Made by a program: the position numbers and the translations under genes. Under the pieces are notes generated by a model. The model was not told where the DNA came from. It saw only the letters and a list, made by a program, of their open reading frames with translations, and did not search any database. Below, one piece after another: positions 1-45,917 of a stretch of DNA of 45,917 bases (position 1 is its first letter; the number at the start of each line of letters is the position of its first letter). This stretch comes from Escherichia phage 2725-N35. The stretch lies in the sequence record MN840485.1; one strand, 5' to 3'.

Positions 1-983
1 CATCTTTAGCTAGGGCTAACTTCGAAAGAGTAATCTCCATCCATTACATCAATGAGGATGTAACCATCTTCTGTGATGACCAACTCATATTCGTAACCAG
101 TTTTGCGTGATTCGTAGAGAATTTTCCAGTGTAGATAGTAGCCATTTTATTTCTCTCTTTGTGTTTCGTTTCGATGGAGTAACTATACCCCATCTTTTAA
201 AATCGCCTTTAGCAATTCGTGCTATTTTGAAATCATTTCTTTGAATGCTGCAAGAAAACCCTCACGTCCGTAGGCGACTGCCGAGAAACCGCCTGATTCC
301 ATTACACTTTTCAGGAATGCCTTCTGTTCTTCGCTGACTGGACTTGCTTGAGTTTTGCCAGCCCTCTTTAGCTCTATAGCTCCGAAAGGATACTTACCTC
401 GAAGTGATTCAGGAATAAGAAACATACAGTCTGATACGCCTTTTAGAAGCCCCTTAGCCTGGTCTTTTCTTGCTTGACCAATGGTTTTCTTTCCCTCATT
501 CACGCAATGGAAAAATACCATATCTGGGTAGTTATACTTAACCCAATCAGAGCAAAAGATTTGTTCGTCATCCTCTTTAGGGCATGACTTAACCGGACCA
601 GGGTAAAACTCAATGTAATCTTCTTTATCTGTAATCTTCATAATAATTCTCCAAAATTCTTAAACGCTATCACGTCCTTTCCTTTTGCATTCCGGCGATG
701 CGTAACCTGAACTGGCGCACGGAACTTATCTACGTTAGTCATAATCATTCTGGCATTTTTAAGCCTGCCAATTCGCGCCGCTTCCGTGCGATTCTCAATA
801 TGAGCTAAGCAAAAGTTCTTCCAGAGCACACTGCAAACTCGATGGTCTGATTCTGGATTAAAGAACTCCCAAGCGTTAAATCTCTCTCCGTTATGAGCCA
901 TTATATTGTACTTAACTACAATGCCTGTCTGATTCTTACTTAACCCAACTTGAAAATCATAAACACGAAGGTAATCACCACGA
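1..983. repeat. Terminal direct repeat, copy A (matches ~44935..45917); contains the 3' end of the helicase gene, the VRR-NUC gene, one promoter element and the 5' part of a small gene
   Basis: Window start and end are collinear and near-identical; ORF-track proteins at 222..641 and 45156..45575 are identical. Two 2-bp indels between copies: 'gtagaga' at ~115 vs 'gtaga' in copy B, and 'ctttag' at ~5 vs 'ctttgtag' in copy B. Confidence 0.9.
222..641 (-). CDS. VRR-NUC-like (PD-(D/E)XK superfamily) nuclease
   Basis: 139 aa with 'FHCVNEG...', 'GAIELKRAGK' and an E/K-containing core typical of VRR-NUC; start overlaps the helicase stop (ATGA). Confidence 0.6.
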   Translation of the reverse strand: MKITDKEDYIEFYPGPVKSCPKEDDEQIFCSDWVKYNYPDMVFFHCVNEGKKTIGQARKDQAKGLLKGVSDCMFLIPESLRGKYPFGAIELKRAGKTQASPVSEEQKAFLKSVMESGGFSAVAYGREGFLAAFKEMISK

Positions 984-2632
984 CGATACATTTTGCCAGT
1001 CAGGTTAGCATTTGGGTCTTTAAGCATCTCGCCGCATTCCCTGCAAACCTTTGCTGCTATGTCATTGCGAGCGCCACAACCCTTTTTAATTACCGATTTA
1101 GTTTGCGCGTCGGTAATGTCTTCGCAAATTGTGAACTGAAAGAAGTGATCGCACCTAACGCCATCAATCTTATTGCTACAGCGACGAGCGAATGGGGAAT
1201 TTTCATATCCACATTGCGGACACTGACGAACCTCATCGCCACCTTTTCTTGAGGATTTAAACTTCTCAGCCTGAATCTCTTCAATAATTGGGTCAAAGTA
1301 AAGCTCAGCCATATCATCAAGTGCGCCAGCAAAATCCAGCACAAGGTGATCTTCTTTATGAAAACCAGCATCAATATGAGATCTCTTAAGTTTGCGCATC
1401 CCCCTACCAAGAAGCTGAATCATAAGCGTTAGGCTGCCAATCTTGCGTAGTATGACGCTAGTATCCCACAGCGGCTGGTTTACGCCCGTAGTAAGACAAC
1501 CAATCTGGAATATTATTTTGTACTTACCTGTCTGGCAATCAGCTAGAATCTCCCTGCGCTTCCTCTCTCCCGTAGAGTCTGTGATGATGGCGTAAGGGTA
1601 TCCATCTGGTAGTGCCGCAGCAGCCTCATCACAATGGAGTTTGCCAGCGCATGTTACCAATGCAGCGTTACGAGTCTCGAGTATTTTCACAACAAAACCC
1701 ATTATCTTTTGGGTCATTGATTGGTTGTCGTGAATCTTTGCAGCCATTGCATCCATTTCTTTCTTGCTGAAGTCTTTAACGCCATCGCTTCCGTCTGGCG
1801 CAAACTCACTAAGGTCATAACCCAGGTCACCAACTTCACCATAAACAGTAGGAACAACGAAGCCCAAATCAACCAGATAATTTGTTGGCACCTGAATCAC
1901 TGTTTTGCGCCAGAATCCACGGATGTTTGGGTTGCTAACGACGATATGATCGTTGTTACGATACGGGCTGCCAGTAAGACCGAATATACGAAGCTCACGC
2001 CCGTACTTCTCACGACAACGACGTTTCATCTCGGTGATAATTAGCGTGTACTGCGCACGACCAGTACCAAGCAATCCTGTGTTTACGCCATCCTTAAAAA
2101 CCATATCGCCTTTCTTTGTGCTCATTTGCTCAAATGTTTCTTCATTCTCTTCAGCCTCCACGATATCCATGTGATCGACCATGTGACACTCATCTATAGC
2201 GATAACTGCCGGAACATAGTCACCAAGCCCCTTAAACAAGCCGTTGGCTGCCGTACCCTCACTGGCCACTATAGTTGGGTGGTAAACTGATTTGACGTTA
2301 AGGCCAGCGCAATAGACGCTATTACGTATGCCGAAATTACGAAGCTCTTCTGAGTTCTGGCTGATAATCTCTGACTGGCGAGAGAGAACCATATAGGGAA
2401 GCCCAAGCTGCTCCATGCGCTTACCAATCATGGCAAGAATGATTGTCTTACCCGCAGATACTGAAAGGTCTGCGATAAATGGTGCCTCGTACTTGCCAAT
2501 AGCCTTTCCGATTGCATCAAATGTCACGCACTGGAATTCGTAAGGGGTTATCTCTCCAAACTGATAGTCTTTCTGAATCTGTTTGATTCTTTCTTTATCG
2601 AAATTTGCAACCAGCTTCTCGATAGGCAACAT
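638..2632 (-). CDS. SF2 DNA helicase with C-terminal Cys4 zinc ribbon
   Basis: 664 aa; Walker A-like 'SVSAGKT', DExH-like 'IDECH', and C-terminal CPQCG...C..C / CRECG cysteine pairs. Confidence 0.8.
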   Translation of the reverse strand: MLPIEKLVANFDKERIKQIQKDYQFGEITPYEFQCVTFDAIGKAIGKYEAPFIADLSVSAGKTIILAMIGKRMEQLGLPYMVLSRQSEIISQNSEELRNFGIRNSVYCAGLNVKSVYHPTIVASEGTAANGLFKGLGDYVPAVIAIDECHMVDHMDIVEAEENEETFEQMSTKKGDMVFKDGVNTGLLGTGRAQYTLIITEMKRRCREKYGRELRIFGLTGSPYRNNDHIVVSNPNIRGFWRKTVIQVPTNYLVDLGFVVPTVYGEVGDLGYDLSEFAPDGSDGVKDFSKKEMDAMAAKIHDNQSMTQKIMGFVVKILETRNAALVTCAGKLHCDEAAAALPDGYPYAIITDSTGERKRREILADCQTGKYKIIFQIGCLTTGVNQPLWDTSVILRKIGSLTLMIQLLGRGMRKLKRSHIDAGFHKEDHLVLDFAGALDDMAELYFDPIIEEIQAEKFKSSRKGGDEVRQCPQCGYENSPFARRCSNKIDGVRCDHFFQFTICEDITDAQTKSVIKKGCGARNDIAAKVCRECGEMLKDPNANLTGKMYRRGDYLRVYDFQVGLSKNQTGIVVKYNIMAHNGERFNAWEFFNPESDHRVCSVLWKNFCLAHIENRTEAARIGRLKNARMIMTNVDKFRAPVQVTHRRNAKGKDVIAFKNFGELL

Positions 2633-2678
2633 ATCTAAATTCCTATAAAAATTGTCTTGTAGCGTTTAATTGAGTACA

Positions 2679-2722
2679 ATAATACCATCAAATCAGGATG
2701 ACTTTTAACAAAAAATGCTATT
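2679..2722 (-). promoter_or_regulatory. P-box promoter-like element upstream of the helicase operon
   Basis: Minus-strand reading: AATAGCATTTTTTGTTAAAAG, ~21 nt, TATTAT; then ~45 nt leader to the helicase ATG. Confidence 0.5.
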
Positions 2723-2733
2723 GAGGTAATGAA

Positions 2734-3213
2734 ATGAATACAGTCGACAAGCGAACAATTAACGGCAATAACGGAACCATCCGCACCGAAGACAAAAAGC
2801 AACGTAAACGACCTTCAGGCTACTATGTTTTAAAAGATGAAGTAAGAGCCGGGCTACGCGCGCGGCTAGAGATAGTTCTTGATTTCTTCGGCACAAAGGC
2901 GAATATCGCAAAGCAGTTAAAGGTAACACCACAGGCTGTAGAAGAATGGTTTAAGCGCGGTATGATTTCTGCGCGTGGGGCTCAACTTTCTCACAACTAC
3001 TATAAGCGAAATGGAGAAGGTTTTCGCGCTACATTCTGCCGACCAGACCTGCAATTCGACGGCAACGGGAGACCGCTGACACTTCGGTGCAAAAAGCGCC
3101 ATATGCTGCGAGTCGTCACTGAGGCTGAATTAGCCACTAAGCCAGAGTGTCGTTCATGGCGCAAGATAAAATTAGAGAACCAAAAGAAGAAAGAGCAAAA
3201 CAGCACGATTTGA
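2734..3213 (+). CDS. DNA-binding protein with Cro/YdaS-like helix-turn-helix; putative transcriptional regulator
   Basis: 159 aa; 'TKANIAKQLKVTPQAVEEWFKRGMIS' HTH; SD GAGGT upstream of ATG. Confidence 0.55.
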   Translation: MNTVDKRTINGNNGTIRTEDKKQRKRPSGYYVLKDEVRAGLRARLEIVLDFFGTKANIAKQLKVTPQAVEEWFKRGMISARGAQLSHNYYKRNGEGFRATFCRPDLQFDGNGRPLTLRCKKRHMLRVVTEAELATKPECRSWRKIKLENQKKKEQNSTI

Positions 3214-3268
3214 TAAACAATGGCACTTTGCATTATGTATAGTGCCTTTATTGTTTATGGAGGTAATT

Positions 3269-4195
3269 ATGAGTCACAATGATAAGAACGAAGTGATAGC
3301 CAAGATGAAAGGGATGTGGAGTGAGTTCTACTCATCGCATCTTGGATGGACAAAGGAGAATCTCAGCAAGAAACATGGTCCGTGCCCTTACTGCTTTGGC
3401 AAGGATAGGTTTCGCTTCACTGATGAGTTAGGTCAAGAAAAGGGAAATGGCGCAGCAATATGCAACCAGTGTGGAAATGATTCTGGTGTTGGTTGGGTAA
3501 TGAAGTGTTCTGGAATGAGTTATAGTGAAACAATAGATACGCTTGGTGATTGGCTGAATCTCGTTCCAGTAGAGGTTATATCAAAAGCAAACAAAAGAGC
3601 TTCAAGAACATCACCATACAAAATGGGCGCTCAGATTGATCACGAAAGATGCTTAGAGATAATGGAAAGGACGGAAAGAGTAGAATCAACTCCTCTCAGT
3701 ACATACGAGGGTATCTATAGCGAGTTCGGTTTTGATGTTGGCAGGACGAAATCAGGTGAATTAATCCACGCAGTTCCGTGCTTTATGGCTTATAGCGACG
3801 GTATATCAGAAGAAATGTGTAATGTAATGTTTATCAATGAAGAGGGAGATGTTAGTTATGCTGCAAAAGATTATACTCGCCAGTCTATTTCTGTTATTGG
3901 TTCCCTTAAGGATGATGAGTACGCTTATCTGGTCGATAATCTCATTGACGGCTATCATGTTCACATTGCTACTGGCAACCGCTGCGTGCTTGTTTGCCAC
4001 TCCAGTTACAACATGGAAATGGTTGCTTACGCGCTTAGAAACTACAAGTTACGCATCGCTTGTACTCGCAGCGATTTTGATTTACTCGCCGTTGCTGACG
4101 ATCGCAATCTTGATGTTGTAATGCCAAATAATGATAACCACTTCAAATCAGGAATAAGAAAGCGAATATACAAGGCGAGCGAATTACTAGACTAA
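3269..4195 (+). CDS. DNA primase (zinc-finger type), putative
   Basis: 'CPYCFGKDRF...CNQCGN' zinc-binding motif; sits next to the helicase; start moved to the ATG preceded by GGAGG (track ORF begins at GTG 3242). Confidence 0.55.
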   Translation: MSHNDKNEVIAKMKGMWSEFYSSHLGWTKENLSKKHGPCPYCFGKDRFRFTDELGQEKGNGAAICNQCGNDSGVGWVMKCSGMSYSETIDTLGDWLNLVPVEVISKANKRASRTSPYKMGAQIDHERCLEIMERTERVESTPLSTYEGIYSEFGFDVGRTKSGELIHAVPCFMAYSDGISEEMCNVMFINEEGDVSYAAKDYTRQSISVIGSLKDDEYAYLVDNLIDGYHVHIATGNRCVLVCHSSYNMEMVAYALRNYKLRIACTRSDFDLLAVADDRNLDVVMPNNDNHFKSGIRKRIYKASELLD

Positions 4196-4216
4196 CCTCC
4201 TTCGGGAGGTTTTTTT
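4196..4216 (+). terminator. Rho-independent terminator after primase
   Basis: CCTCC-ttcg-GGAGG hairpin followed by T7. Confidence 0.8.
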
Positions 4217-4221
4217 ATGAC

Positions 4222-4258
4222 TCAAAGATGCTACAATCCACTTTAGCAATTCGTGCTA
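4222..4258 (+). promoter_or_regulatory. Extended -10 promoter (TGcTACAAT) followed by an inverted copy of the P-box upstream motif; candidate operator
   Basis: gaTGCTACAATccacTTTAGCAATTCGTGCTATTTT immediately upstream of the tail fibre gene. Confidence 0.45.
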
Positions 4259-4282
4259 TTTTACAAATGGAGACTCTACACA

Positions 4283-6817
4283 ATGGCAATTTATGACTCA
4301 GGAACAGCTTCTCTAGCAGCAAGTGGTGAGGTGACTGGCGTCGGGACAACATGGAAAGCACCTCTTACACTGATTCGTGTAGGTGCAACCATTGTATTTA
4401 AAACTGAACCAGTACAGATTTACACCATCTCAGAAATTATCAGCGATACGCAGATTAATGTTTACAACCCTAACTCCGAAACTGTTCCTGCTGGAACTGG
4501 TTACGCTATCCTTGCGCATGATGGAATTACCGTTCAGGGATTGGCTCAGGATGTAGCAGAGACTTTGCGTTACTACCAGTCTAAGGAGACATCCATCGAA
4601 GGATTGCTGCAATTTATTGGTCAAGACACTTTCGACTGGCCTCGCTTCGAGCAACTTGCAAATCAATCAATCACTGGAGCTGCGGAGGCGCTTGCTAGTC
4701 AGGTTACTGCCGCAGAGAGTGCTTCTACTGCTGTTAGCGCAAGAGACGCAACAACATCAGCGAGAGATGCTACTATTGAGGCAATTAATAGTGCTGGTGA
4801 TGCCAGCACGCTGGTTACTCTTGCTAATATTGGTATTGGTACATCATCACAGCCGCAGATAAGTGCGATTGACTGGCAGACGTATGATTTCAAGTCAATG
4901 TCTAGCTTCACAACGACGCTGCAGTCGATGAGTAACTTGCCTGCGGGGTTGAATTTTGCAACCGGAAACCCATACCTTTTTGTTACAGTTCTTTCATCAA
5001 GGTCTGTCGCAGGGACTGTATCGGCAAAGGTTCAAGTTTCAACAAGGGCCGATAACGACAACAACACAAGAGTTTACGACGTTTACGTAAATGGGAACGT
5101 CGGGTCTAGGGTTTTTTCTGTAAGAGAGAATCTTAGCCTTGTTTCAAACTCAACAACACCCGACGGAGGTGTAACTGCGGATAGAATCAGAAGCAGACTT
5201 GATATTTACTCAAAGAGTGAGACTGATGGGGTTGTAGATGCTCTTAAAAACTTCAAGCTTAATAATGTTTCATCAGTAGTTAGAAGTGTGGAATCAAAAC
5301 TTGGTGACTTTGTTAACGTCATGGATTTTGGTGCTACAAACAATGGTACTTTAGTTCCTCTTTCATCTAAATTTTCGACAATTGAGGATGCGCGGTTTGT
5401 TTATCCATTTGCATCAAACCTTAACGAGTCACTTGACGCAGTTGCGCTTCAGGCGGCGGTTAATACTGGCAAAACGGTATACATACCAAAAGGATTTATG
5501 TTTATTAACAGGACTGTAAGGATTGGCAACAGCACGAGAATTATTGGTGAGGGGACAAGCCAAATAAACAGGGCGCAAACATTTATATCAGTTGATGGAA
5601 ACATAAACCTGTTTGCCTTGGTTCAGGGTGGTGCTGAAAACATAAGAATGTATCAAGTATTTATTGAAGGACTTTACATTTTTTATAACCCAGGAACTAC
5701 ACCGACCGTAGCATCAGGGAATGATCAAAAGATAGCATTCAACTTTGTTTCTAATGTTGGTTCTGCCACAGGGCTAGAAAATTCATGTATCAAAGATTGC
5801 ACAGTTCATGGAGCGTGGGGTTGCTACCTTGATACTACTGGAACGTATCAAACAAAGCTGCAAAACGTATGGGCAAGGAACTGTAGAAACGGATTCATTA
5901 AAGCCACAGGAACTACAATTCTTATGGAAACATGCTACGCATCTGGCTGCGTTTCTCCTTTTGAATTTGGTTCAGTAATGAGTGTGACAATGATTAACTG
6001 CGCAATGGATGCCAGTAATATATCATCAACATCAGGTTCTTATGGTGGGGCTGGAATTAACTTCATCAACAGCCATAGTGTAAACATACTAGGGATGGAC
6101 GTCGAAGGTAACATTATTGACACCAACGGTTCTCAGGATTGCTGCCTTATTAGGTTTAATAACTCAAATGGCAGGATTTCTGGACTAACGTCATGGAAAA
6201 ACGAGGTTAGAACAACTGGAGGTGGTTCTGGTGGTGTGGTTTCATATATCAAGGCCTCTGGAACGTCTCACGTCATTATTGACTCGTCTGAGGATGATAT
6301 TAATGATAGCGGATTGGTTTACACTGGAACTGGTGGATATCCAGTAACAATTTACGCGGCAGATTCGGCGTCAAGGATTGATATTCTCAGCGGTAGGTTC
6401 CAGTCAGCTAAAGGGGGCTCCCCTTCGATATCGGTTGTTAGTCAGGGCAATGTGAACTGGTTTACTGAGCCTATGGGTGGTTCTATTGCTGGTGGTTATA
6501 AGCAGACATACTCATCAGAAGGATTGAGGACTAATGGTGTTTATACGGATAAAGGTTCAAAGGTGGTACAGGCAAGCGTTCCAACTGGGCTATTTGAATT
6601 ACCAAACTCACCAGGCTTGTACAAGGTTTGTACCTGGGTGGCTAATGCTGGAACAAACTATAGCGTCATAGCTGACGTTCTATTTGATGGAGCCACATCA
6701 TCAATTACAGTCACTAAGACGGCAGCATTTACAACACTGGATGTTAGTTCAAGGACTGTCAGTATAACTGCACGGGGTGCAGCCACTTACAAATGGACTT
6801 ACACTAAAATAGGTTAA
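4283..6817 (+). CDS. Tail fibre/tailspike protein with predicted right-handed beta-helix (possible depolymerase) domain
   Basis: 845 aa; N-terminus 'MAIYDSGTASLAASGEVTGVGTTWKAPLTLIRVGATIVFK' as in T1/T5-type fibre anchors; central region rich in N/G/T/S beta-helix-like repeats. Confidence 0.65.
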   Translation: MAIYDSGTASLAASGEVTGVGTTWKAPLTLIRVGATIVFKTEPVQIYTISEIISDTQINVYNPNSETVPAGTGYAILAHDGITVQGLAQDVAETLRYYQSKETSIEGLLQFIGQDTFDWPRFEQLANQSITGAAEALASQVTAAESASTAVSARDATTSARDATIEAINSAGDASTLVTLANIGIGTSSQPQISAIDWQTYDFKSMSSFTTTLQSMSNLPAGLNFATGNPYLFVTVLSSRSVAGTVSAKVQVSTRADNDNNTRVYDVYVNGNVGSRVFSVRENLSLVSNSTTPDGGVTADRIRSRLDIYSKSETDGVVDALKNFKLNNVSSVVRSVESKLGDFVNVMDFGATNNGTLVPLSSKFSTIEDARFVYPFASNLNESLDAVALQAAVNTGKTVYIPKGFMFINRTVRIGNSTRIIGEGTSQINRAQTFISVDGNINLFALVQGGAENIRMYQVFIEGLYIFYNPGTTPTVASGNDQKIAFNFVSNVGSATGLENSCIKDCTVHGAWGCYLDTTGTYQTKLQNVWARNCRNGFIKATGTTILMETCYASGCVSPFEFGSVMSVTMINCAMDASNISSTSGSYGGAGINFINSHSVNILGMDVEGNIIDTNGSQDCCLIRFNNSNGRISGLTSWKNEVRTTGGGSGGVVSYIKASGTSHVIIDSSEDDINDSGLVYTGTGGYPVTIYAADSASRIDILSGRFQSAKGGSPSISVVSQGNVNWFTEPMGGSIAGGYKQTYSSEGLRTNGVYTDKGSKVVQASVPTGLFELPNSPGLYKVCTWVANAGTNYSVIADVLFDGATSSITVTKTAAFTTLDVSSRTVSITARGAATYKWTYTKIG

Positions 6818-6818
6818 T

Positions 6819-6849
6819 AAAAAAAGGCCCCGAAAGGGGCCTTATCTTT
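6819..6849. terminator. Bidirectional rho-independent terminator between convergent tail fibre and SSB genes
   Basis: A7-GGCCCC-gaaa-GGGGCC-TTATCTTT. Confidence 0.8.
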
Positions 6850-6853
6850 GATA

Positions 6854-7282
6854 TCAGAACGGGATATCGTCGTTGAATTGCTGTTGTTGCTGTGGCTGTG
6901 GCTGATATTGCTGTTGTGGCTGCCGCTGTGGCTGTTGCTTAGGCTTCTGCTGGCTGCCAGAATCCACGCGCTGACTAAACTCAAGTCGTGGGTTGTTCAT
7001 GTTAATCGTTACGTAAGTCTTACCATCTTTATCTCGAACATCAACAGCCAGACTTTCGGCGCTAACGCTAACAACCTTACCCTCTTGAAATGCTTCATTG
7101 TACCAATCTAGCATTGACTCTTTCGCGAAGAAGACTGCGCGATAGTTACTATACTGAGTCTGACCATCTTTATCTTTGTATCGCTCACTCAAATCAACCG
7201 CAAACATTTTCCAGGTACCATTAGCATTCTGACCTTCTTTAGTGAATGGAGCGCGGCGAATCTGACCAGTAATTACGTGCAT
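6854..7282 (-). CDS. ssb: Single-stranded DNA-binding protein
   Basis: OB-fold-like N-terminus, Q/P-rich linker, C-terminal acidic tail ending DDIPF. Confidence 0.9.
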   Translation of the reverse strand: MHVITGQIRRAPFTKEGQNANGTWKMFAVDLSERYKDKDGQTQYSNYRAVFFAKESMLDWYNEAFQEGKVVSVSAESLAVDVRDKDGKTYVTINMNNPRLEFSQRVDSGSQQKPKQQPQRQPQQQYQPQPQQQQQFNDDIPF

Positions 7283-7323
7283 GTTTTTATCTCTCTATTG
7301 TTGGGGCCTAAGCCCCTCTTAAA

Positions 7324-7974
7324 CTAGAATGTGTCGATTTGTTGTGATTCTACTTCATTCTTTTCTTTATCACTACTTTTTTCTGCAACTTTCTTAGGCG
7401 TTGCTGGGTTAAAGCCAGTCATTGCATTAGCTTCGATTTCTGCTTTTCGCTCGATAATGTGAGGTTCAAAAACCTTCCATCCTGCCGCATCAAGTGATTG
7501 TTTGGCCTCTTTCCATACATTACGAAGCTCATCAAGAGTGTTGCATTTCTCGAGTTCTCGCTTGAAATCCTTAACACCCTTAGCGGCGAGATTGCCATCA
7601 TCATCTGCCTGGCTGAGACCTAAAGCTGCCGTTATTCCGTAACGTCGAGCATATGTTAATGCTGAGCCGTAACCTTGAGCATCATTCTTGCTGATTGGTA
7701 CAATCATTAAGAAGCTAACCCACTCTCCAGATTCTGCGTGAAATAGCTTTGTCTCAACCTTTAGTAGTCCATTTGCTTCGCTATCAATTACGCTCTGAAA
7801 CATCACAAGACCACATTCTTCAAGGCCAGGCTCTACAGCGGCAAGAACATCATCAAGAGTACTATATCTGTTCTTGAGGTGAGAGTTCTGCTTCGACTTT
7901 TCAGCCTTCGCAAATAGCGATTTAGCGGTGTGCAGCGCGTTTAAAATTGATTTGCATGATTCTGAAATTTGCAT
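7324..7974 (-). CDS. erf: Erf-family single-strand annealing recombinase
   Basis: 'GSALTYARRYGITAALGL...DDDGN' matches the P22 Erf signature 'SSYARKY..NGLFGIDD'. Confidence 0.8.
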   Translation of the reverse strand: MQISESCKSILNALHTAKSLFAKAEKSKQNSHLKNRYSTLDDVLAAVEPGLEECGLVMFQSVIDSEANGLLKVETKLFHAESGEWVSFLMIVPISKNDAQGYGSALTYARRYGITAALGLSQADDDGNLAAKGVKDFKRELEKCNTLDELRNVWKEAKQSLDAAGWKVFEPHIIERKAEIEANAMTGFNPATPKKVAEKSSDKEKNEVESQQIDTF

Positions 7975-8003
7975 CTTTAACCTCGTTCGTTGTTGATGGG
8001 ATA

Positions 8004-8050
8004 ATCATACCCCGCATTTTAATTTTGTCTTTAGCAATTCGTGCTGTTTA
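8004..8050 (-). promoter_or_regulatory. P-box promoter upstream of the erf-ssb operon
   Basis: AACAGCACGAATTGCTAAAG, 22 nt, TATGAT; 29-nt leader to erf ATG. Confidence 0.6.
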
Positions 8051-8224
8051 AATTTCTTTATACTTCCTCATATCCCACTCAGTAACATCTAAATCAATCT
8101 CTGTTGCGCCCATTGCATAACCTGGCCACACATCATTCTCTTTGCACTTCTTGTAAGTGGCAAGCGCCTCTAAGTACATCCTGCGACCAACCCTCAGTTG
8201 CTCTTCTGTAATATTATAAAGCAT
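8048..8224 (-). CDS. Small hypothetical protein (58 aa, below ORF-track cutoff)
   Basis: ORF MLYNITEEQLRVGRR...; stop lies inside the P-box motif; weak RBS. Confidence 0.3.
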   Translation of the reverse strand: MLYNITEEQLRVGRRMYLEALATYKKCKENDVWPGYAMGATEIDLDVTEWDMRKYKEI

Positions 8225-8262
8225 TGGTAAGTAAGGCTCTTCTTTCTCGATTGCAAGCAGCC

Positions 8263-9012
8263 TTACTTTTGTTTCTCTTTTTCATTAAAAGCTCTAACAA
8301 AAACATCGTTCTGAAGCGCCATTTTTGCAAGATAACCGTGCTTAAATGCAAGCCTTCCAAACTCCTGAGGTGATGCGCTGGCTGTCGTTTTCAGATCGGT
8401 AATACACACCACGCCGTCAACAACGTCAACATGGTCAATTCGAATCTTAACGCCGACGCCGAGAATCTCACCGAAGATTGATAACTCTTTCTGCGCCGTC
8501 TCACTATTCACGATTGCATTGTATGCCGGAATATTGCAAAGAACCTCACGCATAGCCACAACTTTGTCATAGTCTGCTGCGCTAACTAGCTCCTTACCCT
8601 CCACAAGCGCTTGAGCGCTTTCCAGCTGATCAATTAGCCACTTAATGGGCCAGTCCTCGCCAGAACGATACATCATCTCTACAAGCTCGCTATAGCCCTT
8701 CCCTGATGTTCCAGCCACACCGACTTTTTTAAGTGCTGCTGCTAATCCTGCCTGGCTTGTAATTAAGCCTTCAATCGCGTCAAGGTCTGCTGCTCGCAAA
8801 TACTCCTTGTCGAATACATCTTGTTCGAGAATCATGCAGTGAGATAAGGTACCAAACTTAAGCGCCTTGCTATCGCTATTGCGTTGCTTGAACTTCCACT
8901 TAGCTGGTGATCCTTGGATAATCTCGACAAGTGAGCTGCCGGAGATATGATCTTGCTCTGAGTGGTAATCCTCGTTGCTTAGCTCCTCTCGTGTGTAAAC
9001 CCTGAAAGTCAT
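8263..9012 (-). CDS. PD-(D/E)XK exonuclease (YqaJ/lambda-Exo-like), putative partner of Erf
   Basis: 249 aa; 'IRIDHVDVVDGVVCITDLKTT' D...D/E-x-K motif; lies upstream of erf. Confidence 0.6.
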   Translation of the reverse strand: MTFRVYTREELSNEDYHSEQDHISGSSLVEIIQGSPAKWKFKQRNSDSKALKFGTLSHCMILEQDVFDKEYLRAADLDAIEGLITSQAGLAAALKKVGVAGTSGKGYSELVEMMYRSGEDWPIKWLIDQLESAQALVEGKELVSAADYDKVVAMREVLCNIPAYNAIVNSETAQKELSIFGEILGVGVKIRIDHVDVVDGVVCITDLKTTASASPQEFGRLAFKHGYLAKMALQNDVFVRAFNEKEKQK

Positions 9013-9206
9013 TTTATTTTCACCTCAACATTTCTCGTTGAAACAGTAACAGGAACTTCACTACAACCCATAAGTGCTTTCGCTAAATCAGAACATGTAG
9101 TTGTTATATTTATCTCCCTTCCTGTGCTAAATTTTACCCTTAATCTTACCTCAGGATCTTTCTCGTCGTTGTATGGTGACTTATTTATGTCTATAAAAGC
9201 CTTCAT
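9009..9206 (-). CDS. Hypothetical small protein
   Basis: 65 aa ORF in operon context, 4-nt overlap with downstream gene. Confidence 0.45.
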   Translation of the reverse strand: MKAFIDINKSPYNDEKDPEVRLRVKFSTGREINITTTCSDLAKALMGCSEVPVTVSTRNVEVKIK

Positions 9207-9209
9207 ATT

Positions 9210-9404
9210 TTATTCCTTAACCTTAACCACTTTAACAGACTTCAAATCTTCTTCAGTGAAGTAACCAGTCAGCACATCTCGGGCTTCTTCTTTAGTCTCG
9301 AATCTGTCAGCCTCTTTCTTATCTGTTGTGTACCCAGCAGGTCCACCAAAGTAGCAGTCGCCGAACAGTGCGTTGTTTTTCTCTTTGATAATGTAGTAGG
9401 TCAT
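9210..9404 (-). CDS. Hypothetical small protein
   Basis: 64 aa ORF, first gene after divergent region A. Confidence 0.45.
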   Translation of the reverse strand: MTYYIIKEKNNALFGDCYFGGPAGYTTDKKEADRFETKEEARDVLTGYFTEEDLKSVKVVKVKE

Positions 9405-9424
9405 TTCTCTATCTCTATGGTTGT

Positions 9425-9480
9425 TTGCTTTCGATTGGTTAACTATATATTCGGCACCGTAGCCAGTCCAATTGGTTTTG
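9425..9480 (-). promoter_or_regulatory. Degenerate P-box promoter for the 9404-leftward operon
   Basis: Minus reading: ...GCAAAACCAATTGG, 22 nt, TATATAGTTAACCAATCGAAAGC leader. Confidence 0.4.
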
Positions 9481-9711
9481 CCAATCGTTGATTCAATTTT
9501 ACGCGTTAATCATTGTAATTCCGTGTAGGTATTGCCGCTAGTTACGTTTCTTGGCATCTCAGCCCAGCTATAGCTCAATGTAACTAGTGTGTATGTCGTG
9601 TATATCATTTATTGCTGAGGGTGCATTGGTATAGCAGCCGCGCAATACTGTATAAATCCACATGATATTAAAATTATAACCGGAACACTCTATAGAAGTG
9701 GTTACATGATA

Positions 9712-9775
9712 TACACAGTAATATATATAATAATAATAATAAGAGTAAAAGGTTGTTATATATAGATATTTTAAT
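9712..9775. repeat. AT-rich element with (TAA)n microsatellite, copy 1 (copy 2 at ~36306..36372)
   Basis: acacagtaatatatataataataataataagagtaaaaggttgttatatatagatatt; ~90% identical to copy 2. Confidence 0.8.
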
Positions 9776-9867
9776 GTAACTAATGCGTAAATTAGCGTAA
9801 CAGAGCGTATATCATTTTCCGCGGATGAGATTGTATACATCGAGTTACATCGGTTACGTGTATGCAA

Positions 9868-9935
9868 TAGCACGAATAGCTAAAGACATTCCGCACTGAC
9901 GGTTGTATTATTACTACATCGAAACGAAACAACTT
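9868..9935 (+). promoter_or_regulatory. P-box promoter for the lipoprotein/receptor-binding protein operon
   Basis: AATAGCACGAATAGCTAAAG, 23 nt, TATTAT, TACTACATCGAAACGAAAC leader. Confidence 0.55.
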
Positions 9936-9950
9936 AATAAGGAATACAAA

Positions 9951-10196
9951 ATGACTAACTTCATCAAATCAGCAATCATAGCGGCGGCAGTAATCATGAC
10001 GGTAGGTTGTTCTTCTGGTCCTCGACCTGATGGGTGGTGTGCAACACAAGCAAACGGCGTGTGCGTAGCTAAGTGGAAAGGCGGTGTAGTTGTTCCGGCT
10101 GGTGATGTTGATATTCGCTACGCTGGCATTGAAAGCAAATCTGGCGGCGGTTACGGCGGTTCTGTTGCAGATCACGGCAGTAAGGAGTGGAAATAA
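9951..10196 (+). CDS. Small lipoprotein; candidate superinfection-exclusion factor
   Basis: Signal peptide with lipobox (...IMTVGC SSG); SD AAGGA; track ORF trimmed to this ATG. Confidence 0.6.
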
Positions 10197-11158
10197 TGCC
10201 GCAGGGTATATTGATTGACCTCAATGACGGAAGACCAGCGATGGAAATCACGGCAGGATTAAGGGCACCTGCTGTGACTGGATCAATAAATACCAATGGA
10301 CTTTCAACCCCAGCAATCTCGTGGGATTTTGGATTGACAATGTCTCCTGGCTCTACGGCTTTCTGCCTACCAACGAAGGCAGTCCACGTTGACGCTTACG
10401 ATGTTATACCCGAAGTTTATTACATGAACGGGTTTCAAAAGGTAAATGACGGAACTGGCAGGATAACTCTCAGCAACTTCAATGGTGCTAATGGTCGAAT
10501 AATTGACTTTGCTGGTAATTGCTTTGAGATACTACCGGCTTCACCCTCATCAAGTCCTGGAATACTTGTTGAGAACTCAACTGATTTCCTTGCTATATCA
10601 AGCAACTCGCGTCTAATGTCTGCGGCCTGGGTTGGTGGCATACAGGTTAACGGTGCAGCATCGCTACCAGTTAGCGGAATACCATTCGGCAAGTGGGATA
10701 ATCCAAACGTATCACTTGAATCAGATGGATCAACAATATGGTGTAGGGATATAACCTACGGAGGTACAGATGATGTTGCGGCAAGTACCCATGTTCAGCT
10801 GGTGATATTCAGGAATGAACCACCACCAGCAGGGCCCGGGCTCACAATGTCAAATAGTTCTGGTCAGATTGTTTTTTCAAGTGTTCGCCGCCCATTCGTT
10901 CTTGGTGGATTTATACAAATAAGCAATGGATATCAGTCAATAAATGGTGGTTTCTTCCCGCTGCTTAGGTGCGGCGCTACGACTAGAGTTACCGGAGGGT
11001 ATAACAACTTACGATACAAGGGTGTTTGCATGTCTGGAGGCTCCGTTAGGGCTGTTCCTGGATCTGTAATAGGTAACTACTCAACTCAGACAGGCGCTCA
11101 GTTTCCTTTCGACACGAACATATCAATGGCACTTCCATTTATCCCAAACTTCTACTAA
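10196..11158 (+). CDS. Putative receptor-binding or distal tail protein
   Basis: 321 aa; ATG overlaps the lipoprotein stop (TAATG); convergent on the J-like gene. Function inferred from context only. Confidence 0.4.
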   Translation: MPQGILIDLNDGRPAMEITAGLRAPAVTGSINTNGLSTPAISWDFGLTMSPGSTAFCLPTKAVHVDAYDVIPEVYYMNGFQKVNDGTGRITLSNFNGANGRIIDFAGNCFEILPASPSSSPGILVENSTDFLAISSNSRLMSAAWVGGIQVNGAASLPVSGIPFGKWDNPNVSLESDGSTIWCRDITYGGTDDVAASTHVQLVIFRNEPPPAGPGLTMSNSSGQIVFSSVRRPFVLGGFIQISNGYQSINGGFFPLLRCGATTRVTGGYNNLRYKGVCMSGGSVRAVPGSVIGNYSTQTGAQFPFDTNISMALPFIPNFY

Positions 11159-11159
11159 A

Positions 11160-11189
11160 AGAAAAGCCCCAATTAAGGGGCTTTATTTA
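11160..11189. terminator. Bidirectional terminator between the putative receptor-binding protein gene and the J-like gene
   Basis: GCCCC-aattaa-GGGGC flanked by T-runs on both strands. Confidence 0.75.
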
Positions 11190-14100
11190 TTACCACACTC
11201 CAACTACCACTCTTCCTCCGTTCGGTAAGTTTACAGTGATTCCGTTATTGTTAATCTGAACCGTGTTATTGGTTCCGTTAAAAGCAAAGTTACCATTGTT
11301 AGCGTAAAGATTGCCCCTTACAGTTGTGTTATTGAACTCTGACGCACCACTTTTCAGTATCGCCCATCCCTGAGAGCCTGCTACATAATCATTTGATGAA
11401 ATTATATTACCAATCTTAGCGTTAGTAATTGAGCCATCGCCGATTACTGCGCTTTGGATGATTACGTTTCCGTTCTCGACAACGAAGGGGAGCTGCCACT
11501 GACCGGAACCAGAACCAATGCCGTTACTGATTGCGAATCTGTTTGCGTCAAAGATGAACTGACTGCGAACATTCCCACCAGTACCAACAAGTTCCATACT
11601 CATGCCTGATGAATAAGTCTGTCCATTGTATTTCAGGCCAAGACTAATTCCGTACTGTACACCAGTTGACGTGGCATTAGAGAAAGCATCCAGCTTCTGG
11701 TTTAGAGCTGCCTCGTTATTACCAACCCTTGCGCTCAAAGCCGTGTCGGCTGTCGCTCTTGCCTCTGTCTCTGTGGCTAGCGCTGTTTCAATTGTTGTAA
11801 TCTGACCAACAACCTCATCATCAATCTGCGCTTTAAGCTGCGTAAGAGCCTCTACACGCGCCTGAGTTTCATCAGCTATGAGATTAACAGCCTGAACATA
11901 TTCAGCCTTACGCTTACCGTTCTCCTTGGTCATGCGGCGAACATCGGCATCATTAGCTAATGAATTCTCAAGAATTGACTCTGCCTGATTCTGAATATCC
12001 TGGTTCTTTTGAATCGCATTCTGCTCTAGGTATTTAAAACCATCCGAGCCTTCAATATCAACCTTGATATAATCGTTGATGATGTTGGCGTCGTCAGTAC
12101 TCATTCCTCTTGCGAAGGCAGACCAATCAGACGTATTTCCGATTCTGTCGATCAATCTTGCGCGATACCAAATCACCTTGCCTGGCTGAATTGGCGTGTG
12201 CCAGTACTCATAGGCTGGATAAGGCAGTAACGTCAGTAAGCTTGCGTTATCAGGATTGTAAGTGCCGTCACCATTATCAGGGACCTGCTGAAGTTCAGTG
12301 TAAGCAGTGTCACCAGAACCCTCAGGGAAACCCCACTTAACACGGATGCCAAATACCTCATCTGTTGATGCCGTGATAACAGTAGGTGCCGATGGACGAC
12401 CAATCTTGCCAGTTAGCGATACGGTTACAATGCCAGACCAGGCAGACACGTTTTCAGTATCTGATACGCTGCGAACCCTAACGTCATAGATTCCTGCGTA
12501 AATACCTTCAATATCAACTTCTGTGCTAGCTGTTCTTGGTACGTTAATCCAGTTACCATTTTCTTTCCTCCATTGAACATTATATGTTTTAGCGTATGGC
12601 GCCTTATCCCATCCTATAACCATCGTCTCAACTGACAACCCTTGAACAACCTTACTGTAGCTTGATACGGTCAGGTTTTCTGGTGGCGATAGTCTGTCAG
12701 GCTCAACAATTGAAGTCGGGCGGTCAACAATGTTAACGCCGTAGTCAATCTCATCATACTTGTTCGGGTCATACTCTACTGCGGTAATTGTATACTGGAA
12801 TGAATCCGAACCGTCAGAATCTGCTTTTTGAATCCCGGTCACAACGTATTGCTGAAGAGCAAGATTATCCTTATCGATTGCGAATACAGTGTCAGGCTGA
12901 GCTAAAAAACTGAAAGCAGTGTTAAGGTTGATTGTTCTTCCATCCTCCGAAACGCTGGCAATAGTTCTTGCCTCTGGACTTCCGTCTGGCTTGTTCAGAA
13001 GAATTCTGTCACCAGGCGCTGCGTCAACTTTAAAAGGGGTAAAAACCTGCAACCCCTGAACTGACTCAATACGACCGGAAAGGTTTAACTGATAGTTGCT
13101 AGACCATGCGGCGTCATTGACCGCAATTACCTCGCCAATCATCGGAATCATACCTTCCAACCCTGTAGTGAAGCTGATAGTTTCGCTTCTCAGGTTTGTT
13201 TTCAGGAGCCATCTGCCACGTCTGTTTGCTTCACTTCTGCGAGTGCATCCAATCGCAGTTAAATCTACAGGGTTAAATCCAAAACGACGAGTTGCCTCTA
13301 ATTCAAATACCGGCTCAACATCCTGTTGATAGTTGTTCTCTACATCATCAAACTGGACGTTTGCCGTGGTGTAAAGGCTTTTATCACTGGCAAAGGTTCG
13401 ACTGAACAATCCGTTTACAACGTTATCATTGGTGAAGATGTAAGATGGGTTGCGAGGCTTATCAACCACGATACCAATCTTTTCACCGTCATAGAAAGTC
13501 AGACCACGGAAGATTGAGCAGATATCACGAATTAGCGTGTAGGCCTCAACCTTGTTTTGCACAACCATATCGCAAAGGTAACGCGGCTCTAAACCACCCT
13601 TACCATCCGGAACCATCTGGTCACAGAATTGCGCGGCTTCATACAAGCCCCATTTATCAATCTCTACACCCAACTCTCGCTGGTCAAGCCCATAGCGTCG
13701 GTTTGTCACCAGGTCATAGAGAACCCATGCCGGGTTATTCGACCATGCCATCTTGAATAAGCCATTCCATGTCCCGCTGTAAGTCCTTGTCTCCGTGTCG
13801 TAGTTTGTCGGTACCTGAATTAGCTTCCAACGCTTCTTTATTGAGATTGTCGGGATGCCGTTAGGGAACAAGTCAGAACCAAACTCAACATAGACCAGAG
13901 CCGTAAGCGGGTAGCGGAATTTGGCGTCGATTACTTCCTGATAGGTTGTAATCTGCATACCATTGACCAGCGTACTGCTTGTTGAATCGGGTGTAATCTT
14001 GCGGATTCGAACCAGTGCGCTATCAAATTCAGCCGGAAGGTTCACGCGAATGCTGCGGTCATAACCTGTAGTTGTCTTGCCGTTAGCAACTCCGCGAGTG

Positions 14101-14615
14101 TATTCCTGATATGCTCCACCATTAACAGACAGGTCAATTGCGTACTCACAAGTTGTTCCGTTCAGGTCTCCATTGCTTTCTTGCTTAACCAGTCTAGGCC
14201 AATATAGCTTTACACGAATCGCTGATAGCTGAGTATTGTTAACCGCAATGATGTACGGGGTATCGTTCTTGATTTCTCTGGATGCCTGAATCTCTGAGTT
14301 AGCACCGTCAAGCCCGGCGATATAATCCTGATACTGCGTGCCGGCACGGAACTCAGCGCGAACACCTTCGTAGTTGTAGCTACCATCCTGGTTTTGCACC
14401 GGAACGTCGGCAAGGTATAAATCTTTCATTGAGAAATTGGGGTCAACCTCACCATCAGCAACCGCCAAAAGAACCTTAACCTTGTTTAGTGAAATGAGGT
14501 TATCTTCCTGCTCCACTGGTTGATGCTGCTTCTGGCTACCACCTTTAGCACCATAAATCTTAATATCTTCAGCCATATCACAAAGCCTCATGTTTGTTTT
14601 GATCATTTGTGCCAT
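11190..14615 (-). CDS. Tail tip/central fibre protein, lambda gpJ-like (host specificity protein)
   Basis: 1141 aa; conserved gpJ region 'YPLTALVYVEFGSD...IQVPTNYDTETRTYSGTWNGLFK..AWSNNPAWVLYDL'. Confidence 0.9.
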   Translation of the reverse strand: MAQMIKTNMRLCDMAEDIKIYGAKGGSQKQHQPVEQEDNLISLNKVKVLLAVADGEVDPNFSMKDLYLADVPVQNQDGSYNYEGVRAEFRAGTQYQDYIAGLDGANSEIQASREIKNDTPYIIAVNNTQLSAIRVKLYWPRLVKQESNGDLNGTTCEYAIDLSVNGGAYQEYTRGVANGKTTTGYDRSIRVNLPAEFDSALVRIRKITPDSTSSTLVNGMQITTYQEVIDAKFRYPLTALVYVEFGSDLFPNGIPTISIKKRWKLIQVPTNYDTETRTYSGTWNGLFKMAWSNNPAWVLYDLVTNRRYGLDQRELGVEIDKWGLYEAAQFCDQMVPDGKGGLEPRYLCDMVVQNKVEAYTLIRDICSIFRGLTFYDGEKIGIVVDKPRNPSYIFTNDNVVNGLFSRTFASDKSLYTTANVQFDDVENNYQQDVEPVFELEATRRFGFNPVDLTAIGCTRRSEANRRGRWLLKTNLRSETISFTTGLEGMIPMIGEVIAVNDAAWSSNYQLNLSGRIESVQGLQVFTPFKVDAAPGDRILLNKPDGSPEARTIASVSEDGRTINLNTAFSFLAQPDTVFAIDKDNLALQQYVVTGIQKADSDGSDSFQYTITAVEYDPNKYDEIDYGVNIVDRPTSIVEPDRLSPPENLTVSSYSKVVQGLSVETMVIGWDKAPYAKTYNVQWRKENGNWINVPRTASTEVDIEGIYAGIYDVRVRSVSDTENVSAWSGIVTVSLTGKIGRPSAPTVITASTDEVFGIRVKWGFPEGSGDTAYTELQQVPDNGDGTYNPDNASLLTLLPYPAYEYWHTPIQPGKVIWYRARLIDRIGNTSDWSAFARGMSTDDANIINDYIKVDIEGSDGFKYLEQNAIQKNQDIQNQAESILENSLANDADVRRMTKENGKRKAEYVQAVNLIADETQARVEALTQLKAQIDDEVVGQITTIETALATETEARATADTALSARVGNNEAALNQKLDAFSNATSTGVQYGISLGLKYNGQTYSSGMSMELVGTGGNVRSQFIFDANRFAISNGIGSGSGQWQLPFVVENGNVIIQSAVIGDGSITNAKIGNIISSNDYVAGSQGWAILKSGASEFNNTTVRGNLYANNGNFAFNGTNNTVQINNNGITVNLPNGGRVVVGVW

Positions 14616-14623
14616 TCTACACT

Positions 14624-14649
14624 AAATAAAAAACCCGCACTAGGCGGGT
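14624..14649 (-). terminator. Intra-operon hairpin with T-run between the I-like and J-like genes
   Basis: ACCCGC-ctagt-GCGGGT then T6AT3 on the minus strand. Confidence 0.5.
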
Positions 14650-14656
14650 ATGATAT

Positions 14657-15229
14657 TTAAGCAATGTCTTCACTATATGAACCCGCACTAAACACAGAAC
14701 CGCCAACCGTTCGATATCCATACGGAAGACAAACTGGATAACCAGCAGCTACAGTGTTCACAGCCGAGCCAAATGCATATGACGCCCTGTTACTTGTCTG
14801 GTTGCTCTGGTCTTTCAATCCAGTAGCTTGAGGTGATAGCAACTGAGCTACGCCGCCAGCAGCAAGAGAGATACCTGCACCAACAAGGTAGTATTGCTGG
14901 AATACAACACCAACAACGATTAGTGCGGCACCAAGTATTGTCTGAAATAACCCTCCAGACTTACGACCTTGTGGAATTGGCAAGATGCGTATCTCCTGAA
15001 CGGCACTAAAATCAGCAATTCGATGCTCGTTCACATTTTTACCATCCACAAAAATAGCATATCTTGTGTTTTGCCCTACATGGCTATTCATGAACTCTTT
15101 GAAGGATGGAATCTGAGAACAAAGCGCTCGCATTGCTTCTGGCACGCTACTCACTGCCATTTGGTGAACCTTGCCAAACCTCCTACCTAGAGACAGGCCT
15201 AACTTAATATCAATCAGTTTCTGGGTCAT
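14657..15229 (-). CDS. Tail assembly protein, lambda gpI-like
   Basis: 190 aa, position between K-like and J-like genes, hydrophobic G/A-rich segment. Confidence 0.65.
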   Translation of the reverse strand: MTQKLIDIKLGLSLGRRFGKVHQMAVSSVPEAMRALCSQIPSFKEFMNSHVGQNTRYAIFVDGKNVNEHRIADFSAVQEIRILPIPQGRKSGGLFQTILGAALIVVGVVFQQYYLVGAGISLAAGGVAQLLSPQATGLKDQSNQTSNRASYAFGSAVNTVAAGYPVCLPYGYRTVGGSVFSAGSYSEDIA

Positions 15230-15968
15230 AACTTACATCCTCTGGTAAATCCTTATGGCGAACAATTCGCACTGTTCTTTCGCGCCAGTAATCGGAGTAG
15301 ATATCAATGGAACTCATTTTACCATAAAGATGGTGAATGAATCTGTTGTTGCCAATGTAGATTCCTGCGTGGTTTGTCACCTCACTTTGCACCTGCATCA
15401 TAATCATTGAGCCAATAGGAATATCCGAATTTTTTACCAGCTCAAAGCCTTCCTTGATCCAGTTGTCGTCATAGATATTTTCGCTGTACTTCTTCTCCCA
15501 CCATGGGTAATTAACGCGATAGTCATTCAGTTTGACTCCGTATTTCTTGTGGAATGCCATTACCAGCCCCCAGCAATCGAAGCTACCCAACCCCCATGGT
15601 CGACCAATCAGTGGCATGGTTGATGGCTCAAGAATCCGCATGTCTCCCTCCGGGATACTTACGATAACGTAAGGAATCTCGCATTCATTACAGCTGCAAA
15701 TATCCGCAGGACTGGGCCTTGTTGTCGCTCCGTCACCAGTGTGAGAGTGGACTACGTAAACAATAGATTCATTGTGAGCCAATTCAAAGAGAACATCTGC
15801 ATACTCATTTGAGTCAAGCAGGAATTCATTCTCCGGGTCTTTGCTTGCGTTTGTTATCCTGTGATACTTCTGCGCCCTACCCTTCTGCGTGACAACTCCA
15901 CAGCACTCATGCGGGTAAACTTCCTTTGCGTGCTGGAAGATTTCCAGTTTAACTTTTGGTGTTAACAT
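15210..15968 (-). CDS. Tail tip protein, lambda gpK-like (MPN/JAB + NlpC/P60 domains)
   Basis: 'VVHSHTGDG' JAMM-like motif, Cys/His peptidase-like C-terminal half; conserved position. Confidence 0.8.
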   Translation of the reverse strand: MLTPKVKLEIFQHAKEVYPHECCGVVTQKGRAQKYHRITNASKDPENEFLLDSNEYADVLFELAHNESIVYVVHSHTGDGATTRPSPADICSCNECEIPYVIVSIPEGDMRILEPSTMPLIGRPWGLGSFDCWGLVMAFHKKYGVKLNDYRVNYPWWEKKYSENIYDDNWIKEGFELVKNSDIPIGSMIMMQVQSEVTNHAGIYIGNNRFIHHLYGKMSSIDIYSDYWRERTVRIVRHKDLPEDVSYDPETD

Positions 15969-15977
15969 TGTTCCCCC

Positions 15978-16733
15978 TTAGCTCTGATTCGCTTTAGCTT
16001 GAAGGCTTGCTGCTGCGCATCCACCAAATGAAAGCTGGTTATTCTCTCCAAATCTAATCTTACAGCTATTAACTGTTCCGGCGCAGAAATCTAGAGACGG
16101 ATCACTGACCGGGTTGTCGTCTTTGTCAAAATAACGATTGCCAGCGTAGTCGCATCCATTACCGCTGCGATACCAACCCCTAGAAGCCCAATAGCAAACA
16201 GACTGAACAAGTCTTGCGGGGATATAAATACCATCCATATCCATCGGGCTGCTTAGCTCAAACGATGCGGTCTTGTAGTCAACCTGCTTCGGTCGCTCAA
16301 TAAAGTAAACGAATCTGCGATAGTCACCGTCAGCAATGCTTCCATCCTCATTGATGTTATCGCGCGTAGTAATCCAGATTGTAACCTTAGCTTTAACAAG
16401 TCCGTTGTATGTTCGGATTAACGCACTAATACGCTGGTCAACGTTTGATACCGTTAATGTAACCTTATTGGCCTTTCCGTCAGAAGTCATATTTATGCCA
16501 GAGATTCCAAATGGTCTAGGCCCGTACTCTTCACCACGAAATGTGATGGTTTTCTCTGGTAGTGGCTCGCCATTCATTTGAGCCAGCATGATTTCTTCTG
16601 GAGTGTATGAGATGTTCTCATTGTGGAACGAATAAACGAGACCCCCGAAGGACGTGCCGTCAACCTGGATTAGTGTCACAATCTCACCAGGGAAAAGGCT
16701 TTGCAACTGATTTTCAAACTTTGGACTTAACAT
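15978..16733 (-). CDS. Minor tail protein, lambda gpL-like
   Basis: Position and size; C-terminal Cys cluster; start set at ATG with GGAG SD (track uses upstream TTG at 16748). Confidence 0.65.
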   Translation of the reverse strand: MLSPKFENQLQSLFPGEIVTLIQVDGTSFGGLVYSFHNENISYTPEEIMLAQMNGEPLPEKTITFRGEEYGPRPFGISGINMTSDGKANKVTLTVSNVDQRISALIRTYNGLVKAKVTIWITTRDNINEDGSIADGDYRRFVYFIERPKQVDYKTASFELSSPMDMDGIYIPARLVQSVCYWASRGWYRSGNGCDYAGNRYFDKDDNPVSDPSLDFCAGTVNSCKIRFGENNQLSFGGCAAASLQAKANQS

Positions 16734-16750
16734 ATATTTCTCCAACAAAA

Positions 16751-16767
16751 AGCCCCATATAGGGGCT
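16751..16767 (-). terminator. Intra-operon hairpin with T-run between the M-like and L-like genes
   Basis: GCCCC-tatat-GGGGC then TTTTTGTT. Confidence 0.45.
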
Positions 16768-16771
16768 TAGT

Positions 16772-17122
16772 TTAACGCATTGAGCTAAAAACTTCTACGA
16801 ATTGCATGTTTACAGTCTGAACTTCGCTACTAATTGGTGTAACTGAAATGCTATCCTGCTGAATAACAAACATAGAAGTATCACCTTGCGGTGTTTTCCA
16901 GAAGAATGGTGTGATGATGTGATTGAAGCAGAAATCCATAACCTCACGCCAGTCCTTGTTTGTATAGGTCATCTGGTAGCTGCGCTTATTACTGCGGTAG
17001 CCCCCTGTTCCTCTTTGCTCAAAACCATTGCCAAAGCTAACAATACGAACATTGTTTGTATTGGAAAATGCAGCTCCACCATTCTGGATTTGTGTACACC
17101 ATGTAAAATTATCTATTGCCAT
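16772..17122 (-). CDS. Minor tail protein, lambda gpM-like
   Basis: 116 aa, immediately downstream of the tape measure gene. Confidence 0.6.
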   Translation of the reverse strand: MAIDNFTWCTQIQNGGAAFSNTNNVRIVSFGNGFEQRGTGGYRSNKRSYQMTYTNKDWREVMDFCFNHIITPFFWKTPQGDTSMFVIQQDSISVTPISSEVQTVNMQFVEVFSSMR

Positions 17123-17133
17123 AAAAATCCTTA

Positions 17134-17147
17134 GGGGCCGAAGCCCC
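17134..17147 (-). terminator. Intra-operon hairpin between the tape measure and M-like genes
   Basis: GGGGC-ttcg-GCCCC followed by taaggattttt and ATG. Confidence 0.4.
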
Positions 17148-17152
17148 GTTAA

Positions 17153-20134
17153 TTAGTTAAATCCGCGCAGGTACTGATAAGCTCTGCCACCCTGCTGGAA
17201 AGACTGAGAAATCTCTTCAGCTACAATTGCCTTAACGCCATTTTGCAGCGCCTTGGCCTGCTCTGGGTCACTTCCAATTCCACTATTAACGTTAACCGTA
17301 ATTCCACTAACATTAACATCTGTGCCTCCAGAAACCAAGCCACCATTTGCATAGCCAGAGGGACCACCAACGACACCACCGTTTGCGTAACCTTTCATTA
17401 GAGCGTAAAGGTTCTTAACACCGATTCGACTAGTTGCTTCTTTTGTGAATACAAACTCACCACGGTGTACGGTTCCTGCTGGTTGGTATTTCCCTCCATT
17501 ACCAGTATAACCACCGTTAGCGAATCCACCACCAATCGCAGATGCGATAGAGCCAATCGCGCCACCAGTACCACCAAAGCTACTTAAACTAGACTCGATA
17601 GCCTTAACAATAAGAAGCTGAGCCGCAATCTTAGCAATCTGTTTAAGGATGTTAACAGTGAACTCTCTGAAGTTAGTTTCACCAGTTGTTACAAGGTCAG
17701 TAATCTGGTCAGTAATGCCTTCAAATACTGTGGTGGTTAAACTTCCAGCAATTGAGAATGCATCCGTCGCGCTCTCAGCCCAATTAGCAAAGGATTGGTT
17801 CACACCAGCAAGCCAGTTTTCACGTAGCGCATCTTCCTGAGCATAAAAGTTACGTCTTGCCTCGAGAAGCTGCTGAAAATCCACGTCATCAATTGCGCCA
17901 CCAGCATTAACCTGATTGGACTGAAGAGCCTGAATCTCTTTGGCTCTCTGTTGTTCACGAGAAGATAGACCAGCCCCCAAATCAATGTTTTTTGCTTCGT
18001 TGTTAATCTGAAGAATCTTCTTGCGGTTATCTTCAGCTAACTTATTGGCTCGCTCCTGCAAAACAATCTGATCACCCAATTCAGCCTTCTGCCTGGCCAA
18101 CTCAAGAACTTTATCCTTTTCAATTAGAAGTCTTGCTTGCTCTTTGGTAATTGAGCCATCAAGTTGCCTCTGCTCAAGAATCCTGAATTTAGCCTCCTCC
18201 TGAAGATACTGCTTGCGCTCATTGCTTATTACTGCGCCAATATCCCTATTTTCCTGAAGTACCTTGAGTTGGGCCTGAAGCGCTAGAACGCCAGATTCAT
18301 AACCAATTGTTAAATCTATTTGCTCCTTAACCCTACTATTTTCTTCTTTCCTGTTCTTCTTGATCGCATCAAGCTCATCCTGAAGCGCCTTCTTCCTTTT
18401 TGCAAATTCCTCATCAGTACCTGACTGCTCATTGGTATTCTGATTTTCTCTGCGAGTAACGTAACCAAGCTCTCCCTCTCTGATTCTGGCATCTCGCTCC
18501 TTGATAGACTTCTCTAGCTCAAGGTTTTGCTTCTTGGCGGCATCGATAATCTTCTGCTGCCCCTTGATAACATCATCACCAACGCCATCAAGACCAGGAA
18601 TGTTCTGCAATGCCTGAGTTGCGCTAATTACGAATTCACCAATCAGCGCATCACCCTGATTAATGAAGACCCTGATCTGCTCAATTGTTCCGGCGATTAC
18701 GTCAACAAACAGGTTTAGAGCCCCAACCGTTCTACGGCTAATTGCATCCCAGATATCAGAGATGTACTTTCTGAAATCATTCCAGGCTAGCTCAAGCGGA
18801 GTTAACTGCTCTGCTATGTCGTTAAGGTTGGCTTCCTGCGACTTGCTGAAAATGTCAATTGCGGCGGTAACAGCCTCAACCTCTCCCTTTGTCTTCCTAA
18901 GGTTTTCAATTGTCGTCAACTGCCCCTGAGTGAGGAAGTTAAAGCGCTTATCCAAATCAACCAATCCCTGTATTGGGTCGCTAGCAATCTGGTTGTAGTA
19001 ACCAGTAATTTCCTTTGCATCCTTACCTGTCAACTGCGCCCATCTTGCGGTTGATTTAGTAATCTTGTCAATCTGCGTCAGCGTAAGGTTTCCTTGCTCA
19101 ACAAGGCTCGTTGCGATGCTAGTCACAAGTCCCCTAGTGGCTCCTGTTGCATCAGAAACAGAACTAACCAACTCTCTAACCTGCGAGATTGATGCTATTG
19201 TAGAGTTGTTGGAGAACGCAATTGCGGAGTTTAACGCCCTGAATTCACTTTCAGCCTGAGCCGCACCAACACCAAGAGCTACAAGCGCCCCACCCAAAAC
19301 ACCAACAGCAACATTGAATGGATTTAAGGCTGCAAGCGCGAATCTAAATGTGTTGCCAATACCGCCAAAGCTATCCTTAATCTGCCCACCCTGCTGGATT
19401 GCAATAAGCCAAACAGGCATGCCGCTAGCTAATGACGTGGTAATATCAGTTATCTGTGCCGGAAGCATCCTGATAGCATTCCTGTATTGACCGGCACTTA
19501 ATCCTGATCTCAGAAACGCCTTACTTTGGTTTGCTAATTGAACATTAGCCCTCTCTGAAGCCTCTGCGATTCTGTCAATAATAGGTGCTGCCTGAGAGCT
19601 TACGCCAAGCTGAGAAGCCTGTAACTTTAAGTACTCCTCACGCGTCAATGTTGCCGCTTGAGCCTGTCGCTCAAGTGAAGCAATGAATCTATCAGCTTCA
19701 GCCTTTGCCTTTGCCTTATCCTTTGCGGCTTGAGCTGCCGCCCTACCCTCTTCAGTTAGTGCCGCACGTGAACGGGCGAGCTTTGCATTCTGCGTTTCAA
19801 GAGCCTCGCCTAAGCGGAAAAACTCCTCATCAGGAACTACGCCAGCAGCAAATGCCTTATCAAGTCCTACAGCCGCCTCTTGCAGCTTACGGAACTTTGC
19901 CGCAGTTGGATCAATAGCAGTTTGCAATTTAGCTAAAGATGCTTGTTGCTCAGCAAGTGCGTGAGCGGTATCTCTAGCCTGGTTTTTCGCAACCTGCTCA
20001 GCATTGACGAACTCACTAATACCGGAAGCGGCTTGCTGGTTGGCCTGTCTGAACTTCTGTAGGGATTGCGTACCCCTGTCTACCTGAGATACGTCTACGG
20101 CTAGTGTGATTCCGGCTAATTCATTTGTTGCCAT
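17153..20134 (-). CDS. Tail tape measure protein
   Basis: 993 aa, long coiled-coil-rich (A/Q/E/K/L) sequence, located between the chaperones and the tip genes. Confidence 0.85.
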   Translation of the reverse strand: MATNELAGITLAVDVSQVDRGTQSLQKFRQANQQAASGISEFVNAEQVAKNQARDTAHALAEQQASLAKLQTAIDPTAAKFRKLQEAAVGLDKAFAAGVVPDEEFFRLGEALETQNAKLARSRAALTEEGRAAAQAAKDKAKAKAEADRFIASLERQAQAATLTREEYLKLQASQLGVSSQAAPIIDRIAEASERANVQLANQSKAFLRSGLSAGQYRNAIRMLPAQITDITTSLASGMPVWLIAIQQGGQIKDSFGGIGNTFRFALAALNPFNVAVGVLGGALVALGVGAAQAESEFRALNSAIAFSNNSTIASISQVRELVSSVSDATGATRGLVTSIATSLVEQGNLTLTQIDKITKSTARWAQLTGKDAKEITGYYNQIASDPIQGLVDLDKRFNFLTQGQLTTIENLRKTKGEVEAVTAAIDIFSKSQEANLNDIAEQLTPLELAWNDFRKYISDIWDAISRRTVGALNLFVDVIAGTIEQIRVFINQGDALIGEFVISATQALQNIPGLDGVGDDVIKGQQKIIDAAKKQNLELEKSIKERDARIREGELGYVTRRENQNTNEQSGTDEEFAKRKKALQDELDAIKKNRKEENSRVKEQIDLTIGYESGVLALQAQLKVLQENRDIGAVISNERKQYLQEEAKFRILEQRQLDGSITKEQARLLIEKDKVLELARQKAELGDQIVLQERANKLAEDNRKKILQINNEAKNIDLGAGLSSREQQRAKEIQALQSNQVNAGGAIDDVDFQQLLEARRNFYAQEDALRENWLAGVNQSFANWAESATDAFSIAGSLTTTVFEGITDQITDLVTTGETNFREFTVNILKQIAKIAAQLLIVKAIESSLSSFGGTGGAIGSIASAIGGGFANGGYTGNGGKYQPAGTVHRGEFVFTKEATSRIGVKNLYALMKGYANGGVVGGPSGYANGGLVSGGTDVNVSGITVNVNSGIGSDPEQAKALQNGVKAIVAEEISQSFQQGGRAYQYLRGFN

Positions 20135-20154
20135 CTAAGCCTCCATAATAGAAA

Positions 20155-20180
20155 ACCCGCCGAAGCGGGTTATTTTTTTC
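20155..20180. terminator. Hairpin between the chaperone and tape measure genes, with a strong T-run on the plus (antisense) strand
   Basis: ACCCGC-cgaa-GCGGGT followed by TATTTTTTT on the plus strand. Confidence 0.45.
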
Positions 20181-20481
20181 TCAGGTTATCCATCATCTCA
20201 AGAGCCTTAGCTTCAAGGATGCGTAAATCGCTGAGCACCAATTCTTCTTCAGAGACATTATACACTCTAAAGAGGAAATTTAGCACGTTGTAATCCATCC
20301 CTGTAGCTCCGTTAGCTCCGACTCTCCACTGCGTAGCCATTGAACAATAAATGTCCCACGCTTTCATCATGTTTTCGTCGAAGTTTAAAACTTCAGGCTC
20401 TTCGTCTTCGTAATCAGAGCGGCGCATCCCAATAGCTTCCAGTTCGGCATCAGTTGGCTCTGACTGGTACTGTAGATACAC
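20170..20481 (-). CDS. Tail assembly chaperone, downstream (gpT-like) frame
   Basis: Overlaps the upstream chaperone ORF by 32 nt; no ATG at its 5' end (track starts at GTG), consistent with expression as a frameshift fusion. Confidence 0.55.
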   Translation of the reverse strand: MYLQYQSEPTDAELEAIGMRRSDYEDEEPEVLNFDENMMKAWDIYCSMATQWRVGANGATGMDYNVLNFLFRVYNVSEEELVLSDLRILEAKALEMMDNLRKK

Positions 20482-20803
20482 CGCTCGTTTTAGTTTTTAC
20501 TCGCTGACCAGCAAGTGCTTGCATATAAGCCGTGGTCAGTGCAACGGTTGAAGCTGGGAACAGGTCGGAGAACTCATTAACGTTATCCTCGTTGTATTCC
20601 TCTTCCAAATCCCAATCAGAAGCAATTGCCATAATAAGCTCTTTGGTGCTCAAGTCTTCCTTGTTAAGCAATTCCTGAAGTTCAGAAGTCTTCTTGTGCT
20701 TAACTGTAAAAATAACCTCTACATCCTGGTCGTTAGCCAGCTTGAATTTTACTGGTAGCTTGAAGTCTGGCAGTGCCGCCAGTGAAAGTTTGAACTTTGC
20801 CAT
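20450..20803 (-). CDS. Tail assembly chaperone (gpG-like)
   Basis: 117 aa acidic protein directly upstream of the tape measure gene, downstream of the major tail gene. Confidence 0.65.
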   Translation of the reverse strand: MAKFKLSLAALPDFKLPVKFKLANDQDVEVIFTVKHKKTSELQELLNKEDLSTKELIMAIASDWDLEEEYNEDNVNEFSDLFPASTVALTTAYMQALAGQRVKTKTSGVSTVPVRAN

Positions 20804-20842
20804 TTTTGTTAATCCTCTTATTGTTTGTGAGTATGTATTCTA

Positions 20843-21091
20843 TTACTTAGTGTTTTCTTTTGCAATATTAGCAGCCGAGTCCTTGCAGACCTCTTTGCCA
20901 TATTTCATGATTTGGTCAACTTTACCACCTACAAGTTCCTGGCATGCTCGCTCAGCTTTAGCGAACTCAACAGTATATTTGTTTGCCTTGATATTTGCAT
21001 CAGCCTCACCAGTTGGGTTAACAATCTGAACCACTGCATAAAAAGCAACCAGAACTGCAGCAAGCTTGATGATGTTTTTAACGTTATTCAT
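20843..21091 (-). CDS. Moron: small secreted or membrane-anchored protein
   Basis: 82 aa; N-terminal hydrophobic segment IIKLAAVLVAFYAVVQIV; own P-box promoter and an upstream terminator; inserted between the major tail and chaperone genes. Confidence 0.6.
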   Translation of the reverse strand: MNNVKNIIKLAAVLVAFYAVVQIVNPTGEADANIKANKYTVEFAKAERACQELVGGKVDQIMKYGKEVCKDSAANIAKENTK

Positions 21092-21109
21092 TTCTTTAAT
21101 CTCTCATTT

Positions 21110-21170
21110 CGTTTCGATGAGTTAACTATACAGGAAGATTGGATTAACGCTTTAGCAAAAAGTGCTATGC
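21110..21170 (-). promoter_or_regulatory. P-box promoter for the moron gene
   Basis: ATAGCACTTTTTGCTAAAG, 22 nt, TATAGTTAACTCATCGAAACGAAATGAG. Confidence 0.6.
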
Positions 21171-21175
21171 AATAA

Positions 21176-21201
21176 AAAACCCTCCGAAGAGGGTTTGTGT
21201 T
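21176..21201 (-). terminator. Terminator after the major tail protein gene
   Basis: ACCCTC-ttcg-GAGGGT then T6. Confidence 0.75.
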
Positions 21202-21858
21202 TTAAACTTCCGCTGCAACTGAGGACAGCCGACCATGAATGGATACAGCGATGGATACCGTTTCGATTTCGTTTACGCCGATAGTTGGCGTGTCGTTGAA
21301 AGCGATAGTGCCGGACTGCAAGCGCATTTCACTGGCGCGAGGAACAAACAGACGAATCGCAACAACCTGTCCTGACTCATCATAGTTACGCAGAACCGGA
21401 TAGACCGGGTTGGTGTACTCGTGAGCGAAGGTGAAGGTGTTCGTTACCGCAGACTTATAAGTAGGAATCTGCTGTTCACGGTCACTAGAAAGACACTGGA
21501 AGTTAACGAATTGCTGTTCGCCACCATCAGTAGATACATCCTGAACACAAGGAACTTCGAACCATGAAGTGATCTTAACAACTTCACCAGTTAAACCGGC
21601 CGGGAACTTGGTGGTGCTGGAGGTGTCAATACCTTCAACAGTTACTGACGTATCAGTGATTGCAGTCACTCGAACTTGCTTGTAAGCCAGAAGCGTTGAA
21701 GCAGAAGAGGTGAAAAGCAGGTAATCACCAACGACCAAACCAGAAGCGTTAGATACAGTTAAAACAGGGGTAACTGCGTTAGAAATTGCAGTTACGTCAA
21801 TCGCATCACCGCGAGAGCCTTCTACGAACACCTGAGTGCCGTTTGATAAATGAGCCAT
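21202..21858 (-). CDS. Major tail protein
   Basis: 218 aa, position (lambda gpV equivalent), followed by a strong terminator. Confidence 0.7.
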   Translation of the reverse strand: MAHLSNGTQVFVEGSRGDAIDVTAISNAVTPVLTVSNASGLVVGDYLLFTSSASTLLAYKQVRVTAITDTSVTVEGIDTSSTTKFPAGLTGEVVKITSWFEVPCVQDVSTDGGEQQFVNFQCLSSDREQQIPTYKSAVTNTFTFAHEYTNPVYPVLRNYDESGQVVAIRLFVPRASEMRLQSGTIAFNDTPTIGVNEIETVSIAVSIHGRLSSVAAEV

Positions 21859-21873
21859 GTATTTTTCCTTTTG

Positions 21874-22275
21874 TTAGTCTAGACGAACATAAAAACGAAC
21901 CGGGATAAACCACCCAGATTTGGATTTGATAACCGGGTTAACAATTCCAGACTCATAAATGGTCCCGCTGTCAAGCATTGTACCATCAACGATAGATTCT
22001 GCCAATTGATTAGCGATTTGTCTCGGCTTATCAATACCAGTACCAGGGCTGAAGAAAACAGAAATTTGCACCATTCCAACGTAGTATTTGCACTTCCTGC
22101 TTAGCCCGTAGGTTACAGTGTCAACCTCTGTGTAGTCGTACTTAAGCCAGATTGAGCCGTCAGCAGGGGGAGTAAATGCAGTATTCTCCCACGCAACTGG
22201 ATACCTGACTGGAAATTCATTTACCAACAAATCGTTGACGAATTTCCTTGCTGCTAATGATAATTTATATTGCAC
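21874..22275 (-). CDS. Tail terminator protein (gpU-like), putative
   Basis: 133 aa directly upstream of the major tail gene. Confidence 0.45.
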   Translation of the reverse strand: MQYKLSLAARKFVNDLLVNEFPVRYPVAWENTAFTPPADGSIWLKYDYTEVDTVTYGLSRKCKYYVGMVQISVFFSPGTGIDKPRQIANQLAESIVDGTMLDSGTIYESGIVNPVIKSKSGWFIPVRFYVRLD

Positions 22276-22702
22276 GACGAGCCTCCTCTACAGCTTCCTG
22301 GAAATACCTGCCAAGCCTCGCTTGCACCACGCCCAAAACACCAGACGGAGCCTGATTTGAAGCTCCATACTCAAGGTTGGCTGCGTAATCAAGTCGGTTA
22401 GTAATATAAATAACACTAGTGGCTTTTGAATTGGCTACTGCTCTGGCTTGTCTGGCGAGATATGTTTTTGTCTGCCCGCCAGTCTGATCGTACTCATTCA
22501 GAGACTGCTGGGCTGGTGAGTTTGCGGTAATTTGCCAGTTAGCCTTGAATCTACCAGTGTCGACAGGGGAAAGGTCCACAATTGCGTTGGCTGTCTTGGT
22601 AACCGTGTTGGCGACTACAATTTCAAATCCCTTATCTGCTCTGTTAATCCAGTCAGCAATAGATTTCTCAAAAGTAGCAACGCTTCCAATATTTCTAGCC
22701 AT
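22265..22702 (-). CDS. Tail completion/neck protein, putative
   Basis: Start trimmed to ATG (MARNIG...) with GGTGG SD; position in the connector module. Confidence 0.4.
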   Translation of the reverse strand: MARNIGSVATFEKSIADWINRADKGFEIVVANTVTKTANAIVDLSPVDTGRFKANWQITANSPAQQSLNEYDQTGGQTKTYLARQARAVANSKATSVIYITNRLDYAANLEYGASNQAPSGVLGVVQARLGRYFQEAVEEARRAI

Positions 22703-23066
22703 AAGTAGCCACCCTACGAAGAATCGGTCTGTAACCAACCACTGTACCAGTTGGTTTAACTGGTCGCGGATCAACAACAACAAAAGTCTCGCCATCAACT
22801 TTAATCTGATAACCCTGCTTAATTTCCGCCTGTGCTGTGAAGATTCCGCGCTTATCGCCAAACTGGATAAACTCGCCATCAATATCTCGCGTCTTGATTT
22901 CTCGCACTAAGCCTTTTAGCTGGAATGTTTGCGCTGGCACTTCTACTTCAACGCCATTGACGATTTTAACATATCCAGCACCAGTGCTCATCTCGTAGAC
23001 GCCATTGGCATCACTAAAGAAGTTAATTCCAGCGCGAGTGATTGATTCAATTTCGTTGTAGTTCAT
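22695..23066 (-). CDS. Head-tail adaptor protein, putative
   Basis: Position; ATGA overlap with the upstream gene. Confidence 0.35.
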   Translation of the reverse strand: MNYNEIESITRAGINFFSDANGVYEMSTGAGYVKIVNGVEVEVPAQTFQLKGLVREIKTRDIDGEFIQFGDKRGIFTAQAEIKQGYQIKVDGETFVVVDPRPVKPTGTVVGYRPILRRVATYG

Positions 23067-23464
23067 CGGCAACCGCACCCACCGCCACGAGCGGAAGTAA
23101 TCAGTCCAAAGCCGCCACCTTTCTTGCGGAGAAGTGATTTGTACATACGGCCCCAGGAGGAAGATGATAAATCACCTTGGATTGCTGATTGGTTATCATA
23201 GGTGATAGAGAATTCACCGCTAAGTGCATAACTTGCCATTCTACGGCTGTATGTCTCAAGGCCTTCATTCTCACCCTTAAAAGCGCCATCAGAAAGCATC
23301 AGGTGTAATGCATAAAGGCCCACAGCGCGATCTGCATCATTACCAAGCTTACTCTCACATACGTAGAGACGTGCCAAATCGATCCACACATTAATTGATT
23401 CGTCATCCACTGCCTTGAGCGCAGGAACAAGTGAGCGCATAAACGCCAAAATTGCATCATTCAT
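23063..23464 (-). CDS. Head-tail connector (gp6-like), putative
   Basis: Position downstream of the capsid gene; start set at ATG with GGAG SD (track starts at TTG). Confidence 0.35.
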   Translation of the reverse strand: MNDAILAFMRSLVPALKAVDDESINVWIDLARLYVCESKLGNDADRAVGLYALHLMLSDGAFKGENEGLETYSRRMASYALSGEFSITYDNQSAIQGDLSSSSWGRMYKSLLRKKGGGFGLITSARGGGCGCR

Positions 23465-23505
23465 ATTAACTCCATACAATAAAGGACGCCGAAGCGCCCT
23501 GTTTG

Positions 23506-23751
23506 TTATTTGTACTCGTTGCCAGTCTCAGCTTCGGAGATGGTTTTCGGTTCTTTGCGCTTTTTCTTGCTAACAATTTCTTGCGCGATCTGTTTGGTTG
23601 TTTTTGCGTCACCCTCAATGGTTAGCTTACCCTCTGCAATTAAACGCTTGAGTCCGTCGCAAATTACATCAACCTCGAAAGTGTCACCAGGCAGATATTT
23701 CTCACCCTTATAAACGATAAGGCAAGCGCCAGTGTGTTCTAAACGAATCAT
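23506..23751 (-). CDS. Hypothetical small structural-module protein
   Basis: 81 aa ORF between the capsid and connector genes. Confidence 0.4.
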   Translation of the reverse strand: MIRLEHTGACLIVYKGEKYLPGDTFEVDVICDGLKRLIAEGKLTIEGDAKTTKQIAQEIVSKKKRKEPKTISEAETGNEYK

Positions 23752-23812
23752 TTTTGTCTCCTTTGTTTATCTGATTGAGTGATTATAACTCAACAAATCC
23801 ATTTGGTACAGA

Positions 23813-23843
23813 CGTAAAAAAGCCCTACGAAGAGGGCCATTTA
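23813..23843 (-). terminator. Terminator after the major capsid gene
   Basis: GCCCTC-ttcg-(T)AGGGC then T6. Confidence 0.7.
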
Positions 23844-24785
23844 TTACTCGTAGGTAATGCCTTTCATTACTGCCATCGTCAGAGGACGATATAAAATCAA
23901 ACCTGTAGCCTTAGAGGTTACGGGGTACTTAAAGTGCAAGTCCTTAGGTTGACCAGGAAGCACATTGGTAGCCTCTGGAATCTCGATAGACATATTGAGC
24001 GGGTTCTTCTCAAATGCCAGGGCAGCCTTACCACCTGCGCCATCGTAGTTATCCAGGAACTGAAGATAACGCAGATTGATACCAGAGTTGTTGGTAGCGA
24101 ACAGCTGAGCGTAACTGATAGAGGTGTTAGGAACCAGCTCTTGCATCAGGCGGCGAGCGGAAGCAGGTAGCAAGATATCAGTTGCGGTGTGAGTTCCATT
24201 AGTCGAAGTCTCGATTGCATCAATAAGTGCGGTAATATCAGTCATGGCGGCAGCTGCGGAGTTCCACGTACCAGCAACAACGTTGTTTATGTTCGGGTGG
24301 TCGAATACGCTAGGAATGCCGTGCGGAGCAGAGCCAGACCAAACCAGTTTGTCCAGCAGGTTATCGTGCGCTTCGAAAGCCAGTGCTTGCTTGCGAGTTG
24401 ACAGAGACTGACCAGTTGCGGCGCCTGCTTTAATTTCATCGGTAGAAATCAGGAATGCGTTACCGAAACGGAACACTTTACCTTGTTTCTCGGTCATGAA
24501 AGCGTCAACCAGCGGCAAGTCGTCAGAGTAATCAGCGATAATCTGAGCGATACCAACACCATCAAATTCTGGGTATTCGAAATATTTCGCATGACCAGGG
24601 ATTTCATTGGTCACAGGGAAGATATTAACAACGGAGTTGTCTGCATATTCTTTTTCGTAAGCTCGTGCCAGATTGGCGGTCAGTTGCTTAACAGTCCAGA
24701 TACCAGCGGCATCTGCTTTCTCTACGCCCATTTGCTCGAGGTGAGCGGTGATTTTTGCTTGTTCTGCATCAAATTTAATGGCCAT
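23844..24785 (-). CDS. Major capsid protein, putative
   Basis: 313 aa; position between the head morphogenesis and connector genes; flanked by a terminator. Confidence 0.55.
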   Translation of the reverse strand: MAIKFDAEQAKITAHLEQMGVEKADAAGIWTVKQLTANLARAYEKEYADNSVVNIFPVTNEIPGHAKYFEYPEFDGVGIAQIIADYSDDLPLVDAFMTEKQGKVFRFGNAFLISTDEIKAGAATGQSLSTRKQALAFEAHDNLLDKLVWSGSAPHGIPSVFDHPNINNVVAGTWNSAAAAMTDITALIDAIETSTNGTHTATDILLPASARRLMQELVPNTSISYAQLFATNNSGINLRYLQFLDNYDGAGGKAALAFEKNPLNMSIEIPEATNVLPGQPKDLHFKYPVTSKATGLILYRPLTMAVMKGITYE

Positions 24786-24877
24786 TCTTTATTGTTCCTT
24801 TTCAGTTAGGTGTCTACGAGCTTATTATACAGTAGGGCGACCGCAAATCAATAGATAAGTTAGCTGCCCATAATGTG

Positions 24878-25567
24878 TTAGCTCGCGATAATCTTAGCTA
24901 CTCGAAGCTGCGCCAGGAGGTCGTTTACTTTAGTGACTACTGCGTTAACTGCCGCAGTAGCCGAGGTGGCAACTGCTTCCGCGTCAGCACCTGTCACAGT
25001 CTGACTCACAACGTTAGCGACAGCCGCGCCAGCAACAAACTTGTTTCCAGGCATGGCGTTTTTCGCTCCAGCACCGATCTGGATAACGCCAGCCTCAGTG
25101 GTGCTTGCGGCAGGAAGGCTGGCTACAGGAACGACACCACCAATGTTAGCCAGCGTCTTATTTCCAGCCATAGCTTGGTTTGCGCCAGTGCCAACAATCG
25201 GTGCAAAAGTGGCTGGTTTTCCGGTCACGTCACCCCAAGCTACTGAAACAGATCCGCCCGAACTTCCTTTATATGCATAAGCAAATAGCTGACCAGCATC
25301 AAGACTCAGGCTTGATGTATCAATGGTGAATCCGTCATCAGATGCTTCCTCGATAGCGTCGAACAACTTACGCATACTTGTGGAAGTGATCACCTTAGCT
25401 TCAGTGATTGAGCTATCAGCGCCCTTAGCAACAACGATGGAATATGACTGTGAGCCATTTACCGTGATTTTACTTACTGGCTGAAAGCCTGCCGTGATTG
25501 CCGCTTGCAGCAGTGTATTGAATCGACCGCTATCTGCACTGATAGCCTTAACTTCTGTGTAAGCCAT
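24878..25567 (-). CDS. Head-module structural protein (possible decoration/fibre-like protein)
   Basis: 229 aa; A/G/V-rich C-terminal half with 'WGDVTGKPATFAP' motif; role uncertain. Confidence 0.3.
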   Translation of the reverse strand: MAYTEVKAISADSGRFNTLLQAAITAGFQPVSKITVNGSQSYSIVVAKGADSSITEAKVITSTSMRKLFDAIEEASDDGFTIDTSSLSLDAGQLFAYAYKGSSGGSVSVAWGDVTGKPATFAPIVGTGANQAMAGNKTLANIGGVVPVASLPAASTTEAGVIQIGAGAKNAMPGNKFVAGAAVANVVSQTVTGADAEAVATSATAAVNAVVTKVNDLLAQLRVAKIIAS

Positions 25568-25624
25568 GATTTATCTCCTTTTCTAAGTGAGAATTGAATA
25601 TAACATAGGCGTAATTTGATTACA

Positions 25625-25660
25625 AAAAAACCTCCCGAAGGAGGCTTTATATATCTTAAT
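25625..25660 (-). terminator. Terminator-like hairpin after the 25663..26184 gene
   Basis: CCTCC-ttcg-GGAGG then T7. Confidence 0.6.
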
Positions 25661-25662
25661 TA

Positions 25663-26184
25663 TTAAACAGCGACAGTTGAGTCTGCTGATTGAATCAACT
25701 GAACCTCAACCATTGCACCATCAACGCTTTCACCTTGCTTAATTGGGTCAGCGCCGCCAGCGTAAGCCGACACATAGCCACCAGCAAATGTAAAACCAGT
25801 TTCCCAGGTAGTGGTAGCAGCCTCAGCAGCAACAACGCCACTCGCGTTTACGTAAACCTTACTACCAAAAACTGGCGCAGCCGCTAGAGTTGTACGAACC
25901 CAGATTCGACCGTGTGTCATCACGTTAACCGCTTCATTTACGCGAGCGGTGCCATCTGGAGTCTCATAATGAGATTTAACAACAACACCGTAAGGTTTAA
26001 CTGGTGTGCCAGTCACAGCAGGAAGCCCAACAACTTTGTGACCATCTACAGGCTGAGCGGATGTAACGCCAACAAAAGTGCCAACCGGAATGGCTGCTGC
26101 GCCGCCAACTACGCAAGCGCCGTCGATGTTGTACAGAGAAGTATCAGAAACCATACCAGCCAGTGCTACGGAACGAATTGCCAT
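25663..26184 (-). CDS. Head-module protein (possible decoration or scaffold-like)
   Basis: 173 aa, G/A/V-rich; position only. Confidence 0.3.
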   Translation of the reverse strand: MAIRSVALAGMVSDTSLYNIDGACVVGGAAAIPVGTFVGVTSAQPVDGHKVVGLPAVTGTPVKPYGVVVKSHYETPDGTARVNEAVNVMTHGRIWVRTTLAAAPVFGSKVYVNASGVVAAEAATTTWETGFTFAGGYVSAYAGGADPIKQGESVDGAMVEVQLIQSADSTVAV

Positions 26185-26196
26185 GTTTATAACTCC

Positions 26197-27291
26197 TTAT
26201 TTCTTAATTTTAGCTAAACGAGCACGTGGGTCTAATTTCTTAGGCTCATCGGCGCTGTCAGATTTGTCGGAAGCAGTAGTTGCTTTACGTACTTCAGCCA
26301 TTTTATCAGATTCTTTGGCAATGTCGAATGCCGCGTCGATGTATGCGTCAGACTTCTCACTAACATCAAGACCGGAGACTTCTTTAACGTAAGCAACTTT
26401 AATGCCTTTAGCATCCAGACCGTCAGCCTTAACACCAGCCTCAGCAGCAACAGCAACCAGAGCGGCTAGGGCATCAGCATCAGCTTTCGCTTTAGCAACG
26501 GCAGCTTCGATTTCAGCTGGCATTGCATCTACTTTAGCTTTCAGAGAATCGCGCTCTGCGATTGCAGTGTCAGCCTTTGCGTTCAGTGCTTCGATGTGAG
26601 AAGCGATTTCCGGGGCAACTTCAAATTCCTGTGCTCCGTCGAGTTTAATCTTAATCATTTTCTGTTTATCCTCTTTATTGATATCAACGTCAGTAGTATA
26701 CGGGTTTTCCTGTTGAGCGTCAAAATTTAACTTTGCCACCTGAGCTCTTCCTTTGTATACCAGTGCGACATGGTTTACTTTAATTTCAGTCTGCAGCGCA
26801 TCGAATCTAACCCAGTCAGAAGGAATTTCATCCTGTGATTGATACTCACCGTCTAGCTTGTACTCACCAGTTTCGTTACTACCCCAGCCTTTAGACTCAA
26901 CGTCAACAGTTGAGTACCCTACGGATAGCTCACCAGCAATGCCATTTTTTGCCTTCTCGATTGATTCCTTGTCATAAATAGTTAGTGGAACAATAACATT
27001 TGAATCTTCACGCATTGCTGAGCCAGATACCGCCCCTACAACGACCTCTTTAGCATTCTCTGAGTTAACAAAAACATGACCTAAGGTAATTGGCTTACCC
27101 TGATAACTAGCCAGAGAATCATGCTTAAATACCTCTGAGGCTGGTCTAAATTCTCTGCGTTCTTTGCCATCTGGAAGGTAGTAGGTTTGCACCCCGACGC
27201 GTGCAACAATCGGGGTATCAACCAGAAAGCCGTTTTCATCAAATCTAGCTTTCACCTTCGCGCTGTCATAGCGCAATTTCTTCATTAACAA
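26197..27291 (-). CDS. Head morphogenesis protein (possible prohead protease/scaffold fusion)
   Basis: 364 aa directly downstream of portal; C-terminal A/K/E-rich coiled-coil-like region. Confidence 0.45.
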   Translation of the reverse strand: MLMKKLRYDSAKVKARFDENGFLVDTPIVARVGVQTYYLPDGKERREFRPASEVFKHDSLASYQGKPITLGHVFVNSENAKEVVVGAVSGSAMREDSNVIVPLTIYDKESIEKAKNGIAGELSVGYSTVDVESKGWGSNETGEYKLDGEYQSQDEIPSDWVRFDALQTEIKVNHVALVYKGRAQVAKLNFDAQQENPYTTDVDINKEDKQKMIKIKLDGAQEFEVAPEIASHIEALNAKADTAIAERDSLKAKVDAMPAEIEAAVAKAKADADALAALVAVAAEAGVKADGLDAKGIKVAYVKEVSGLDVSEKSDAYIDAAFDIAKESDKMAEVRKATTASDKSDSADEPKKLDPRARLAKIKK

Positions 27292-28534
27292 CCTCCGTCT
27301 CTGTGATTAATTCCGATTCCTCGGCCTGGATATCGCCATCACCAATCTTAATTTCTGGTGCGATAGTGCGTAGTGTATCACGGGCTTCGTTAGTATCCAT
27401 AGCGCCAGATGCAATTAGCGTCGCGATGCTGCTTACGTTCTTCTCAAGAATCTCAGCCTTATCCTTGCTTGACTCCTGAGCTAAGGGATAAAACTCAACT
27501 GACCACTCTTCTACATTTACGATGAACGGGATTAAGAACCCAAGAATAGGAAGCAACTCAGAGTTACGTTTGCGGTCAACTAGCTTATGGAATGTCTCAA
27601 GGGCTGTATTCTGGCTTGATGACACACCACCAACGTTCTTGTTTTTCAGGATGATTTCATGGATACCGCTCAGGGCAACGATTCTATCGAACTTCTTATC
27701 CAGGAACGCATCGATCCCGCCAATATCGGAGTTGAGAATGCTGTATTCTTCAGATTCCGCATCGATACCAATCGCCTGGCCTACGCCGCTATTGTTGTCA
27801 ACCTGTGCAAGTCTCAATCGAGCTGCACCAAATCCTTCGCTATCATCACATAACTCAGCCAGACCTTTCGCCTTCCACACCGCCTGCTGCTTGCGCTTCA
27901 GTAACTGCGTAGCAAGTCGTTCACAGTTGGTGTAATCCTTAATTGAGTCAAGAATGTCACTGGATAGAACGCTACGGCCCCAGCCATCATTTTGCCGACG
28001 CATTACGTTAGGAATTCGCTCACCATCTATGATATGAATGCGGCTATAATGCACATCGTAGAACATATCGCTTTCGTTTGTGGTGATGCGATAGGTTAGG
28101 GGATTACCAAAACGTGCGTTGCGTGGATTCTCCTCTCGAGTTTGTACTTTCACCTGCGTGCGGTCGTAAACACGAACGGTTTCAAGTTCTGCGCCTTCTC
28201 TTACCGGGCTTGTTAGAGATCTATTGTCTTTGACGATAGCCACAATAGCAGAACCGCCGAACAATCTAGCCCACGACCAGGCTTCGTTGATGTGCTTTGT
28301 CAGCTCCAGGTAGTCCCAACGAGACCAAAATGCTGGCTCATCATCAATACCATCAATGTGGAATCCTGCCGCTAATGCTGTCTCAGGGATTGTGTCGATA
28401 ATTCTACGTACCAGCGCATTATTCGCATAAAGAGAAGCCAGGATTGTAGGCTCCTGATTCTGTAAGCTCCCGTAAATCTCACTACCATCACTGCCGCCGA
28501 GAAAGATATTGGCGTAGCTGTCTGTCTTTACCAT
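27266..28534 (-). CDS. Portal protein
   Basis: Size and position downstream of terminase; start trimmed to ATG (MVKTD...) after the upstream hairpin. Confidence 0.7.
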   Translation of the reverse strand: MVKTDSYANIFLGGSDGSEIYGSLQNQEPTILASLYANNALVRRIIDTIPETALAAGFHIDGIDDEPAFWSRWDYLELTKHINEAWSWARLFGGSAIVAIVKDNRSLTSPVREGAELETVRVYDRTQVKVQTREENPRNARFGNPLTYRITTNESDMFYDVHYSRIHIIDGERIPNVMRRQNDGWGRSVLSSDILDSIKDYTNCERLATQLLKRKQQAVWKAKGLAELCDDSEGFGAARLRLAQVDNNSGVGQAIGIDAESEEYSILNSDIGGIDAFLDKKFDRIVALSGIHEIILKNKNVGGVSSSQNTALETFHKLVDRKRNSELLPILGFLIPFIVNVEEWSVEFYPLAQESSKDKAEILEKNVSSIATLIASGAMDTNEARDTLRTIAPEIKIGDGDIQAEESELITETEVVNEEIAL

Positions 28535-28551
28535 TGCATTTCTCCAATAAA

Positions 28552-28575
28552 AAAGCCCCATGTGGGGGCTAGTTT
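28552..28575 (-). terminator. Hairpin with T-run upstream of portal
   Basis: GCCCCC-acat-GGGGC then T5. Confidence 0.5.
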
Positions 28576-28591
28576 ATCACACGGTTTTTGA

Positions 28592-28966
28592 TTACTCGAA
28601 TTTTACTTCGAACTTGATTGATGATGTATCAACCCCACTAGATTCAAAGTCCTTGACGCATAATAGCGTATCGTCGAACTTTACCTTAGTAACCACTTCG
28701 CCATTGATGTAATATCTAAACTCGGGTTTTTTATCGGCGCTAGGATGCATGGATGCGCACTCAGTTTCAGTTACAAAATGATCCTCATTGATTAGTTTAA
28801 ACTTGTAGAACGTTCCGTTTTTAATACAACGTTCAGTATCATTATCATCGCAAAGACCAATAAATCCATCACCAAGATCGTAAAAATCGTACTCTCTTCC
28901 CGGCGTGAATTCACAACACTCGTCATAAGTGTTTCCAAGATATAAAGCCTTTGATTTGTTTTTCAT
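28592..28966 (-). CDS. Moron: Cys-rich small protein between TerL and portal
   Basis: 124 aa with several Cys; own P-box promoter upstream, hairpin downstream. Confidence 0.55.
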   Translation of the reverse strand: MKNKSKALYLGNTYDECCEFTPGREYDFYDLGDGFIGLCDDNDTERCIKNGTFYKFKLINEDHFVTETECASMHPSADKKPEFRYYINGEVVTKVKFDDTLLCVKDFESSGVDTSSIKFEVKFE

Positions 28967-28989
28967 TTGCCTTTTCTCCTCTTGTTTGT

Positions 28990-29045
28990 GTGAAGTAACT
29001 ATACGCCATCCGTGGCTCTAGCGTTTAGCAATTCGTGCTATTTAA
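28990..29045 (-). promoter_or_regulatory. P-box promoter for the 28592..28966 moron
   Basis: AAATAGCACGAATTGCTAAAC, 22 nt, TATAGTTACTTCACACAAAC; the TerL stop codon (TAG) lies within the motif. Confidence 0.6.
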
Positions 29046-30609
29046 TTCCCGCTATGCGCATTAGTCGCGCTTTGGGGTCATCTGAGATATTGAGAACAAG
29101 GTTTACCGCCATTGTCATGGTATCAATTTGGTCGTCGTGCTTATGCGAGTCGTCTGCAGTGAAAGCCGCAATCTCAGTGAGTAATCCGCTTAGCCACGGT
29201 GCTGACTCCGGAAGAACGACGTTACCAGCCTTAATCTGTGGCAATGCGCTCATTACCCTAGTTAGCTTGTCGTTATCCGGTACGTATGGCTCTATCGGTG
29301 TTCGCATAACCCTGCCAGCTGATTGAATAAGGCCGATACCAGACGCTTTCTTCTCGATAATAATCTTTCGGAGGATACCATCCGACTGACTGGTTGCCCT
29401 TGATTTCTTCTCGAAGTCCAGTAGTTCAGCTTCCAATTCCGGCGCTTCCCACTTACCTCTGCGCTGGTCTATCAGGTAAATCCTAGCATCCTTATAGCCC
29501 CATAACTGAAGCACGGAGAAGTCACTATAACTCTTTGTGGTCATCGCAGTATCGCAAGTTATGAATCTATAATCGTACTTGGCTGGAGGCCTGAATGTAT
29601 CACTAAGACGCTGGAACCAGTCTACGTTAATCAGATTGCCACCAAGTGCTACAGGTTCTTGTTGATACTGACTTAGGAAAGTGTACGGGTCAGCATCCCA
29701 CATAGCCATCAAGTCTTCTATTGATTCCTTTGCCGGAAAGTAGCTGTAATACTTAACTCCATCCCGCTCTACGAATGGCGAAGAAAGAACATCATCAATA
29801 AATTGTTGCTTAATCCAATCAGGAAGCGTGTCTACGTAATCCTCTGTGACTATGGCTGGAACTTTCACTACGTCGAACTTGATGCCCATTTGTCCAGACT
29901 CCATGAAGTGGCTAGTATCCAGAACATGAAGTCTTTGCTGAACTGCAAGTATTGGCGTTTCCTTTCCCTTTACTGAGCTAGCTCGACGTGAACGAATTGT
30001 GTTCTTGAGAAGCATATTGACAGCCTCTCTTCTTACATTACTTAGCGCGTCATCAGGTTTTAGTGGGTCATCCAGCATTATGCAACCACTATAATCGTCA
30101 GTCATGTAGCCACCCCTACTTCCCGTCACCTGTCCAGCCATCGCCTTAGATATAGACTCAAACCTAACTTTGCCACTCTCATCCAGCACCTGAATCTCGT
30201 CATCCCTGCATGTTCCAAAGGTGCAAGGCCAAAGCTCCTGGAACTCCTTTGACTTAATTAGGTCACGGACGCGCTTGGAGTTGCGCTTAACCAATGAGTC
30301 AGAGAATGACAAACTAAGATTCCTGACCTTCTTAATCTTAATCATGCTATACACAGGGAAGTGAATGCTAAAAAGTTCGGTTTTGGCAGATCCAGGAGCT
30401 ATGTTTATGATGGTGTCCTTTCTCTTTCCCTCAAGAATCTCATCTATAACACGGCATAGGTACTTAGTATGCCAATTCATTTTGAATCTCTCGCCCTGAG
30501 TTATCTGGAAGAAACACCGCAAGAACCACTCGAAACTATGCTCAGAGATGGCCTTGATAGCCATTTTTTCTGCATACGTCAGTTCATCCCACACGATTAA
30601 ATCACTCAT
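29038..30609 (-). CDS. Terminase large subunit
   Basis: Walker A-like 'IAPGSAKT', Walker B 'CIMLDDP', C-terminal nuclease-like region; start chosen at ATG after GGAGG (track ORF extends to 30690, overlapping the HNH gene). Confidence 0.85.
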   Translation of the reverse strand: MSDLIVWDELTYAEKMAIKAISEHSFEWFLRCFFQITQGERFKMNWHTKYLCRVIDEILEGKRKDTIINIAPGSAKTELFSIHFPVYSMIKIKKVRNLSLSFSDSLVKRNSKRVRDLIKSKEFQELWPCTFGTCRDDEIQVLDESGKVRFESISKAMAGQVTGSRGGYMTDDYSGCIMLDDPLKPDDALSNVRREAVNMLLKNTIRSRRASSVKGKETPILAVQQRLHVLDTSHFMESGQMGIKFDVVKVPAIVTEDYVDTLPDWIKQQFIDDVLSSPFVERDGVKYYSYFPAKESIEDLMAMWDADPYTFLSQYQQEPVALGGNLINVDWFQRLSDTFRPPAKYDYRFITCDTAMTTKSYSDFSVLQLWGYKDARIYLIDQRRGKWEAPELEAELLDFEKKSRATSQSDGILRKIIIEKKASGIGLIQSAGRVMRTPIEPYVPDNDKLTRVMSALPQIKAGNVVLPESAPWLSGLLTEIAAFTADDSHKHDDQIDTMTMAVNLVLNISDDPKARLMRIAGIK

Positions 30610-31114
30610 CTTTCCTCCCATGGTTTTTATGATACCCAAGAATAAATTCAGCCCTCGCCCTGACAATCGACGCGTCGTGAATATTATCAAAGAATCCCAA
30701 GTGAATATTCTCTCCGTCCTTTTTTATTTGAGCCGCATACTTACCAGTCCTGGATACTATGCAGACTCCGGTAACCCCGGTCTTATTCCTCGAATTTATT
30801 GATTGATTCTTTCTATTTTCCTGAATTGTAACTAACCTAAGGTTTTCTATCCTGTTATCATTTCTAACATGATTTATATGGTCAATTTGCATACCTTCTG
30901 GTATTGCTCCGTTATGCATTTCCCAGATTATTCTATGAACCCAATATTTTTTACCCGGCATGTTTACCCTAACATACCCTAGGCTTTTATCAATGCCGCC
31001 AACCTCTTTCCCTATGAATCTTCGCTGTATCCTTCTCCTTCCAAGCTTCTCGCTATCGTAATCTTTCCAGTAAATCTTCCCATCTTTGTATTCAAAATAA
31101 TCATGCCAATTCAT
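30602..31114 (-). CDS. HNH endonuclease (homing-endonuclease-like)
   Basis: 'IDHINHVRNDNRIENLRLVTIQENRKNQ' HNH motif; inserted between terS and terL. Confidence 0.8.
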   Translation of the reverse strand: MNWHDYFEYKDGKIYWKDYDSEKLGRRRIQRRFIGKEVGGIDKSLGYVRVNMPGKKYWVHRIIWEMHNGAIPEGMQIDHINHVRNDNRIENLRLVTIQENRKNQSINSRNKTGVTGVCIVSRTGKYAAQIKKDGENIHLGFFDNIHDASIVRARAEFILGYHKNHGRKDE

Positions 31115-31182
31115 ATCGCCACCTCGTTAGTTTGTTGGGCCCATTATCTCATTGATTGGGCCTCTTCTTTTAACAATAATTG

Positions 31183-31689
31183 CTATAACTTACTAATAAC
31201 AGACTCCAGCGCTTCCTTCATGCTATCAACGTCGTTAGCTGTGGAGTTGTTGCTAATGGTAATCTCCTGCGGCTTATCAATCCCTAGCTCTTTACCAACG
31301 ATTGTGGAGTTGATGATGCCTGCAACGCCAAGCTGATACTTCTGCTCGTAAATTACGTTATCAATAAATTCCATCACATCAGAGTATCCAGCCTCTGTAC
31401 GCCAGCGTGCGAATCTATTGATGTTAACACCCATGAAGAGCGCCAGACCTGTTAATGTGAATACTCGAGGCTTGTGCACTAAACTCTCGCTAACCACGCC
31501 CTGGAATGCCGCCGTCTCAATGGCTTTGATTGCCTCATTCTCAGCCCATGAAAAGTATCTCACTGCAAAGTCAAATACCTCCTCTGGAGTGCACTTGCGG
31601 TTGATTGCCACCATAGCAATATCGCCATACTTCTTGTTATAAAGCGCCTTGAAATTTCCATCACCCATCTTTAATGCTGCTTTGCTCAT
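31183..31689 (-). CDS. Terminase small subunit, putative
   Basis: 168 aa directly upstream of HNH/TerL; first gene after a strong promoter. Confidence 0.6.
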   Translation of the reverse strand: MSKAALKMGDGNFKALYNKKYGDIAMVAINRKCTPEEVFDFAVRYFSWAENEAIKAIETAAFQGVVSESLVHKPRVFTLTGLALFMGVNINRFARWRTEAGYSDVMEFIDNVIYEQKYQLGVAGIINSTIVGKELGIDKPQEITISNNSTANDVDSMKEALESVISKL

Positions 31690-31699
31690 TTAATCCTCC

Positions 31700-31730
31700 T
31701 TTGTTGAGGTCAGATTATACCATATTGCAG
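31700..31730 (-). promoter_or_regulatory. sigma70-like extended -10 promoter (TGgTATAAT) for the packaging/late operon
   Basis: Minus reading: tgcaataTGGTATAATctgacctcaacAAAGGAGGattaaATG. Confidence 0.55.
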
Positions 31731-31732
31731 AC

Positions 31733-31760
31733 GAAAAAAAGCCCTCAAGCGAGGGCTAAA
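31733..31760 (-). terminator. Rho-independent terminator ending the tRNA/small-gene transcript
   Basis: AGCCCTCGCTTGAGGGCT then T7 on the minus strand. Confidence 0.75.
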
Positions 31761-31801
31761 AACAACGAGAGAAACGAAACTTAACGAGGGTATAACACTT
31801 T

Positions 31802-31984
31802 TTACTTTCGCTCACGAACGTAAGCTACCAGGAATTTGTGAGTGTCATGGTCAGCACCTGACATCCCTTTTACTTTCGCTACCGCATCCTCAGCGCTGAT
31901 TGCGGCAACTGACGCGATGTAATCTTGAGTGCAATTCTTGCACGAGCGGCCCATTAAGCGAATGGACAGTTTCACATCCCACAT
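31802..31984 (-). CDS. Hypothetical small protein
   Basis: 60 aa; strong SD AAGGAG 7 nt upstream; immediately follows the tRNA. Confidence 0.55.
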   Translation of the reverse strand: MWDVKLSIRLMGRSCKNCTQDYIASVAAISAEDAVAKVKGMSGADHDTHKFLVAYVRERK

Positions 31985-31999
31985 AATGAACTCCTTTAT

Positions 32000-32077
32000 T
32001 GGCGCTCCGCACTGGATTCGAACCAGTAACCTACGACTTAGAAGGTCGTTGCTTCTGTCCTGTTGAGCTAGCAGAGC
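32000..32077 (-). tRNA. tRNA-Arg(UCU): tRNA-Arg (anticodon UCU) with encoded CCA
   Basis: Minus-strand GCTCTGC...ACGAC-CTTCTAA-GTCGT...ACTGG-TTCGAAT-CCAGT-GCGGAGC-G-CCA: 7-bp acceptor, 5-bp anticodon stem with UCU, canonical T-arm. D-arm is irregular. Confidence 0.75.
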
Positions 32078-32445
32078 ATTTTAATGAGTCCCGGTTACGG
32101 CTCCGGGGCTGCCTGATACAGCCGCTTAATCTGCCTATTTGCGCTAGGTCTTAATGCCGCATACGCTACTTAATGAGCAACGGACTTACCGTGTAGTGCG
32201 CTCCGTGCGCCGTTCCATCTTGGATGGCTGTGTTCTACGTGGTTAATGTTAGATGGTTCCGCTCAGTGATGCAAGCTCTTTTTAACAATCTCCATCTAAC
32301 CGATTAAAAAGTAAGCCCAAGCAACCAGCCCTGCGATAAACCAGATTGCTAACTCACTCATAGATAACCCACAATTTTCAGACTTAGCACAACACACCCC
32401 AGGATTAGAGCTGCGCATAATATGAAAATTACATATCCTATTAAG

Positions 32446-32685
32446 TTACTCATAAAGGCTATTCCCATTCTCGTCATGACCAACGCGACCCTTAAGATAC
32501 CCACTCGTCCAAACAAAGCGATCTCGACTAATGATTGTAAACACTGGTTCCCACATCTTTGAGATCAATGCCGCAACCTGCCTATCATCCTTGCGCTGCT
32601 TTGGTGATAACTTGCTGTACTCCTCGTTCAACTTTGCGGCCTGACGCTTAACCACGTTAAAGTGTGCCTCTGATAATCCGAACAT
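32446..32685 (-). CDS. Hypothetical protein
   Basis: 79 aa ORF in an early operon. Confidence 0.5.
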   Translation of the reverse strand: MFGLSEAHFNVVKRQAAKLNEEYSKLSPKQRKDDRQVAALISKMWEPVFTIISRDRFVWTSGYLKGRVGHDENGNSLYE

Positions 32686-32688
32686 TAT

Positions 32689-32838
32689 TTAATATCCTCT
32701 TTAAATGTCTCAATAACCAGTTTAACTTGAAGATAATCACCATCACACTCAAACTCCTTACCGTAAATCTCATTGAGGTAAATAAGGTCATCAATAAACT
32801 CTTCTTCATATTGGAAGCCAAATACATGTTTCATTCTC
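32689..32838 (-). CDS. Hypothetical small protein (~49 aa)
   Basis: ORF MKHVFGFQYEEEF... directly downstream of a P-box promoter; coordinates approximate. Confidence 0.35.
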
Positions 32839-32854
32839 AATCTCTCGTTGTGTT

Positions 32855-32915
32855 GATAAGGTAATTATATGCCATCCGTGGCACCTGCGTTTAGCAATTA
32901 GTGCTATTTATAGAA
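32855..32915 (-). promoter_or_regulatory. P-box promoter
   Basis: AAATAGCACTAATTGCTAAAC, 22 nt, TATAATTACCTTATCAACAC. Confidence 0.6.
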
Positions 32916-33067
32916 TGACTTAACAAAAGCCTCTGGCGTAACACCTTGCTTGTACGGCTTGATTAAATCCTTAATGATGAACCAGTGAAAGGTTTTCATA
33001 TCAAAGACCAGTCGTTCACATTCGATAACATATTCAGTGAAGCTCATTCTTTCTTCTCCTGTTCCAT
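32904..33067 (-). CDS. Hypothetical small protein (MSFTEYVIECERL...)
   Basis: ATG overlaps the stop of the upstream small ORF (ATGA); the track's 32904..33194 ORF is a GTG-started fusion across frames. Confidence 0.4.
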
Positions 33068-33204
33068 CCCCGTTTGCGCCATCCACATTTGCTCCAGCTC
33101 GTAGTAAGCCATCGCCTCTTCGCCCGTTTTGGCTTCGTCCTGCATTCGCTTGCACCACTCTACTGGGCTTTCCTGCATTTCCATGATGAATCACCTTACT
33201 TAAA
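33064..33204 (-). CDS. Hypothetical small protein (MEMQESPVEW...)
   Basis: ATG with AGGTGA SD; acidic 46-aa ORF; coordinates approximate. Confidence 0.35.
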
Positions 33205-33235
33205 TTATTGTTAGTTAGAATGCGCTTTAGGCGCT

Positions 33236-33418
33236 TTAAATTCGGTTCAATTGCTCTAGAATTTCGTAAGCCAGCTCTCGAGCCTGCTCTTCGGTTAAGT
33301 GGATTGTGTGAACCTGTGGCTCTTTACGCATTCCGCAAGCCTGGGCAATGATGAATGTGGCATATCCGTCGAAGTGATTAGCTTGTAGCTTAGGCTCTGA
33401 TTGGTGAAACTTGGTCAT
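33236..33418 (-). CDS. Hypothetical small protein
   Basis: 60 aa, first ORF after a P-box promoter. Confidence 0.5.
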   Translation of the reverse strand: MTKFHQSEPKLQANHFDGYATFIIAQACGMRKEPQVHTIHLTEEQARELAYEILEQLNRI

Positions 33419-33429
33419 TCTTGTAACCT

Positions 33430-33495
33430 CTCATTGTTTCGATGGGGTAACTATAACAAATTACCCCAATTCTGCTTTAGTAATTCGTGCTACTT
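33430..33495 (-). promoter_or_regulatory. P-box promoter
   Basis: AGTAGCACGAATTACTAAAG, 22 nt, TATAGTTACCCCATCGAAACAATGAGAG. Confidence 0.6.
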
Positions 33496-33636
33496 GTATT
33501 CTTGAGTTACTTCACAGTACTTAATTGTTCCACCAAGAACCGCCTGCTGCTTGAGTGCATCAATCAGTGATTCATAAACCCGAACATGCTTAACGCTGTT
33601 AAACTTTCCAGTGTAGTAAGTGTGGACGTAAATCAT
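33490..33636 (-). CDS. Hypothetical small protein (~48 aa)
   Basis: [15 protein letters not shown]...; ATGA overlap with the upstream gene; stop TAG lies in the P-box. Confidence 0.35.
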   Translation of the reverse strand: MIYVHTYYTGKFNSVKHVRVYESLIDALKQQAVLGGTIKYCEVTQEYK

Positions 33637-33857
33637 TTCTTTGTCGCCTTATCCCAGTCAGCCAGGTATGCAGCATTGACGCTAAGCGCCTCGTACTGAC
33701 GTGATGACTCGAAGTCACTGACGTCGAACTGCTGGTTGTTGATTTGCTTGACAATCTCTTTAGCAACACGCATTTGCTCAAATGGGCTGGAGTTACTGAA
33801 TTGAGCTATGCTCTTAAGGATTGTGGCATCTTTATCTGACAGGTTAATCGTAATCAT
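33633..33857 (-). CDS. Hypothetical protein
   Basis: 74 aa ORF. Confidence 0.5.
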
Positions 33858-33964
33858 TTTCCAAATACTCCCTTAGTCTTCAGATTGTGGCGATAGAACT
33901 GCATGATGTGACCATTGTGGTGATTGCTTGATGGATATTGCTTCATCTCTATTTCCTCTCGTTT

Positions 33965-34025
33965 GGTGTGAACTAACTATAACAAAACCAGCCGGAGCGG
34001 GTTTAGCAATTCGTGCTATTTGCCA
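33965..34025 (-). promoter_or_regulatory. P-box promoter
   Basis: AAATAGCACGAATTGCTAAAC, 22 nt, TATAGTTAGTTCACACCAAACGAGAGG. Confidence 0.6.
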
Positions 34026-34276
34026 TTCTGTAGTTGGTTACCCGACTCATAAATCACCCTCTGTCCATAAAGCTCTTTAGCCTTCTGCAAAGACTCAATC
34101 GAATCATTAAGATCAGTCAGATAATCCTTGTGACCACGCAAACCCATGCAAAGCATCTTCTTTATTGCATGCTGCGTCGCTGGGTCAGTTACACCAAACG
34201 CATCAAGTACGCGATAAACATCCACTGTTGTTACTGTGCCATCAATGCCAATAATTTTACGGTCGTACTTGCTCAT
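34016..34276 (-). CDS. Hypothetical protein
   Basis: 86 aa; stop TAG embedded in the P-box. Confidence 0.5.
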   Translation of the reverse strand: MSKYDRKIIGIDGTVTTVDVYRVLDAFGVTDPATQHAIKKMLCMGLRGHKDYLTDLNDSIESLQKAKELYGQRVIYESGNQLQNGK

Positions 34277-34409
34277 ACCTTAATCCTCGTTATTGTGCCG
34301 CCATGCGTCTTAAGCATGAGATTTGCGTATTTTTCGTCTACATAGTGCAGGAGCATATCAATACCCCTGCTACTGAATTTATGTTCGTATATCGTCACTT
34401 AACTTCCAT

Positions 34410-34475
34410 TCATGTGGTTGATGCTGGGGATTATACCAGTCAGTATGAATCCCCTTTTATCAATTCGTGCGATCT
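34410..34475 (-). promoter_or_regulatory. P-box promoter (variant upstream box) with perfect TATAAT
   Basis: GATCGCACGAATTGATAAAAG, 22 nt, TATAAT; long (~130 nt) leader. Confidence 0.55.
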
Positions 34476-34720
34476 GTCTGAACTGTTTCTTGTTTCATGG
34501 CCCTGCCGGACCTGTACTCACTCTGAGTACTGCCATGGCAATTTGTGTAGTAGATTGCTCTATCGCCATCTCGGAATCGGTAGGCGGTACATCCATCCAC
34601 TGTGAATAGACGCTCCACATTGAATTCACCTGACTTAATCTGAACCTCCGGTGCCTTCTCGCAACCAGTAAGAGCAATCATTGCCGCAATAATGGTCATG
34701 CATGTCATTAAACGTTTCAT
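34460..34720 (-). CDS. Small lipoprotein; candidate Cor-like receptor-blocking/exclusion protein
   Basis: 86 aa; signal peptide with lipobox 'IALTGC'. Confidence 0.55.
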   Translation of the reverse strand: MKRLMTCMTIIAAMIALTGCEKAPEVQIKSGEFNVERLFTVDGCTAYRFRDGDRAIYYTNCHGSTQSEYRSGRAMKQETVQTDRTN

Positions 34721-34923
34721 TGCTTCTCCACCTCGTCCGCCGCCAGGATTAATGCCGACGCCAATTTGCGCGCCTTATCAGGACTGTAGTGCATCAGCAT
34801 CTGGCCGCCCCCATCGTCATCCGGATCAAAGTCCAGATATACAACGTCTTCTCCGCAAGCGCTTTTTGTGATTCCGACCTCAGCTTCGTCAAAGTGAACA
34901 TCTTCAATACGAAAATTTCCCAT
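34717..34923 (-). CDS. Hypothetical acidic small protein
   Basis: Start trimmed to an ATG downstream of the P-box -10 (alternative ATG at 34929); D/E-rich. Confidence 0.45.
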   Translation of the reverse strand: MGNFRIEDVHFDEAEVGITKSACGEDVVYLDFDPDDDGGGQMLMHYSPDKARKLASALILAADEVEKQ

Positions 34924-34944
34924 CTTCATTTCCTCTTTGTTGTC

Positions 34945-35005
34945 GATGTGGTAATCATATCCGATTACCCGATACATTGTTTAGCAATTCGTGCTATTTA
35001 GCACT
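34945..35005 (-). promoter_or_regulatory. P-box promoter
   Basis: AAATAGCACGAATTGCTAAAC, 22 nt, TATGATTACCACATCGACAACAAAGAGG. Confidence 0.6.
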
Positions 35006-35296
35006 TTAATCAATAAGACTTAAATTCAAAGCATGCAAGGCTTCTGTGCTGTTTTCATATCTATCGCCATCAAATACCCAGCTAGCACCATCCTTTGATT
35101 TGTATATCAACCCCTCGGTCTTTGCCTCTATGAATGTGTATGATTCCCTTTCCGTAACCACCTTTCGATACCCCTTTACTCCTCTTGATTTTCTTGATGA
35201 AAGGTATCTGATAACTCTCTCGCACCGATCCTCTTGAAAGCCATGCATATCCCAAATCGCCATCCTGAAGTGCTTGATTAGTGATTCTGTGTTCAT
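35006..35296 (-). CDS. Hypothetical protein
   Basis: Track ORF 35006..35341 begins upstream of the promoter -10; start moved to an internal ATG (uncertain). Confidence 0.4.
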   Translation of the reverse strand: MNTESLIKHFRMAIWDMHGFQEDRCERVIRYLSSRKSRGVKGYRKVVTERESYTFIEAKTEGLIYKSKDGASWVFDGDRYENSTEALHALNLSLID

Positions 35297-35324
35297 TTCA
35301 CTGTTCCACATTGCTGTTGGTGTG

Positions 35325-35375
35325 GTAATTATGCCATCCATGACATTACCGCGTTAGGCAAAAAGTGCTATTCAC
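35325..35375 (-). promoter_or_regulatory. P-box promoter (AAAAG-type upstream box)
   Basis: GAATAGCACTTTTTGCCTAAC, 22 nt, CATAATTACCACACCAACAG. Confidence 0.55.
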
Positions 35376-35478
35376 CGCTCATGGGTGATTTCATTTCCCA
35401 AAAGCATTCCATCTACGATACAAATCCATAGCCACCTCCACCTCTTCCTCACTGTACCGCAAGTGGTATGGTAGTCTA

Positions 35479-36027
35479 CTACTTAGTCTCCTTAATCATT
35501 TCCTGATAAGCATTAATCATTGTAACAGCGCCCTTAAGTTCTTCACCTTCCAAGCCAGCAACACTTGGTGACAGCTTGAGCAGTCTAGACTTGAACTTTT
35601 CAATGATAGCCGCCTCTTTCTCCGCTTCCTGCTTTTTCTTTTCGCGACTCCCAGTCCAGTGCGCGCCGTTCTCAATGTATATGACCAGGTATTTATCAGC
35701 GCCATCACCGTCGAAGCTACCGGGCCTTGTTTGCTCTCCGTCATCATCAATCCAGATGAACTTATATCTCGCTCGCTTATTAGCATCGCGAAGCTCTGTC
35801 ATTCTCGACACTGTGTTATAGATGTATGAGTTCTTTAGTTCCGGCATCGCCCTATCTGCCAGGTTGAGGATCTCACTAGTCTCTTCGTCATACACCATTT
35901 CAGGGTATTCCTTGCCTCGAACCAGTTTGAATATCTGGCTAACCGGAACTTTAAACTCACCACTCTCGGACACCATCGCGTTGCGCACCATCTCACGGAT
36001 AACTTCACCTAGTGTTACTTTCTGCAT
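35479..36027 (-). CDS. Hypothetical early protein
   Basis: 182 aa; first gene leftward of divergent region B. Confidence 0.5.
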   Translation of the reverse strand: MQKVTLGEVIREMVRNAMVSESGEFKVPVSQIFKLVRGKEYPEMVYDEETSEILNLADRAMPELKNSYIYNTVSRMTELRDANKRARYKFIWIDDDGEQTRPGSFDGDGADKYLVIYIENGAHWTGSREKKKQEAEKEAAIIEKFKSRLLKLSPSVAGLEGEELKGAVTMINAYQEMIKETK

Positions 36028-36039
36028 GTTGATACCTCG

Positions 36040-36110
36040 TTTGTTTTACTTCGTTTCAGTGACTGCTATATTGCCATCTATTTACGTGTCGGTCAATGTA
36101 TATTTTCGTC
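36040..36110 (-). promoter_or_regulatory. Promoter for the 36027-leftward operon (TTGACC -35-like, TATAGC -10-like)
   Basis: Minus reading: ATACATTGACCgacacgtaaatagatggcaaTATAGCagtcactGAAACGAAG; resembles P-box downstream half. Confidence 0.4.
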
Positions 36111-36305
36111 TATTTTATCATGGATACGCTTTTTGCCTCCAGAGGCCCCTCCATTGCTGGTTGTAAATGTGCCGTATCCGATGTGTACAGATTTTTGAAG
36201 CCATTCCCTATATATGTGCCTTTTATTCCTACAATGCCATCCATTTCTGACAGGTGTCAGAATATCTGCGCGGAACATATCAATAATCTCACCAATTACC
36301 GGTAT

Positions 36306-36372
36306 ACACAGTATACATATATATAATAATAATAATAATAATAAAGTAAAAGGTTGATATATATAGATATTA
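36306..36372. repeat. AT-rich element with (TAA)n microsatellite, copy 2
   Basis: acacagtatacatatatataataataataataataaagtaaaaggttgatatatatagatatt; matches copy 1 at ~9712..9775. Confidence 0.8.
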
Positions 36373-36479
36373 TATTGTATATCGTGTGTATATATCGCGT
36401 AAAAACGTAGGTTAGTGGTCACTAACTTTTGTGACGACACTGAGTATACGGAGGATACGCGTATATCCGTGAGGCTCCC

Positions 36480-36660
36480 ATAGATTGGTAAAAATCAACT
36501 TGTATGGTAGTCAATCCATCTTTCATTCACTCACTCACCACTTCATTTCACTTTTCGCAACAATCAAAAACATCATTGCATCTGAAGCAATATTGCTATA
36601 TGCGCAATAATCATGTGAATCATTGCAATATCTGCAACAATCCATAAATCTGACGAATGG
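36480..36660. repeat. Cluster of short direct/inverted repeats (iteron-like) in divergent region B
   Basis: Repeated GCAACAATC, CATTGCA(A)T, palindrome GCAATATTGC, and tcattcac/tcatttcac direct repeats. Confidence 0.5.
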
Positions 36661-36715
36661 CACTTTTTGCTAAAGACATGCGGGGATGGCGAGGATATAG
36701 TTAACTCATCAAAAC
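36660..36715 (+). promoter_or_regulatory. P-box promoter for the rightward small-gene operon
   Basis: AATGGCACTTTTTGCTAAAG, 23 nt, TATAGTTAACTCATCAAAACGAGG. Confidence 0.6.
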
Positions 36716-36727
36716 GAGGGGATAGAA

Positions 36728-36955
36728 ATGAAAGTAAAGGTTATTGATCTTGATTTCTGTGGTGATATTTATGATGACGAGTATGAGTACTATGGCATCA
36801 ATAAAGGCGGTGTGTATGAAGTGGTAACTACTTATCCTGACCTTGAGGCAATTGTAGTGGTTAACAAGTATTGCCGTAATGTTATGCTCTACAATAATGA
36901 GGTTGAGATCTATGAAGAAAAAATAAAGATGAATTACGTAATGAGTGCGCACTGA
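36728..36955 (+). CDS. Small protein, paralog family member 1
   Basis: MKVKVIDLDF...YYGINKGGVYEV; shares MKIK..FD...YYG(I/V).(N/D)G.VY(E/D)V pattern with two downstream ORFs. Confidence 0.55.
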   Translation: MKVKVIDLDFCGDIYDDEYEYYGINKGGVYEVVTTYPDLEAIVVVNKYCRNVMLYNNEVEIYEEKIKMNYVMSAH

Positions 36956-37101
36956 TTGGGCTTAACGAAGATTACACTGACCTTGTGTTGCGCGGAAAGT
37001 TGGACATAGACTTAGCTAAGCAATTCCAGTCAGAAGATGAATTCATGTGCTGCGATGGACTTGGCTGCGTCGAATGCTTACCATTTATTTGAGGATTGAG
37101 A

Positions 37102-37275
37102 TATGAAAATTAAGATTGTTAAGTTTGATACGATTTACACAACAGATTATTACGGCATTGACATTGGCAAAGTTTATGATGTGTTCATGGATTGCATGGA
37201 TGGAAGGGTTGTAATAATTGACGGTACATCTAAGCCGCTTGTTATTCATCCTGGTGAGTTTGAGGTGGTAGAATG
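37102..37275 (+). CDS. Small protein, paralog family member 2 (~58 aa)
   Basis: MKIKIVKFDTIYTTDYYGIDIGKVYDVF...; SD GAGG; coordinates approximate. Confidence 0.45.
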
Positions 37276-37512
37276 AAAATTCGCTGCAATAACGTTATTA
37301 CAAGCACCGACAAGAAAGTATTAACACCATTCGTAAAAGGCTCTGTATACGACGCTGAGCCGCTAATCATTAACGGCAAGACAATCCCGAACGAGTGGTT
37401 GATTAATGGCGCTGAGCGACCTCACAAGCACGATTCTGGGTGGATTGCCATTTCTGGCTGGAAGGTAGGAATGTTTATTCCTGGGATTGCAACTTTTGAT
37501 GAGGTGAAGTGA
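37273..37512 (+). CDS. Hypothetical small protein
   Basis: 79 aa, overlaps neighbours by 4 nt. Confidence 0.5.
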   Translation: MKIRCNNVITSTDKKVLTPFVKGSVYDAEPLIINGKTIPNEWLINGAERPHKHDSGWIAISGWKVGMFIPGIATFDEVK

Positions 37513-37700
37513 TGAAAATTAAATTAATCAGATTTGATTCAAATCACGCAGAAGACGAGAAAGAATTCTACGGAGTGGAGAATGGAGGGGTTTACGAAGT
37601 AATGCGACAGTATGAGTCTGGCGGGGTTAGCGTTAAGACGCCTTCCGGAAAGGAGCTCCCTTTGTTTACGTTCGAGTTTGAATACATTATGGAGGCCTGA
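37509..37700 (+). CDS. Small protein, paralog family member 3
   Basis: MMKIKLIRFDSNHAEDEKEFYGVENGGVYEV... Confidence 0.55.
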   Translation: MMKIKLIRFDSNHAEDEKEFYGVENGGVYEVMRQYESGGVSVKTPSGKELPLFTFEFEYIMEA

Positions 37701-37704
37701 GTAA

Positions 37705-37866
37705 TGCTATTACCATCTGAGATAAATTATTTCGATCTTGAGGTCGTAAGTGCCTATAGCGGAAAGGGCTGGCCTTGTGGAGATTGGTTCCGAGAGGACT
37801 TGCTAGAGAGTCACGAGATTATGCTTAAGGCGATAGAAAAAGCACGAAATAGCACGAATTGCTAAA
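37705..37866 (+). CDS. Hypothetical small protein (~53 aa)
   Basis: ORF MLLPSEINYFDLEV...; stop codon is the TAA of the next P-box (TTGCTAA); coordinates approximate. Confidence 0.35.
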
Positions 37867-37905
37867 TCCATACGTGGCTTTTCCTGTATATTAACCTCAT
37901 CGAAA
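37850..37905 (+). promoter_or_regulatory. P-box promoter
   Basis: AAATAGCACGAATTGCTAAAT, 22 nt, TATATTAACCTCATCGAAACGGGAG. Confidence 0.6.
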
Positions 37906-37918
37906 CGGGAGATGTAAA

Positions 37919-38098
37919 ATGAAAGTTTACTTACTTAATGCTTATACTGACTATGACGGTTTTGAAATTTGTGGTGTTTTTGATACAGAGGAGCTAGCTG
38001 AATTACAAAAGAATATACTAATAGGCATCGATATAGAACGTGGTTATGGTCCTGATTATTATCTCATTGAAGAATTTGACGTTAAGGTAGCGATTTAA
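37919..38098 (+). CDS. Hypothetical small protein (59 aa)
   Basis: ORF MKVYLLNAYTDYDGFEICG...; SD GGGAG; TAATG overlap with the next gene. Confidence 0.45.
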   Translation: MKVYLLNAYTDYDGFEICGVFDTEELAELQKNILIGIDIERGYGPDYYLIEEFDVKVAI

Positions 38099-38262
38099 TG
38101 TTCGACAATTTTTATGACGCAATGGAAGAGGCAGTATGCCGCGCGTCACTTGATGGAAAGATTTACGGTTTAGTCCAGAAGGTTGATAGGATTGTTGTGC
38201 GAATCGTGCGCAAATCAGTACCAAACAAATTCATGTGGACAACGAAGAGATTAACAAAATGA
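38098..38262 (+). CDS. Hypothetical small protein (54 aa)
   Basis: ORF MFDNFYDAMEEAVCRA...; ATGA overlap with the next gene. Confidence 0.4.
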   Translation: MFDNFYDAMEEAVCRASLDGKIYGLVQKVDRIVVRIVRKSVPNKFMWTTKRLTK

Positions 38263-38648
38263 CTAGTACACCTACTAAAAACTTCATTAGCAAAGAAAAC
38301 GTATTATACAAGGCTCGCGTTAAAAAGGTTCACCAATGGGTTAATGGTGTCCCTGAGGAGGTTGAGTTTGAGCAAATTAAGAAGAATGGCAAATGGATTA
38401 ACCTGGAAGAACGTGGAAAGTATATCAAGACCAAAACTATTTACTGCACAAAGGTTAACCAAAAGTCAGAACTTAAAAAATACTTTAAAGAAGGGAAACG
38501 CTATCAGGTGGCACTTCATGCTGGTCTTGGTCAGTCTGCCGGTTATATTTACGATGAAGATGGTAATGCCTGGCAGCTTTACCGCAGCGAGGACGTTGGT
38601 TTTTACACTCTTTGCCAGACTTACTTATTTGAAGCTCAATACATGTAA
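38259..38648 (+). CDS. Hypothetical protein
   Basis: Track ORF 38235..38648 trimmed to the ATG coupled to the upstream stop. Confidence 0.45.
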   Translation: MTSTPTKNFISKENVLYKARVKKVHQWVNGVPEEVEFEQIKKNGKWINLEERGKYIKTKTIYCTKVNQKSELKKYFKEGKRYQVALHAGLGQSAGYIYDEDGNAWQLYRSEDVGFYTLCQTYLFEAQYM

Positions 38649-38700
38649 ATAGCACAAATTGATAATGCTTTATAAGAGGTCGTTGATATAATGGCCTCTC
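38645..38700 (+). promoter_or_regulatory. P-box promoter (variant upstream box) with perfect TATAAT
   Basis: AAATAGCACAAATTGATAATG, 22 nt, TATAAT. Confidence 0.55.
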
Positions 38701-38722
38701 AAAAACAATACGGAGATAAGTA

Positions 38723-40306
38723 ATGTTTGATTTCAACGAAGATAAACTATCTGTTGAGCAGGTTATGGCAATTGCTGCTGCGGACAATCTTCCACCTCTG
38801 CGCGTCGCTATTAATGCTAATGGCTATCGCCAGTCTCAATCATTCTGGAAAGCGCCAGTCGAGATTGATGCAGCTAATGACAAGTATCCCGTAATCTCAC
38901 TCGGTAATGACATTGATGTTGTTGGGAAGCTGTCATCTAACATCGCTCGCTCAGTTCAGTTTCCTGAGTCTTCAGCATACATGCACTTCCTTGGGTGTAT
39001 TTCAGCCGCCATGCTTGGTCGATTCACTGTTGAGTACCACGGAACTCAGCAGCCAACATCTCTTTACGTAGTAACCAGTCAGCCACCATCCACAGGTAAA
39101 TCAGCAATTAACTCGCTTTCTATTGCGCCAATGATTGCTGAGACTGAGCGGCTTAATGAAGTGCGAAAGCGTGAGCGTAAAAAGATTATGGCAAAGCTGT
39201 CTGCATTATCCAAAGAGATGAAGCAGGAAAAGTCACCATCAGAGATGGCGTCTCTCTTTGAGGAGAAAGAGGATTTAGAGGAGAAGCTGGAAAAGATGTG
39301 CGATATCGTATTTCCAGTGTCAGATACCACTCCGGAAGGTCTTGCACGAATAAACAACCGCCAGGGTAACTTTGCTGTAATCTCGGATGAAGCAACTAGC
39401 GTCAACTCACTTCTTGGCATGACCTATGGTGACGGCTCTAAGAAAACGAACAGCGAGCTCGTACTCAAGGCGTGGGATGCTGGTAACGTGTCCATTGCGC
39501 GTGCGAACGCAGAAAACAACATGAGCTTCGTTGCTATGGGATGCATCTCTGTAATTGCGCAAGATGAGACAATAAACGCAATCATGAATGCTGGTGCTCG
39601 TGGTATTGGTGTGTCGGAACGTTTTCTACTTGTGCGTGAAAAATCATTCCTTGGCGAGCGTGTATTCGTCGATGAGAATGGAGACTCAACGTATGAGCCA
39701 ATTGATGGTAGCCTGAAGGCTGACTACTTCCGCCTGGTTCACGAAATCATGAGTGAGCAAGATGTTAAGTTGACGGTAAGCAACTCAGCGATGAAATATC
39801 TCAACCGAGCACGTCAGGAAATGGAGCCGCACCTTGCAGACGGCGGTAAGTATTCACACACAATGTTGCGCGGTGCTCTTGGTAAGTTCGATAAGCAGGC
39901 TATCAAGATTGCAGCGGTTCTTCACACGGTGCGTAACTGGTTCAACCCTAGCGGTGGGAGTCCACAGAAATCAAGAGAGATTGAGCTTGATACCATGCAA
40001 GAAGCCGTCATTATGTTTCAGGAACTTAGCAAGACTTATCTTTCATCCGCTAACGCCGCTGGTCACGCTGGCGACAATGCTGAGATGAACAAGTTGATTG
40101 ATATACTAATCAAGCAAGGCAAAAACGGAAAGGGCGTAGTTGGTATTCGCTCGTTGTATGAAGCTGCTCGCAAGGTTAAGCCATTCGAAGCTCAGGCTGG
40201 AGTGATGACGAAGATTAAAGATCACTTGCTGCCAATGCTTGATGAGAAAAACTACACGTGCCTGATTGGTGATAAGGTTTACATTAATCCGCGATTGCTG
40301 GGGTGA
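38723..40306 (+). CDS. P-loop NTPase of unknown function (Walker A/B)
   Basis: 527 aa; Walker A 'SQPPSTGKS', Walker B-like 'FAVISDEA'; a coiled-coil-like insert lies between them. Confidence 0.6.
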   Translation: MFDFNEDKLSVEQVMAIAAADNLPPLRVAINANGYRQSQSFWKAPVEIDAANDKYPVISLGNDIDVVGKLSSNIARSVQFPESSAYMHFLGCISAAMLGRFTVEYHGTQQPTSLYVVTSQPPSTGKSAINSLSIAPMIAETERLNEVRKRERKKIMAKLSALSKEMKQEKSPSEMASLFEEKEDLEEKLEKMCDIVFPVSDTTPEGLARINNRQGNFAVISDEATSVNSLLGMTYGDGSKKTNSELVLKAWDAGNVSIARANAENNMSFVAMGCISVIAQDETINAIMNAGARGIGVSERFLLVREKSFLGERVFVDENGDSTYEPIDGSLKADYFRLVHEIMSEQDVKLTVSNSAMKYLNRARQEMEPHLADGGKYSHTMLRGALGKFDKQAIKIAAVLHTVRNWFNPSGGSPQKSREIELDTMQEAVIMFQELSKTYLSSANAAGHAGDNAEMNKLIDILIKQGKNGKGVVGIRSLYEAARKVKPFEAQAGVMTKIKDHLLPMLDEKNYTCLIGDKVYINPRLLG

Positions 40307-40308
40307 CC

Positions 40309-40395
40309 TATGATTGAATCGATACTATTGATAATACTTGGTTTTGTTGTAACAACTTCGATGCTTCTATTTGTTTTGGCAGTGCTCGGGAGTTA
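40309..40395 (+). CDS. Tiny hydrophobic peptide (~28 aa), possible membrane peptide
   Basis: MIESILLIILGFVVTTSMLLFVLAVLGS; tightly packed between neighbours; coordinates approximate. Confidence 0.3.
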
Positions 40396-40398
40396 ATT

Positions 40399-40734
40399 AT
40401 GTTCATCCTTGACTTGTACCGGTTCTGCGAATCTTACAGCTATTTCACGCGCCAGCATTTGGCGCGATTCATCTACCAACACAAGGACTCCCAGAGATTC
40501 AGCAAGTCGGCAGGCTTATCGCATAGAGAGTTTTGCAGCGCTGCTTCAAAGGAGTTCTGCGCAAAGATGCTTAGTGCAGGTTACATTGATGGTAAGTGCG
40601 GTGAGTTTTCTAGCAATGGTAGCTTGAAGAGGCCATTTGAGTTTAACTTCGAGGCGCTTAACGGGTATCAAAGCAAGTACATAAAAGAGATGATGAATAT
40701 AGGAACAATGACTGACGACGAGTTATTTAGCTAA
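40399..40734 (+). CDS. Hypothetical protein
   Basis: 111 aa, last gene of the rightward operon. Confidence 0.5.
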   Translation: MFILDLYRFCESYSYFTRQHLARFIYQHKDSQRFSKSAGLSHREFCSAASKEFCAKMLSAGYIDGKCGEFSSNGSLKRPFEFNFEALNGYQSKYIKEMMNIGTMTDDELFS

Positions 40735-40736
40735 AA

Positions 40737-40765
40737 ATATAGCCTCCATTAGGAGGCTTTTTTAC
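40737..40765 (+). terminator. Rho-independent terminator ending the rightward operon
   Basis: GCCTCC-atta-GGAGGC then T6. Confidence 0.8.
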
Positions 40766-41138
40766 GTCTTAAGATTGATGCCATGAGAATTAAAACCAGC
40801 AGGCCCATAGCTCCTGTTCCAACCCACGGAAGCGCTGATGATTCGTTATTGGTAATCTCAATCTTTTCGGCTGTGATTGTAGAGGCCTTAATCGAGTTGT
40901 CAGCAGTCTTTTTCCCGCTAGAGCTATCCAGTGATCCGACCTTAGAATCTTTAACCGTGGCTTCACTGGAGCTGCTTGAGTCAACCTTGTTCGTTAACCC
41001 AACTCCAACCTTGTTATTCTCTGCACCAGCCTGCGCACTAATTTCCGGCTTACTGCCAATCAATCCGGTCAGTGCATCAGTCGCTGAACATCCAGATAAA
41101 GCTAAGCACATTACTAACGCTGCAATCCGCTTAAGCAT
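40749..41138 (-). CDS. Unimolecular spanin (u-spanin), putative
   Basis: N-terminal lipoprotein signal 'CLALSGC', Ser-rich periplasmic region, C-terminal transmembrane helix; immediately after the endolysin. Confidence 0.65.
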   Translation of the reverse strand: MLKRIAALVMCLALSGCSATDALTGLIGSKPEISAQAGAENNKVGVGLTNKVDSSSSSEATVKDSKVGSLDSSSGKKTADNSIKASTITAEKIEITNNESSALPWVGTGAMGLLVLILMASILRRKKAS

Positions 41139-41599
41139 AACTTAATCTCCTCATTCCTGCGGTTTACCAAGCCCTTAACCACAACCTTCTTGCCATTAAC
41201 GGTAGCTTTATTCCAAAGACTCAAAGACTTACAACCTTGCTCCACTTTACCCTGGTTGATTAGCCTTACAGCCGTAGACTTCCTCATCGCTGAGCCGCCA
41301 ACATTATAGCTAAAGCTGATTAACGCTGCCCTTGTCTGCGGTGCGATTGTGTAGGTAACTGCATCCTGAACATACTTAGCATGAATCTGGATGTGCTTCT
41401 CCAGTAAGTTCCGGCACTCACTATTGCTGTAGGTCTTACCCCAAACAACGTCAGGGCCAGTAACGCCAGAGCAAACAGTAGGGATTCCAGCAATGTCCAT
41501 GTAAGGCTTGTTTTCCACACCCTCTACGAGCTCAATAATCGGTGCTGCGATGTATATTGCCGCAGCCGTAGCCGCGCTAATTAGCAGCTTCTGCTTCAT
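41114..41599 (-). CDS. SAR endolysin (phage-21 R-like lysozyme)
   Basis: N-terminal signal-anchor-release helix; 'GKTYSNSECRNLL' and 'TRAALISFSYNVGGSAMRKS...INQGK' closely resemble P21 R. Confidence 0.85.
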   Translation of the reverse strand: MKQKLLISAATAAAIYIAAPIIELVEGVENKPYMDIAGIPTVCSGVTGPDVVWGKTYSNSECRNLLEKHIQIHAKYVQDAVTYTIAPQTRAALISFSYNVGGSAMRKSTAVRLINQGKVEQGCKSLSLWNKATVNGKKVVVKGLVNRRNEEIKLCLSGLQR

Positions 41600-41842
41600 T
41601 TACTTACTCCTTATATTGATTGCTGTTTTTAAGTCTCCTGATTCAAGAGCGCGCCGAATCGCCTGGCTATCCTTAAACTTCCAGTAAGCACCCCACGCAC
41701 CAAAAATGATTAAAGCGATAAGGCTGATTATTGCTATAGTCATCTGACCAGTTGCCGCTCCAGTTACCGCTGCCCCTCCAGTTGACGCCGTAGCGGCGTT
41801 GATTACTTCCCTCATGTGATCCTCCATTTGTCTATCTGTCAA
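41600..41842 (-). CDS. Holin (pinholin-like), with possible dual start
   Basis: Three in-frame ATGs (MTDRQ-MEDH-MREV), SD GGAGGA before the third; G/A-rich weak helix followed by a hydrophobic helix. Confidence 0.65.
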   Translation of the reverse strand: MTDRQMEDHMREVINAATASTGGAAVTGAATGQMTIAIISLIALIIFGAWGAYWKFKDSQAIRRALESGDLKTAINIRSK

Positions 41843-41944
41843 TGTTTAAGTTAGTAATAGAATGATACAGCAACCCTGCTCGGAAAAGAAGCATAAAAAG
41901 GGGAGCCAAAAGGCCCCCACTTGTAAAGCTATGTTTTAGATGCG

Positions 41945-42120
41945 CTAGTCTGCGATAATAAATTCAACCAGCGAACCATCAATCGGCGCTAAAATCCACG
42001 TCATATCGTCACCGTAAATCTTGTAATATCCATCCCCTTGATACTCTGCATTGTACGGCTGGTTAACTGTAAATGGCAGCGTTTTGGAGTTGTTTTTGGT
42101 GCAATAAATCATTTTAGTCA
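41945..42120 (-). CDS. Hypothetical small protein (~55-58 aa) upstream of the holin
   Basis: ORF MTKMIYCTKNN... following the P-box promoter; coordinates approximate. Confidence 0.3.
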
Positions 42121-42154
42121 TTTTGTGTTTCCTTGTTTAGTTCATCTCGTTTCT

Positions 42155-42215
42155 ATGTGGTAATTATGCCGCATTTCTACGGCATGCGTTAGGCAAAAAG
42201 TGCTATTAACTAAAC
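42155..42215 (-). promoter_or_regulatory. P-box promoter for the lysis cassette
   Basis: TAATAGCACTTTTTGCCTAAC, 22 nt, CATAATTACCACATAGAAACGAG. Confidence 0.55.
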
Positions 42216-43336
42216 ATTTCCGGGCGGCAAGTAAATCGTCCAATCTCACCAAACTCAGGACTATAAATTATCACCGAAGCCTGTCGGTAAGAGCGATAAC
42301 CTCCGTTAGCACTGTACGCATCTTTCGCTCCAAGCTGGCCGTGTGATTCATCAATACCCAGATTTCCTTCCGTAATAGTTTGATGGTGATAGTGGCCTGA
42401 ATGGGTGTAAACATACTCTGATTCACCAAATGCTTTGCGATGGTCACGAGCCAGTGCTGATAGTCGGGTATCAGGCTTTTTGAGTTCGTGCCCATGGCAG
42501 TAACCAAGCAGTGTCTTCCCAAATTGCGTTACGTGAAGCGCAGCGGGGGACGTATCAACATTAACTCGAGGCTCATCCATATAGAAAGCTGCCATTGCAG
42601 CACGAAGCCAAATCATACCTGAGAGATCGTGGTTACCTGGAATAATCTGAACCTCAACCTCGGCGTGCTTATCAAGCATACGGCTAATTGCTCGACGTGT
42701 CGATCGCACTGCTACGTAAACAAGTTTGTGATAACGGCTATCTTGATCAAGAACATGACGACTGGTTGGTGTTACCGCTTCCATTCCGTCAGAGTGAAGG
42801 AAGTCACCCCCAATCAGCAATACAGCTTTCTTGGAGTTGGGGGCCTTTGCAACCGCGTAATCAAAGTAATCATTAAGAACTCTCTCAGCGATTTCAGTAC
42901 TATAGTTCTCACCACACTCAGCATGATGAGCCATTGCTCCAATGTGGAGGTCGAACACGGGGTAAAGGCTTAAAGTATCTTCCCATAAACCAACCCTTAA
43001 AGCTTTAGCTTTCTCACGCGGCAACTCATCAGTTAGGGCCTGAATTGCCTGAAGCATCATCTCTTCTTGCTTCTCCTTGTCGATATCTGATTTAACCCAC
43101 TGTTGCTTAATCTCGCCATCAGCACCAATTAAGCTGGATACGCCTTTAACTGCATAGCCCTGAGGGATTAAGTTGCTTACATCGCGACCATGCCCTTCGC
43201 CTTGTTTAGCTAATTTACTGCGACGCAATTCAACGTTGCGAATGTTCATTCCGTACTTCTCTGCGATTGCCTTGTTGGTCATGCCATTTGCTAACTCTTC
43301 GCGCAATTGTTCGTTGGTGATTTTTGCGGTTGCCAT
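42206..43336 (-). CDS. HTH domain fused to a calcineurin-like metallophosphoesterase
   Basis: N-terminal 'LANGMTNKAIAEKYGMNIRNVELRRSKL' (LuxR/sigma-r4-like HTH); phosphoesterase motifs DLH, GGDFLH, GNHD, HGH, HSGHYHH. Confidence 0.7.
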   Translation of the reverse strand: MATAKITNEQLREELANGMTNKAIAEKYGMNIRNVELRRSKLAKQGEGHGRDVSNLIPQGYAVKGVSSLIGADGEIKQQWVKSDIDKEKQEEMMLQAIQALTDELPREKAKALRVGLWEDTLSLYPVFDLHIGAMAHHAECGENYSTEIAERVLNDYFDYAVAKAPNSKKAVLLIGGDFLHSDGMEAVTPTSRHVLDQDSRYHKLVYVAVRSTRRAISRMLDKHAEVEVQIIPGNHDLSGMIWLRAAMAAFYMDEPRVNVDTSPAALHVTQFGKTLLGYCHGHELKKPDTRLSALARDHRKAFGESEYVYTHSGHYHHQTITEGNLGIDESHGQLGAKDAYSANGGYRSYRQASVIIYSPEFGEIGRFTCRPEMFS

Positions 43337-43419
43337 TATAGAAGTTCCTTAATTCATTACGATAAAGTATAAGATGGTAAAGCTAAACAGTGGTAACGAT
43401 GCTACTAGTATTAGGCTCG

Positions 43420-43671
43420 TCATTCAACTTCTTTCAACCAGTAGTCTATCACTTCCGCACTAATTGCTAATTTCTGATCAAGGTCAGTCATGCAAAGGTT
43501 TCCGCATGCTGGGGAGTAGTAAATCTGTACCCACTTTCCTTCTTTAGTTTTTGCATTCACATCCACATAGTCAGGAGGAAACCAGTCAGAGATAGGTATC
43601 GCTCTAAACTTCGCTCCACTTTGCCCATATACTAAATCGTAATGCTCTGGCTGAAAATCTAAACCCAACAT
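43420..43671 (-). CDS. Hypothetical protein
   Basis: 83 aa ORF. Confidence 0.45.
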   Translation of the reverse strand: MLGLDFQPEHYDLVYGQSGAKFRAIPISDWFPPDYVDVNAKTKEGKWVQIYYSPACGNLCMTDLDQKLAISAEVIDYWLKEVE

Positions 43672-43673
43672 AC

Positions 43674-43922
43674 TTAATCCTTAGGCTTCGTTATCTTAAA
43701 CTTGAATCCCTCAGATTTAAGGAATTCATTAACATCAATCCTGATACCTGGCTTAACTCTTACGTATTTTCTTGGTCGCTCATCCATGTATGAGAATTTA
43801 CCATTAAAGACAACACTGATATCTTTTATTTCAAAGAAGCGGGATATCTGCTTAATGTCATCTTGCAATCCAGCCTCTCCACAATGCGCCCATACTGCTG
43901 CTCGCCCAGTTTCAACTATCAT
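43674..43922 (-). CDS. Hypothetical protein
   Basis: 82 aa ORF. Confidence 0.45.
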   Translation of the reverse strand: MIVETGRAAVWAHCGEAGLQDDIKQISRFFEIKDISVVFNGKFSYMDERPRKYVRVKPGIRIDVNEFLKSEGFKFKITKPKD

Positions 43923-44044
43923 AAGCCGTAGGCCATTTTCATGTATTCTTTAGCGCACATCCAGCAATAATCAGAGCCAGTTTTTACAGCATCATTTGCG
44001 TATATCTGTGCGATCTCAAACATCTCTCTGTCTACAATTTTCAT
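43919..44044 (-). CDS. Hypothetical small protein (41 aa)
   Basis: ORF MKIVDREMFEIAQ...; ATGA-coupled to the downstream gene. Confidence 0.3.
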   Translation of the reverse strand: MKIVDREMFEIAQIYANDAVKTGSDYCWMCAKEYMKMAYGL

Positions 44045-44115
44045 CTCTTAATCCTATGTGTTGTTGATGTGCTTAATATAATCCATACGTGGATTTGAGT
44101 TTTAACAAAAAGTGC
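44045..44115 (-). promoter_or_regulatory. P-box promoter (AAAAG-type)
   Basis: GAATAGCACTTTTTGTTAAAAC, 22 nt, TATATTAAGCACATCAACAACAC. Confidence 0.55.
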
Positions 44116-44309
44116 TATTCAACTAAGAAGCTAACTTCTTTTCCATTCGAATCTCTACACCCGTAATACCCGTCACCTTGATAACTAACGAACCAATAGC
44201 ATCCATTATCGCTCAATACTGTTATTGCGCCATCTGAATTAAAGATAATTTCGTAATCTTCAAGTAGAGTAAAGAAACCATTTGCTTTTACACAAGTTGC
44301 ATTAATCAT
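44115..44309 (-). CDS. Hypothetical small protein
   Basis: 64 aa ORF. Confidence 0.45.
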   Translation of the reverse strand: MINATCVKANGFFTLLEDYEIIFNSDGAITVLSDNGCYWFVSYQGDGYYGCRDSNGKEVSFLVE

Positions 44310-44506
44310 CTCACAATCTCCACATCTAATTTTGAAACACTAACAACAATACCCGCATCGTTTTTAACGATGTATCTATCTGAGTCTGCGGAAATTTCAA
44401 GAACAAAATAGCTATTCCCGCGCTTTAGAAGGTACTCATCAATATCCATCCGTGGGGTGTTGTTTCTTGGCTTAAACGTAACAACGAACGGTCTATTATT
44501 AATCAT
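44306..44506 (-). CDS. Hypothetical small protein
   Basis: Start trimmed to the ATG overlapping the upstream stop. Confidence 0.45.
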   Translation of the reverse strand: MINNRPFVVTFKPRNNTPRMDIDEYLLKRGNSYFVLEISADSDRYIVKNDAGIVVSVSKLDVEIVR

Positions 44507-44724
44507 AAGAAATCCTCCGGGCAATCTTTCTTCATTTCTTCGATATCAGCAACCATACGGTCGCGCCACGTTTCGATATCAGTGTTCAGGTAATCTTCTT
44601 CAAAGCTATAGTCCAATGACTCAGCAAGATCGTATGAGTTTGGTTGATATCCTGCTTTATTTAACTCCTGCATTGCCATTAATTTAAATACTTCCCATTG
44701 ATTATCAAATGTAAAAATTGCCAT
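44503..44724 (-). CDS. Hypothetical acidic small protein
   Basis: 73 aa ORF. Confidence 0.45.
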   Translation of the reverse strand: MAIFTFDNQWEVFKLMAMQELNKAGYQPNSYDLAESLDYSFEEDYLNTDIETWRDRMVADIEEMKKDCPEDFL

Positions 44725-44882
44725 TATTCCGATACCTCCAATCCATCAACCAGCTTAATTGGAACAACAACCTCACACCCACCATCAATTACGAAAACAA
44801 ACTTATCAATGTATTGTGAGAATGTATTGAAGAAGAACGTTGAATCCTCCCCAGTTTTCCAGTTTACAATTGCCTCTCTCAT
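44724..44882 (-). CDS. Hypothetical small protein (52 aa)
   Basis: ORF MREAIVNWKTGED...; ATGA-coupled to the upstream gene. Confidence 0.3.
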   Translation of the reverse strand: MREAIVNWKTGEDSTFFFNTFSQYIDKFVFVIDGGCEVVVPIKLVDGLEVSE

Positions 44883-45079
44883 TCTGATACCTCATCAAAT
44901 TTTTCGCCAAATTCGTTTTTAACAGTTTCTAAATCATCTTTGTAGCTAGGGCTAACTTCGAAAGAGTAATCTCCATCCATTACATCAATGAGGATGTAAC
45001 CATCTTCTGTGATGACCAACTCATATTCGTAACCAGTTTTGCGTGATTCGTAGAATTTTCCAGTGTAGATAGTAGCCAT
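44879..45079 (-). CDS. Hypothetical small protein
   Basis: Start set at ATG (MATIYTGKFY...) 30 nt downstream of the P-box -10; track ORF extends to 45127. Confidence 0.45.
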   Translation of the reverse strand: MATIYTGKFYESRKTGYEYELVITEDGYILIDVMDGDYSFEVSPSYKDDLETVKNEFGEKFDEVSE

Positions 45080-45116
45080 TTTATTTCTCTCTTTGTGTTT
45101 CGTTTCGATGGAGTAA

Positions 45117-45162
45117 CTATACCCCATCTTTTAAAATCGCCTTTAGCAATTCGTGCTATTTT
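45117..45162 (-). promoter_or_regulatory. P-box promoter (archetype; duplicated at ~182..228)
   Basis: AAAATAGCACGAATTGCTAAAGG, 22 nt, TATAGTTACTCCATCGAAACGAAAC; VRR-NUC stop TAG lies inside the box. Confidence 0.6.
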
Positions 45163-45575
45163 GAAATCATTTCTTTGAATGCTGCAAGAAAACCCTCACG
45201 TCCGTAGGCGACTGCCGAGAAACCGCCTGATTCCATTACACTTTTCAGGAATGCCTTCTGTTCTTCGCTGACTGGACTTGCTTGAGTTTTGCCAGCCCTC
45301 TTTAGCTCTATAGCTCCGAAAGGATACTTACCTCGAAGTGATTCAGGAATAAGAAACATACAGTCTGATACGCCTTTTAGAAGCCCCTTAGCCTGGTCTT
45401 TTCTTGCTTGACCAATGGTTTTCTTTCCCTCATTCACGCAATGGAAAAATACCATATCTGGGTAGTTATACTTAACCCAATCAGAGCAAAAGATTTGTTC
45501 GTCATCCTCTTTAGGGCATGACTTAACCGGACCAGGGTAAAACTCAATGTAATCTTCTTTATCTGTAATCTTCAT
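45156..45575 (-). CDS. VRR-NUC-like nuclease (duplicate of 222..641 within the terminal repeat)
   Basis: Identical 139-aa translation. Confidence 0.6.
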   Translation of the reverse strand: MKITDKEDYIEFYPGPVKSCPKEDDEQIFCSDWVKYNYPDMVFFHCVNEGKKTIGQARKDQAKGLLKGVSDCMFLIPESLRGKYPFGAIELKRAGKTQASPVSEEQKAFLKSVMESGGFSAVAYGREGFLAAFKEMISK

Positions 45576-45917
45576 AATAATTCTCCAAAATTCTTAAACG
45601 CTATCACGTCCTTTCCTTTTGCATTCCGGCGATGCGTAACCTGAACTGGCGCACGGAACTTATCTACGTTAGTCATAATCATTCTGGCATTTTTAAGCCT
45701 GCCAATTCGCGCCGCTTCCGTGCGATTCTCAATATGAGCTAAGCAAAAGTTCTTCCAGAGCACACTGCAAACTCGATGGTCTGATTCTGGATTAAAGAAC
45801 TCCCAAGCGTTAAATCTCTCTCCGTTATGAGCCATTATATTGTACTTAACTACAATGCCTGTCTGATTCTTACTTAACCCAACTTGAAAATCATAAACAC
45901 GAAGGTAATCACCACGA
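45572..45917 (-). CDS. Helicase gene, 3' portion (duplicate, truncated by the window end)
   Basis: Translation identical to the C-terminus of the 638..2632 product. Confidence 0.6.
   Translation of the reverse strand, partial: RGDYLRVYDFQVGLSKNQTGIVVKYNIMAHNGERFNAWEFFNPESDHRVCSVLWKNFCLAHIENRTEAARIGRLKNARMIMTNVDKFRAPVQVTHRRNAKGKDVIAFKNFGELL

Follow-up and report, generated by a model that had tools for sequence, protein, structure and literature searches.

Headful packaging from concatemers yields virion DNA that is terminally redundant and permuted, and reads from such DNA tile a circle. In phages of the T7 type, each cycle produces the true terminal repeats anew from a single template. Common short-read assemblers, for their part, leave overlaps of about the size of a k-mer. 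Headful packaging initiated at pac, with circular permutation and without fixed ends, has been described for SU57 (PMC7718038), MSK (PMC8421802), TLS and T1 (PMC11447400) and KanT1 (PMC13164509), and the KanT1 paper describes T1-like phages as having no fixed ends (PMC13164509). SU57, which belongs to the same genus as the phage studied here, is circularly permuted, and the start of its record was set at the likeliest end given by PhageTerm, located in an untranslated region that is followed by many small ORFs (PMC7718038). MSK packages by the pac headful mechanism in the forward direction, starting from position 36,862 (PMC8421802). In TLS and T1, three or four headfuls are filled per pac site, and the redundancy per headful in TLS is ~1 kb (PMC11447400).

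We analysed the whole 45,917-base sequence recorded for Escherichia phage 2725-N35 (MN840485.1), which is referred to below as the window. The phage belongs to the same family as T1, TLS, Rtp, MSK and SU57, shares its genus with SU57, carries genes for TerS, TerL and the portal protein, and has a homologous non-coding region at ~36.5 kb. Given this pac-headful biology, reads of the phage are expected to assemble as a circle. The window begins and ends with two copies of the same sequence of nearly 1 kb. In contrast to the redundancy of the T1-like phages, this duplication does not lie at pac-proximal ends, and it is thus hardly the physical terminal redundancy of a virion molecule. The duplication exists in the sequence file without being a property of the genome, and represents the well-known end-overlap signature of a complete phage genome that assembles as a circle. 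As in other contigs with this signature, the repeat reaches the outermost base at both ends of the contig, the trimmed length fits the genus, and colinearity with relatives is maintained through the junction. However, at 983 bp the overlap exceeds the k-mer-sized ones of short-read assemblies, and the match is not perfect, since two 2-nt indels lie close to its 5' end.

The phage and its relatives

Judged from its sequence, the phage is a T1-like Escherichia coli siphovirus of the Drexlerviridae, Braunvirinae, genus Veterinaerplatzvirus, the genus placement being based on nucleotide identity and colinearity. Megablast comparison with phage records showed that four T145P1 records (OZ0357xx) were 97-98% identical to the window over positions 1-6000, and that OZ035767 was 99.8% identical over positions 44600-45917. 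Colinear blocks with 86-99% identity covered most of the genome in the comparisons with OZ035767 and OZ035786, and the colinear blocks shared with SU57 showed 66-92% identity. The trimmed unit of 44,934 bp falls within the 44,219-45,509 bp of the Veterinaerplatzvirus records.

The identity to OZ035767 and OZ035786 was strongly mosaic, with values of 99.2% at 1-4581, 95.7% at 38648-45917, 93% at 8047-24831 and ~86% at 25.6-30.6 kb. It amounted to just 70-80%, or the sequences were unaligned, at ~36.9-38.6 kb and ~4.6-5.2 kb. This mosaic identity suggests recombination between Veterinaerplatzvirus lineages.

Extent of the duplication

Local alignment showed that window positions 1-983 are repeated at 44935-45917, as the initial annotation had claimed for the first ~983 bp. 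All of the 981 aligned bases were identical (0 mismatches), and the two copies, hereafter copy A at the window start and copy B at the window end, differed by two 2-nt gaps. Positions 1-6 pair with 44935-44940, 7-115 with 44943-45051, and 118-983 with 45052-45917. An end match of 983 bp cannot arise by chance. Copy A opens at window base 1 and copy B closes at the last base, 45917, so that the contig ends, and no internal boundary, determine how far the repeat extends. The two indels cancel, and the net length difference between the copies is 0. Because the +2 and -2 changes compensate each other in this way, the unit genome is 44,934 bp with either copy retained, which agrees with the ~44.93 kb proposed earlier for the unique genome.

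All genes of the repeat are on the minus strand, namely part of the small phrog_6031 ORF, the VRR-NUC nuclease gene, and the 3' part of the helicase gene (Table 1). The nuclease gene is duplicated as a whole. Of the helicase gene, the final 87 codons and a few further bases are duplicated at 45572..45917, and the inner boundary of the repeat lies inside this ORF. The other boundary lies inside the small ORF, the first 193 of whose 249 nt are within the repeat.

Table 1. Features of the window that bear on the terminal duplication, packaging and the intergenic repeat
Feature	Coordinates	Strand	Remarks
Copy A of the terminal duplication	1..983	.	Redundant copy; has the aberrant state at both indel sites
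Copy B of the terminal duplication	44935..45917	.	Native upstream context; agrees with relatives at both indel sites
GT missing from copy A	7..8	.	GT at 44942-44943 in copy B
Extra AG/GA dinucleotide of copy A	116..119	.	TAGAGAA, against TAGAA at ~45050-45054 in copy B; frameshifts the small ORF
Truncated form of the small ORF, 49 aa	44..193	-	Probably artefactual; product on record nowhere
Intact small ORF	44879..45127	-	Function unassigned; phrog_6031, E=1e-33, match from residue 17
VRR-NUC nuclease gene	222..641; whole duplicate at 45156..45575	-	PF08774
DNA helicase gene, 664 aa	638..2632	-	phrog_16
T1-like intergenic repeat, 21 nt, ATAGCACGAATTGCTAAA	208..225; also 45142-45159	-	Within the duplication
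Intergenic repeat sites	208-225, 2704-2721, 4242-4259, 8030-8047, 9867-9884, 21151-21168, 29024-29041		Window scan
Intergenic repeat sites, further	32890-32907, 34002-34019, 34980-34997, 37849-37866, 44101-44118, 45142-45159 and others		Window scan
Portal gene	27266..28561		Profile matches
TerL gene	29038 to ~30.6 kb	-	Profile matches
HNH endonuclease insert between TerS and TerL	30602..31114	-	PF13392, E=8e-23; phrog_99
TerS gene	31183..31689	-	Profile matches
Non-coding divergent region, 700 nt	36028..36727	.	Published packaging starts of SU57 and MSK map here

The repeated stretch in related genomes

Whole-record alignment with OZ035767 gave two blocks at the junction. Window 4581-1 was matched by OZ035767 26137-30717, and window 45917-38648 by OZ035767 29735-37006. 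These blocks overlap in OZ035767, and both window copies thus correspond to one 983-nt stretch of that genome, 29735-30717. With its 44,816 bp, the OZ035767 record itself corresponds to one unit; it opens immediately upstream of TerS (window ~31718) and lacks an end repeat. A search of the whole records of SU57, MSK, OZ035767 and OZ035786 for end repeats found none, with weak short matches of 71-78% identity only. In the relatives, the repeated stretch is single-copy and lies within the replication module (small ORF, VRR-NUC nuclease, helicase). Logan and NCBI contigs from many independent samples carried the run helicase, VRR-NUC, small ORF uninterrupted and away from their ends, at distances from the ends that varied among them. 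In the MK9072xx records (44,219 bp), the repeat segment was found at many different coordinates and on both strands, indicating that assemblies in this genus are circular and are linearised at arbitrary positions. The gene content of the region around the small ORF varies between relatives.

The repeat touches both contig ends, it is single-copy in colinear relatives, and the unit length fits the group. The duplication is very probably the overlap of a linearised circular assembly, with the indels of copy A as errors at the contig end. Under this explanation, virions would be filled by headfuls from concatemers, beginning at pac, and their DNA would be terminally redundant and partly circularly permuted, so that its reads tile the circle. 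The assembler would have run 983 bp beyond its own start, and the overlap would have been left untrimmed. The break point would be arbitrary and happens to fall within the replication module. The first ~120 bases may have been called from few or low-quality read ends, which would account for the two 2-nt indels; the frameshifted small ORF at the window start would then not be real, and copy B would be the true sequence. The earlier proposal that the duplication fits the assembly of a circularly permuted or terminally redundant genome is supported by the pac-headful family of the phage, by the single-copy, internal position of the stretch in relatives, and by the location of the window ends away from the mapped packaging start at ~36.5 kb (see below).

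The two indels and the small ORF

The GT site reads CATCTTTGTAGC in copy B and CATCTTTAGC in copy A, the extra GT of copy B being at 44942-44943. The loss of GT in copy A creates a TAA in the frame of the small ORF on the minus strand. The AG site reads CGTAGAGAATTTT in copy A and CGTAGAATTTT in copy B, with the extra AG/GA of copy A lying within 116-120. The initial annotation had assigned both dinucleotides to the correct copies; its placement of the GA near 115-120 holds, whereas its position for the GT, 44943-44944, was one base off.

The small ORF spans both indel sites and encodes 82 aa as listed. Its start is probably the ATG at 45079, the position at which the phrog_6031 match begins, giving a protein of 66 aa. 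In copy A, the AG insertion puts translation out of frame beyond codon 9 (counted in the 66-aa form), and a 49-aa product results, with its stop at 44..46. The frameshift that had been predicted for the window-start copy from the GA indel is therefore confirmed, with the ORF intact in copy B. We also considered the +2/-2 pair as a compensated frameshift, that is, a real allele with ~36 recoded codons. This was rejected, since the stop at 44..46 precedes the second indel.

Comparison with other sequences showed which of the two copies is the outlier. In the alignment of the four T145P1 records, all four had the copy-B state at both sites. A scripted check of Logan contigs gave the same result for the contigs alignable at the AG site (2 of 2) and at the GT site (9 of 9). 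We also ran exact-pattern scans for the AG site that accepted either state. One metagenome contig contained the 33-mer of this site and had the copy-B state, and neither the IMG/VR viral contigs nor the GTDB genome contigs contained a match to the pattern. The scans did not recover the contig from which the window itself derives. The copy-A state of the AG site was thus seen in no public sequence, and at either indel it was found in no relative or public contig that could be aligned there. The exact 82-aa product of copy B is encoded on 14 contigs from different samples, and a look-up of the 49-aa product of copy A found no record. In the alignment with OZ035767, the two indels were the only gaps of copy A in a 4.58-kb block at 99.2% identity, and copy B had neither of them in a 7.27-kb block. 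Both indels are located within the first 119 nt of the contig, and the other 864 nt are identical between the copies. By our arithmetic, the chance that two random differences in 983 nt both fall within 119 nt is (119/983)^2, or ~0.015.

Read from these comparisons, the copy-A indels are probably consensus errors at the contig end, and copy B probably represents the true sequence. Consensus error is favoured because the indels are near the 5' end, all relatives have the copy-B state, and the copy-A product is unrecorded. One feature fits this reading less easily: as errors, a gain and a loss of a dinucleotide that offset each other (+2, -2) are somewhat unusual. Of the two origins offered by the initial annotation for the differences, consensus errors and population heterogeneity, the former is much better supported and the latter disfavoured. 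Heterogeneity would mean that a minority haplotype with a knocked-out phrog_6031 allele coexisted with the wild type, the overlap itself still being an artefact. Such a haplotype would explain the presence of both indel states in one contig, and its loss of a small ORF of unassigned function, in a region of variable gene content, may be tolerated. However, it requires two independent lesions 110 nt apart that both happen to lie so close to the contig end, and these lesions would not restore the frame. It is also at odds with the exact conservation of the intact protein and with the lack of the copy-A states and of the copy-A product among relatives and public contigs. We consider a coexisting allele improbable.

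Packaging genes and probable physical ends

Measured around the circle, 13-16 kb separate the packaging genes (29038..31689, minus strand) from the window ends. Homology mapping placed the record start of SU57 at window ~36488 and the PhageTerm start of MSK at window ~36507, the MSK coordinate being taken as that of GenBank MW057918, an assumption that is supported by the agreement with SU57. The two determinations are independent and lie ~20 bp apart in the window. Both map upstream of the terminase genes, to the non-coding divergent region at 36028-36727, which is thus the probable region of pac and of the first cut; no pac sequence was identified within it. The region contains an AT-rich, (TAA)n/TATA-rich stretch at 36296-36393, a related copy of which is present at 9703-9792.

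The forward packaging direction of MSK corresponds to descending window coordinates. The window junction is located 8.4 kb from the packaging starts against this direction and ~35.5 kb along it. With steps of ~1 kb, a series would have its starting point at unit coordinate 983 only at about the 36th headful, compared to the three or four reported for T1 and TLS. The distance of the junction from the mapped start, together with the headful number that it would require, indicates that the window ends are not virion ends.

These positions bear on the possibility that the duplication is physical, in which case the window would correspond to an actual molecule from a virion, or to the prevailing class of such molecules, ending at these positions. 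The phage is of a pac-headful lineage according to the literature on its relatives, the virion DNA of T1-like phages is terminally redundant, and the redundancy of TLS (~1 kb; PMC11447400) is close to 983 bp. This closeness in length also counts against an assembly overlap, but the position of the window ends argues the opposite. The packaging starts of SU57 and MSK at ~36.5 kb are away from the window ends, which are not part of a pac-proximal series of cuts. Furthermore, the window is a clean consensus without the scattered indels of a single-molecule read, and a consensus of a permuted population has no defined ends. We rejected the similarity of 983 bp to the TLS redundancy as a sign of a physical repeat on the basis of the position relative to the packaging start and of this clean consensus. 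Ends of a real molecule at these positions are very improbable. There is only a slight chance that either the copy-A indels are a co-circulating allele or the 983 bp mark a real virion class from a very long headful series; if so, the contig would inform on population heterogeneity in Veterinaerplatzvirus or on the processivity of packaging.

Direct terminal repeats at fixed sites, as in phages of the T7, T5 or N4 type, had been left open by the initial annotation and are effectively excluded. The window resembles them solely in its form, a phage-sized contig with a direct repeat at each end, whereas its copies are non-identical and differ by a frameshifting indel, its repeat boundaries cut the small ORF and the helicase gene and are not conserved, the position is internal and single-copy in relatives, the records of SU57, MSK, OZ035767 and OZ035786 are without end repeats, and the family packages by the headful without fixed ends.

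Two further observations concern the terminase region. The HNH endonuclease gene between TerS and TerL looks like a mobile insertion within the terminase operon. At the counterpart of window 30595-31178, just ~22 nt are present in OZ035767 and OZ035786, and TerL directly follows TerS in SU57. A tRNA-Arg(TCT) is located upstream of TerS at 32000-32077 (minus strand), and SU57 has one at the corresponding place. AHP24-like T1-like phages have one arginyl-tRNA (PMC4070988).

Curation of the record and the intergenic repeat

The finding of an assembly overlap is relevant to curation only. Trimming positions 1-983 and retaining copy B gives a genome of 44,934 bp in which the VRR-NUC gene is not counted twice, and it avoids the annotation of a spurious frameshifted ORF and of a truncated helicase fragment. 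The end repeat supports the completeness of the genome and is no evidence for fixed terminal repeats. A meaningful start for the trimmed record could be placed at ~36.5 kb, where homology with SU57 and MSK puts the probable pac-proximal end, or immediately upstream of TerS, where the T145P1 records begin.

The duplication also includes a copy of an intergenic repeat, ATAGCACnnnTTGnTAAA, that recurs along the genome. A scan of the window found 18 matches with at most one mismatch, compared to 0.02 expected by chance (Table 1). The repeat matches aaATAGCACnnnTTGnTAAAA, a 21-nt element described in TLS, T1 and Rtp, to which no function has been assigned (PMC11447400). The copy at 4242-4259 differs from the rule described for TLS, as it lies on the minus strand between two plus-strand genes.

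Follow-up and report, generated by a model that had tools for sequence, protein, structure and literature searches.

Repeated marbox-like boxes paired with -10 hexamers in a T1-like Escherichia phage and other phages

A box and -10 element repeated along the phage genome

The window analyzed here is the whole 45,917-nucleotide sequence of Escherichia phage 2725-N35 (MN840485.1), a T1-like member of the Drexlerviridae nearest to Veterinaerplatzvirus. Positions 1-983 are identical to 44935-45917 (terminal overlap). Composite elements, each consisting of an 18-mer box followed by a -10-like hexamer, lie upstream of the clusters of early genes, of genes for replication and recombination, of two genes inserted in the structural region and of the lysis cassette (Table 1). 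We found 21 matches to AATAGCACNNNTTGCTAAA (up to three mismatches) in the window against 0.71 expected, and none of 100 shuffles reached 21, in agreement with an original prediction of about 20 near-identical sites. Copies of AATAGCACnnnTTGCTAAA number 21 (0.7 expected), of which 20 are unique; because the two ends of the window are identical, the copies at 208 and 45142 represent a single locus counted twice. When a weight matrix was trained on six other genomes alone, it recovered the same 21 sites at 18-33 bits, with the next best score in the remainder of the window at 9.9 bits and shuffles reaching at most 12.9. The copy at 208 falls outside the coordinate range given in the original prediction.

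Every copy in the window is oriented toward its downstream gene, and the box begins about 70-91 nt before the start codon. A -10-like hexamer (TATAGT, TATAAT, TATGAT, TATTAT, TATATT, CATAAT or GATAAT) was found 19-21 nt past the 18-mer box in 19 of the 20 unique copies, exactly 20 nt past it in 16, which is the same distance as the 22-nt spacer first counted from TTGCTA. The hexamer is followed by a C-A dinucleotide, the predicted start site, and by an A/C-rich leader. Leaders are 19-40 nt long, with a single one called at 66. No -35-like hexamer occurs at 16-18 nt in the elements, the best match being usually 2-3 of 6 (95 of the 116 elements compared across genomes below), and TTGCTA with its 22-nt spacer is impossible as the -35 of a sigma-70 pair, as had been argued. 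G is present at -14 in 78% of copies and TGn in 41%. The 5-bp inverted repeat TAGCA-N5-TGCTA noticed at the outset is part of the consensus. The window has no excess of canonical -35/-10 promoters (45 vs. 40 expected), and the packaging operon does use an ordinary extended -10 (TGgTATAAT at 31722-31714, minus strand).

The one copy without a proper -10 (4242-4260, minus strand) faces the primase terminator, 24 nt upstream of the tail-fibre ATG (4284), and is kept at the equivalent position in DTL, T1 and IME347. The helicase composite overlaps a divergent, canonical-looking promoter of the neighbouring regulator gene.

Table 1. Boxes and composite elements in the window, with weight matrix scores
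Element and downstream genes	Coordinates (strand)	Bits	Box, spacing and -10	Other features
Composite promoter	165..226 (-) = 45099..45160 (-), terminal overlap	31.9	box 208-226; TATAGT 187-182	predicted +1 175 (CATCGAAACGAA); start codon 145
Composite promoter, ATP-dependent helicase (638-2632) and VRR-NUC (222-641)	2662..2722 (-)	27.8	ATAGCATTTTTTGTTAAA, 19 nt, TATTAT 2684-2679	
Composite promoter, primase gene (start 3269)	3199..3260 (+)	22.7	ACAGCACGATTTGATAAA, 20 nt, TATAGT 3238-3243	in 3' end of regulator gene; GGCAC/GTGCC arms around -10
Orphan box, perfect (4242-4260)	4197..4260 (-)	27.7	no -10 at 19-21 nt	
Composite promoter, erf (7324-7974) and next 142-aa gene	7987..8048 (-)	28.7	TATGAT 8009-8004	predicted +1 7997
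Composite promoter, phage lipoprotein (start 9951, PF24052) and DUF6453 (10187-11158)	9866..9928 (+)	26.8	variant TAGCTAAA, 21 nt, TATTAT 9906-9911	
Composite promoter, 82-aa gene (20843-21091) inserted among tail genes	21108..21169 (-)	28.1		terminator immediately upstream of box
Composite promoter, 124-aa gene (28592-28966) between large terminase and portal genes	28981..29042 (-)	32.4		
Weaker composite, before HNH endonuclease gene 30602-31114	31126..31187 (-)	21.2	ATAGCAATTATTGTTAAA, 20 nt, GATAAT after TGA	GGCCC/GGGCC arms around -10
Composite promoter, small early gene (start 32834)	32847..32908 (-)	32.7	TATAAT 32869-32864	
Composite promoter, 60-aa gene (33236-33418)	33433..33494 (-)	18.0		GGGGTA/TACCCC arms around -10
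Composite promoter, small early genes (start 33946; DUF7180 33633-33857)	33959..34020 (-)	33.3		
Composite promoter	34413..34474 (-)	20.3	ATCGCACGAATTGATAAA, TATAAT	GGGGAT/ATCCCC arms around -10
Composite promoter, small early gene (start 34923)	34937..34998 (-)	30.9	TATGAT 34959-34954	
Composite promoter	35311..35372 (-)	23.0	variant TTGCCTAA, CATAAT	GGTAAT/ATTACC arms around -10
First rightward composite of divergent early region, before 75-aa gene 36728-36955	36656..36718 (+)	26.5	ATGGCAC variant, 21 nt, TATAGT	
Composite promoter, 59-aa gene (37919-38098)	37848..37909 (+)	31.0	TATATT 37887-37892	
Composite promoter, DNA helicase gene 38723-40306	38648..38709 (+)	19.6	ATAGCACAAATTGATAAT, TATAAT	AGAGGTC/GGCCTCT arms around -10
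Composite promoter, lysis cassette (58-aa gene 41945-42121, holin, endolysin, spanin)	42146..42207 (-)	21.8	CATAAT	spacer hairpin ATGCCG..CGGCAT adjoins CATAAT
Composite promoter, operon ending in DNA repair exonuclease (42206-43336)	44058..44119 (-)	33.0		

Conservation across phage genomes

The repeat itself is already published. In TLS it was reported as a 21-nt direct repeat of T1-like phages (aaATAGCACnnnTTGnTAAAA), and T1, Rtp and Rogue1 were noted to have similar ones; the TLS repeat has about 20 copies, codirectional with genes and about 76 nt before start codons, and falls into A, T and G subtypes of its central triplet (PMC11447400). Its function was left open as a stoperator, enhancer site or UP element (PMC11447400). 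The window element agrees with this TLS-type repeat in consensus, copy number, direction and distance. New here are the marbox identity proposed below, the fixed -10 partner, the embedded hairpins and the occurrence outside Drexlerviridae, none of which the TLS paper has.

Over seven genomes, a -10 is present for 116 of 134 boxes against a background of 7.4%, and the exact arrangement (20-bp box, 18 bp, hexamer) was observed in 97 of these 116 elements. All 116, together with the 19 window composites, read toward the -10. Among 115 non-redundant boxes from the seven genomes, GCA and A17 are invariant; the invariant positions include G4, C5, A6 and C7, with G13 kept in 113, and A16-A18 are also kept. 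A3 and T11 are nearly invariant, either T or C stands at position 2, only A or T occurs at positions 9-10 and position 14 is C or T. Composites are also found in C130_2 (Hungariovirus) and Skarpretter, unrelated E. coli phages with P22-like structural genes, at 7-8 copies each. These two have a replication module in common with T1-like phages, so an undetected small protein could be shared as well, a point against the host-activator reading proposed below.

The leader that had been described as conserved proved so only around its C-A dinucleotide (C at -1 in 72% and A at +1 in 83% of the 115 elements), the remainder being less conserved than claimed (T 57%, C 54%, G 46%, AAA about 70% after +1). 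A suggested role for the leader as an RNA signal lost ground, given this moderate conservation, a strongest part that coincides with the predicted start site and the lack of any Rfam family matching the elements. Nor is the spacer randomly variable, as first thought: it usually holds a hairpin. This hairpin is often the terminator of the upstream unit, nested between the putative activator site and the predicted start site. Counting the pairing of the box itself as the first, it is the second hairpin of most elements; it covaries, and its sense strand form is the more stable.

Resemblance to the host marbox

The marbox has a published definition of gcannwwntgnnaaa, with an A site (GCAC) and a B site ((C/T)AAA) about 7 bp apart; in class II promoters it is in forward orientation, overlaps the -35 and is centred near -41.5. 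We found 17 exact matches to this definition against 1.1 expected, and 18 sites (1.2 expected) with at most one mismatch to AYNGCACNNWNNRYYAAAY, which is reportedly the marbox consensus. Class II sites are said to lie 18-19 bp from the -10 hexamer. Like them, all window composites carry the box in forward orientation, it overlaps the -35 position with 18 bp to the hexamer (97 of 116 elements), and a sigma-70 -10 is combined with a poor -35. Variation among the 115 boxes follows marbox degeneracy. The specific base contacts in the Rob cryo-EM complex (-47G, -45A, -38G, -37T and -35/-34 A:T) fall on box positions G4, A6, G13, Y14, A16 and A17, which are kept in 115, 115, 113, 110, 110 and 115 of the 115 copies, respectively.

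A matrix of phage boxes picked out the experimentally defined host site as the sole top match in both regions scanned, at 12.1 bits for micF (next -5.2, forward) and 13.6 bits for the mar promoter (next -4.5, reverse). The likeness to E. coli class II promoters such as micF extends to an asymmetric 20-bp site, placed forward over a poor -35: K-12 micF has ACAGCACTGAATGTCAAAAC, 18 bp and TAGAAT where the phage has its 20-bp box, 18 bp and TATAGT, and the G of GCAC is 35 bp from the hexamer in both. There are also differences. A3 and T11 are fixed in phage boxes and unconstrained in the marbox consensus, and position 19 is mostly A in the phages vs. Y in the reported consensus. Host marboxes are degenerate and scattered over the stress regulon, whereas the phage copies are near-perfect consensus sites, 20 per 45-kb genome, and, unlike host sites, appear to form the main early and middle promoter type.

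We propose, as a new reading, that the phage box may be a consensus marbox in class II geometry; a literature search found no paper tying these phage repeats to the marbox. By our estimate, an unrelated box would resemble the marbox this closely by chance (at most one mismatch, orientation and register) with a probability of about 1e-5. The notion of a phage-specific arrangement found no support, since box sequence, orientation and -10 distance are those of host class II MarA/SoxS/Rob promoters.

Candidate activators of the elements

Judging from sequence, the most likely mechanism, which we hold with moderate confidence, is that Rob, MarA or SoxS of the host activates these elements as sigma-70 promoters. 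Each element would be a sigma-70 promoter whose -10 is good (G usually at -14) and whose -35 is missing, its place being taken by a 20-bp consensus marbox, ATAGCAC-nnW-TTG(C/T)TAAA-nn, in forward orientation and centred ∼41 bp before the predicted start. A monomer of a host MarA/SoxS/Rob-family activator would bind the box, its N-terminal helix-turn-helix reading GCAC and its C-terminal one the TG(C/T)TAAA half. The activator would substitute for the contact between sigma region 4 and the -35. As in the class II complex at micF, it would recruit RNA polymerase by way of sigma region 4 and of the alpha C-terminal domain. Transcription would start at the conserved C-A ∼7 nt past the hexamer and yield a short A/C-rich leader. 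Promoter activity, start site and the identity of the binding protein are points that we infer.

The recognizable early-cluster promoters all carry the box, and therefore the factor should pre-exist infection. Rob would be likeliest at infection onset because it is made constitutively, and RamA is a possible equivalent in Klebsiella and Salmonella. Counting against Rob, published accounts have most of the protein sequestered, and inactive unless an inducer is present. Proteins of the MarA family are reported to activate weakly (about 2-4 fold), an awkward fit for the main promoters of a phage with a fast lytic cycle. A dimeric protein could also read the box, since it forms a fair palindrome of 5 bp whose half-sites are 10 bp apart.

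A phage-encoded activator, either the regulator encoded at 2734-3213 or an unrecognized small early protein, might instead sit on the DNA around -41 and stand in for the -35, in the manner of Mor and C in phage Mu, the marbox likeness being coincidence or mimicry; we consider this unlikely. Mu Mor/C middle/late and T4 MotA/AsiA middle promoters similarly have a -10 without a -35 and depend on a protein near the -35, but there the phage itself supplies the activator, and the boxes have another sequence and another position (that of MotA is centred at -30). Conservation of the regulator gene extends to 824 phage records, its product has a strikingly invariant N-terminal basic motif and helix-turn-helix, and with its own plausible sigma-70 promoter (TTGTCT, 17 nt, TACAAT at 2652-2680) it would come first. 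However, the same composite occurs in C130_2 and Skarpretter, where tblastn detected no homologue of the regulator (in C130_2 a profile HMM was also negative). The 2734-3213 protein is the sole recognizable phage regulator and is modelled as a Cro-like single helix-turn-helix protein. A Pfam scan of 26 window ORFs returned no AraC-type domain, no Mor/C, MotA or AsiA family was reported among them, and tblastn with MarA rose above noise in none of the phage genomes searched, among them the window, DTL, KL and UTK0007. The phage-encoded regulator that had been offered as one explanation is less likely on these grounds. The half-sites of TAGCA-N5-TGCTA are one helical turn apart and most paired positions are about equally conserved, yet box conservation is asymmetric: A1, C7, T11, A17 and A18 have no symmetric partners, and position 14 is split between C (69) and T (41) whereas its partner G4 is invariant. 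An 82-aa protein of unknown function (43674-43922) is common to all box-carrying lineages, but it is itself behind a box promoter and its model bears no resemblance to a DNA-binding fold. The dependence of all early clusters on the box and the chance estimate given above also speak against a phage-encoded activator.

It is very unlikely that RNA polymerase contacts the box directly, as an UP-like element or through an unusual sigma contact, to boost a -10-only promoter. By consensus, an UP element is A/T-rich between -59 and -38 and has no conserved G/C, and the invariant G4, C5, A6, C7 and G13 (113 of 115) are unlike it. A tracts do flank the box (aA upstream, AAAA downstream), where alpha C-terminal domains bind, the TLS authors proposed an UP-element reading, and the G at -14 or TGn suggests cores that may be partly active alone. 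On the other hand, the box sequence equals a known protein site, the marbox, and the elements keep strictly to one register (97 of 116), as is more usual when an activator touches sigma region 4. The original prediction that the -10 acts with the upstream box looks sound for an activator site replacing the -35, and unlikely for its UP-like variant, the invariant positions being G/C (GCAC, G13). A sigma-54 promoter (TGGCAC-N5-TTGC) was rejected: the box reads TAGCAC-N3-TTGC, with A in place of the first G in 108 of 115 copies and a spacing shorter by 2 nt, and a sigma-70 -10 follows.

A negative or RNA role is hardly credible, whether as a stoperator-like roadblock for a repressor or as a small UAGCA..UGCUA hairpin of read-through transcripts that would join the second hairpin and the leader in a processing or antitermination signal. 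In its favour, a stoperator was among the suggestions of the TLS authors, 5 bp can form within the box, the second hairpin covaries and is more stable in the sense strand, and the orphan box, which has no -10, covers roughly +1 to +18 of a putative promoter for the tail fibre. Against it, the box variants TGATA, TACTA, CAGCA and TCGCA break the pairing with none compensated, so that sequence and not structure is conserved, the fixed distance to the hexamer and the C-A start are promoter features, Rfam has no match, and the phages are virulent. Compared with stoperators of the Mycobacteriophage L5 type, which are asymmetric sites within transcription units where a phage repressor blocks elongation, the one-way orientation fits; the fixed -10 register, the C-A start and the lack of a recognizable immunity repressor do not.

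Returning to activation by the host proteins, we see an even chance, from the sequences, that virulent enterobacterial phages of at least three lineages (Drexlerviridae, Hungariovirus and Skarprettervirus) have wired most early and middle transcription to host Mar/Sox/Rob activators by way of consensus class II marboxes. In that case the course of infection would depend on whether the host is under stress or exposed to bile salts or antibiotics, and replicating phage DNA would soak up the activators behind efflux-pump expression. Among the members of these groups are records labelled Pseudomonas phage Motto, Vibrio phage Vc1 and Stutzerimonas phage STP9, and Motto carries the elements; should these host labels be correct, the reading would require a counterpart of the activator in non-enteric hosts.

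A repeated promoter-like element in T1-like phages

The window comes from a T1-like siphophage of the Drexlerviridae; its nearest relative is Veterinaerplatzvirus T145P1, and identity to DTL and to the vB_EcoS-12210I group is ~87%. The original prediction, made from the sequence, described about 20 repeated sites, each with an upstream box, a spacer, a -10-like hexamer and a leader. These repeats are real: a search for AATAGCACNNNTTGCTAAA with up to three mismatches returned 21 sites, compared with 0.71 expected from shuffling. The motif scan of the window and related genomes that had been proposed as a check agreed, as a weight matrix trained only on the boxes of six other genomes recovered the same 21 sites at 18–33 bits (next best position 9.9; shuffled sequence at most 12.9). 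Those at 208 and 45142 represent a single locus in the terminal overlap, leaving 20 unique copies. A -10-like hexamer follows the 18-mer box after 19–21 nt in 19 of the 20, and after exactly 20 nt in 16, which is the predicted 22-nt spacer when counted from TTGCTA. A C-A dinucleotide stands 6–7 nt past the hexamer, and the start codon another 19–40 nt further on. The window shows no excess of canonical -35/-10 pairs (45 vs. 40 expected).

The boxes precede the helicase and VRR-NUC genes, primase, erf, a lipoprotein/DUF6453 pair, two genes inserted in the structural region, an HNH endonuclease gene, ~10 small early clusters, a second helicase gene, the lysis cassette and the exonuclease operon. 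The predicted placement before helicase, erf, lipoprotein, inserted, early and lysis genes held throughout, as did the predicted extended -10 promoter of the packaging operon, where a terminator is followed by TGgTATAAT. The conserved leader survived in part: its best-kept portion is the C-A, as expected at a predicted start site, and an A/C-rich, G/U-poor stretch runs from there into the ribosome-binding site, but conservation is moderate, and a comparison of the window with Rfam matched a tRNA only, placing the leader and the element in no Rfam family.

Few kinds of coliphage or Klebsiella phage are more common than the T1-like phages, and the box is the same object as a direct repeat already published for them. 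A 2024 reannotation of TLS reported a 21-nt direct repeat, aaATAGCACnnnTTGnTAAAA, at 21 places, codirectional with transcription and ~76 nt before start codons, in A, T and G subtypes; similar repeats were noted in T1, Rtp and Rogue1 (PMC11447400). The same work found only three canonical promoters in TLS, and its authors left the function of the repeat undecided between a stoperator, an enhancer-binding site and an UP element (PMC11447400). We confirmed the full composite of box, spacer, -10 and leader in T1, TLS, DTL, Klebsiella phage KL, a Salmonella Tlsvirus and IME347. Across 134 box matches, a -10-like hexamer lies at 19–22 nt in 116 and at exactly 20 nt in 97, against a background of 7.4%.

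The box as a proposed marbox

Judged by its sequence, the 18-mer is a perfect copy of the E. coli marbox, to which MarA, SoxS and Rob, monomeric activators of the AraC family, bind (as does RamA in Klebsiella and Salmonella). The published definition gcannwwntgnnaaa is matched exactly at 17 window sites, compared with 1.1 expected. Allowing one mismatch, AYNGCACNNWNNRYYAAAY, which we take to be the older marbox consensus, is found at 18 sites (1.2 expected). Variation among 115 nonredundant phage boxes tracks the degeneracy of the marbox. G4, C5, A6 and A17 are invariant, and G13 and A16 nearly fixed; position 2 is T or C, positions 9–10 are A or T only, and position 14 is C in 69 boxes and T in 41. 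The phage boxes differ from the consensus in that A3 and T11 are fixed, whereas the consensus leaves them free.

The agreement extends to geometry. In structural papers the site consists of an A site, GCAC, and a B site, CAAA, and overlaps the -35. The Rob–RNA polymerase–micF structure shows specific readout of -47G, -45A, -38G, -37T and the -35/-34 A:T pairs; these correspond to box positions 4, 6, 13, 14, 16 and 17. The K-12 micF promoter is composed of ACAGCACTGAATGTCAAAAC, 18 bp and TAGAAT, and the phage element of a 20-bp box, 18 bp and TATAGT; in both, the G of GCAC lies 35 bp ahead of the hexamer. Applied to the host, the phage-box matrix picked out the experimentally defined site as the sole positive match in the micF region (12.1 bits, next -5.2; forward) and in the marRAB promoter (13.6, next -4.5; reverse, as published). 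Class II MarA-type promoters carry a forward marbox overlapping the -35 and centered near -41.5, and on every sequence-level criterion the phage element resembles a class II MarA/SoxS/Rob promoter. By our own estimate, an unrelated conserved 20-mer would fit consensus, orientation and register this well with a probability on the order of 1e-5.

Both the repeat and the promoter class are already known. New are the proposed equation of the repeat with a class II marbox promoter and its apparent spread over three phage lineages. The full-text literature we searched contained no link between the repeat, or Drexlerviridae promoters, and the marbox, Rob, MarA or SoxS, although an earlier report in subscription journals is possible; nor did it contain start-site maps for Drexlerviridae.

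Candidate binders of the box

A host protein of the MarA/SoxS/Rob family is the best candidate for the box binder. The phages appear to encode no counterpart: Pfam detected no AraC-type domain in 26 window ORFs, and tblastn with K-12 MarA produced nothing above noise in the searched phage genomes, among them the window, DTL, KL and UTK0007. Every recognizable early-cluster promoter has a box, so the factor should pre-exist infection. The most telling result on the binder comes from two E. coli phages outside the Drexlerviridae with P22-like structural genes, C130_2 (NC_048067, Hungariovirus) and Skarpretter (NC_048112, Skarprettervirus). Each has eight box matches (22–36 bits in C130_2) and 7–8 copies of the composite, with the same box, 20–21-nt spacing, TATAGT, C-A start and A/C-rich leader. 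C130_2 was pointed to by a pattern scan of IMG/VR, in which the matches listed were mostly T1-like contigs.

The main rival is the one recognizable phage regulator, a Cro-like protein encoded at 2734–3213 (+) and present in 824 phage records; its basic N-terminal motif (DKRTxNGNNGTxRxxDxxxRK...EVxAGLxAR) is invariant and precedes a Cro-like helix-turn-helix. Its predicted structure (pLDDT 87.6) has a core like that of Cro proteins and a single helix-turn-helix, unlike the bipartite MarA fold, and a dimer could in principle read the palindrome TAGCA-N5-TGCTA. Conservation of the box is asymmetric, however: A1, C7, T11, A17 and A18 lack a counterpart in the other half, and C14, unlike the unchanging G4, varies among the 115 boxes. 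Moreover, C130_2 and Skarpretter carry the composite without a homolog of this regulator (tblastn in both; also by profile HMM in C130_2), and in both genomes primase and helicase abut where its gene would sit. What these two phages have in common with T1-like phages is only a replication/recombination module and an 82-aa protein, and the proteins common to all box-carrying lineages are likewise replication/recombination enzymes and this one protein. The gene for the 82-aa protein is itself behind a box promoter; a moderate-confidence model (pLDDT 74) gives no meaningful structural match and appears unlike any DNA-binding fold.

Three other readings of the box were rejected. A sigma-54 promoter at TAGCAC..TTGC has the wrong spacing and no GG; TTGCTA as a -35 with its -10 hidden in the spacer has nothing -10-like 17 nt downstream; and as an RNA hairpin the box has variants that disrupt pairing, none of them compensated.

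The absence of a phage MarA-like protein, the regulator-less phages and the timing, taken together, favor a binder of the host family. Rob is constitutive and present at a high level, which makes it the likeliest activator at the onset of infection. Rob is also described as sequestered until ligands such as bile salts or dipyridyl activate it, and activation by proteins of the MarA family is described as weak. Three records carry non-enteric host labels: Pseudomonas phage Motto (ON843697; 45% G+C, 12 composites), Vibrio phage Vc1 (NC_054898) and Stutzerimonas phage STP9 (OR754315). All are close to enteric T1-like or C130_2-like phages; either the labels are unreliable or another activator serves there.

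Transcription in T1-like phages has so far been unclear, and reading the repeats as class II consensus marboxes turns it into a concrete, testable hypothesis. If true, infection efficiency would depend on regulators of multidrug efflux, with a bearing on phage–antibiotic synergy and on phage behavior in the gut. The elements would also be compact, strong, activator-dependent promoter parts, and promoter prediction would improve in hundreds of deposited genomes.

Nested hairpins, orphan boxes and other window features

The spacer had been called variable in sequence; it proved to be structured. From the box end to +10, 115 elements fold with a mean of -10.1 kcal/mol, compared with -5.1 for dinucleotide shuffles (mean z -2.4; z < -2 in 62%), and folding is more stable on the sense than on the antisense strand (-10.1 vs. 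-8.0 kcal/mol; 126 vs. 70 G-U pairs). In one form, a G+C-rich hairpin lies wholly within the 20-nt spacer and abuts the T-rich -10. Nested in this way between box and -10 is the upstream unit's intrinsic terminator, and the records of T1 and Motto have terminators annotated at precisely these sites. In the other, the hexamer sits in the loop, no U tract follows the hairpin, and the arms, which flank the -10, covary across sites and phages (AAGGCC/GGCCTT, GAGGGC/GTCCTC, GGGGTG/CACCCC, AGAGGTC/GGCCTCT). Hairpins also occur in T1, TLS, IME347 and two further T1-like comparison genomes (L004 and L007). GATC (Dam) sites are not enriched in the spacer and were rejected as a regulatory feature.

Coordinates of hairpins, orphan boxes and other features (window positions unless a phage is named)
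Feature	Position	Strand	Remark
Hairpin examples	165-226, 3199-3260, 31126-31187, 33433-33494, 34413-34474, 38648-38709, 42146-42207		
Orphan box, no -10 at the usual spacing	4242-4260	-	points into primase terminator
Putative extended -10 promoter TGCTACAAT	4228-4236	+	orphan box at about +1 to +18
Orphan box in other genera	DTL 39980, T1 34902, IME347 14233		position kept
Box-like ATAGCACAAAAGGTTAAA, no -10 after	T1 25021, TLS 24908, IME347 23952		overlaps start codon of large tail-tip (J-like) gene
Degenerate box-like copy, 7.2 bits	14598-14615	-	window counterpart of ATAGCACAAAAGGTTAAA
Regulator gene promoter, canonical-looking	TTGTCT 2652-2657, 17 nt, TACAAT 2675-2680	+	-10 overlaps helicase-promoter -10
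Box-carrying helicase promoter, -10	2684-2679	-	marbox in regulator leader; whole arrangement within 2652-2722
HNH endonuclease gene (PF13392)	30602-31114	-	own weaker box promoter, 31126-31187
tRNA-Arg, anticodon TCT	32000-32077	-	among small early genes
A/T-rich noncoding stretch	36440-36655		early clusters diverge here
28-nt direct repeat in that stretch	36543 and 36620		
Inverted repeat in that stretch	36590-36599 / 36622-36631		

The orphan box, often a TTGCTAAG variant, may be a repressing site or may drive an antisense start. It lies only 24 nt before the tail-fiber start codon, and a class I site for that gene was rejected on this distance. At the regulator gene, the overlapping -10s and the marbox in the regulator leader suggest that the divergent promoters should exclude each other.

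The HNH gene is an insertion between the small terminase gene and the large one; in DTL the two adjoin. Repeated GCAATA/ATTGC motifs occur in the A/T-rich stretch, and the putative promoter of the leftward genes at 35479–36440 carries no box. GATC density is 1.3–1.5 per kb in the window and DTL, compared with 4.8–6.2 in the other T1-like phages compared, and several of the GATC-richer phages have annotated Dam-type methylase genes. The terminal overlap (1–983 = 44935–45917, ~983 bp) gives a unit length of ~44.9 kb. Two 2-nt indels, and no substitutions, distinguish the copies, which could be an assembly artifact or real heterogeneity; one indel (near 116) falls inside a small ORF downstream of the element at 208.

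Follow-up and report, generated by a model that had tools for sequence, protein, structure and literature searches.

The marbox is bound by MarA, SoxS, and Rob of Escherichia coli, which are monomeric activators of the AraC family. It is defined as 5'-gcannwwntgnnaaa-3', which is non-palindromic and has a specific orientation (PMC12052159). In promoters of class II, the marbox points forward and covers the -35 position, with its center at -36..-55. In the micF promoter, for example, GCACTGAATGTCAAA is followed by 20 nt and then TAGAAT (oligonucleotide sequence, PMC13335620), and in the cryo-EM structure of Rob and RNA polymerase on micF, Rob reads -47G, -45A, -38G, -37T and the -35/-34 pairs (PMC9178005). 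Marboxes can also lie over the core promoter, which is a known repression arrangement for MarA, SoxS, and Rob, as in the pbpG spacer (PMC12052159).

Among phages, a 21-nt direct repeat (aaATAGCACnnnTTGnTAAAA) has already been published for TLS and was also noted in T1, Rtp, and Rogue1. Its function was left open in that report, in which a stoperator, an enhancer site, or an UP element was considered (PMC11447400). In the literature we searched, we found neither the box sequence described below nor a link between T1-like phages and the marbox, MarA, or Rob, and no transcriptome or start-site map for any member of the Drexlerviridae.

The DNA analyzed here, which we call the window, is a stretch of 45,917 nt from Escherichia phage 2725-N35 (MN840485.1), a T1-like coliphage (Drexlerviridae, Braunvirinae). 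In a sequence search, positions 2000-8000 were ~92% identical to Veterinaerplatzvirus T145P1 and ~88% identical to SU57. The region of interest carries a helicase gene on the minus strand (638..2632) and, on the plus strand, a gene for a Cro-like helix-turn-helix (HTH) protein (2734..3213; phrog_2856, 'transcriptional regulator'), a primase gene (3269..4195) and a lateral tail-fibre gene (4283..6817), whose product matches PHROG tail fibre families (for example, phrog_24092, E 4.7e-124).

The primase gene is followed by an intrinsic terminator on the plus strand (AACCTCCTTCGGGAGGTT and a T-run, 4194..4217), as identified by a terminator scan. Shortly downstream is an extended -10 element for the tail-fibre gene, TGcTACAAT (4229..4237, plus strand; TG at 4229-4230, TACAAT at 4232-4237), with no -35, because the position at a spacing of 17 nt reads GTTTTT. 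Judging by the position of the -10, the start site is expected at ~4244. A Shine-Dalgarno sequence (GGAG, 4269-4272) and the ATG (4283-4285) complete the translation start (4269..4285, plus strand). This promoter, with its extended -10 just behind a terminator, is probably independent of an activator.

An inverted box, TTTAGCAATTCGTGCTATTTT, occupies 4242-4262, and its 15-nt palindromic core, TAGCAATTCGTGCTA, lies at 4244-4258. The core begins 6 nt 3' of the extended -10, and 24 nt lie between its end and the tail-fibre ATG, in agreement with the earlier note, which had described an extended -10 followed at once by a reversed box ~25 nt before the ATG. The inferred start is also the palindrome's first base, and the inverted copy at 4242-4258 falls at about -2..+15. 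When read as a site of the marbox type, the element is the 20-mer ATAGCACGAATTGCTAAAGT on the minus strand (4240..4259), which contains the 15-mer GCACGAATTGCTAAA at 4242-4256; this site spans about -4..+16 of the promoter and covers the inferred +1. Reverse-complementing the repeat consensus of this phage, aaaTAGCACGAATTGCTAaa, gives the box exactly, and the reverse complement of 4241-4261, AAATAGCACGAATTGCTAAAG, fits the TLS 'DR' consensus. However, this copy opposes the direction of the tail-fibre gene, and it does not have the ~76-nt co-oriented placement of the TLS repeat.

The tail-fibre layout was compared in an alignment of 16 phages, from which one mis-anchored locus (TH30) was left out. 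A terminator is present at the position of 4194..4217 in all 16 phages, with a stem sequence that varies, and T57, G58, T60, A61, A63, and T65 of the -10 are invariant. The extended -10 and the inverted box, separated by 6-7 nt, are kept in 15 of the 16 aligned Drexlerviridae. The common layout consists of a terminator, an invariant TGnTAnAAT, 6-7 nt, TTA.CAATT.GTGCTA, a Shine-Dalgarno sequence and the ATG, and it is shared by Braunvirinae, Nouzillyvirus, Tunavirus (T1/IME18), and LF82-11, although terminator stems and leaders differ among them. Because the spacing of 6-7 nt is retained in 15 of 16 phages despite these differing terminators and leaders, the arrangement of promoter and box exceeds what is expected by chance. 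In TLS, Sf12, and Klebsiella phage RCIP0017, the terminator and a tail-fibre promoter of its own are kept and the inverted box is absent; therefore, the box is dispensable. In the SU57 paper, transcription of the homologous tail-spike gene was questioned on account of the terminator that precedes it. On the sequence evidence, the conserved extended -10 would answer this doubt.

The same element recurs throughout the window. TAGCA-N5-TGCTA is found 19 times when at most one mismatch is allowed, versus 2.0 expected, and 0 of 100 shuffles reach 19. At every other intergenic site, aaaTAGCACGAATTGCTAaa is co-oriented with the downstream gene. In the canonical build, a 15-mer, either GCACGAATTGCTAAA or a T-type GCACTTTTTGYTAAA, stands 20 nt (19 or 21 in rare cases) before a -10 that resembles TATAGT. 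These promoters lack a -35; an A/C-rich leader and then a Shine-Dalgarno sequence and ATG follow. About 19 copies are placed 20 nt upstream of a -10, and the combination of a marbox, N20, and nAnnnT occurs 13 times, versus 0.09 expected. The earlier note had placed the box elsewhere in the genome at about -40 to -55, and the canonical copies are indeed found upstream, at -49..-35.

The minus-strand promoter at 34954..34994 is a clear example, with GCACGAATTGCTAAA, 20 nt, TATGAT, the leader CATCGACAAC, and then a Shine-Dalgarno sequence and ATG. The primase promoter (3203..3243, plus strand) has a forward GCACGATTTGATAAA, 20 nt, and TATAGT, and overlaps the stop codon of the HTH gene. Another canonical promoter, at 182..222 (minus strand), has a second copy at 45116-45156, owing to a terminal repeat of 866 nt. 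Others on the minus strand lie upstream of the Erf gene (8004..8044), a gene for a 124-aa virion protein (28998..29038), and an HNH endonuclease gene (31143..31183, with -10 GATAAT), and one at 21125..21165 has the T-type box GCACTTTTTGCTAAA. On the plus strand, the box at 37852..37892 is co-oriented with a plus-strand gene, and further canonical copies are located at 9870, 36660, and 38652. The remaining minus-strand copies are at 32864-32904, 33450-33490, 33976-34016, 34430-34470, 35328-35368, 42163-42203, and 44075-44115. The same box promoters are present in T1, TLS, and a Klebsiella phage.

These copies share with the TLS direct repeats the consensus, the number of ~20, the intergenic location, the orientation along the direction of transcription, and the placement ~76 nt ahead of a start codon. 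However, the TLS report describes no fixed 20-nt link to a -10, no marbox identity, and no inverted copies, and TLS itself lacks the inverted tail-fibre copy. A stoperator of the mycobacteriophage L5 type, which is an asymmetric repressor site in transcribed DNA that stops elongation in a single orientation, was suggested by the TLS authors (PMC11447400). The fixed spacing to the -10 argues that the canonical copies are promoter elements. Both the inverted copy overlapping the tail-fibre start site and the marbox identity of the repeat appear to be new.

The focal box and most canonical sites match the marbox, GCAnnWWnTGnnAAA, at 15 of 15 positions. Exact matches in the window number 17, versus 1.10 +/- 1.14 in shuffles, and an older 20-mer definition, AYnGCACnnWnnRYYAAAYn, is found 18 times with at most one mismatch (0.97 expected). 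Particular phage box variants agree with the mar site at 13 of 15 positions, and with micF also at 13 of 15. A logo derived from 50 promoters of the window, T1, and TLS has G-47, A-45, G-38, Y-37, A-35, and A-34, in the register of the Rob contacts. The canonical copies therefore resemble micF and other class II marbox promoters in several respects: the oriented motif (GCAC-N7-YAAA or GCAnnWWnTGnnAAA) is in the forward orientation, the distance to the -10 hexamer is 20 nt (19-21), a functional -35 is absent or occluded, and the bases contacted by Rob in micF lie at the same promoter coordinates. They differ from chromosomal marboxes in that the genome of a virulent phage contains ~20 of them in 45 kb, and in that they fit the consensus much better than most chromosomal sites do. 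Against the match, position 19 (Y) of the marbox is poorly kept (14 of 50 sites). The focal copy at 4240-4259 does not have class II geometry, being inverted and placed over the start site, and MarA, SoxS, and Rob are only putative binders.

The earlier note had read the box as a symmetric site that a dimeric protein could use in either orientation. This reading has a basis, because most boxes in the window carry perfect 5-bp inverted arms, TAGCA and TGCTA, one helical turn apart. However, the conserved positions are asymmetric. At positions that had not been used to choose the sites, the 50 promoters fit the asymmetric consensus (A1 in 47/50, Y2 in 49/50, C7 in 44/50, Y14 in 47/50, and Y15 in 48/50), and the symmetric partners of these positions are not conserved. 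Across the dyad from the invariant G-47, the base is C in 28, T in 19, and A in 3 of the 50, which makes this the least conserved position of the box. C-44 and T-40 are both conserved yet non-complementary, and the A-rich flanks are likewise non-complementary. In addition, all ~50 canonical copies in the three phages are co-oriented with transcription. Finally, the tail-fibre sites of phages 2004V and CY1 read TATCA..TGCTA, so the palindrome is broken by an arm change that is not compensated. The symmetric reading is thus poorly supported, and the motif is better described as the oriented marbox of the monomeric MarA, SoxS, and Rob.

The most serious rival explanation nevertheless builds on the inverted arms. 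It proposes that a dimeric regulator made by the phage, such as the Cro-like protein encoded at 2734..3213, binds TAGCA-N5-TGCTA in either orientation, activating from about -42 in the manner of lambda cI at PRM, and repressing from sites at or beyond the start, including one at its own gene (autoregulation) as well as the tail-fibre box. The lambda system is similar in that cI and Cro share one type of site, which activates PRM from OR2 at -42 and represses when located over PR, and in that a Cro-like HTH gene adjoins a box here. Given the perfect arms and a Cro-like gene that lies beside a box and has a box-free promoter, a dimeric phage regulator acting at -42 is possible. The HTH protein is conserved in all Drexlerviridae examined (45-64% identity), and its HTH domain resembles P22 Cro, with a weak alignment to 1rzs (E 0.003) in a search of PDB sequences. 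Its gene is among the few non-structural genes that have a box-free sigma70 promoter, and a box resides in its leader, an arrangement found in four subfamilies. In contrast, lambda operators are pseudo-symmetric dimer sites whose orientation is irrelevant, whereas the phage motif is asymmetric and its activating copies are oriented. The predicted recognition helix also differs among phages whose boxes are identical: TPQAVEEW in the window, SNQTVQGW in T1, NLKTVWGW in TLS, and SIQVVQQW in the Klebsiella phage. This variation counts against the HTH protein, which the earlier note had named as a candidate regulator. Moreover, a factor made by the phage would imply that the late promoters with a box are active at first and turned off later, which is odd for structural genes. 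We consider this explanation unlikely.

The other regulator proposed in the earlier note, the product of 42206..43336, is a metallophosphoesterase/DNA-repair exonuclease and was rejected on this basis. A phage-encoded homologue of MarA, SoxS, or Rob was also rejected: profile and phmmer searches of the six-frame translation, using approximate queries, yielded only noise (best E 0.76), and no such homologue was among the matches listed, representing 25 of 51 Pfam families, when 84 ORFs were scanned. We favor a host factor that is conserved across Enterobacterales, and particularly Rob, MarA, or SoxS, because the box is invariant while the recognition helix of the HTH protein varies; on these sequence grounds, such a factor would explain the invariance better than the HTH protein does. 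Against these host factors, MarA and SoxS levels are low in unstressed cells, and Rob has been reported to be largely sequestered, and to be inactive without inducers. T1-like phages nevertheless grow very well under standard conditions.

Boxes also occur over other late promoters. The promoters of core structural genes in these phages are self-sufficient and lie immediately downstream of terminators. In the window, those of terS (TGgTATAAT), a 229-aa virion protein (TGtTATATT), and the major capsid protein (TTGATT-16-TATAAT) have no box. The tail-tip J promoter on the minus strand (TGTAGAAT, 14621-14614) is followed directly by a forward box (ATGGCACAAATGATCAAAAC, 14615-14596, minus strand) at about -8..+12; the region 14596..14621 lies just upstream of the J gene and overlaps its start. 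In T1 and TLS, a forward box at +12..+26 lies between the J promoter (TGTATAAT or TGTACAAT) and the J-gene ATG. T1 additionally has a forward box at -5..+10 that follows the terS -10. In T1, TLS, and the Klebsiella phage, the promoters for the major head gene are of the TTGACG/TTGAAC/TTGACC-16-TATTAT type, and in each an inverted box fills the 16-nt spacer. With the inverted tail-fibre box at about +1 in the window and many relatives, the orientation of boxes thus varies among late promoters, and what the boxes have in common is that each overlaps the promoter core or the region of initiation.

This overlap with promoters that appear to be factor-independent supports the logic of a steric operator. 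The rob, purA, and hdeA promoters are further examples of MarA/SoxS/Rob-repressed promoters in which a marbox overlaps the core. The phage sites share with repression of the pbpG type a marbox that overlaps the spacer or initiation region of a promoter active on its own. The correspondence is closest for the major-head box, which is exactly in the spacer, whereas the tail-fibre box is at +1, downstream of the -10 rather than between the hexamers, and repression is putative. Also, the J sites are forward, so orientation is not uniform.

Our preferred, although still tentative, reading is that the box is a marbox-type site used by host Rob, MarA, or SoxS, which would activate the canonical promoters and repress the self-sufficient late promoters that carry a box. 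The match to the marbox, the geometry, the orientation, and the conservation are direct observations. From them we infer the kind of factor that binds the box, repression by its binding, and the later relief of that repression. A monomeric activator, most likely of the host MarA/SoxS/Rob family and with constitutive Rob as the default, would bind the oriented box. At canonical promoters, it would replace the -35 contact and recruit RNA polymerase, as at micF. When bound at 4240-4259, the factor would block polymerase binding or promoter escape, and this operator would hold the tail-fibre promoter down for as long as free factor is available. Repression would then ease once replicated phage genomes titrate the factor or host shut-off removes it. 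The operator position that the earlier note had suggested for the tail-fibre box is therefore plausible, because the inverted copy overlaps the start of a conserved, self-sufficient promoter, and it is likewise plausible from the sequence that this copy acts as an operator.

Alternatively, the inverted copy might not control initiation at all. It could be a leftover, a homology handle for exchange of the fibre module, or a roadblock that backs up the terminator in the manner of a stoperator and shields the tail-fibre gene from primase-operon read-through. BLAST homology to Nouzillyvirus starts exactly at the tail-fibre intergenic region and extends into the N-terminal portion of the fibre gene, which is conserved, and the gene upstream of that intergenic region is diverged relative to Nouzillyvirus phages. 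Mosaicism of the tail-fibre gene has been described in the SU57 paper. Three lineages manage without the box, as noted above, and a stoperator-like role for the repeats was suggested by the TLS authors (PMC11447400). However, the fixed 6-7 nt and the single orientation across diverged flanks argue for selection on the promoter and box as a unit, and boxes over other late promoters, for example, in a spacer between the -35 and -10, can affect only initiation. This alternative therefore strikes us as distinctly unlikely.

A third idea is that the inverted box belongs to a promoter on the minus strand, as its upstream element, and that this promoter makes antisense RNA against the 3' end of the primase gene. 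Read in that direction, the box does have the activating orientation. However, at the required spacing of 19-21 nt the sequence reads GTCATA/TCATAA, with no TAnnnT, and relatives have GGCATA, GGAATA, or GCAATA at this location, so that nothing is conserved there. Also, no leader, Shine-Dalgarno sequence, or ORF follows, and the transcript would meet the complement of the terminator stem. Because neither the window nor any relative has a -10 at the required spacing, we rejected this very improbable explanation. The practically negligible proposal that the box forms a 5'-terminal RNA hairpin (UAGCA-AUUCG-UGCUA) that stabilizes tail-fibre mRNA agrees with the inferred start at the first base of the palindrome, but was rejected because 4244-4300 is predicted to fold no better than shuffles do (z +0.50), with no box hairpin in the minimum-energy structure, the arm mismatches in 2004V and CY1 are uncompensated, and the T-type boxes at equivalent T1 sites are poor palindromes.

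The box also has a likeness, which we take to be superficial, to two other promoter elements: TTGCTAAA can be compared with the MotA box TTGCTTTA, and TAGCAC-N3-TTGC with the sigma54 element TGGCAC-N5-TTGC. The T4 MotA box is centered at -30, ~12 nt from the -10, whereas the distance here is 20-22 nt. The sigma54 element requires GG (GG-N10-GC), has a spacer 2 nt longer, and is located at -24/-12 without a -10 TATAAT. Both possibilities were rejected, the first for this spacing and the second since the phage box has no GG and a spacer that is 2 nt too short, and is followed 20 nt further on by a -10 of the sigma70 type.

A more far-reaching version of the marbox reading, which we regard as doubtful, is that T1-family phages run their whole transcription program on one host factor, with the boxes serving as an early-to-late switch that responds to copy number or to decay of the factor. 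Marboxes close to the consensus and spaced as in micF would capture RNA polymerase with Rob, MarA, or SoxS for ~20 early and middle promoters. At the same time, structural genes (tail fibre, J, and, in T1, TLS, and Klebsiella phages, major head) would stay off because of a box over their self-sufficient sigma70 promoters. Relief would come from titration by hundreds of genomes with ~20 sites each, or from decay of the factor after host shut-off. MarA and SoxS are short-lived Lon substrates. For this version and for our preferred reading alike, the division into promoters that are on early and promoters that are off until late is not clean: the terS, major capsid, and 229-aa protein promoters are boxless, and in one case a canonical promoter lies in front of a virion protein gene.

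If this proposal is correct, no phage-encoded regulator would be needed for the early-to-late switch, and phage development would be coupled to the oxidative-stress and multiple-antibiotic-resistance regulon of the host. This coupling would have consequences for combining phages with antibiotics, salicylate, or bile salts. T1 is a classic coliphage, and Drexlerviridae are plentiful both in collections for phage therapy and among the contaminants of laboratories. Between 2004 and 2024, genome papers on Drexlerviridae reported few sigma70 promoters and left the 21-nt repeat unexplained. The reading of the repeat as a class II marbox would locate the missing promoters, and the overlapping copies would also be explained, as late operators. 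The elements could also provide compact, strong, factor-dependent promoter and operator parts.

A second box located between a promoter and the start codon of a plus-strand gene lies upstream of the HTH gene. Here, the sigma70 promoter of the HTH gene (TTGTCT-17-TACAAT, 2652..2680, plus strand, with an inferred start at ~2687) faces the box promoter of the helicase gene (2679..2718, minus strand), which consists of the marbox GCATTTTTTGTTAAA at 2718-2704, 19 nt, and TATTAT at 2684-2679. The earlier note had recognized that a box variant upstream of the gene at 2734 doubles as the box of the helicase promoter, and this box (TTTAACAAAAAATGC) is present at 2704-2718, with its core 13 nt before the HTH ATG at 2734 and at about +18..+32 of the HTH transcript. 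The -10 hexamers of the two promoters overlap and are opposed (2675-2680 versus 2679-2684). The face-to-face arrangement is kept in four subfamilies, always with a strong sigma70 promoter for the HTH gene: the equivalents are TTGAAT-17-TATAAT in T1, TTGACT-17-TATCAT in TLS, and TTGTCA-16-TATAAT in Klebsiella phage RCIP0017. The note's description of this box as an operator is borne out insofar as the box does lie between the HTH promoter and the ATG. However, 2704-2718 would be the normal activating box of the helicase promoter, and polymerase at that promoter would occupy the opposed HTH promoter, so that the two would exclude each other. Judged by this layout, occlusion between opposed promoters is probably a better reading than a simple operator.

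Several structural genes in the window have promoters that lie directly after a terminator and carry no box, the marbox-like promoter element. This recurring arrangement, in which a terminator is followed by an extended -10 or sigma70 promoter and then by the structural gene, was found on the minus strand at 31700-31730, 25590-25620 and 24820-24860. The promoters are those of terS (TGgTATAAT), of a 229-aa virion protein (TGtTATATT) and of the major capsid protein (TTGATT-16-TATAAT). T1, TLS and a Klebsiella phage have an inverted box in the spacer of their major-head promoter, whereas the window phage has none there.

Besides the inverted box at the tail-fibre promoter, a second box overlaps a late promoter that appears to be self-sufficient, where the tail-tip J gene begins (14596-14621, minus strand). 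Here, TGTAGAAT is followed directly by ATGGCACAAATGATCAAAAC, a forward marbox-type site. The box contains the ATG that the ORF list assigns to this gene (14615); the true start is likely the ATG at 14606, which gives a product beginning MIK, as in T1 and TLS.

In many canonical promoters, which consist of a forward box and a -10 without a -35, the -10 hexamer is bracketed by an inverted repeat of variable sequence. Examples are TGGGGTA-atttgtTATAGT-TACCCCA in the window (33440-33475) and, in the T1 locus L016, the repeats at 3553-3590, 4362-4400 and 4882-4915. Arms of the same promoter matched over at least 5 bp around the -10 in 12 of 20 promoters of T1, 10 of 21 of TLS, 7 of 17 of the Klebsiella phage and 5 of 20 of the window; when arms were exchanged between promoters, the match rate was 14-19%. 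These repeats may represent terminator or processing hairpins of read-through RNA that overlap the next promoter.

The gap between the HTH and primase genes (3222-3257) contains a primase promoter whose -10 is located within the loop of a hairpin, GGCACT...AGTGCC, with TTTATTGTTT after the hairpin. This element looks like a terminator overlapping the primase promoter. A terminator is annotated at the equivalent place in T1.

Downstream of the -10, an A/C-rich leader, TTACyyCATCGAAACGAAAC, is conserved in many canonical promoters of the window phage (for example, at 170-182 and 21100-21125), T1 and the Klebsiella phage. This leader could mark the start site, or it could be an unstructured leader that enhances translation.

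An exact 866-nt repeat occupies both ends of the window (118-983 and 45052-45917), and one canonical promoter is therefore counted twice. The first 117 nt of the window do not match the stretch preceding the other copy. A terminally redundant or circularly permuted assembly is the probable source of the repeat.

A box-like site in a coding region, CCGCACTAATTGCTAAT (43455-43471, plus strand), lies within the minus-strand ORF 43420..43671. Its orientation is opposed to that of the local genes, and it lies approximately 120 nt upstream of where the exonuclease gene starts.

Follow-up and report, generated by a model that had tools for sequence, protein, structure and literature searches.

The plus-strand gene at 4283-6817 of Escherichia phage 2725-N35 (MN840485.1) most probably encodes a T1-like lateral tail fibre (LTF) that is built as a tailspike, likely cleaves the O2/O50 O-antigen of E. 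coli and has exchanged modules within the gene, a reading to which we assign a probability of about 75%. The window, that is, the whole stretch of 45,917 nt that was analysed, is a Drexlerviridae/Braunvirinae genome of Veterinaerplatzvirus-like type; the papers found to mention this genus give no information on the fibre. The coding sequence runs from ATG 4283 to the stop codon at 6815-6817 and specifies 844 aa, one fewer than an earlier sequence-only reading had counted, and its placement by that reading between the primase and SSB genes proved real. A Shine-Dalgarno motif, GGAG (4269-4272, +), lies 10 nt 5' of the ATG and is invariant in a seven-genome alignment; the longest open reading frame starts at an in-frame GTG (4253) that lacks a ribosome-binding site (RBS). 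Residues 1-335 match PHROG 24092 ('tail fiber protein', E 5e-124) and residues 311-844 match PHROG 8649 (E 4e-168), and the orthologues in phages JeanPiccard and SU57 are annotated as 'lateral tail fiber protein' and 'tail spike protein', respectively.

The upstream neighbour of the fibre gene is the primase gene (3269-4195, +; GTG 3242 as start in the open reading frame list) and the downstream neighbour is the SSB gene (6854-7282, -), with a Cro-like HTH regulator (2734-3213) and the genes for Erf, an exonuclease and a helicase also nearby. Its distance from the tail operon, to which the sequence-only reading had drawn attention, is true but reflects a conserved Drexlerviridae arrangement and no peculiarity of this genome. 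The accompanying statement that all other tail genes lie in a minus-strand operon holds for those encoding TMP, gpM/L/K/I, gpJ, the major tail protein, portal and terminase, but not for the receptor-binding-protein locus adjoining gpJ (about 9951-11158), which is on the plus strand. Comparison of the locus among relatives, proposed earlier as a check, showed that eight Drexlerviridae genomes of E. coli phages, representing four subfamilies or genera (JeanPiccard, SU57, RobRod40, EcG8, BEK6, LeonhardEuler, NBD2 and UDF157lw), have these genes in identical order, with DNA homology breaking within the fibre gene; the gene itself was found in all relatives examined. The closest known systems, JeanPiccard (Bas02, bas02_0034) and vB_EcoD_SU57 (SU57_00050), have the same locus, regulator-primase-LTF on the plus and SSB-Erf on the minus strand, and share with the window the upstream terminator, extended -10, regulatory box, RBS and N-terminal anchor. 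Unlike in the window, the Webervirus fibre gene follows Erf and SSB on the same strand, as seen in NJS1. The LTF genes of Drexlerviridae normally lie among those for replication and recombination, which was already known for SU57, TLS and the BASEL phages, whose fibre locus is flanked by recombination and primase/helicase genes (PMC8594841, S1C Fig). In TLS, the 78-kDa structural protein Gp55, which is encoded next to SSB and has an HHpred match to the L-shaped tail fibre of T5 (PMC11447400), is the likely counterpart of the fibre. As a genome feature, the gene is therefore ordinary, in the family-typical position between primase and recombination genes; locus position and repeat being already known, what is new here is the O2/O50 inference from prophage clades.

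The fibre protein is a three-part mosaic of a family-conserved N-terminal anchor, a variable small β domain and a tailspike module. The virion-anchor domain (aa 1-~120; 4283-4642, +) is conserved across Drexlerviridae, with 85-100% identity among relatives, and a tblastn search returned 964 phage records, mostly matching aa 1-~130 at 48-80%. Anchor and helical region are homologous to those of Depo32 (PDB 7VYV/7VZ3) and DpK2 (7LZJ), capsule depolymerases of Klebsiella Webervirus phages (window aa 1-182 with depolymerase residues 1-193, E 1e-34, PDB sequences), where the N-terminal region is the conserved anchor of KP36-like phages and the helical-bundle domain of Depo32 reaches residue 185 (PMC10581125). 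Both depolymerases follow the same overall plan of anchor, helix bundle, connection domain, β-helix and C-terminal domain(s), but sequence similarity to the window protein stops at the anchor, and Depo32 targets the Klebsiella K2 capsule and carries an extra CBM. The N-terminal 180 residues of the window protein were modelled with low confidence. They include a long, Ala/Ser/Thr-rich α-helix (aa 119-170; 4637-4792, +), assigned by DSSP in the monomer model, which presumably forms a trimeric helical bundle, its low pLDDT being compatible with a bundle that would form only in the trimer.

The variable middle β domain (aa 176-301; 4808-5185, +) is followed by a right-handed parallel β-helix (aa ~340-715; 5300-6427, +) with an N-terminal DFGA cap motif and a predicted role in glycan binding and cleavage, and by a C-terminal β-sandwich domain (aa ~716-844; 6428-6814, +; strands 718-842, pLDDT ~84-90) that is co-inherited with the β-helix in all homologues. 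The sequence-only reading had predicted a β-helix and named structure prediction as the way to refute it; the fold is present in the predicted structure (aa ~340-844, pLDDT mostly 85-97). The N/G/T/S-rich character pointed out at the same time amounts to a modest enrichment, 39% of these residues in aa 336-700 compared to 32% in aa 1-180. The best Foldseek matches (E 4e-10 to 4e-7) were the Pseudomonas phage tailspikes phi297 gp61 (4RU5) and LKA1 gp49 (4RU4), at E = 4e-10, and the tailspike of Shigella phage Sf6 (2VBK); all three are O-antigen-specific spikes with a β-helix and a C-terminal β-sandwich (PMC5701251), although their overall identity to the window protein is 11-19%. Sequence similarity to LKA1 gp49 and phi297 gp61 was detected at the β-helix cap (aa 336-432, E 7e-13), aligning with LKA1 gp49 residues 15-103. 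LKA1 gp49 is a lyase with an insertion β-barrel domain, and its active-site region (Asp497/His499/Arg329/Arg459) falls outside the alignment and is unmappable on the window protein; transfer of the lyase mechanism was rejected because the cap region alone aligns. The Sf6 tailspike is an endorhamnosidase with an inter-subunit active site.

A Pfam scan of the whole fibre protein gave no family at E <= 0.01, the P22 head-binding family (PF09008) included. Pectate_lyase_3 (PF12708) came up at E ~0.01, short of the cut-off, in the homologues P0015 and P0062, and at E 1e-11 and 2e-8 in the distant homologues P0101 and P0102, respectively. Among 41 sequences ranging down to 32% identity with the window protein, three acidic positions never vary (D517, D576 and E608) and four others (E499, D606, E670 and D671) are near-invariant; the PSJ-23 homologue, at 38% identity, has the first three as well. 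The β-helix would bind a host surface polysaccharide and most likely cleave it.

DNA breakpoints against relatives fall at about 4581-4897 and 5249-5297, and homology with relatives carrying a different fibre resumes at the stop codon (6817-6820). The C-terminal tailspike module (C-module) is 86-90% identical to the window's in JeanPiccard and SU57 (89% in JeanPiccard), whereas the JeanPiccard fibre reaches only 78% overall and ~30% in the middle domain (aa ~160-320), and in the SU57 and RobRod40 fibres a Tail_spike_N domain (PF18668) takes the place of the window's middle domain. Relatives of the middle domain were taken from full-length matches, of which the closest is a metagenomic protein, P0001, 92% identical and still ~90% in the middle region (aa 161-340). 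Tailspike modules are known movers between phage families, and the C-module is also found on P22-type head-binding, TSP1/Gp66-type and prophage anchors (46-61% identity). Together with the intragenic mosaic, its occurrence on several anchors argues for exchange within the gene. The horizontal exchange envisaged in the sequence-only reading is thus borne out, but not the promoter-to-terminator cassette as its unit; the alignments support the 3' part of the fibre gene as the exchanged segment. The internal breakpoints mark two places where modules can be swapped, one past the anchor and one in the neck (near aa 320-340). The C-module displays dN/dS values of 0.07-0.12 at dS 0.47-0.84, indicating purifying selection.

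The substrate was approached through prophage homologues of the module. P22-like prophages of O2/O50 E. coli carry tailspikes (WP_ entries, 'phage head-binding domain-containing protein') in a 652-aa and a 639-aa clade, whose receptor-binding module is homologous to the window's from the neck to the C-terminus over ~545 aa, at 51-52% identity for the bona fide P22-like prophages and 38% for the second clade. These spikes have a PF09008 N-terminus in a temperate podovirus context, compared to the Drexlerviridae anchor of the window protein, and the tailspike gene of clade B has an acyltransferase gene after it. The window fibre acts like a P22-type spike (Lederbergvirus), yet is no member of that group, as only the receptor-binding module is shared. 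The O2/O50 wzy gene was present in 13/13 complete E. coli genomes carrying either prophage clade, compared to a background of 133/5426 genomes (2.45%); the O-antigen locus of ETEC1730 was located by walking along the chromosome. These strains came from pigs, cattle, birds, chickens, humans and river water, and the two clades are ~45% identical to each other in the C-module (an estimate) and 55% over the full length.

Phages of the same group add to this association. On ECOR57, SU57 plaques have halos (PMC7718038); the serotype of this strain is given as O2:H1 in one source (PMC7432712) and, by classical serology, as ON:NM in another (PMC6001069). A second paper on SU57 and ECOR57 contained no receptor data. 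Veterinaerplatzviruses infect NC101 (PMC12803456), a strain that carries the O2/O50 wzy. JeanPiccard was isolated on O-antigen-less K-12 and is hence uninformative on the target. Taken with the prophage homologues, the E. coli O2/O50 O-antigen is the likely target of the window allele, though the link comes from homologues only 38-52% identical and one disputed host serotype, and specificity can shift at that divergence. The O2/O50 O-antigen gene cluster encodes the dTDP-Rha and dTDP-Fuc3NAc sugar pathways only, and the published O2/O50 structure agrees in appearing to be free of uronic acid. Beta-elimination would be excluded on such a substrate, and on a backbone of rhamnose and GlcNAc, branched by Fuc3NAc or unbranched, the enzyme would be a glycoside hydrolase and not a lyase. 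Among avian-pathogenic, urinary and bloodstream E. coli, O2 is one of the major serogroups. If the assignment holds, the fibre protein is a candidate O2-specific depolymerase and its gene a sequence marker by which Drexlerviridae might be chosen or engineered against O2 strains; no O2-specific tailspike was found in a search of open-access papers. As a side observation, the names of the cluster members contain a single 'E. coli O2' hint.

The flanking terminators proposed in the sequence-only reading were recovered. Directly 5' of the fibre gene, an intrinsic-terminator-like hairpin with a 7-bp stem (4194-4211) and a T7 run, AACCTCCTTCGGGAGGTT (4194-4218, +), ends the regulator-primase transcription unit; it is kept in seven Braunvirinae, is annotated as a terminator in SU57 and has an equivalent hairpin and T-run 5' of the LTF gene in Tunavirus, Vilniusvirus, Rogunavirus and Webervirus. 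Downstream, a GC-rich hairpin, AAGGCCCCGAAAGGGGCCTT (6824-6843), with a T-run on the minus strand only, is common to the convergent fibre gene (+) and Erf-SSB operon (-) and is likewise annotated as a terminator in SU57. A scan of 2500-7500 for terminator-like hairpins gave 10 sites compared to 3.0 +/- 1.9 expected. The fibre gene is probably transcribed from a promoter of its own just past the primase terminator, where a candidate extended -10 of the TGnTAnAAT type, TGCTACAAT (4229-4237, +), can be read from the sequence. It varies among seven Braunvirinae solely at the 'n' position (C or A) and has the counterparts TGATAAAAT, TGCTACAAT, TGATACAAT and TGCTATTAT in four other genera, so that a counterpart terminator, extended -10 and purine-rich RBS precede the LTF gene in all five genera examined. 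The promoter claimed earlier is plausible through this candidate, a consensus match; the generic sigma-70 scan of 4196-4282 made no call, this candidate included, and no -35 is recognisable for it.

Several other explanations of the locus were weighed. A relic gene, silent or expressed at a low level behind the insulating terminator upstream, appears very improbable. A strong terminator does stand 72 nt before the ATG without a called canonical sigma-70 promoter, and the SU57 authors doubted, because of this terminator, that the gene is transcribed (PMC7718038); however, the 844-codon frame is intact and under purifying selection at substantial dS, RBS and extended -10 are conserved as described, no relative examined lacks the gene and the TLS counterpart is a virion protein (PMC11447400). 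Somewhat less remote, but still unlikely, is a non-enzymatic fibre whose β-helix would bind polysaccharide reversibly, in the manner of an adhesin, without cutting it. Such fibres serve many O-antigen-dependent phages (second BASEL paper, PMC11990801), and the window protein falls in no catalytic Pfam family. The homologous module, though, is the tailspike of P22-like podoviruses, and D517, D576 and E608 persist down to 32% identity and in the PSJ-23 homologue. The characterised P22-like spikes (P22, Sf6 and HK620) are enzymes, which also counts against a merely binding fibre, as do the halos around SU57 plaques (PMC7718038).

A target other than O2/O50 deserves more weight, although we still consider it improbable. 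Having diverged from the prophage homologues, the allele might recognise another O-type, a K capsule, colanic acid or some other exopolysaccharide: its identity to the O2/O50-associated spikes is limited, Klebsiella Drexlerviridae place capsule depolymerases on the same anchor (PMC10581125), classical serology makes ECOR57 ON:NM (PMC6001069) and, judged from strain names, K1 or K2 capsules are frequent in O2 strains. Against this, the two prophage clades are about as diverged from each other as from the window allele and both are confined to O2/O50 genomes, P22-like spikes are mostly aimed at O-antigen, and SU57, whose module is near-identical, grows with halos on ECOR57, O2:H1 in one listing (PMC7432712).

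In the preferred reading, an O2/O50-cleaving tailspike, the anchor (aa 1-~120) and helical bundle would fix a presumably trimeric fibre protein to the tail tip, followed along the fibre by the small variable β domain and a flexible linker. The distal β-helix and C-terminal β-sandwich would then engage the host, the helix binding and most likely cutting the surface polysaccharide, most likely the E. coli O2/O50 O-antigen, as a glycoside hydrolase would. Once the O-antigen layer is cut through, the virion could reach the outer membrane, where irreversible adsorption would be triggered by another protein, the receptor-binding protein whose gene adjoins gpJ; on hosts that lack O-antigen, the phage should be able to do without the fibre. 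Expression would probably depend on the extended -10 promoter, and host range would change by recombination inside the fibre gene, exchanging the middle and/or C-terminal modules.

Between this -10 candidate and the start codon lies an inverted copy of a dispersed 19-nt box, TTTAGCAATTCGTGCTATT (4242-4260, +; dyad TAGCA-N5-TGCTA), 4 nt past the -10 and 22 nt before the ATG, which is possibly an operator. The box occurs in 14 copies in the window, compared to 0.02 expected. The 12 other unique copies are oriented along transcription, with TATAnT exactly 20 nt downstream in 11/12 and a 1-nt shift at 9866; the fibre-gene copy is the only one in the window with TTTAGCAA facing a gene and the only one without the N20-TATAnT partner. 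This T1-like intergenic repeat family was already described for TLS (PMC11447400), and the fibre box is the reverse complement of the consensus of the 21-nt direct repeats of that phage (aaATAGCACnnnTTGnTAAAA). For TLS, the repeats are reported to run exclusively with transcription, like those at the 12 other window sites, whereas the fibre copy is inverted and downstream of a -10 (PMC11447400); nor does its distance of 22 nt agree with the ~60-80 nt before the start codon that is the rule for T1-like repeats. A literature search with the box sequence matched only an unrelated primer. Several roles for the box were considered and set aside. As an RNA-level element of the 5' UTR, it folds no better than shuffled sequences (z 0.54), and an Rfam search gave no match near the gathering score; its internal TTGCTA would make a sigma-70 -35 with a spacer of 22 nt; and the inverted box is unlikely to serve as an antisense promoter, with GTCATA at the -10 position and the primase terminator next.

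In 11 of the 12 unique copies elsewhere, the box would be centred near -42, where class II activators bind, whereas at the fibre promoter it is inverted and would overlap the predicted transcription start. With such opposite geometries, one box-binding protein could activate early and middle genes and hold off or time the fibre promoter, so that the fibre gene could be wired in reverse into the T1-like intergenic-repeat regulon; the Cro-like HTH regulator (2734-3213) is a candidate for this protein. If true, this would assign a function to a repeat that is among the open questions named by the TLS authors, and the inverted box offers a concrete handle on these unexplained elements. Similarly, an O2/O50 tailspike module family could be common to virulent T1-like siphoviruses and temperate P22-like podoviruses, in which case host range towards O2 ExPEC and APEC could be read from the gene. 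The two readings are linked, and we put them forward only tentatively as a pair, with a spike from a sequence-diverse O2/O50-specific module family and a reverse-wired fibre gene, judging the pair rather doubtful. The box layout of the fibre gene also recurs 5' of the LTF gene in LeonhardEuler and NBD2.

The lateral tailspike encoded by the fibre gene (4283-6817, plus strand) is of a known kind and represents a new allele; the present analysis adds a prediction of its target, the O2/O50 O-antigen, together with mapped module boundaries and an inverted regulatory box. A single long ORF runs from an ATG at 4283, with GGAG 10 nt upstream, to a stop codon at 6815-6817 (844 aa); the longest ORF called mechanically starts at an in-frame GTG at 4253 without a ribosome-binding site. 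The coordinates and neighbours given in the sequence-only reading, which set the gene between those for primase and SSB, were confirmed. Upstream on the plus strand are the genes of a Cro-like HTH regulator (2734-3213) and the DNA primase (ending at 4195), and downstream, convergent on the minus strand, those of SSB (6854-7282), Erf (7324-7974) and an exonuclease; the helicase gene (638-2632) is also on the minus strand. All other tail genes had been assigned to the minus strand, which holds from gpJ to terminase (tape measure, gpM/L/K/I, gpJ, major tail protein, capsid, portal and terminase, 11.2-30.7 kb) but not for the receptor-binding-protein locus, encoding a DUF6453 protein beside gpJ (about 9951-11158, plus strand). 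The proposed flanking terminators were found as terminator-like hairpins at 4194-4211, with a T7 run, on the 5′ side and at 6824-6843, with a T-run on the minus strand only, on the 3′ side; 10 such sites lie in 2500-7500 compared with 3.0 expected.

The full-length protein was modelled from a 41-sequence alignment. Residues ~340-844 were predicted as nearly all beta with pLDDT mostly of 85-97 and residues 190-285 as a small beta domain (pLDDT ~80-86), with residues 1-180 and the linker 285-339 modelled poorly and a long helix at 119-170. The top Foldseek matches in the PDB were the tailspikes of the Pseudomonas phages phi297 and LKA1 (E 4e-10 to 2e-8), followed by Sf6, Depo32, K2-2 TSP and CBA120 TSP2/TSP3. 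The fibre is thus predicted to be a right-handed parallel beta-helix with a C-terminal beta-sandwich, as had been guessed from its composition, and its reading as a host-range determinant is supported as well. Pfam found no family in the protein sequence; PF12708 is present in more distant homologues. Sequence similarity links residues 336-432 to the LKA1 gp49 and phi297 cap region (E 7e-13), and residues 1-182 to the anchor at the N-terminus of Depo32/DpK2, depolymerases of Klebsiella Webervirus (E 1e-34).

DNA and protein searches placed the window in the Drexlerviridae, subfamily Braunvirinae, closest to Veterinaerplatzvirus T145P1, JeanPiccard (Bas02), SU57 and RobRod40. JeanPiccard's annotation calls the fibre orthologue a 'lateral tail fiber protein', that of SU57 a 'tail spike protein'. 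The order helicase / regulator-primase-fibre / SSB-Erf-exonuclease is common to JeanPiccard, SU57, RobRod40, EcG8 and BEK6, and primase followed by the fibre gene also occurs in Tunavirus (LeonhardEuler), Vilniusvirus (NBD2) and Rogunavirus (UDF157lw), unlike Klebsiella Webervirus, in which Erf-SSB precede the fibre gene. The BASEL study described conserved recombination and primase/helicase genes flanking the lateral-fibre locus, with the fibre gene conserved at its extreme 5′ end only (PMC8594841, S1C Fig), and the SU57 authors remarked on the odd position of the gene and a terminator before it (PMC7718038). The location apart from the tail operon, pointed out in the sequence-only reading, is therefore no peculiarity but the rule in this family, the earlier observation being otherwise essentially correct. 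The 78-kDa structural protein Gp55 of TLS (PMC11447400) is likely to be the counterpart of the window's fibre. The ends of the window carry an exact 866-bp direct repeat (118-983 and 45052-45917), consistent with either terminal redundancy or assembly overlap of a circularly permuted, headful-packaged genome of ~44.9 kb; the first 117 nt have no match at the offset of this repeat.

Sliding identity and BLAST resolved three modules in the protein. The anchor (residues 1-~120) is 85-100% identical among relatives, and the C-module (~320-844), comprising the beta-helix and beta-sandwich, is 87-96% identical in the Drexlerviridae relatives. The middle region (~160-320) is ~90% identical only in P0001, a metagenomic protein that is the nearest full-length homologue, and ~30-35% identical in other fibres; SU57 and RobRod40 have a Tail_spike_N domain (PF18668) in its place. 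Residues 161-340 (4763-5302) searched alone against a large protein database gave no match, probably a miss of the word index or composition filter rather than true absence, the same residues being ~90% (P0001) or ~33% identical within full-length matches. The C-module also occurs at 46-61% identity on foreign N-termini: anchors with PF18668, encoded on contigs of 44-48 kb; that of an E. coli prophage tail protein of 751 aa; the head-binding domain of P22 (PF09008); and possibly N-termini of the T7 and Calx-beta types. DNA homology to relatives stops at 4581, 4743 or 4897 and restarts at 5249-5297 or, against phages with an unrelated distal part, exactly at the stop codon/terminator (6817-6820). 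Exchange thus relies on three recombination arms, namely the conserved 5′ anchor, the neck and, downstream of the gene, the SSB region. Cassette exchange as proposed earlier thus agrees with the occurrence of the C-module on other anchors, but the moving unit is not the whole promoter-to-terminator segment, since breakpoints are intragenic. A second local homology break, against JeanPiccard, SU57 and BEK6, lies at 3170-3542 between flanks of 87-92% identity, spanning the regulator 3′ end, a box-type promoter at 3199-3217 (3 mismatches) and the first ~90 primase codons. In RobRod40 the gene directly before the primase encodes an HNH endonuclease; in the other relatives compared, the regulator gene takes this place.

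The SU57 authors doubted that the fibre gene is expressed (PMC7718038). Against JeanPiccard, SU57, RobRod40 and T145P1, dN/dS of the C-module is 0.07-0.12 at dS 0.47-0.84, indicative of strong purifying selection, which argues against that doubt.

A likely target emerged from prophage homologues of the spike. P0104, a 652-aa protein, is the tailspike of genuine P22-like prophages (loci L007-L010) carrying ejection proteins, Mnt/Arc, Ant, spike and integrase; further prophage-spike loci are L014 (2662-5705) and L013 (NZ_CP122832.1, 1859589-1873609). The spike module of this first clade is present at ≥ 98% DNA identity in seven complete E. coli genomes, one of which, ETEC1730, has an O-antigen cluster with dTDP-rhamnose and dTDP-Fuc3NAc pathways and with Wzx and Wzy both of the 'O2/O50 family', the wzy gene being annotated as frameshifted. 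A chimeric query of the spike module and ETEC1730 wzy, searched against E. coli genomes (n = 5426), gave exactly one added match in each of the seven first-clade genomes. The union of matching genomes was 133/5426 and the low-identity band was left empty, so that five genomes matching the spike weakly must also have wzy. Those five hold a second spike clade (clade B), which shares 38% identity with the window protein and, with the first clade, 55% over the full length and an estimated ~45% over the C-module; the clade B spike gene is followed by an acyltransferase gene with a likely O-antigen-modifying (serotype-converting) function. Clade B was found in eight complete genomes, all with wzy, and the union was again 133. 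All 13 genomes with either clade (both in FT130 and MFDS1019527) are thus O2/O50, against a background of 2.45% (133/5426), and they come from pigs, cattle, a migratory bird, chickens, humans and river water.

Independent hints point the same way: one member of the homologue cluster carries the name 'E. coli O2', and the C-module of SU57, which forms halos on ECOR57 (PMC7718038), is 86-90% identical to that of the window. Sources disagree on the serotype of ECOR57, the strain on which SU57 was isolated: it is O2:H1 according to PMC7432712, the value on which the argument for the Drexlerviridae allele partly leans, and ON:NM according to PMC6001069. NC101, infected by Veterinaerplatzviruses (PMC12803456), has the O2/O50 wzy. 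O2 and O50 share a main chain, with an extra Fuc3NAc branch in O2 (PMC7685785). We put the probability that this particular allele is O2/O50-specific at about one half. The O2/O50 O-antigen is not known to contain uronic acid, in accord with the ETEC1730 gene content; a lyase would therefore be excluded, which would point to a putative glycoside hydrolase. The invariant D517, D576 and E608 are candidate catalytic carboxylates.

If it works as in T5-like phages and other small siphoviruses, the lateral spike would engage and probably digest O-antigen, after which the separate receptor-binding protein encoded beside gpJ would bind an outer-membrane protein (PMC8594841, PMC11990801). The DUF6453 protein is 99.4% identical in T145P1 and 86-89% in Jk06 and phiJLA23, but only 40% identical to the LptD-type allele of JeanPiccard, and the terminal receptor probably differs from LptD.

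The 87-nt primase-fibre gap, 95% conserved in seven Braunvirinae, holds the terminator, a candidate extended -10 (TGCTACAAT, 4229-4237) varying only at 'n' in these phages, a 19-nt box and GGAG. In Tunavirus, Vilniusvirus, Rogunavirus and Webervirus, too, the fibre gene is preceded by a terminator with TGnTAnnAT within the next ~10-25 nt. The fibre's own promoter, as claimed earlier, is reasonable but unproven, resting on this conserved candidate, whereas a generic sigma-70 scan called no promoter in the gap. The fibre 5′ UTR gave no significant RNA structure and no Rfam match.

The box TTTAGCAATTCGTGCTATT is present in 14 copies across the window (0.02 expected). Its reverse complement is the 21-nt intergenic repeat aaATAGCACnnnTTGnTAAAA of TLS, reportedly also present in T1, Rtp and Rogue1; the TLS authors name the function of this repeat among the open questions (PMC11447400). 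Gene-sense copies (AATAGCACGAATTGCTAAA) lie at 208-226, 3199-3217, 8030-8048, 9866-9884 (the box-type promoter predicted to drive the receptor-binding-protein locus), 29024-29042, 32890-32908, 33476-33494, 34002-34020, 34456-34474, 34980-34998, 37848-37866, 38648-38666 and 45142-45160. All 12 unique sites outside the fibre gene are oriented with transcription, with TATAnT exactly 20 nt 3′ of the box at 11 and an RBS and ORF 51-66 nt past it at 10; the genes behind them include primase, the Erf-SSB operon, the receptor-binding-protein locus and several small genes. This fixed spacing, of which we found no report in the literature, would place the dyad TAGCA-N5-TGCTA near -42, the geometry of an activator-dependent promoter without a -35, and the sites look like a phage-specific promoter class of this type. 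The only inverted copy is that of the fibre gene (4242-4260), 4 nt past the -10, 22 nt before the ATG and without a TATAnT partner, a layout also kept in LeonhardEuler and NBD2. As a hypothesis only, a box-binding protein, for which the neighbouring HTH regulator (2734-3213) is the obvious candidate, may activate the other promoters and occlude or time that of the fibre. Sigma-70-like sites in 2500-7500 (10) show no excess over chance (10.6 ± 3.5), and one of this type, TTGTCT-17-TACAAT (9/12 matches; 2652-2680, plus strand), lies just before the regulator gene; if it is real, host RNA polymerase alone could express the candidate box-binding protein first.

Follow-up and report, generated by a model that had tools for sequence, protein, structure and literature searches.

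The satellite phage P4 has two separated cis regions, ori and crr, which lie about 4.5 kb apart, carry the same short iterons and are served by one primase-helicase-initiator (alpha). Its crr consists of two direct 120-bp repeats, and primase, helicase and ori-binding functions are united in one polypeptide. The virulent pac-type siphovirus SPP1 of Bacillus has two distant homologous origins, oriL and oriR, in which initiator repeats are combined with an AT-rich stretch; oriL lies inside the initiator gene 38, whose product G38P is not a helicase. At ori(uvsY) and ori(34) of T4 and at the primary origin of T7, a promoter stands beside an AT-rich unwinding element, iterons are absent, and an R-loop or transcript provides the primer. 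Two origins on one 45-kb genome would be unusual, but precedents exist. In the origins of the SaPIs (Staphylococcus aureus pathogenicity islands), self-loading Rep helicases use their winged helix to bind opposed iterons (PMC9371898). The lambda origin, present in a single copy, has four 19-bp iterons inside the O gene and a non-helicase initiator (PMC11447400), and the bacterial basal unwinding system (BUS) consists of a DnaA-box with at most two mismatches, a spacer of at most 16 bp and at least three NAN trios (PMC8287927). For T1-like phages no origin has so far been identified in the literature, where the T1 (2004) or Rtp (2006) papers may mention a second AT block. The re-annotation of TLS (2024, PMC11447400) found no iterons anywhere in the TLS genome, and the SU57 paper found no origin.

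The Rtp-like Drexlerviridae phage 2725-N35, whose entire 45,917-nt sequence (MN840485.1) is the window analysed here, contains two homologous AT-rich modules, A and B, which are the best current candidates for replication origins of the T1 family. They occupy gaps A and B, which are, as a sequence-only reading of the window had recognized, its sole large divergent intergenic regions; the other divergent gap (2633-2733) measures 101 bp. Gap A (9405-9950) is indeed non-coding and lies between a leftward 64-aa ORF (9210-9404) and a rightward lipoprotein gene (9951-10196; Pfam Phage_lipoprotein). The earlier estimate of about 90% identity between the two AT blocks was close, as 9722-9770 and 36318-36371 share 47 identical bases out of 49 and differ by a single indel, of 5 nt, within the (TAA)n run (about 87% if gap columns are counted). 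The homology is longer than first described and extends over 9709-9800 and 36302-36402, with 80% identity over 100 columns. Its local alignment scored 54, while 300 shuffles that preserve dinucleotides scored 13.2 ± 1.8 and at most 23; after masking of simple repeats, the score was 31, compared with 12.5 ± 1.4 (maximum 18). Even after masking of (TA)n and (TAA)n the alignment thus stays far above shuffled sequence. The sequence-only reading had named a purely low-complexity likeness without conserved flanks as its own refutation. This comparison, once run, revealed similarity beyond low complexity and flanks that are kept, including TATACACAGTA and AGTAAAAGGTTGnTATATATAGATATT.

The core of module A (9718-9778; 87% A+T) comprises a (TAA)5 run (9728-9742) and the conserved box AGTAAAAGGTTGTTATATATAGATATT (9744-9770). 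Its left boundary, GTTACATGATATACACAG (9700-9717, minus strand), contains an inverted iteron GTGTATATC (9708-9716, minus strand) and the T1-type motif GTTACA, shows a mean pairwise identity of 0.98 among 13 relatives, and corresponds in position to GTTGTATATCGTGTAAC of T1. Distally, at 9589-9606 (plus strand), there is a tandem pair of iterons, GTGTATGTC GTGTATATC, with a 9-bp period, where GTGTATATCGTGTATA is nearly invariant in 13 relatives. The right-hand repeats GCGTAAATTA, GCGTAACAGA and GCGTATATC (9785-9813, plus strand) start at 9785, 9795 and 9805, respectively, in a 10-bp phasing; the last is an iteron with one mismatch, and phage DTL has two perfect copies of GCGTAACTAG at this position. 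A conserved tail (9819-9838) contains CCGCGG (9819-9824) and the palindrome GTATAC (9833-9838). Module A has one iteron immediately left of the core, a tandem pair 110 nt away and one to three iterons on the right, and about 250-300 nt of gap A are nearly invariant among relatives. Toward the left end of the gap, a sigma-70-like site, TGGACT-17-TATAGT (9442-9470, minus strand), is conserved in relatives and may be the promoter of the small-ORF/exonuclease/Erf/SSB operon. The palindrome CCAATTGG, to which the sequence-only reading had drawn attention, is present at 9468-9475 and overlaps the -35 region of this site, but it is found just once, where 0.84 copies are expected by chance, and gap B lacks it. 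The rightward promoter region of the lipoprotein operon (9866-9911, plus strand) consists of the 21-nt 'DR' AATAGCACGAATAGCTAAAG, a repeat found throughout the family, followed by AAGACA-17-TATTAT.

Module B is built alike. Its core (36312-36374; about 90% A+T) comprises a (TAA)7 run (36324-36344) and the box AGTAAAAGGTTGATATATATAGATATT (36345-36371), and its left boundary GGTATACACAGTATACAT (36301-36318, minus strand) has GTATAC palindromes at 36302 and 36311 and an inverted iteron GTGTATACC (36301-36309, minus strand). On the right follow TTGTATATC (36375-36383), GTGTATATATC (36386-36396) and GCGTAAAAACG, which together span 36375-36407 (plus strand), and a distal iteron GCGTATATC (36459-36467, plus strand) inside the near-palindrome GGATACGCGTATATCC. 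This amounts to about one or two iterons left of the core and two or three on the right. In both modules the repeats that flank the AT core left and right are inverted with respect to each other. The stretch 36317-36376 in module B is the least stable 60-mer of the genome (dG/bp -0.906) and the core of module A the second least stable (-0.940), the genome mean being -1.347 (sd 0.078).

This arrangement is a property of the family. All eight complete genomes compared (the window phage, Rtp, T145P1, vB_EcoS-12397V, Msk, SU57, T1 and the Klebsiella Webervirus cp3) have two blocks, of which the first lies upstream of the exonuclease/Erf/SSB operon and the second adjoins the pac end. In each of the eight, these blocks occupy the first two ranks among the least stable 60-mers and exceed the mean by 4.5-5.6 SD, as compared with 3.0-3.6 SD for the next stretch. 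The Rtp-like genomes examined have exactly two copies each, always in the same two gaps, and the layout in T1 and Webervirus is the same. Among further IMG/VR genomes in which both gaps were captured, the least stable stretches upstream of exo and upstream of the DUF3987 gene were homologous in 16 of 16 (local scores 27-107, about 13 for shuffles). Roughly 1,270 relatives bear an exo gene. Conservation in both gaps peaks at the block, with a pairwise identity of 0.91-0.98, even where the right-hand gene has been replaced. Module A and the exo-erf-ssb operon are physically linked in all lineages examined, and in most of them the module has a constant orientation and lies about 330-355 nt from this operon, also in Webervirus, where the operon is inverted. 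There, the HTH-primase genes are immediately followed by module A, which thus comes after the primase gene, not the helicase gene. A search of E. coli genomes and plasmids yielded no match to 9560-9870 and thus no sign of a satellite or plasmid that borrows the module.

The repeats that flank the cores differ between lineages and yet are common to both copies within a genome: GTGTATATC in the window phage, TGTAACA in T1 and GGTAAGAT in Webervirus, with TGGGACA and GAAACA/TGTTC in other lineages. They are also concentrated at the two loci. Nine of the 18 matches to GTGTATATC in the window are inside the two gaps, as are 10 of its 28 copies of TGTATA (p 2e-9); in T1, all six copies of TGTAACA are inside the two gaps (p 2.5e-10), and in Webervirus this holds for 13 of 18 copies of GTAAGAT. 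The opposite orientation is clear in lineage L139/L196, with two iterons per side. In the Rtp-like phages the iteron is less sharply defined, since GTGTATATC, GCGTAA, GTATAC and GTAAC motifs occur side by side. Because the repeat type is lineage-specific but common to both copies, one sequence-specific protein probably reads both loci. The sequence-only reading had proposed that the two blocks share a function, and the conservation and co-evolution of the pair across the phage family strongly support this. It had offered an unwinding element, a nucleoid-protein or curved-DNA site and a promoter module. The first gains most, because the blocks are the two least stable duplexes in eight of eight genomes and are flanked by lineage-specific inverted repeats, whereas the promoter module is weakened. 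The flanking iterons, the family-wide distribution and the pac end inside gap B had been missed.

Two proteins may be considered as readers. The DUF3987 protein (38723-40306, plus strand) was modeled with a pLDDT of 89.7 and has a predicted MCM-like AAA+ ATPase fold with a C-terminal winged helix. The model thus joins an AAA+ (SF3/SF6) helicase to a winged helix at the C-terminus, as is typical of SaPI initiators, and the winged-helix domain is the least conserved part of the protein. Its gene lies 2-4.6 kb from module B (2 kb in the window) and about 27 kb from module A. The alternative candidate is a Cro-like HTH protein (2734-3213, plus strand) encoded between the SF2 helicase and primase genes, which matches Pfam P22_Cro below the cut-off, belongs to a PHROG annotated as 'transcriptional regulator', and has a recognition helix that differs between genera. 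The region upstream of the HTH gene itself contains no iteron. Queried with the sequence or profile of the DUF3987 protein or with the HTH protein, the PDB sequences gave nothing informative, and neither did NCBIfam. Weberviruses were considered for discriminating between the helicase and the HTH protein as reader by their top k-mers (CCACAAA versus GGTAAGA), but CCACAAA belongs to the pac side and all of them share GGTAAGAT. The DUF7174 gene, the first to the left of module B, was rejected as an initiator gene, as the proteins at this place are unrelated in Webervirus and weakly related in T1.

Taken together, we consider the chances about even that the two blocks are a pair of replication-origin modules. 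In such modules, the core of about 60 bp with its (TAA)n run would be the DNA-unwinding element, and the short repeats (GTGTATATC/GCGTA in the window phage) flanking it in opposed directions would be protein-binding sites. A phage initiator, most likely the MCM-like DUF3987 helicase by means of its C-terminal winged helix, would bind the iterons on both sides. The core, being least stable, would then melt, the helicase would be loaded, and the phage primase and host polymerase would carry out synthesis. Transcription from the divergent flanking promoters may aid the opening. In favor of origins are the A/B homology, the stability ranking, the two-copy conservation and the co-evolving opposed repeats, the location of the block at the conservation peak of both gaps, and the DUF3987 fold with its variable winged helix. 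The position of the Webervirus module A directly downstream of the HTH-primase genes also argues for this function, as does the lack of an origin or iterons elsewhere in the published TLS and SU57 analyses. On the other side stand the location of the DUF3987 gene, which neither module adjoins, the fuzzy iteron of the Rtp-like phages and the single iteron immediately left of core A. GC skew is of no help in locating an origin, because it follows the direction of transcription.

Among the known systems, the SaPI origins resemble the modules in their opposed repeats across an AT-rich center, which here has 87-90% A+T and forms the two least stable 60-mers. However, the SaPI ori is single and immediately downstream of rep, whereas here two modules lie away from the gene of the helicase; moreover, the phage iterons measure 7-9 nt instead of 5-6 nt, and module A has one iteron directly on the left. 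P4 shares with the window phage two separated regions with common short iterons, and the T1 primase is annotated as similar to the P4-family alpha primase, but the functions united in alpha are distributed over separate genes here, and the distances between the two sites, measured along the circular map, are 18 and 27 kb. The likeness to SPP1 consists in two homologous, far-apart copies and in repeats adjoining an AT-rich stretch, without any sequence or protein homology to the window phage. As in T4 and T7, the modules are bracketed by promoters, but they have iterons, and no convincing promoter reads into the core. Lambda also has iterons adjoining an AT-rich region, but a repeat search of the window found no lambda-type array of four ~19-bp iterons in any replication gene, and the same was reported for TLS (PMC11447400). 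In the Rtp-like phages a BUS-like order is seen, with ATATACACA followed within 2-10 nt by (TAA)n, that is, by 3'-AAT-5' repeats with a central A. As far as sequence and spacing go, a BUS pattern is formally present at both loci (ATATACACA at 9709 and GTATACACA at 36302, each followed by (TAA)n). The iterons of the other lineages do not resemble DnaA-boxes, however, T1 has no (TAA)n run of at least three units, and T1 replication is presumably independent of host dnaA.

A tentative and on the whole unlikely extension of the origin reading is that the twin modules are the origins of the Drexlerviridae at large, with DUF3987 recognizing the inverted iterons by its winged helix and loading itself on either side of the core, with the (TAA)n/(TTA)n run as a single-strand tracking element that is read in 3-nt steps, and with communication between the two copies, for example by looping. 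The strand-specific run would then be comparable to bacterial DnaA-trios and the communication to the initiator-mediated looping of P4 ori and crr, and pac-proximal initiation would be coupled with the recombination-gene locus. T1 belongs to the seven classical T phages; phages of the T1 type often contaminate laboratory cultures and fermentations and are also candidates for therapy. As candidate origins, the two family-wide loci are concrete and easy to test: each measures about 100-130 bp, has repeats specific to its lineage, and comes with a candidate initiator that can be named. They would make origin mapping, phage-dependent replicons and engineered host-range or containment variants possible, and would offer a route to studying an MCM-like helicase of a bacterial virus at a defined origin.

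The main rival to replication origins is a transcriptional function, which we regard as possible but doubtful. The blocks would be a shared module of divergent host sigma-70 early promoters, or of UP-like sequences in the AT core, and the repeats would be operators at which a phage regulator, such as the Cro-like HTH protein (2734-3213), shuts off both early divergent units. The modules are located between divergent promoters in the sole two large divergent intergenic regions, and a purely transcriptional role would fit this position equally well. Each core contains pairs of promoter-like hexamers on either strand, the genes left of module B are typically early, variable, small and acidic, and a Cro-like protein with a genus-variable recognition helix is encoded. 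Furthermore, the orientation of module A and its distance of about 330-355 nt to the exo operon, both kept despite the inversion in Webervirus, hint at a link with expression of this operon, because an origin would need neither. However, the promoter matches in the cores are weak (9/12), their spacers cross the (TAA)n tract, whose length differs between A and B and among relatives, and no -10/-35 position is common to all lineages. A genome-wide sigma-70 scan found few strong sites and none inside the cores, and the flanking operons have nearer promoter-like sites (9470 to 9442, 9883-9911, 36096 to 36068 and 36673-36701). The repeats are short asymmetric 7-9-mers in tandem with 8-11-bp spacing, unlike the dimer palindromes of 14-18 bp expected for Cro-type proteins, and the HTH gene lacks an iteron upstream. 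A putative LexA box, TACTGTATAAATCCACATGA at about 9645, agrees in 15 of 20 positions, but was rejected as it lacks the invariant CAG.

An accessory site for packaging or recombination is improbable. Such a site would bind the terminase small subunit or the exonuclease/Erf system and help in recognizing pac, in processing concatemers or in restarting replication by recombination. The pac end inferred from Msk and SU57 reads is 120-210 bp away from module B, which lies on its inner side, and the T1 copy is 214-273 bp from position 1. Module A is linked to exo-erf-ssb in every lineage, and earlier authors tied ATATA repeats near the T1 end to pac (per PMC8421802). PhageTerm placed the terminus of Msk, a single one, at position 36,862 (PMC8421802), which maps to 36507|36508 in the window; the end of the SU57 record maps to about 36489. 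The corresponding pac cleavage box AAATCAACTTGTATGGTAGTC (36492-36512) is unique in the window and is a neighbor of module B, outside the shared module. It adjoins a field of GCAAYA/TRTTGC repeats (36550-36650), the probable terminase recognition region, which harbors 6 of the 75 genome copies within 101 bp (p 2e-8) and is conserved in relatives, T1 and Webervirus. Both the terminus box and these repeats are confined to gap B and lie outside the block, which thus lacks the attributes of a pac site, and a pac function in gap A would produce a second packaging series in addition to the single Msk terminus. This explanation is further weakened because a melting-prone core flanked by iterons is, to our knowledge, not a terminase-site architecture (P22, SPP1 and Sf6 pac sites).

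Equally low is the probability that the modules are sites of host nucleoid proteins or bent DNA (H-NS, IHF, Fis or DnaA), which would organize the injected DNA without a phage reader. The 87-90% A+T of the cores is consistent with such sites, as are an IHF core that is matched exactly, once, at 36347 (minus strand) in module B and the DnaA-box-like 9-mers ATATACACA and GTATACACA (one mismatch to TTWTNCACA) that adjoin the (TAA)n runs. However, these 9-mers coincide with the iteron, module A has no IHF-core match, and DnaA and IHF sites were judged insufficiently supported. On direct reading, the block contains no phased A-tracts. Moreover, the repeats change completely between lineages on the same or related hosts (GTGTATATC, TGTAACA, GGTAAGAT, TGGGACA), and this switching favors a co-evolving, phage-encoded reader over a conserved host protein.

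It is very improbable that the blocks encode a duplicated small RNA or long spanning ORFs, although 250-300 nt of gap A are nearly invariant and ORFs of 101 and 115 codons span the blocks. These ORFs (9568-9873 and 36093-36440) exist, but were rightly dismissed as artefacts by the sequence-only reading, because among relatives the stop-to-stop length over the blocks varies between 42 and 199 codons, indels of 1 nt are found within the block, and neither length nor frame is conserved. Rfam had no match at E <= 1 in gap A and sub-threshold noise alone in gap B, and in the whole window it detected one tRNA and nothing else at the gathering threshold. Folding z-scores were between -0.6 and +0.2 for both blocks and both strands, and no terminator is predicted in gap A. 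A chance likeness of two low-complexity microsatellite tracts, whose (TA)n and (TAA)n runs align trivially, is already refuted by the masked alignment (31 versus a shuffle maximum of 18), the 16 of 16 IMG/VR pairs, and the maintenance of a syntenic pair with co-evolving flanks across subfamilies.

Finally, the modules are distinct from the 21-nt DR described in the TLS paper, which reads aaATAGCACnnnTTGnTAAAA along the direction of transcription and is found about 76 nt upstream of the start codon (PMC11447400). Three easily confused cis elements are thereby told apart, namely the AT/iteron module, the pac box with its GCAAYA repeats and the DR promoter repeat. The DR is a separate element, of which the AT/iteron blocks are not copies; in both gaps it stands to the right of the block, at 9866-9885 in gap A (96 nt away) and at 36656-36679 in gap B (285 nt away).

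Gap A (9405-9950) separates a leftward operon (two small ORFs, exonuclease VIII-like, Erf, SSB) from a rightward lipoprotein gene, and gap B (36028-36727) separates the leftward DUF7174 gene from rightward small genes. The whole window represents one complete Rtp-like siphovirus genome (Drexlerviridae, Braunvirinae) in wrapped form. Positions 7-417 are duplicated exactly, save for a 2-nt offset, at 44943-45351 (~410 bp), which gives a unit genome of ~44.9 kb. For gap A with its neighbourhood, identity is 95% to Veterinaerplatzvirus T145P1 and 89% to phage Rtp; for gap B, it is 98.8% to T145P1. Gap B is the counterpart of the deposited record ends of Rtp, SU57, and T1.

The AT-rich block that the sequence-only reading had quoted from gap A was found at its stated place, and its likeness to gap B extends beyond low complexity. 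Positions 9709-9800 and 36302-36402 share 80% identity across 100 alignment columns, and 47/49 bases of the quoted 49-nt core are identical, with one 5-nt indel within the (TAA)n run. The local alignment scored 54, and dinucleotide shuffles scored 13.2 ± 1.8 (maximum 23). Masking of (TA)n/(TAA)n left a score of 31 (shuffles 12.5 ± 1.4, maximum 18), and the similarity therefore extends to the non-repetitive flanks TATACACAGTA and AGTAAAAGGTTGnTATATATAGATATT. The long ORFs spanning the blocks lack conservation among relatives and are artefacts, as had been proposed. The palindrome CCAATTGG, also pointed out earlier, is present but is a single, statistically unremarkable site; it overlaps the -35 region of a leftward promoter-like site. 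By nearest-neighbour duplex stability, the two blocks rank lowest in the genome among both 60-bp and 100-bp stretches (dG/bp -0.906 and -0.940; genome mean -1.347, sd 0.078; third-ranked stretch -1.086). The same ranking was obtained for Rtp, T1, T145P1, vB_EcoS-12397V, Msk, SU57, and the Klebsiella Webervirus cp3.

Each Rtp-like genome examined carries the block exactly twice, once in each of the two gaps and with the relative orientation unchanged. In a 13-genome alignment the conservation maximum of gap A is the block (mean pairwise identity 0.91-0.98 over 9663-9812), despite differing right-hand genes (lipoprotein in some phages, methylase in Msk, others elsewhere), and the conservation peak of gap B is likewise the block. 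The B copies of Rtp, Msk, and IME542 are similar to A along ~130 nt, with three GCGTA repeats at 10-bp spacing in their right half, where phage DTL has two perfect copies of GCGTAACTAG. Outside this group, T1 (Tunavirinae) has an AT block in each of the same gaps (cor/exoVIII and ST1/ST77), with 76% mutual likeness over 91 nt, and in Webervirus cp3 the A/B homology spans 134 nt (84% identity, E 3e-32). The tail-fibre/SSB/Erf/exo segment of cp3 (L094 15097-18325; window 4253-9404) is inverted relative to Rtp-like phages and T1; this inversion of exo-erf-ssb carries along module A, the AT core of gap A with its flanking repeats, which thus lies directly downstream of the primase gene. IMG/VR was also sampled for loci surrounding the DUF3987 and exo genes, and in 16/16 genomes with both gaps captured the least stable stretches upstream of these genes are mutually homologous (scores 27-107).

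The short repeats flanking the AT cores vary by lineage but are common to both copies within a genome. In the window phage, 9/18 matches to GTGTATATC/GATATAC (<=1 mismatch) and 10/28 copies of TGTATA fall in the two gaps, as do 6/6 copies of TGTAACA in T1 and 13/18 of GGTAAGAT in Webervirus. One further lineage has TGGGACAAAT x2 ... TTGTCCCA x2, and TLS-like lineages have AACAGAAA/TGTTTC. Module A comprises two direct repeats (9589-9606), one inverted repeat (9708-9716), the AT core, GCGTAA at 9785 and 9795, and one direct repeat (9805-9813). Module B in gap B comprises one inverted repeat (36301-36309), the AT core, and three direct repeats (36375, 36386, and 36459). Short asymmetric repeats changing in concert at two distant loci would be expected if one diverging phage protein with sequence specificity binds both.

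The main competitor of the origin reading is a shared operator or early-promoter module. The modules indeed lie between divergent promoters, and the orientation of module A and its distance of ~330-355 nt to the exo operon are fixed. However, the core promoter matches are weak and cross the length-variable (TAA)n tract, nearer promoter-like sites exist for both flanking operons, and the repeats are unlike Cro-type palindromic operators. Less likely is an accessory role in packaging or recombination. PhageTerm placed the Msk terminus at position 36,862 (PMC8421802), equivalent to window 36507|36508, and the end of the SU57 record corresponds to ~36489. Both fall inside a conserved box, AAATCAACTTGTATGGTAGTC, that is unique in the window and is followed by a CATTCACTCACTCACCAC tract and a GCAAYA/TRTTGC field (6/75 genome copies within 101 bp), the latter also found in T1 and Webervirus. 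Some Weberviruses have CCACAAA repeats in place of the CACTCAC tract. The stretch 36487-36650 probably is the pac region, where headful packaging starts. Since gap A has neither the terminus box nor the GCAAYA field, pac function belongs to these neighbours and not to the shared block. In window coordinates packaging proceeds leftward, so that the first-headful end has module B 120-210 bp inside it. As noted in PMC8421802, an earlier discussion connected ATATA repeats close to the T1 end with pac. Probability falls further, in this order, for a host nucleoid-protein site, an RNA gene, and chance low complexity, the last being at odds with the masked alignment.

The 21-nt DR repeat, described for phage TLS as aaATAGCACnnnTTGnTAAAA (PMC11447400), occurs as ATAGCACnnnTTGnTAAA in 21 window copies (<=2 mismatches; at 208, 2704, 3200, 4242, 8030, 9867, 21151, 29024, 31169, 32890, 33476, 34002, 34456, 34980, 35354, 36657, 37849, 38649, 42189, 44101, and 45142). 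Copies that were checked share the orientation of the downstream gene. Several have a TATAGT box ~22 nt on, so TTGCTA is not at -35 distance. DR resembles a site for an activator, or a UP-type site, in middle/late promoters. In gap A and gap B, DR lies 96 nt and 285 nt, respectively, to the right of the block and is therefore a distinct, promoter-associated element.

Most conservatively, the module pair is filed as a candidate iteron-flanked AT-rich origin. The two copies, the distance to the candidate initiator gene, the trinucleotide-run core, and the position of one copy beside pac are unusual. SaPI-type origins adjoin their initiator gene, whereas these modules do not; the claim is therefore that they work like such an origin, not that they belong to the SaPI family. 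In its 2024 re-annotation the entire TLS genome yielded no iterons, and an origin is not named; the SU57 paper (2020) likewise reports finding none. The second copy may already be mentioned in the original genome papers of T1 and Rtp.

Several further features were observed. An invariant TACTGTATAAATCCACATGA at 9640-9662, kept in all 13 relatives, contains a DnaA-box-like AAATCCACA (7/9); a LexA SOS box was rejected here, as 15/20 positions match but the second half-site is without the conserved CAG. The cargo right of module A (9872-9950) is exchanged between close relatives (lipoprotein operon, DNA methylase in Msk, other small genes). Its recombination junction lies just right of 9860, and the right edge of module A thus acts as a boundary, or a hotspot, of recombination for accessory genes. 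To the left of module B, the first gene (35479-36027, minus strand) is early and hypervariable, DUF7174 in the window. Its T1 counterpart (L086 539-1114) is weakly DUF7174-like with a faint match to AcrF2, a DNA-mimic anti-CRISPR, and in Webervirus (L094 48486-49022) an unrelated PHROG family replaces it; the locus may serve anti-defence. A tRNA gene (32003-32077, minus strand; Rfam RF00005, 56 bits) was detected, and SU57 has a tRNA-Arg annotated in the equivalent early region. GC-rich hairpin families (AAAAAGCCCCnnnnGGGGCT; AAAAAAGCCCTnnnnGAGGGC) with A/T runs after or before them, at 16747-16767, 28550-28570, 6821-6841, 11162-11182, 23809-23837, and 31728-31756, probably are intrinsic terminators between transcription modules, like those annotated in T1.

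Follow-up and report, generated by a model that had tools for sequence, protein, structure and literature searches.

A lipoprotein and DUF6453 gene pair of Escherichia phage 2725-N35 as a predicted LptD-specific host-recognition and superinfection-exclusion cassette

The pairing of a DUF6453 receptor-binding protein (RBP) with a small lipoprotein in an LptD-directed module is already known in small siphoviruses (Maffei 2021, PMC8594841; Black 2025, PMC13035648; Dunbar 2025, PMC12685063), and the module as such is not novel here. For close relatives of the phage considered in this work, these studies provide the LptD dependence of OzMSK and of Bas01, Bas02 and Bas18, together with structures of RBP-LptDE and Rtp45-LptDE complexes (PMC8594841, PMC13035648 and PMC12685063). 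Infection by OzMSK failed when the host carried the lptD allele delta(Y658-Y678) or delta(L394-V396) (PMC13035648). According to PMC12685063, the RBPOeko-LptDE complex was solved by cryo-EM (PDB 9RPT), as was Rtp45 on the periplasmic side of LptDE (PDB 9RPS), and AlphaFold3 models of Rtp45 and of its complex were reported to be wrong. In the sections of this source covered here, exclusion by Rtp45 was deduced from the structure, and neither Rtp45 nor any homologue was seen to have been assayed for exclusion in vivo; RBPOeko was solved, and Rtp44 was never expressed.

We analysed a 45,917-nt stretch of DNA from Escherichia phage 2725-N35 (record MN840485.1), hereafter the window. The region was 98.9% identical at the nucleotide level to Veterinaerplatzvirus T145P1, and by this match the source phage is a Braunvirinae (T1-like) coliphage; Veterinaerplatzvirus (Drexlerviridae/Braunvirinae) also includes the LptD-dependent JeanPiccard/Bas02 (PMC8594841). 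A preliminary description had proposed, from the sequence alone, that two adjacent plus-strand genes at 9951-11158 form a host-range plus superinfection-exclusion module, and this proposal is supported by the membership of their products in the Rtp45 and DUF6453 LptD-binder families and by the literature on these families. We put the probability that the pair is an LptD-specific host-recognition cassette of a Braunvirinae coliphage, combining an RBP with a superinfection-exclusion module, at roughly 93%. For the 2725-N35 pair itself, we obtained family membership, fold, gene anatomy and conservation; LptD as the receptor of this allele would carry over from its relatives.

The second gene of the pair (10196-11158, plus strand; ATG 10196-10198, TAA 11156-11158) belongs to the DUF6453 family and encodes an RBP that is expected to occupy the end of the J-like fibre and to bind LptD. 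Its product is 320 aa long, and the 321 aa given previously includes the stop codon. The protein matched PF20051 with 464.6 bits (cutoff 25) over profile positions 1-291, matched PDB 9rpt_C by sequence at 3.8e-67 and shows the double beta-sandwich fold seen in the RBPOeko-LptDE structure. The homology and fold checks support the earlier suggestion of a receptor-binding protein. In addition, it was 96.6% identical to OzMSK_038, which is annotated in its record as a putative LptD RBP, and its identity to Rtp44, Bas02 and RBPOeko was 40.3%, 41.6% and 45.0%, respectively. Because the RBP is only 40-45% identical to Rtp44 and RBPOeko, the receptor assignment of its clade rests on the OzMSK genetics and the fold. 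Conservation peaked in residues 1-20 (0.83) and was weakest in residues 41-120 (0.42-0.49), as would fit an anchor that is conserved while other regions vary more. An alternative GTG start at 10187 (323 aa) was rejected, since homologues including the solved proteins begin with MPQG, MAQG or MGAG and a Shine-Dalgarno sequence precedes the ATG.

The first gene (9951-10196, plus strand; ATG 9951, TAA 10194-10196) encodes an 81-aa protein of the Rtp45 family with a predicted role in superinfection exclusion. The small lipoprotein with a lipobox described previously was found as such: residues 1-19 form a signal peptide, the lipobox reads T-V-G-C, Cys20 is the lipidated residue, Ser occupies the +2 position and the mature part comprises about 62 aa. 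Outer-membrane sorting of lipoproteins is governed by the +2 rule, and with no Asp at +2 of the lipobox cysteine this protein would probably be sorted to the outer membrane. It matched Pfam PF24052 over its full length with 131.1 bits (cutoff 27) and gave no other significant Pfam match, the SGL hit of 13.5 bits lying far under the cutoff. Furthermore, it matched PDB 9rps_D (Rtp45 within the LptDE complex) at E 5.6e-35 and was 78.9% identical to Rtp45, with Cys20, Cys30 and Cys38 retained. Cys30 and Cys38 were conserved in 2725-N35 and in 13/13 compared loci, and residues 30-35 read CATQAN, compared with CATQAS in Rtp45. In Rtp45, Cys30 and Cys38 form a disulfide and the strand of residues 30-35 pairs with LptD beta6 (PMC12685063). 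A 5-residue Gly-rich insertion (SKSGG) in the C-terminal third distinguishes the 2725-N35 lipoprotein from Rtp45. The upstream TTG at 9903 (97 aa) was discarded as a start, as homologues including the solved proteins begin with MTN or MNN and a Shine-Dalgarno sequence precedes the ATG. Three antisense ORFs lie on the minus strand (9969-10175, 10069-10296 and 10435-10692); family support instead favours the plus-strand reading of both genes.

The junction of the two genes (10182-10198, plus strand) consists of a Shine-Dalgarno sequence AAGGAG (10182-10187), the TAA at 10194-10196 and the ATG at 10196-10198. Stop and start share one A (ATAATG), which confirms in the sequence, at 10194-10198, the 1-nt TAATG overlap reported earlier. 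The RBP gene is tightly juxtaposed to the lipoprotein gene and has its own Shine-Dalgarno sequence, the AAGGAG of which provides the Lys-Glu codons of the C-terminal KEW motif of the lipoprotein. Among the IMG/VR loci, 8 of 12 also show the 1-nt overlap and the other 4 have a 2-nt gap between the two genes; the overlap is likewise present in Rtp, OzMSK, SU57, AKS96 and JeanPiccard. The junction recurred in 15 loci. Downstream of the pair, a bidirectional intrinsic terminator hairpin (AAAGCCCC-aattaa-GGGGCTTT) at 11163-11184 lies between the convergent stop codons of the RBP gene (11158) and of J (11190) and is common to the lipoprotein-RBP operon and the J-like gene, as the preliminary description had it. 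In a terminator scan the hairpin was terminator-like on both strands, with fold energies of -13.8 and -14.9 kcal/mol. Its position is conserved in 13 loci in which the stems differ by paired changes, and terminators are annotated at the equivalent place in SU57 and AKS96. The pair, the junction, the convergent J gene and the hairpin recurred in every close relative examined, and the layout was identical in Rtp (rtp45/rtp44/rtp43), OzMSK, SU57, AKS96, JeanPiccard and the 12 IMG/VR loci. This anatomy suggests that the lipoprotein and RBP genes are co-transcribed and translationally coupled.

Upstream of the pair, a promoter-like element AAGACA-17 nt-TATTAT (9883-9911, plus strand) has 9/12 consensus matches and is thus weak by the sigma-70 consensus; its function as a promoter is a prediction. 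The region contained 7 promoter-type matches compared with 5.5 +/- 2.6 in shuffled sequences, i.e. no excess, so a consensus match by itself is no evidence for a promoter. However, the position of the block is conserved in 11 relatives with unrelated sequence further upstream, the hexamers being kept and the spacer variable. The -35-like hexamer is abutted or overlapped by an operator-like block AATAGCACGAATAGCTAAAGAC (9866-9887, plus strand). This block matches the inverted repeat TAGCA-cgaat-TGCTA imperfectly and is retained in relatives even when their sequence further upstream differs. Beyond the -10-like hexamer follows a leader (9912-9950, plus strand) that carries a Shine-Dalgarno sequence AAGGA (9939-9943) and a conserved motif CATCGAAACGAAAC common to other copies of the promoter family and to relatives. 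Thus, the claim that the pair has its own promoter-like element stands with regard to conservation in the 11 relatives and membership in a 9-copy repeat family, but not with regard to the consensus count, which does not rise above shuffles. The annotated promoter of AKS96 was set aside as support, as it is on the other strand and serves leftward genes. Immediately before the promoter block, OzMSK carries an inserted DNA methylase gene and JeanPiccard a Dcm-like gene, whereas 2725-N35 has neither.

The operator-like repeat at this promoter is genome-wide. It occurred in 9 copies (<=3 mismatches) across the 45,917-nt window compared with 0 expected from 100 shuffles, and 8 of the 9 copies are followed at fixed distance by a -10-like hexamer, the conserved leader and a gene start. 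Members of the same promoter family stand ahead of small genes, of erf and of the point where the morphogenesis cluster begins; since both erf and this cluster are among them, expression timing cannot be read from the promoter. The Rtp genome paper of 2006 reportedly listed about 10 inverted repeats, taken to be putative Rtp52 sites, and is said to have proposed that Rtp45 is Cor-like.

The pair is convergent on a J-like central tail fibre/tail tip gene (11190-14615, minus strand; 1141 aa), in agreement with the earlier reading, and the J-like protein is the presumed docking partner of the RBP. It belongs to PHROG 31 (central tail fibre J) and contains the Pfam domains FNIII-A_GpJ, Phage-tail_3 and Phage_Tail_Tip (aa 971-1109). 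Only 31 nt separate the RBP stop (11158) from the J stop (11190), placing the RBP gene at the gpJ 3' end, the 'bona fide RBP locus'. The same position beside J was found in the 12 IMG/VR loci and in 5 GenBank phages. In every case, prophages with a co-directional arrangement included, the DUF6453 gene adjoined the 3' end of a J-like gene. The last 100 aa of J were 75-100% identical among LptD-type loci, even where RBP identity fell to 40%, and only 45% identical to J of T1 (FhuA-type). The J C-terminus therefore tracks RBP type, and we infer that the RBP docks on J. In RBPOeko, the end presumed to face J is disordered in the LptDE complex (PMC12685063).

Compared with the described systems, the locus is closest to OzMSK/Msk (CPT_vB_ecoS_OzMSK_038/039), with which it shares 96.6% identity in the RBP, 93.8% in the lipoprotein and 90.9% at the nucleotide level across the region. 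The rtp45-rtp44 pair of Rtp and the pair of Oekolampad (Bas18) are likewise LptDE-targeting modules, but the 2725-N35 RBP comes from another clade (40% to Rtp44, 45% to RBPOeko). Divergence is uneven within the pair, being 79% identity for the lipoprotein and 40% for the RBP with Rtp compared with 41% and 69% in pSf-2-type loci; because the two genes diverge at such different rates, these values indicate mosaic exchange inside the module. The likeness to T5 Llp/pb5 drawn in the preliminary description holds for the functional logic. In both systems, an outer-membrane beta-barrel is the target of a monomeric RBP that caps the central fibre of a siphovirus, and an adjacent gene encodes a small periplasm-facing lipoprotein that alters extracellular loops of the receptor so that the RBP is blocked (PMC12685063, PMC9586334). 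However, the likeness does not extend to receptor, ancestry or layout. The T5 receptor is FhuA and not LptD, and oad (-) and llp (+) of T5 are divergent with two annotated promoters between them, whereas the genes of 2725-N35 are co-directional and overlapping. No homology of pb5 to the 320-aa RBP was found (BLASTP E 1.1), and pb5 was absent among the fold matches listed. The pairwise BLASTP match of the lipoprotein to Llp was marginal (20.4 bits, E 0.001, 31% over 52 aa) and covers the signal peptide plus the first ~35 residues of the mature protein, and Llp did not appear in the PDB sequence search with the lipoprotein at E up to 10. In mode of action, Llp is described as long-range allostery and Rtp45 as steric displacement through the lumen (PMC12685063). 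T5 pb5/Llp was therefore rejected as the family and retained as a functional analogue. The same applies to Cor, whose T1 member matched by BLASTP over only 17 residues of signal peptide and lipobox. Cor of T1, phi80, N15 and HK022 mediates FhuA exclusion. As in the present case, T1 encodes a small exclusion lipoprotein beside the gpJ 3' end of a Drexlerviridae genome, but the receptor is FhuA, unlike the LptD proposed here, and in the ST32/ST31 locus of T1 downstream of J both candidate RBP-locus genes run in the direction of J, leaving cor as the sole convergent gene. The J-like protein shares the FNIII-A_GpJ and tail-tip architecture of lambda J; in lambda the J C-terminal domain binds LamB, whereas in 2725-N35 specificity would be delegated to a separate protein encoded on the opposite strand by the 3' end of J (PMC8594841, bioRxiv 10.64898/2026.04.02.716166).

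The lambda case bears on a rival account, according to which the second gene encodes not a structural protein but a 'membrane protein' or moron and host specificity resides in the J-like protein. J itself carries specificity in TolC- and LamB-type relatives (PMC8594841), PHROG 1265 is labelled 'membrane protein' and filed under 'moron, auxiliary metabolic gene and host takeover', and several RefSeq records use the same 'membrane protein' label. We rejected this PHROG/RefSeq label on the basis of the RBPOeko fold and regard the account as extremely improbable. Also very improbable is that recognition and blocking by the cassette are directed at an outer-membrane protein different from LptD, the Rogue1/OzMSK-type RBP clade having switched specificity. 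The low identity of the RBP to Rtp44 (40.3%), Bas02 (41.6%) and RBPOeko (45.0%) and the poor conservation of residues 41-120 would allow such a switch, and some Braunvirinae require NupG as a second receptor via a GpJ domain (bioRxiv 10.64898/2026.04.02.716166). The C-terminal 400 aa of J were 90% identical to those of Bas02, Bas01 being absent among the 60 matches listed, and Bas02 is not reported to be NupG-dependent (bioRxiv 10.64898/2026.04.02.716166). Against a switch, each of two different lptD loop deletions fully blocks OzMSK, which has an RBP of 96.6% identity (PMC13035648), and the partner lipoprotein is 79% identical to one solved on LptDE. Moreover, every DUF6453 locus with an experimentally determined receptor is LptD-type, and the four RBP families map one-to-one onto receptors (PMC8594841, bioRxiv 10.64898/2026.04.02.716166).

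An unlikely, though less remote, alternative concerns the purpose of the lipoprotein, which might mainly protect progeny from receptor-bearing debris or modulate LptD and hence LPS export, with exclusion as a by-product. Both purposes are named for superinfection-exclusion factors (PMC12685063, PMC9586334), and Rtp45 fills the LptD lumen and could in principle affect LPS passage (PMC12685063). The lipoprotein gene is also in one operon with the RBP gene, compared with a separate promoter in T5; however, operon linkage is not essential, because Kuravirus and prophages carry a lipoprotein gene that is unlinked from the RBP gene. We found no measurements of LPS transport with Rtp45 present. This alternative amounts to a difference of emphasis, since the molecular act, blocking of RBP binding to LptD, is the same.

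If the pair is an LptD-specific recognition and exclusion cassette, both genes would be expressed on a single transcript running from the conserved promoter/operator block to the hairpin shared with gene J. The 320-aa DUF6453 protein would act as the terminal receptor-binding protein, its distal loops entering the lumen of open-state LptDE, the outer-membrane LPS translocon, and thereby committing the phage to DNA injection. The 81-aa protein would be exported, lipidated at Cys20 and, with Ser at +2, placed in the inner leaflet of the outer membrane. From there, it may bind LptDE from the periplasm and send a hairpin upward through the LptD lumen, displacing extracellular loop 4. Because of this displacement, RBP binding to LptD would be lost, and the infected cell and its debris would therefore cease to adsorb this phage and other LptD-dependent phages. 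An exclusion phenotype of the 81-aa lipoprotein in vivo is thus expected.

The three kinds of component also occur together in Kuravirus podoviruses, namely the tail-tip domain, a DUF6453 protein and a PF24052 lipoprotein. The tail needle gp18 of SU10 has a Phage_Tail_Tip domain, the so far unassigned gp19, encoded right after gp18, is a DUF6453 protein (83.5 bits), and the small-gene region of WFI101126 encodes a 93-aa PF24052 lipoprotein. It is conceivable, at somewhat less than even odds, that a portable three-part LptD kit of Phage_Tail_Tip domain (on the central fibre or needle), DUF6453 RBP and PF24052 lipoprotein crosses tail morphotypes, with gp19 as a needle-tip LptD binder and LptD as the terminal protein receptor of Gordonclarkvirinae. 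At present, by analogy with T-even phages, the LPS core is the proposed terminal receptor of Gordonclarkvirinae, bound by their short tail fibres. If the kit is real, LptD would be a hitherto unrecognised terminal protein receptor in this group, and the 2725-N35 cassette would be one instance of a module far more widely shared and exchangeable than a 'small siphovirus RBP locus'.

For the 2725-N35 locus, the main value of these results is annotation, and the labels 'membrane protein', 'hypothetical protein' and 'moron' are outdated for the DUF6453 family. The practical bearing is on phage-cocktail design, on 'phage steering' and on resistant production strains, as in the OzMSK outbreak case. 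Taken together, LptD, which is essential and conserved, can be named with high confidence as the predicted terminal receptor of phage 2725-N35, and the phage is predicted, with high confidence as well, to exclude other LptD-dependent phages.

The two genes of the lipoprotein-receptor-binding protein (RBP) pair lie on the plus strand. The lipoprotein gene runs from an ATG at 9951 to a TAA at 10194-10196 and encodes 81 aa, starting with a lipoprotein signal peptide that ends in the lipobox T-V-G-C and has Ser at +2. The RBP gene runs from an ATG at 10196-10198 to a TAA at 11156-11158, and its start codon has one base in common with the lipoprotein stop codon (ATAATG). Shine-Dalgarno sequences were found on the same strand at 9939-9943 (AAGGA) for the lipoprotein gene and at 10182-10187 (AAGGAG) for the RBP gene, the latter consisting of the Lys-Glu codons within the conserved C-terminal KEW motif of the lipoprotein. 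The use of AAG GAG TGG (Lys-Glu-Trp) both as coding sequence and as downstream-gene Shine-Dalgarno was seen in the window (10182-10196) and at 14 loci; the Kuravirus WFI101126 (MK373770) has the same double use at 1715-1738, although its downstream gene is not an RBP gene. The observation made in the preliminary description was confirmed, including the lipobox and the 1-nt overlap; only the length of the second protein had to be corrected, from 321 to 320 aa, as 321 includes the stop codon.

A homology search identified the 320-aa protein as a full-length member of the Pfam family DUF6453 (464.6 bits, cutoff 25). It is 97.5% identical to SU57_43 and 96.6% identical to OzMSK_038, whose record names it a putative LptD receptor-binding protein, and it shares 45.0%, 41.6% and 40.3% identity with the Oekolampad RBP, the Bas02 protein and Rtp44 of phage Rtp respectively. 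A PDB sequence search returned a single relative, chain C of 9RPT, 9RPW and 9RQI (E 3.8e-67), which is the Oekolampad RBP in complex with Shigella LptDE (Dunbar et al., PMC12685063). In addition to these structures, the link between DUF6453 RBPs and LptD was confirmed for OzMSK, which does not infect two lptD loop-deletion mutants, and targeted deletion of lptD loop 11 renders BL21(DE3) resistant (PMC13035648); genome-wide screens have reconfirmed it (bioRxiv 10.64898/2026.04.02.716166). Conservation within the family peaks in residues 1-20 (0.83) and 121-240 and is lowest in residues 41-120. Black et al. (PMC13035648) assigned the invariant residues to the 'base' of the RBP, where the N-terminus is located, and in the complex with the receptor the N-terminal end is disordered (PMC12685063).

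The lipoprotein belongs to PF24052 ('Phage lipoprotein family') over its full length, with 131 bits against a cutoff of 27, and matched PDB 9RPS chain D, which is Rtp45, with an E value of 5.6e-35. Identity to Rtp45 is 78.9% overall and ~87% across mature residues 20-59, as counted from the alignment. The lipidated Cys20 and the disulfide-forming Cys30 and Cys38 are kept, residues 30-35, which pair as a strand with LptD beta6, read CATQAN compared to CATQAS in Rtp45, and a 5-residue Gly-rich insertion is present near the C-terminus. According to Dunbar et al. (PMC12685063), Rtp45 binds LptDE from the periplasm, at a site flanked by LptE and LptM, and its hairpin rises through the LptD lumen, shifting extracellular loop 4 by as much as 20 Å, so that the Rtp45-bound conformation of LptD is incompatible with RBP binding. 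This mechanism is steric, whereas T5 Llp acts on FhuA allosterically. We found no in vivo exclusion assay in the sections consulted, and the exclusion phenotype of the lipoprotein family is deduced from structure.

The pair had been likened to T5 pb5 and Llp. This likeness holds for function but not for family membership: the T5 system has the same working principle, whereas pb5 showed no similarity to the 320-aa protein (BLASTP E 1.1) and Llp gave a marginal 20-bit match covering the signal peptide plus ~35 residues from the start of the mature protein. Moreover, the T5 genes are divergent with one annotated promoter each, while the window genes are co-directional and overlapping. The match of T1 Cor to the lipoprotein is limited to 17 signal-peptide residues, and the T1 locus also differs in arrangement. 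With both genes in LptD RBP and Rtp45-type families, the proposed reading as a host-range and superinfection-exclusion module is supported; a lipoprotein-RBP module of this kind is already known.

A GC-rich hairpin at 11163-11184 separates the operon from the 3' end of the convergent J-like gene (11190-14615, minus strand; 1141 aa; Pfam FNIII-A_GpJ, Phage-tail_3 and Phage_Tail_Tip). It scores as terminator-like on both strands, with fold energies of -13.8 and -14.9 kcal/mol, and it was found in all 13 loci compared, where the stems differ yet remain self-complementary. The last 100 residues of J are 75-100% identical among LptD-type loci but only 45% identical between these and T1 J (FhuA-type). 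This is consistent with the J C-terminus acting as a type-specific docking surface for the RBP, which was also reported in a 2026 preprint (bioRxiv 10.64898/2026.04.02.716166).

The promoter proposed for the pair, AAGACA-17-TATTAT (9883-9911), is weak by consensus (9/12 positions), and the region is not enriched in such matches over shuffled sequence; the case for it therefore rests on conservation. Directly upstream of the -35-like hexamer lies a 22-nt block, AATAGCACGAATAGCTAAAGAC (9866-9887). In relatives, conservation starts exactly at this block, while sequence farther upstream can be unrelated; the hexamers are kept and the spacer varies. Because block and hexamers are conserved, we accept that the operon likely has its own promoter. 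The window holds nine copies of this 22-nt motif (AATAGCACGAATTGCTAAAG..; core inverted repeat TAGCA-N5-TGCTA), with 0 expected by chance. Besides the copy upstream of the operon, one is on the plus strand (37848-37869) and seven are on the minus strand (205-226, 4239-4260, 8027-8048, 29021-29042, 33999-34020, 34977-34998 and 45139-45160). In eight of the nine, a -10-like hexamer (TATAGT, TATGAT, TATTAT or TATATT) follows at constant spacing, and after it come a CATCGAAACGAAAC-like conserved leader, a Shine-Dalgarno sequence and the start of a gene; the copy at 4239-4260 has a hairpin in place of the -10. Judged from sequence, these copies look like a phage promoter/operator family, phage-wide and operator-bearing, to which the operon promoter would belong. 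The 2006 paper on the Rtp genome reportedly described about ten inverted repeats of this kind as putative sites of the Rtp52 regulator. As erf and the head of the morphogenesis cluster are preceded by members of this family too, early or late timing of the operon cannot be read from it.

The intergenic sequence upstream of the operon (9404-9865), part of an AT-rich, gene-poor stretch of ~550 bp, seems to be a hot spot for insertions when compared with OzMSK (3246-3938 of its locus) and JeanPiccard (4949-5638). Directly upstream of the promoter block, OzMSK carries a DNA methylase gene and JeanPiccard a Dcm-like C5 methyltransferase gene, and neither is present there in the window. The stretch has a single ORF, of 101 aa, on the minus strand (9568-9873); it begins with GTG, includes a Tyr-rich run and appears to be non-coding. 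Elsewhere, an 854-aa ORF lies at 4253-6817 on the plus strand. In OzMSK the matching position is taken by CPTvBecoSOzMSK_047, a gene upstream of ssb/erf with an annotated pectate-lyase-superfamily (tailspike-like) domain; equated by position, the 854-aa ORF probably encodes a lateral fibre or tailspike for a primary glycan receptor, distinct from the tip that binds LptD. Flanks are identical over the ~105 nt compared for the motif copies at 205-226 and 45139-45160, and the window ends (1-~980 and ~44935-45917) therefore appear to repeat each other, which would mean terminal redundancy or assembly overlap. The resulting unit of ~44,934 bp agrees with the 44.8-45.5 kb T145P1 records.

Over the region, identity is 98.9% with Veterinaerplatzvirus T145P1, 93.5% with phage SU57 and 90.9% with OzMSK/Msk; the genus Veterinaerplatzvirus (Drexlerviridae, Braunvirinae) also includes JeanPiccard (Bas02). 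The layout, in which a lipoprotein gene and an RBP gene overlap by 1 nt and converge on J across a hairpin, recurs in Rtp (rtp45, rtp44, rtp43), OzMSK, SU57 (terminators annotated on both strands), AKS96, JeanPiccard and 12 IMG/VR loci (1-nt overlap in 8/12, 2-nt gap in 4/12). The two genes diverge out of step: with Rtp, the lipoproteins share 79% identity and the RBPs 40%, while the values for pSf-2-type loci are 41% and 69%. Such a pattern agrees with reports that these loci are often exchanged horizontally (PMC8594841). In a more distant set of 68 IMG/VR loci (44-47% RBP identity; four inspected in detail), the DUF6453 gene (for example 3986-4960 in L025 and 4001-4960 in L034) lies directly 3' of, and co-directional with, a J-like gene (906-1059 aa), and a tail-fibre gene comes next. 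In none of the 68 was a lipoprotein ORF found upstream of the DUF6453 gene. L025 is Cronobacter phage ESP2949-1, as indicated by two database matches at about the same coordinates, and there the lipoprotein homologue is >10 kb from the RBP gene. Comparable identities are seen for DUF6453 proteins recorded from Citrobacter, Salmonella and Enterobacter genomes. Adjacency of DUF6453 to J is thus universal, but linkage to the lipoprotein is not; among the loci examined, the tight operon was found only in closer relatives, which are small siphoviruses (43-51 kb).

Distant homologues of both proteins were also found in Gordonclarkvirinae/Kuravirus podoviruses (~75-79 kb), with the genes tens of kb apart. 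SU10_019 (gp19, 343 aa, 'hypothetical') of phage SU10 (KM044272) is a DUF6453 member (83.5 bits), and its gene (3776-4807) lies directly 3' of that for the tail needle gp18 (SU10_018, 2806-3774). The Phage_Tail_Tip domain of gp18 (3.7e-27) is the same as that at the C-terminus of the window J. The gp19 N-terminus lacks the GILIDxNDGRP anchor motif, and gp19 is not mentioned in the SU10 structure paper or in the supplements consulted. WFI101126_00111 (93 aa; 1453-1734 of MK373770) matches PF24052 with 123 bits and lies in a small-gene region beside tRNA-Arg, unlinked from the RBP homologue. Our literature search found no link between Kuravirus and LptD; in the BASEL completion paper, the LPS core was proposed to be the terminal receptor, bound by the short tail fibres. 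By domain content, Kuravirus podoviruses have all three parts of the cassette, namely a needle with Phage_Tail_Tip, a DUF6453 gp19 and a PF24052 lipoprotein. This predicts an LptD-binding needle-tip protein and an exclusion lipoprotein in Gordonclarkvirinae, and suggests that LptD may be a terminal receptor for Gordonclarkvirinae/Kuravirus podoviruses.
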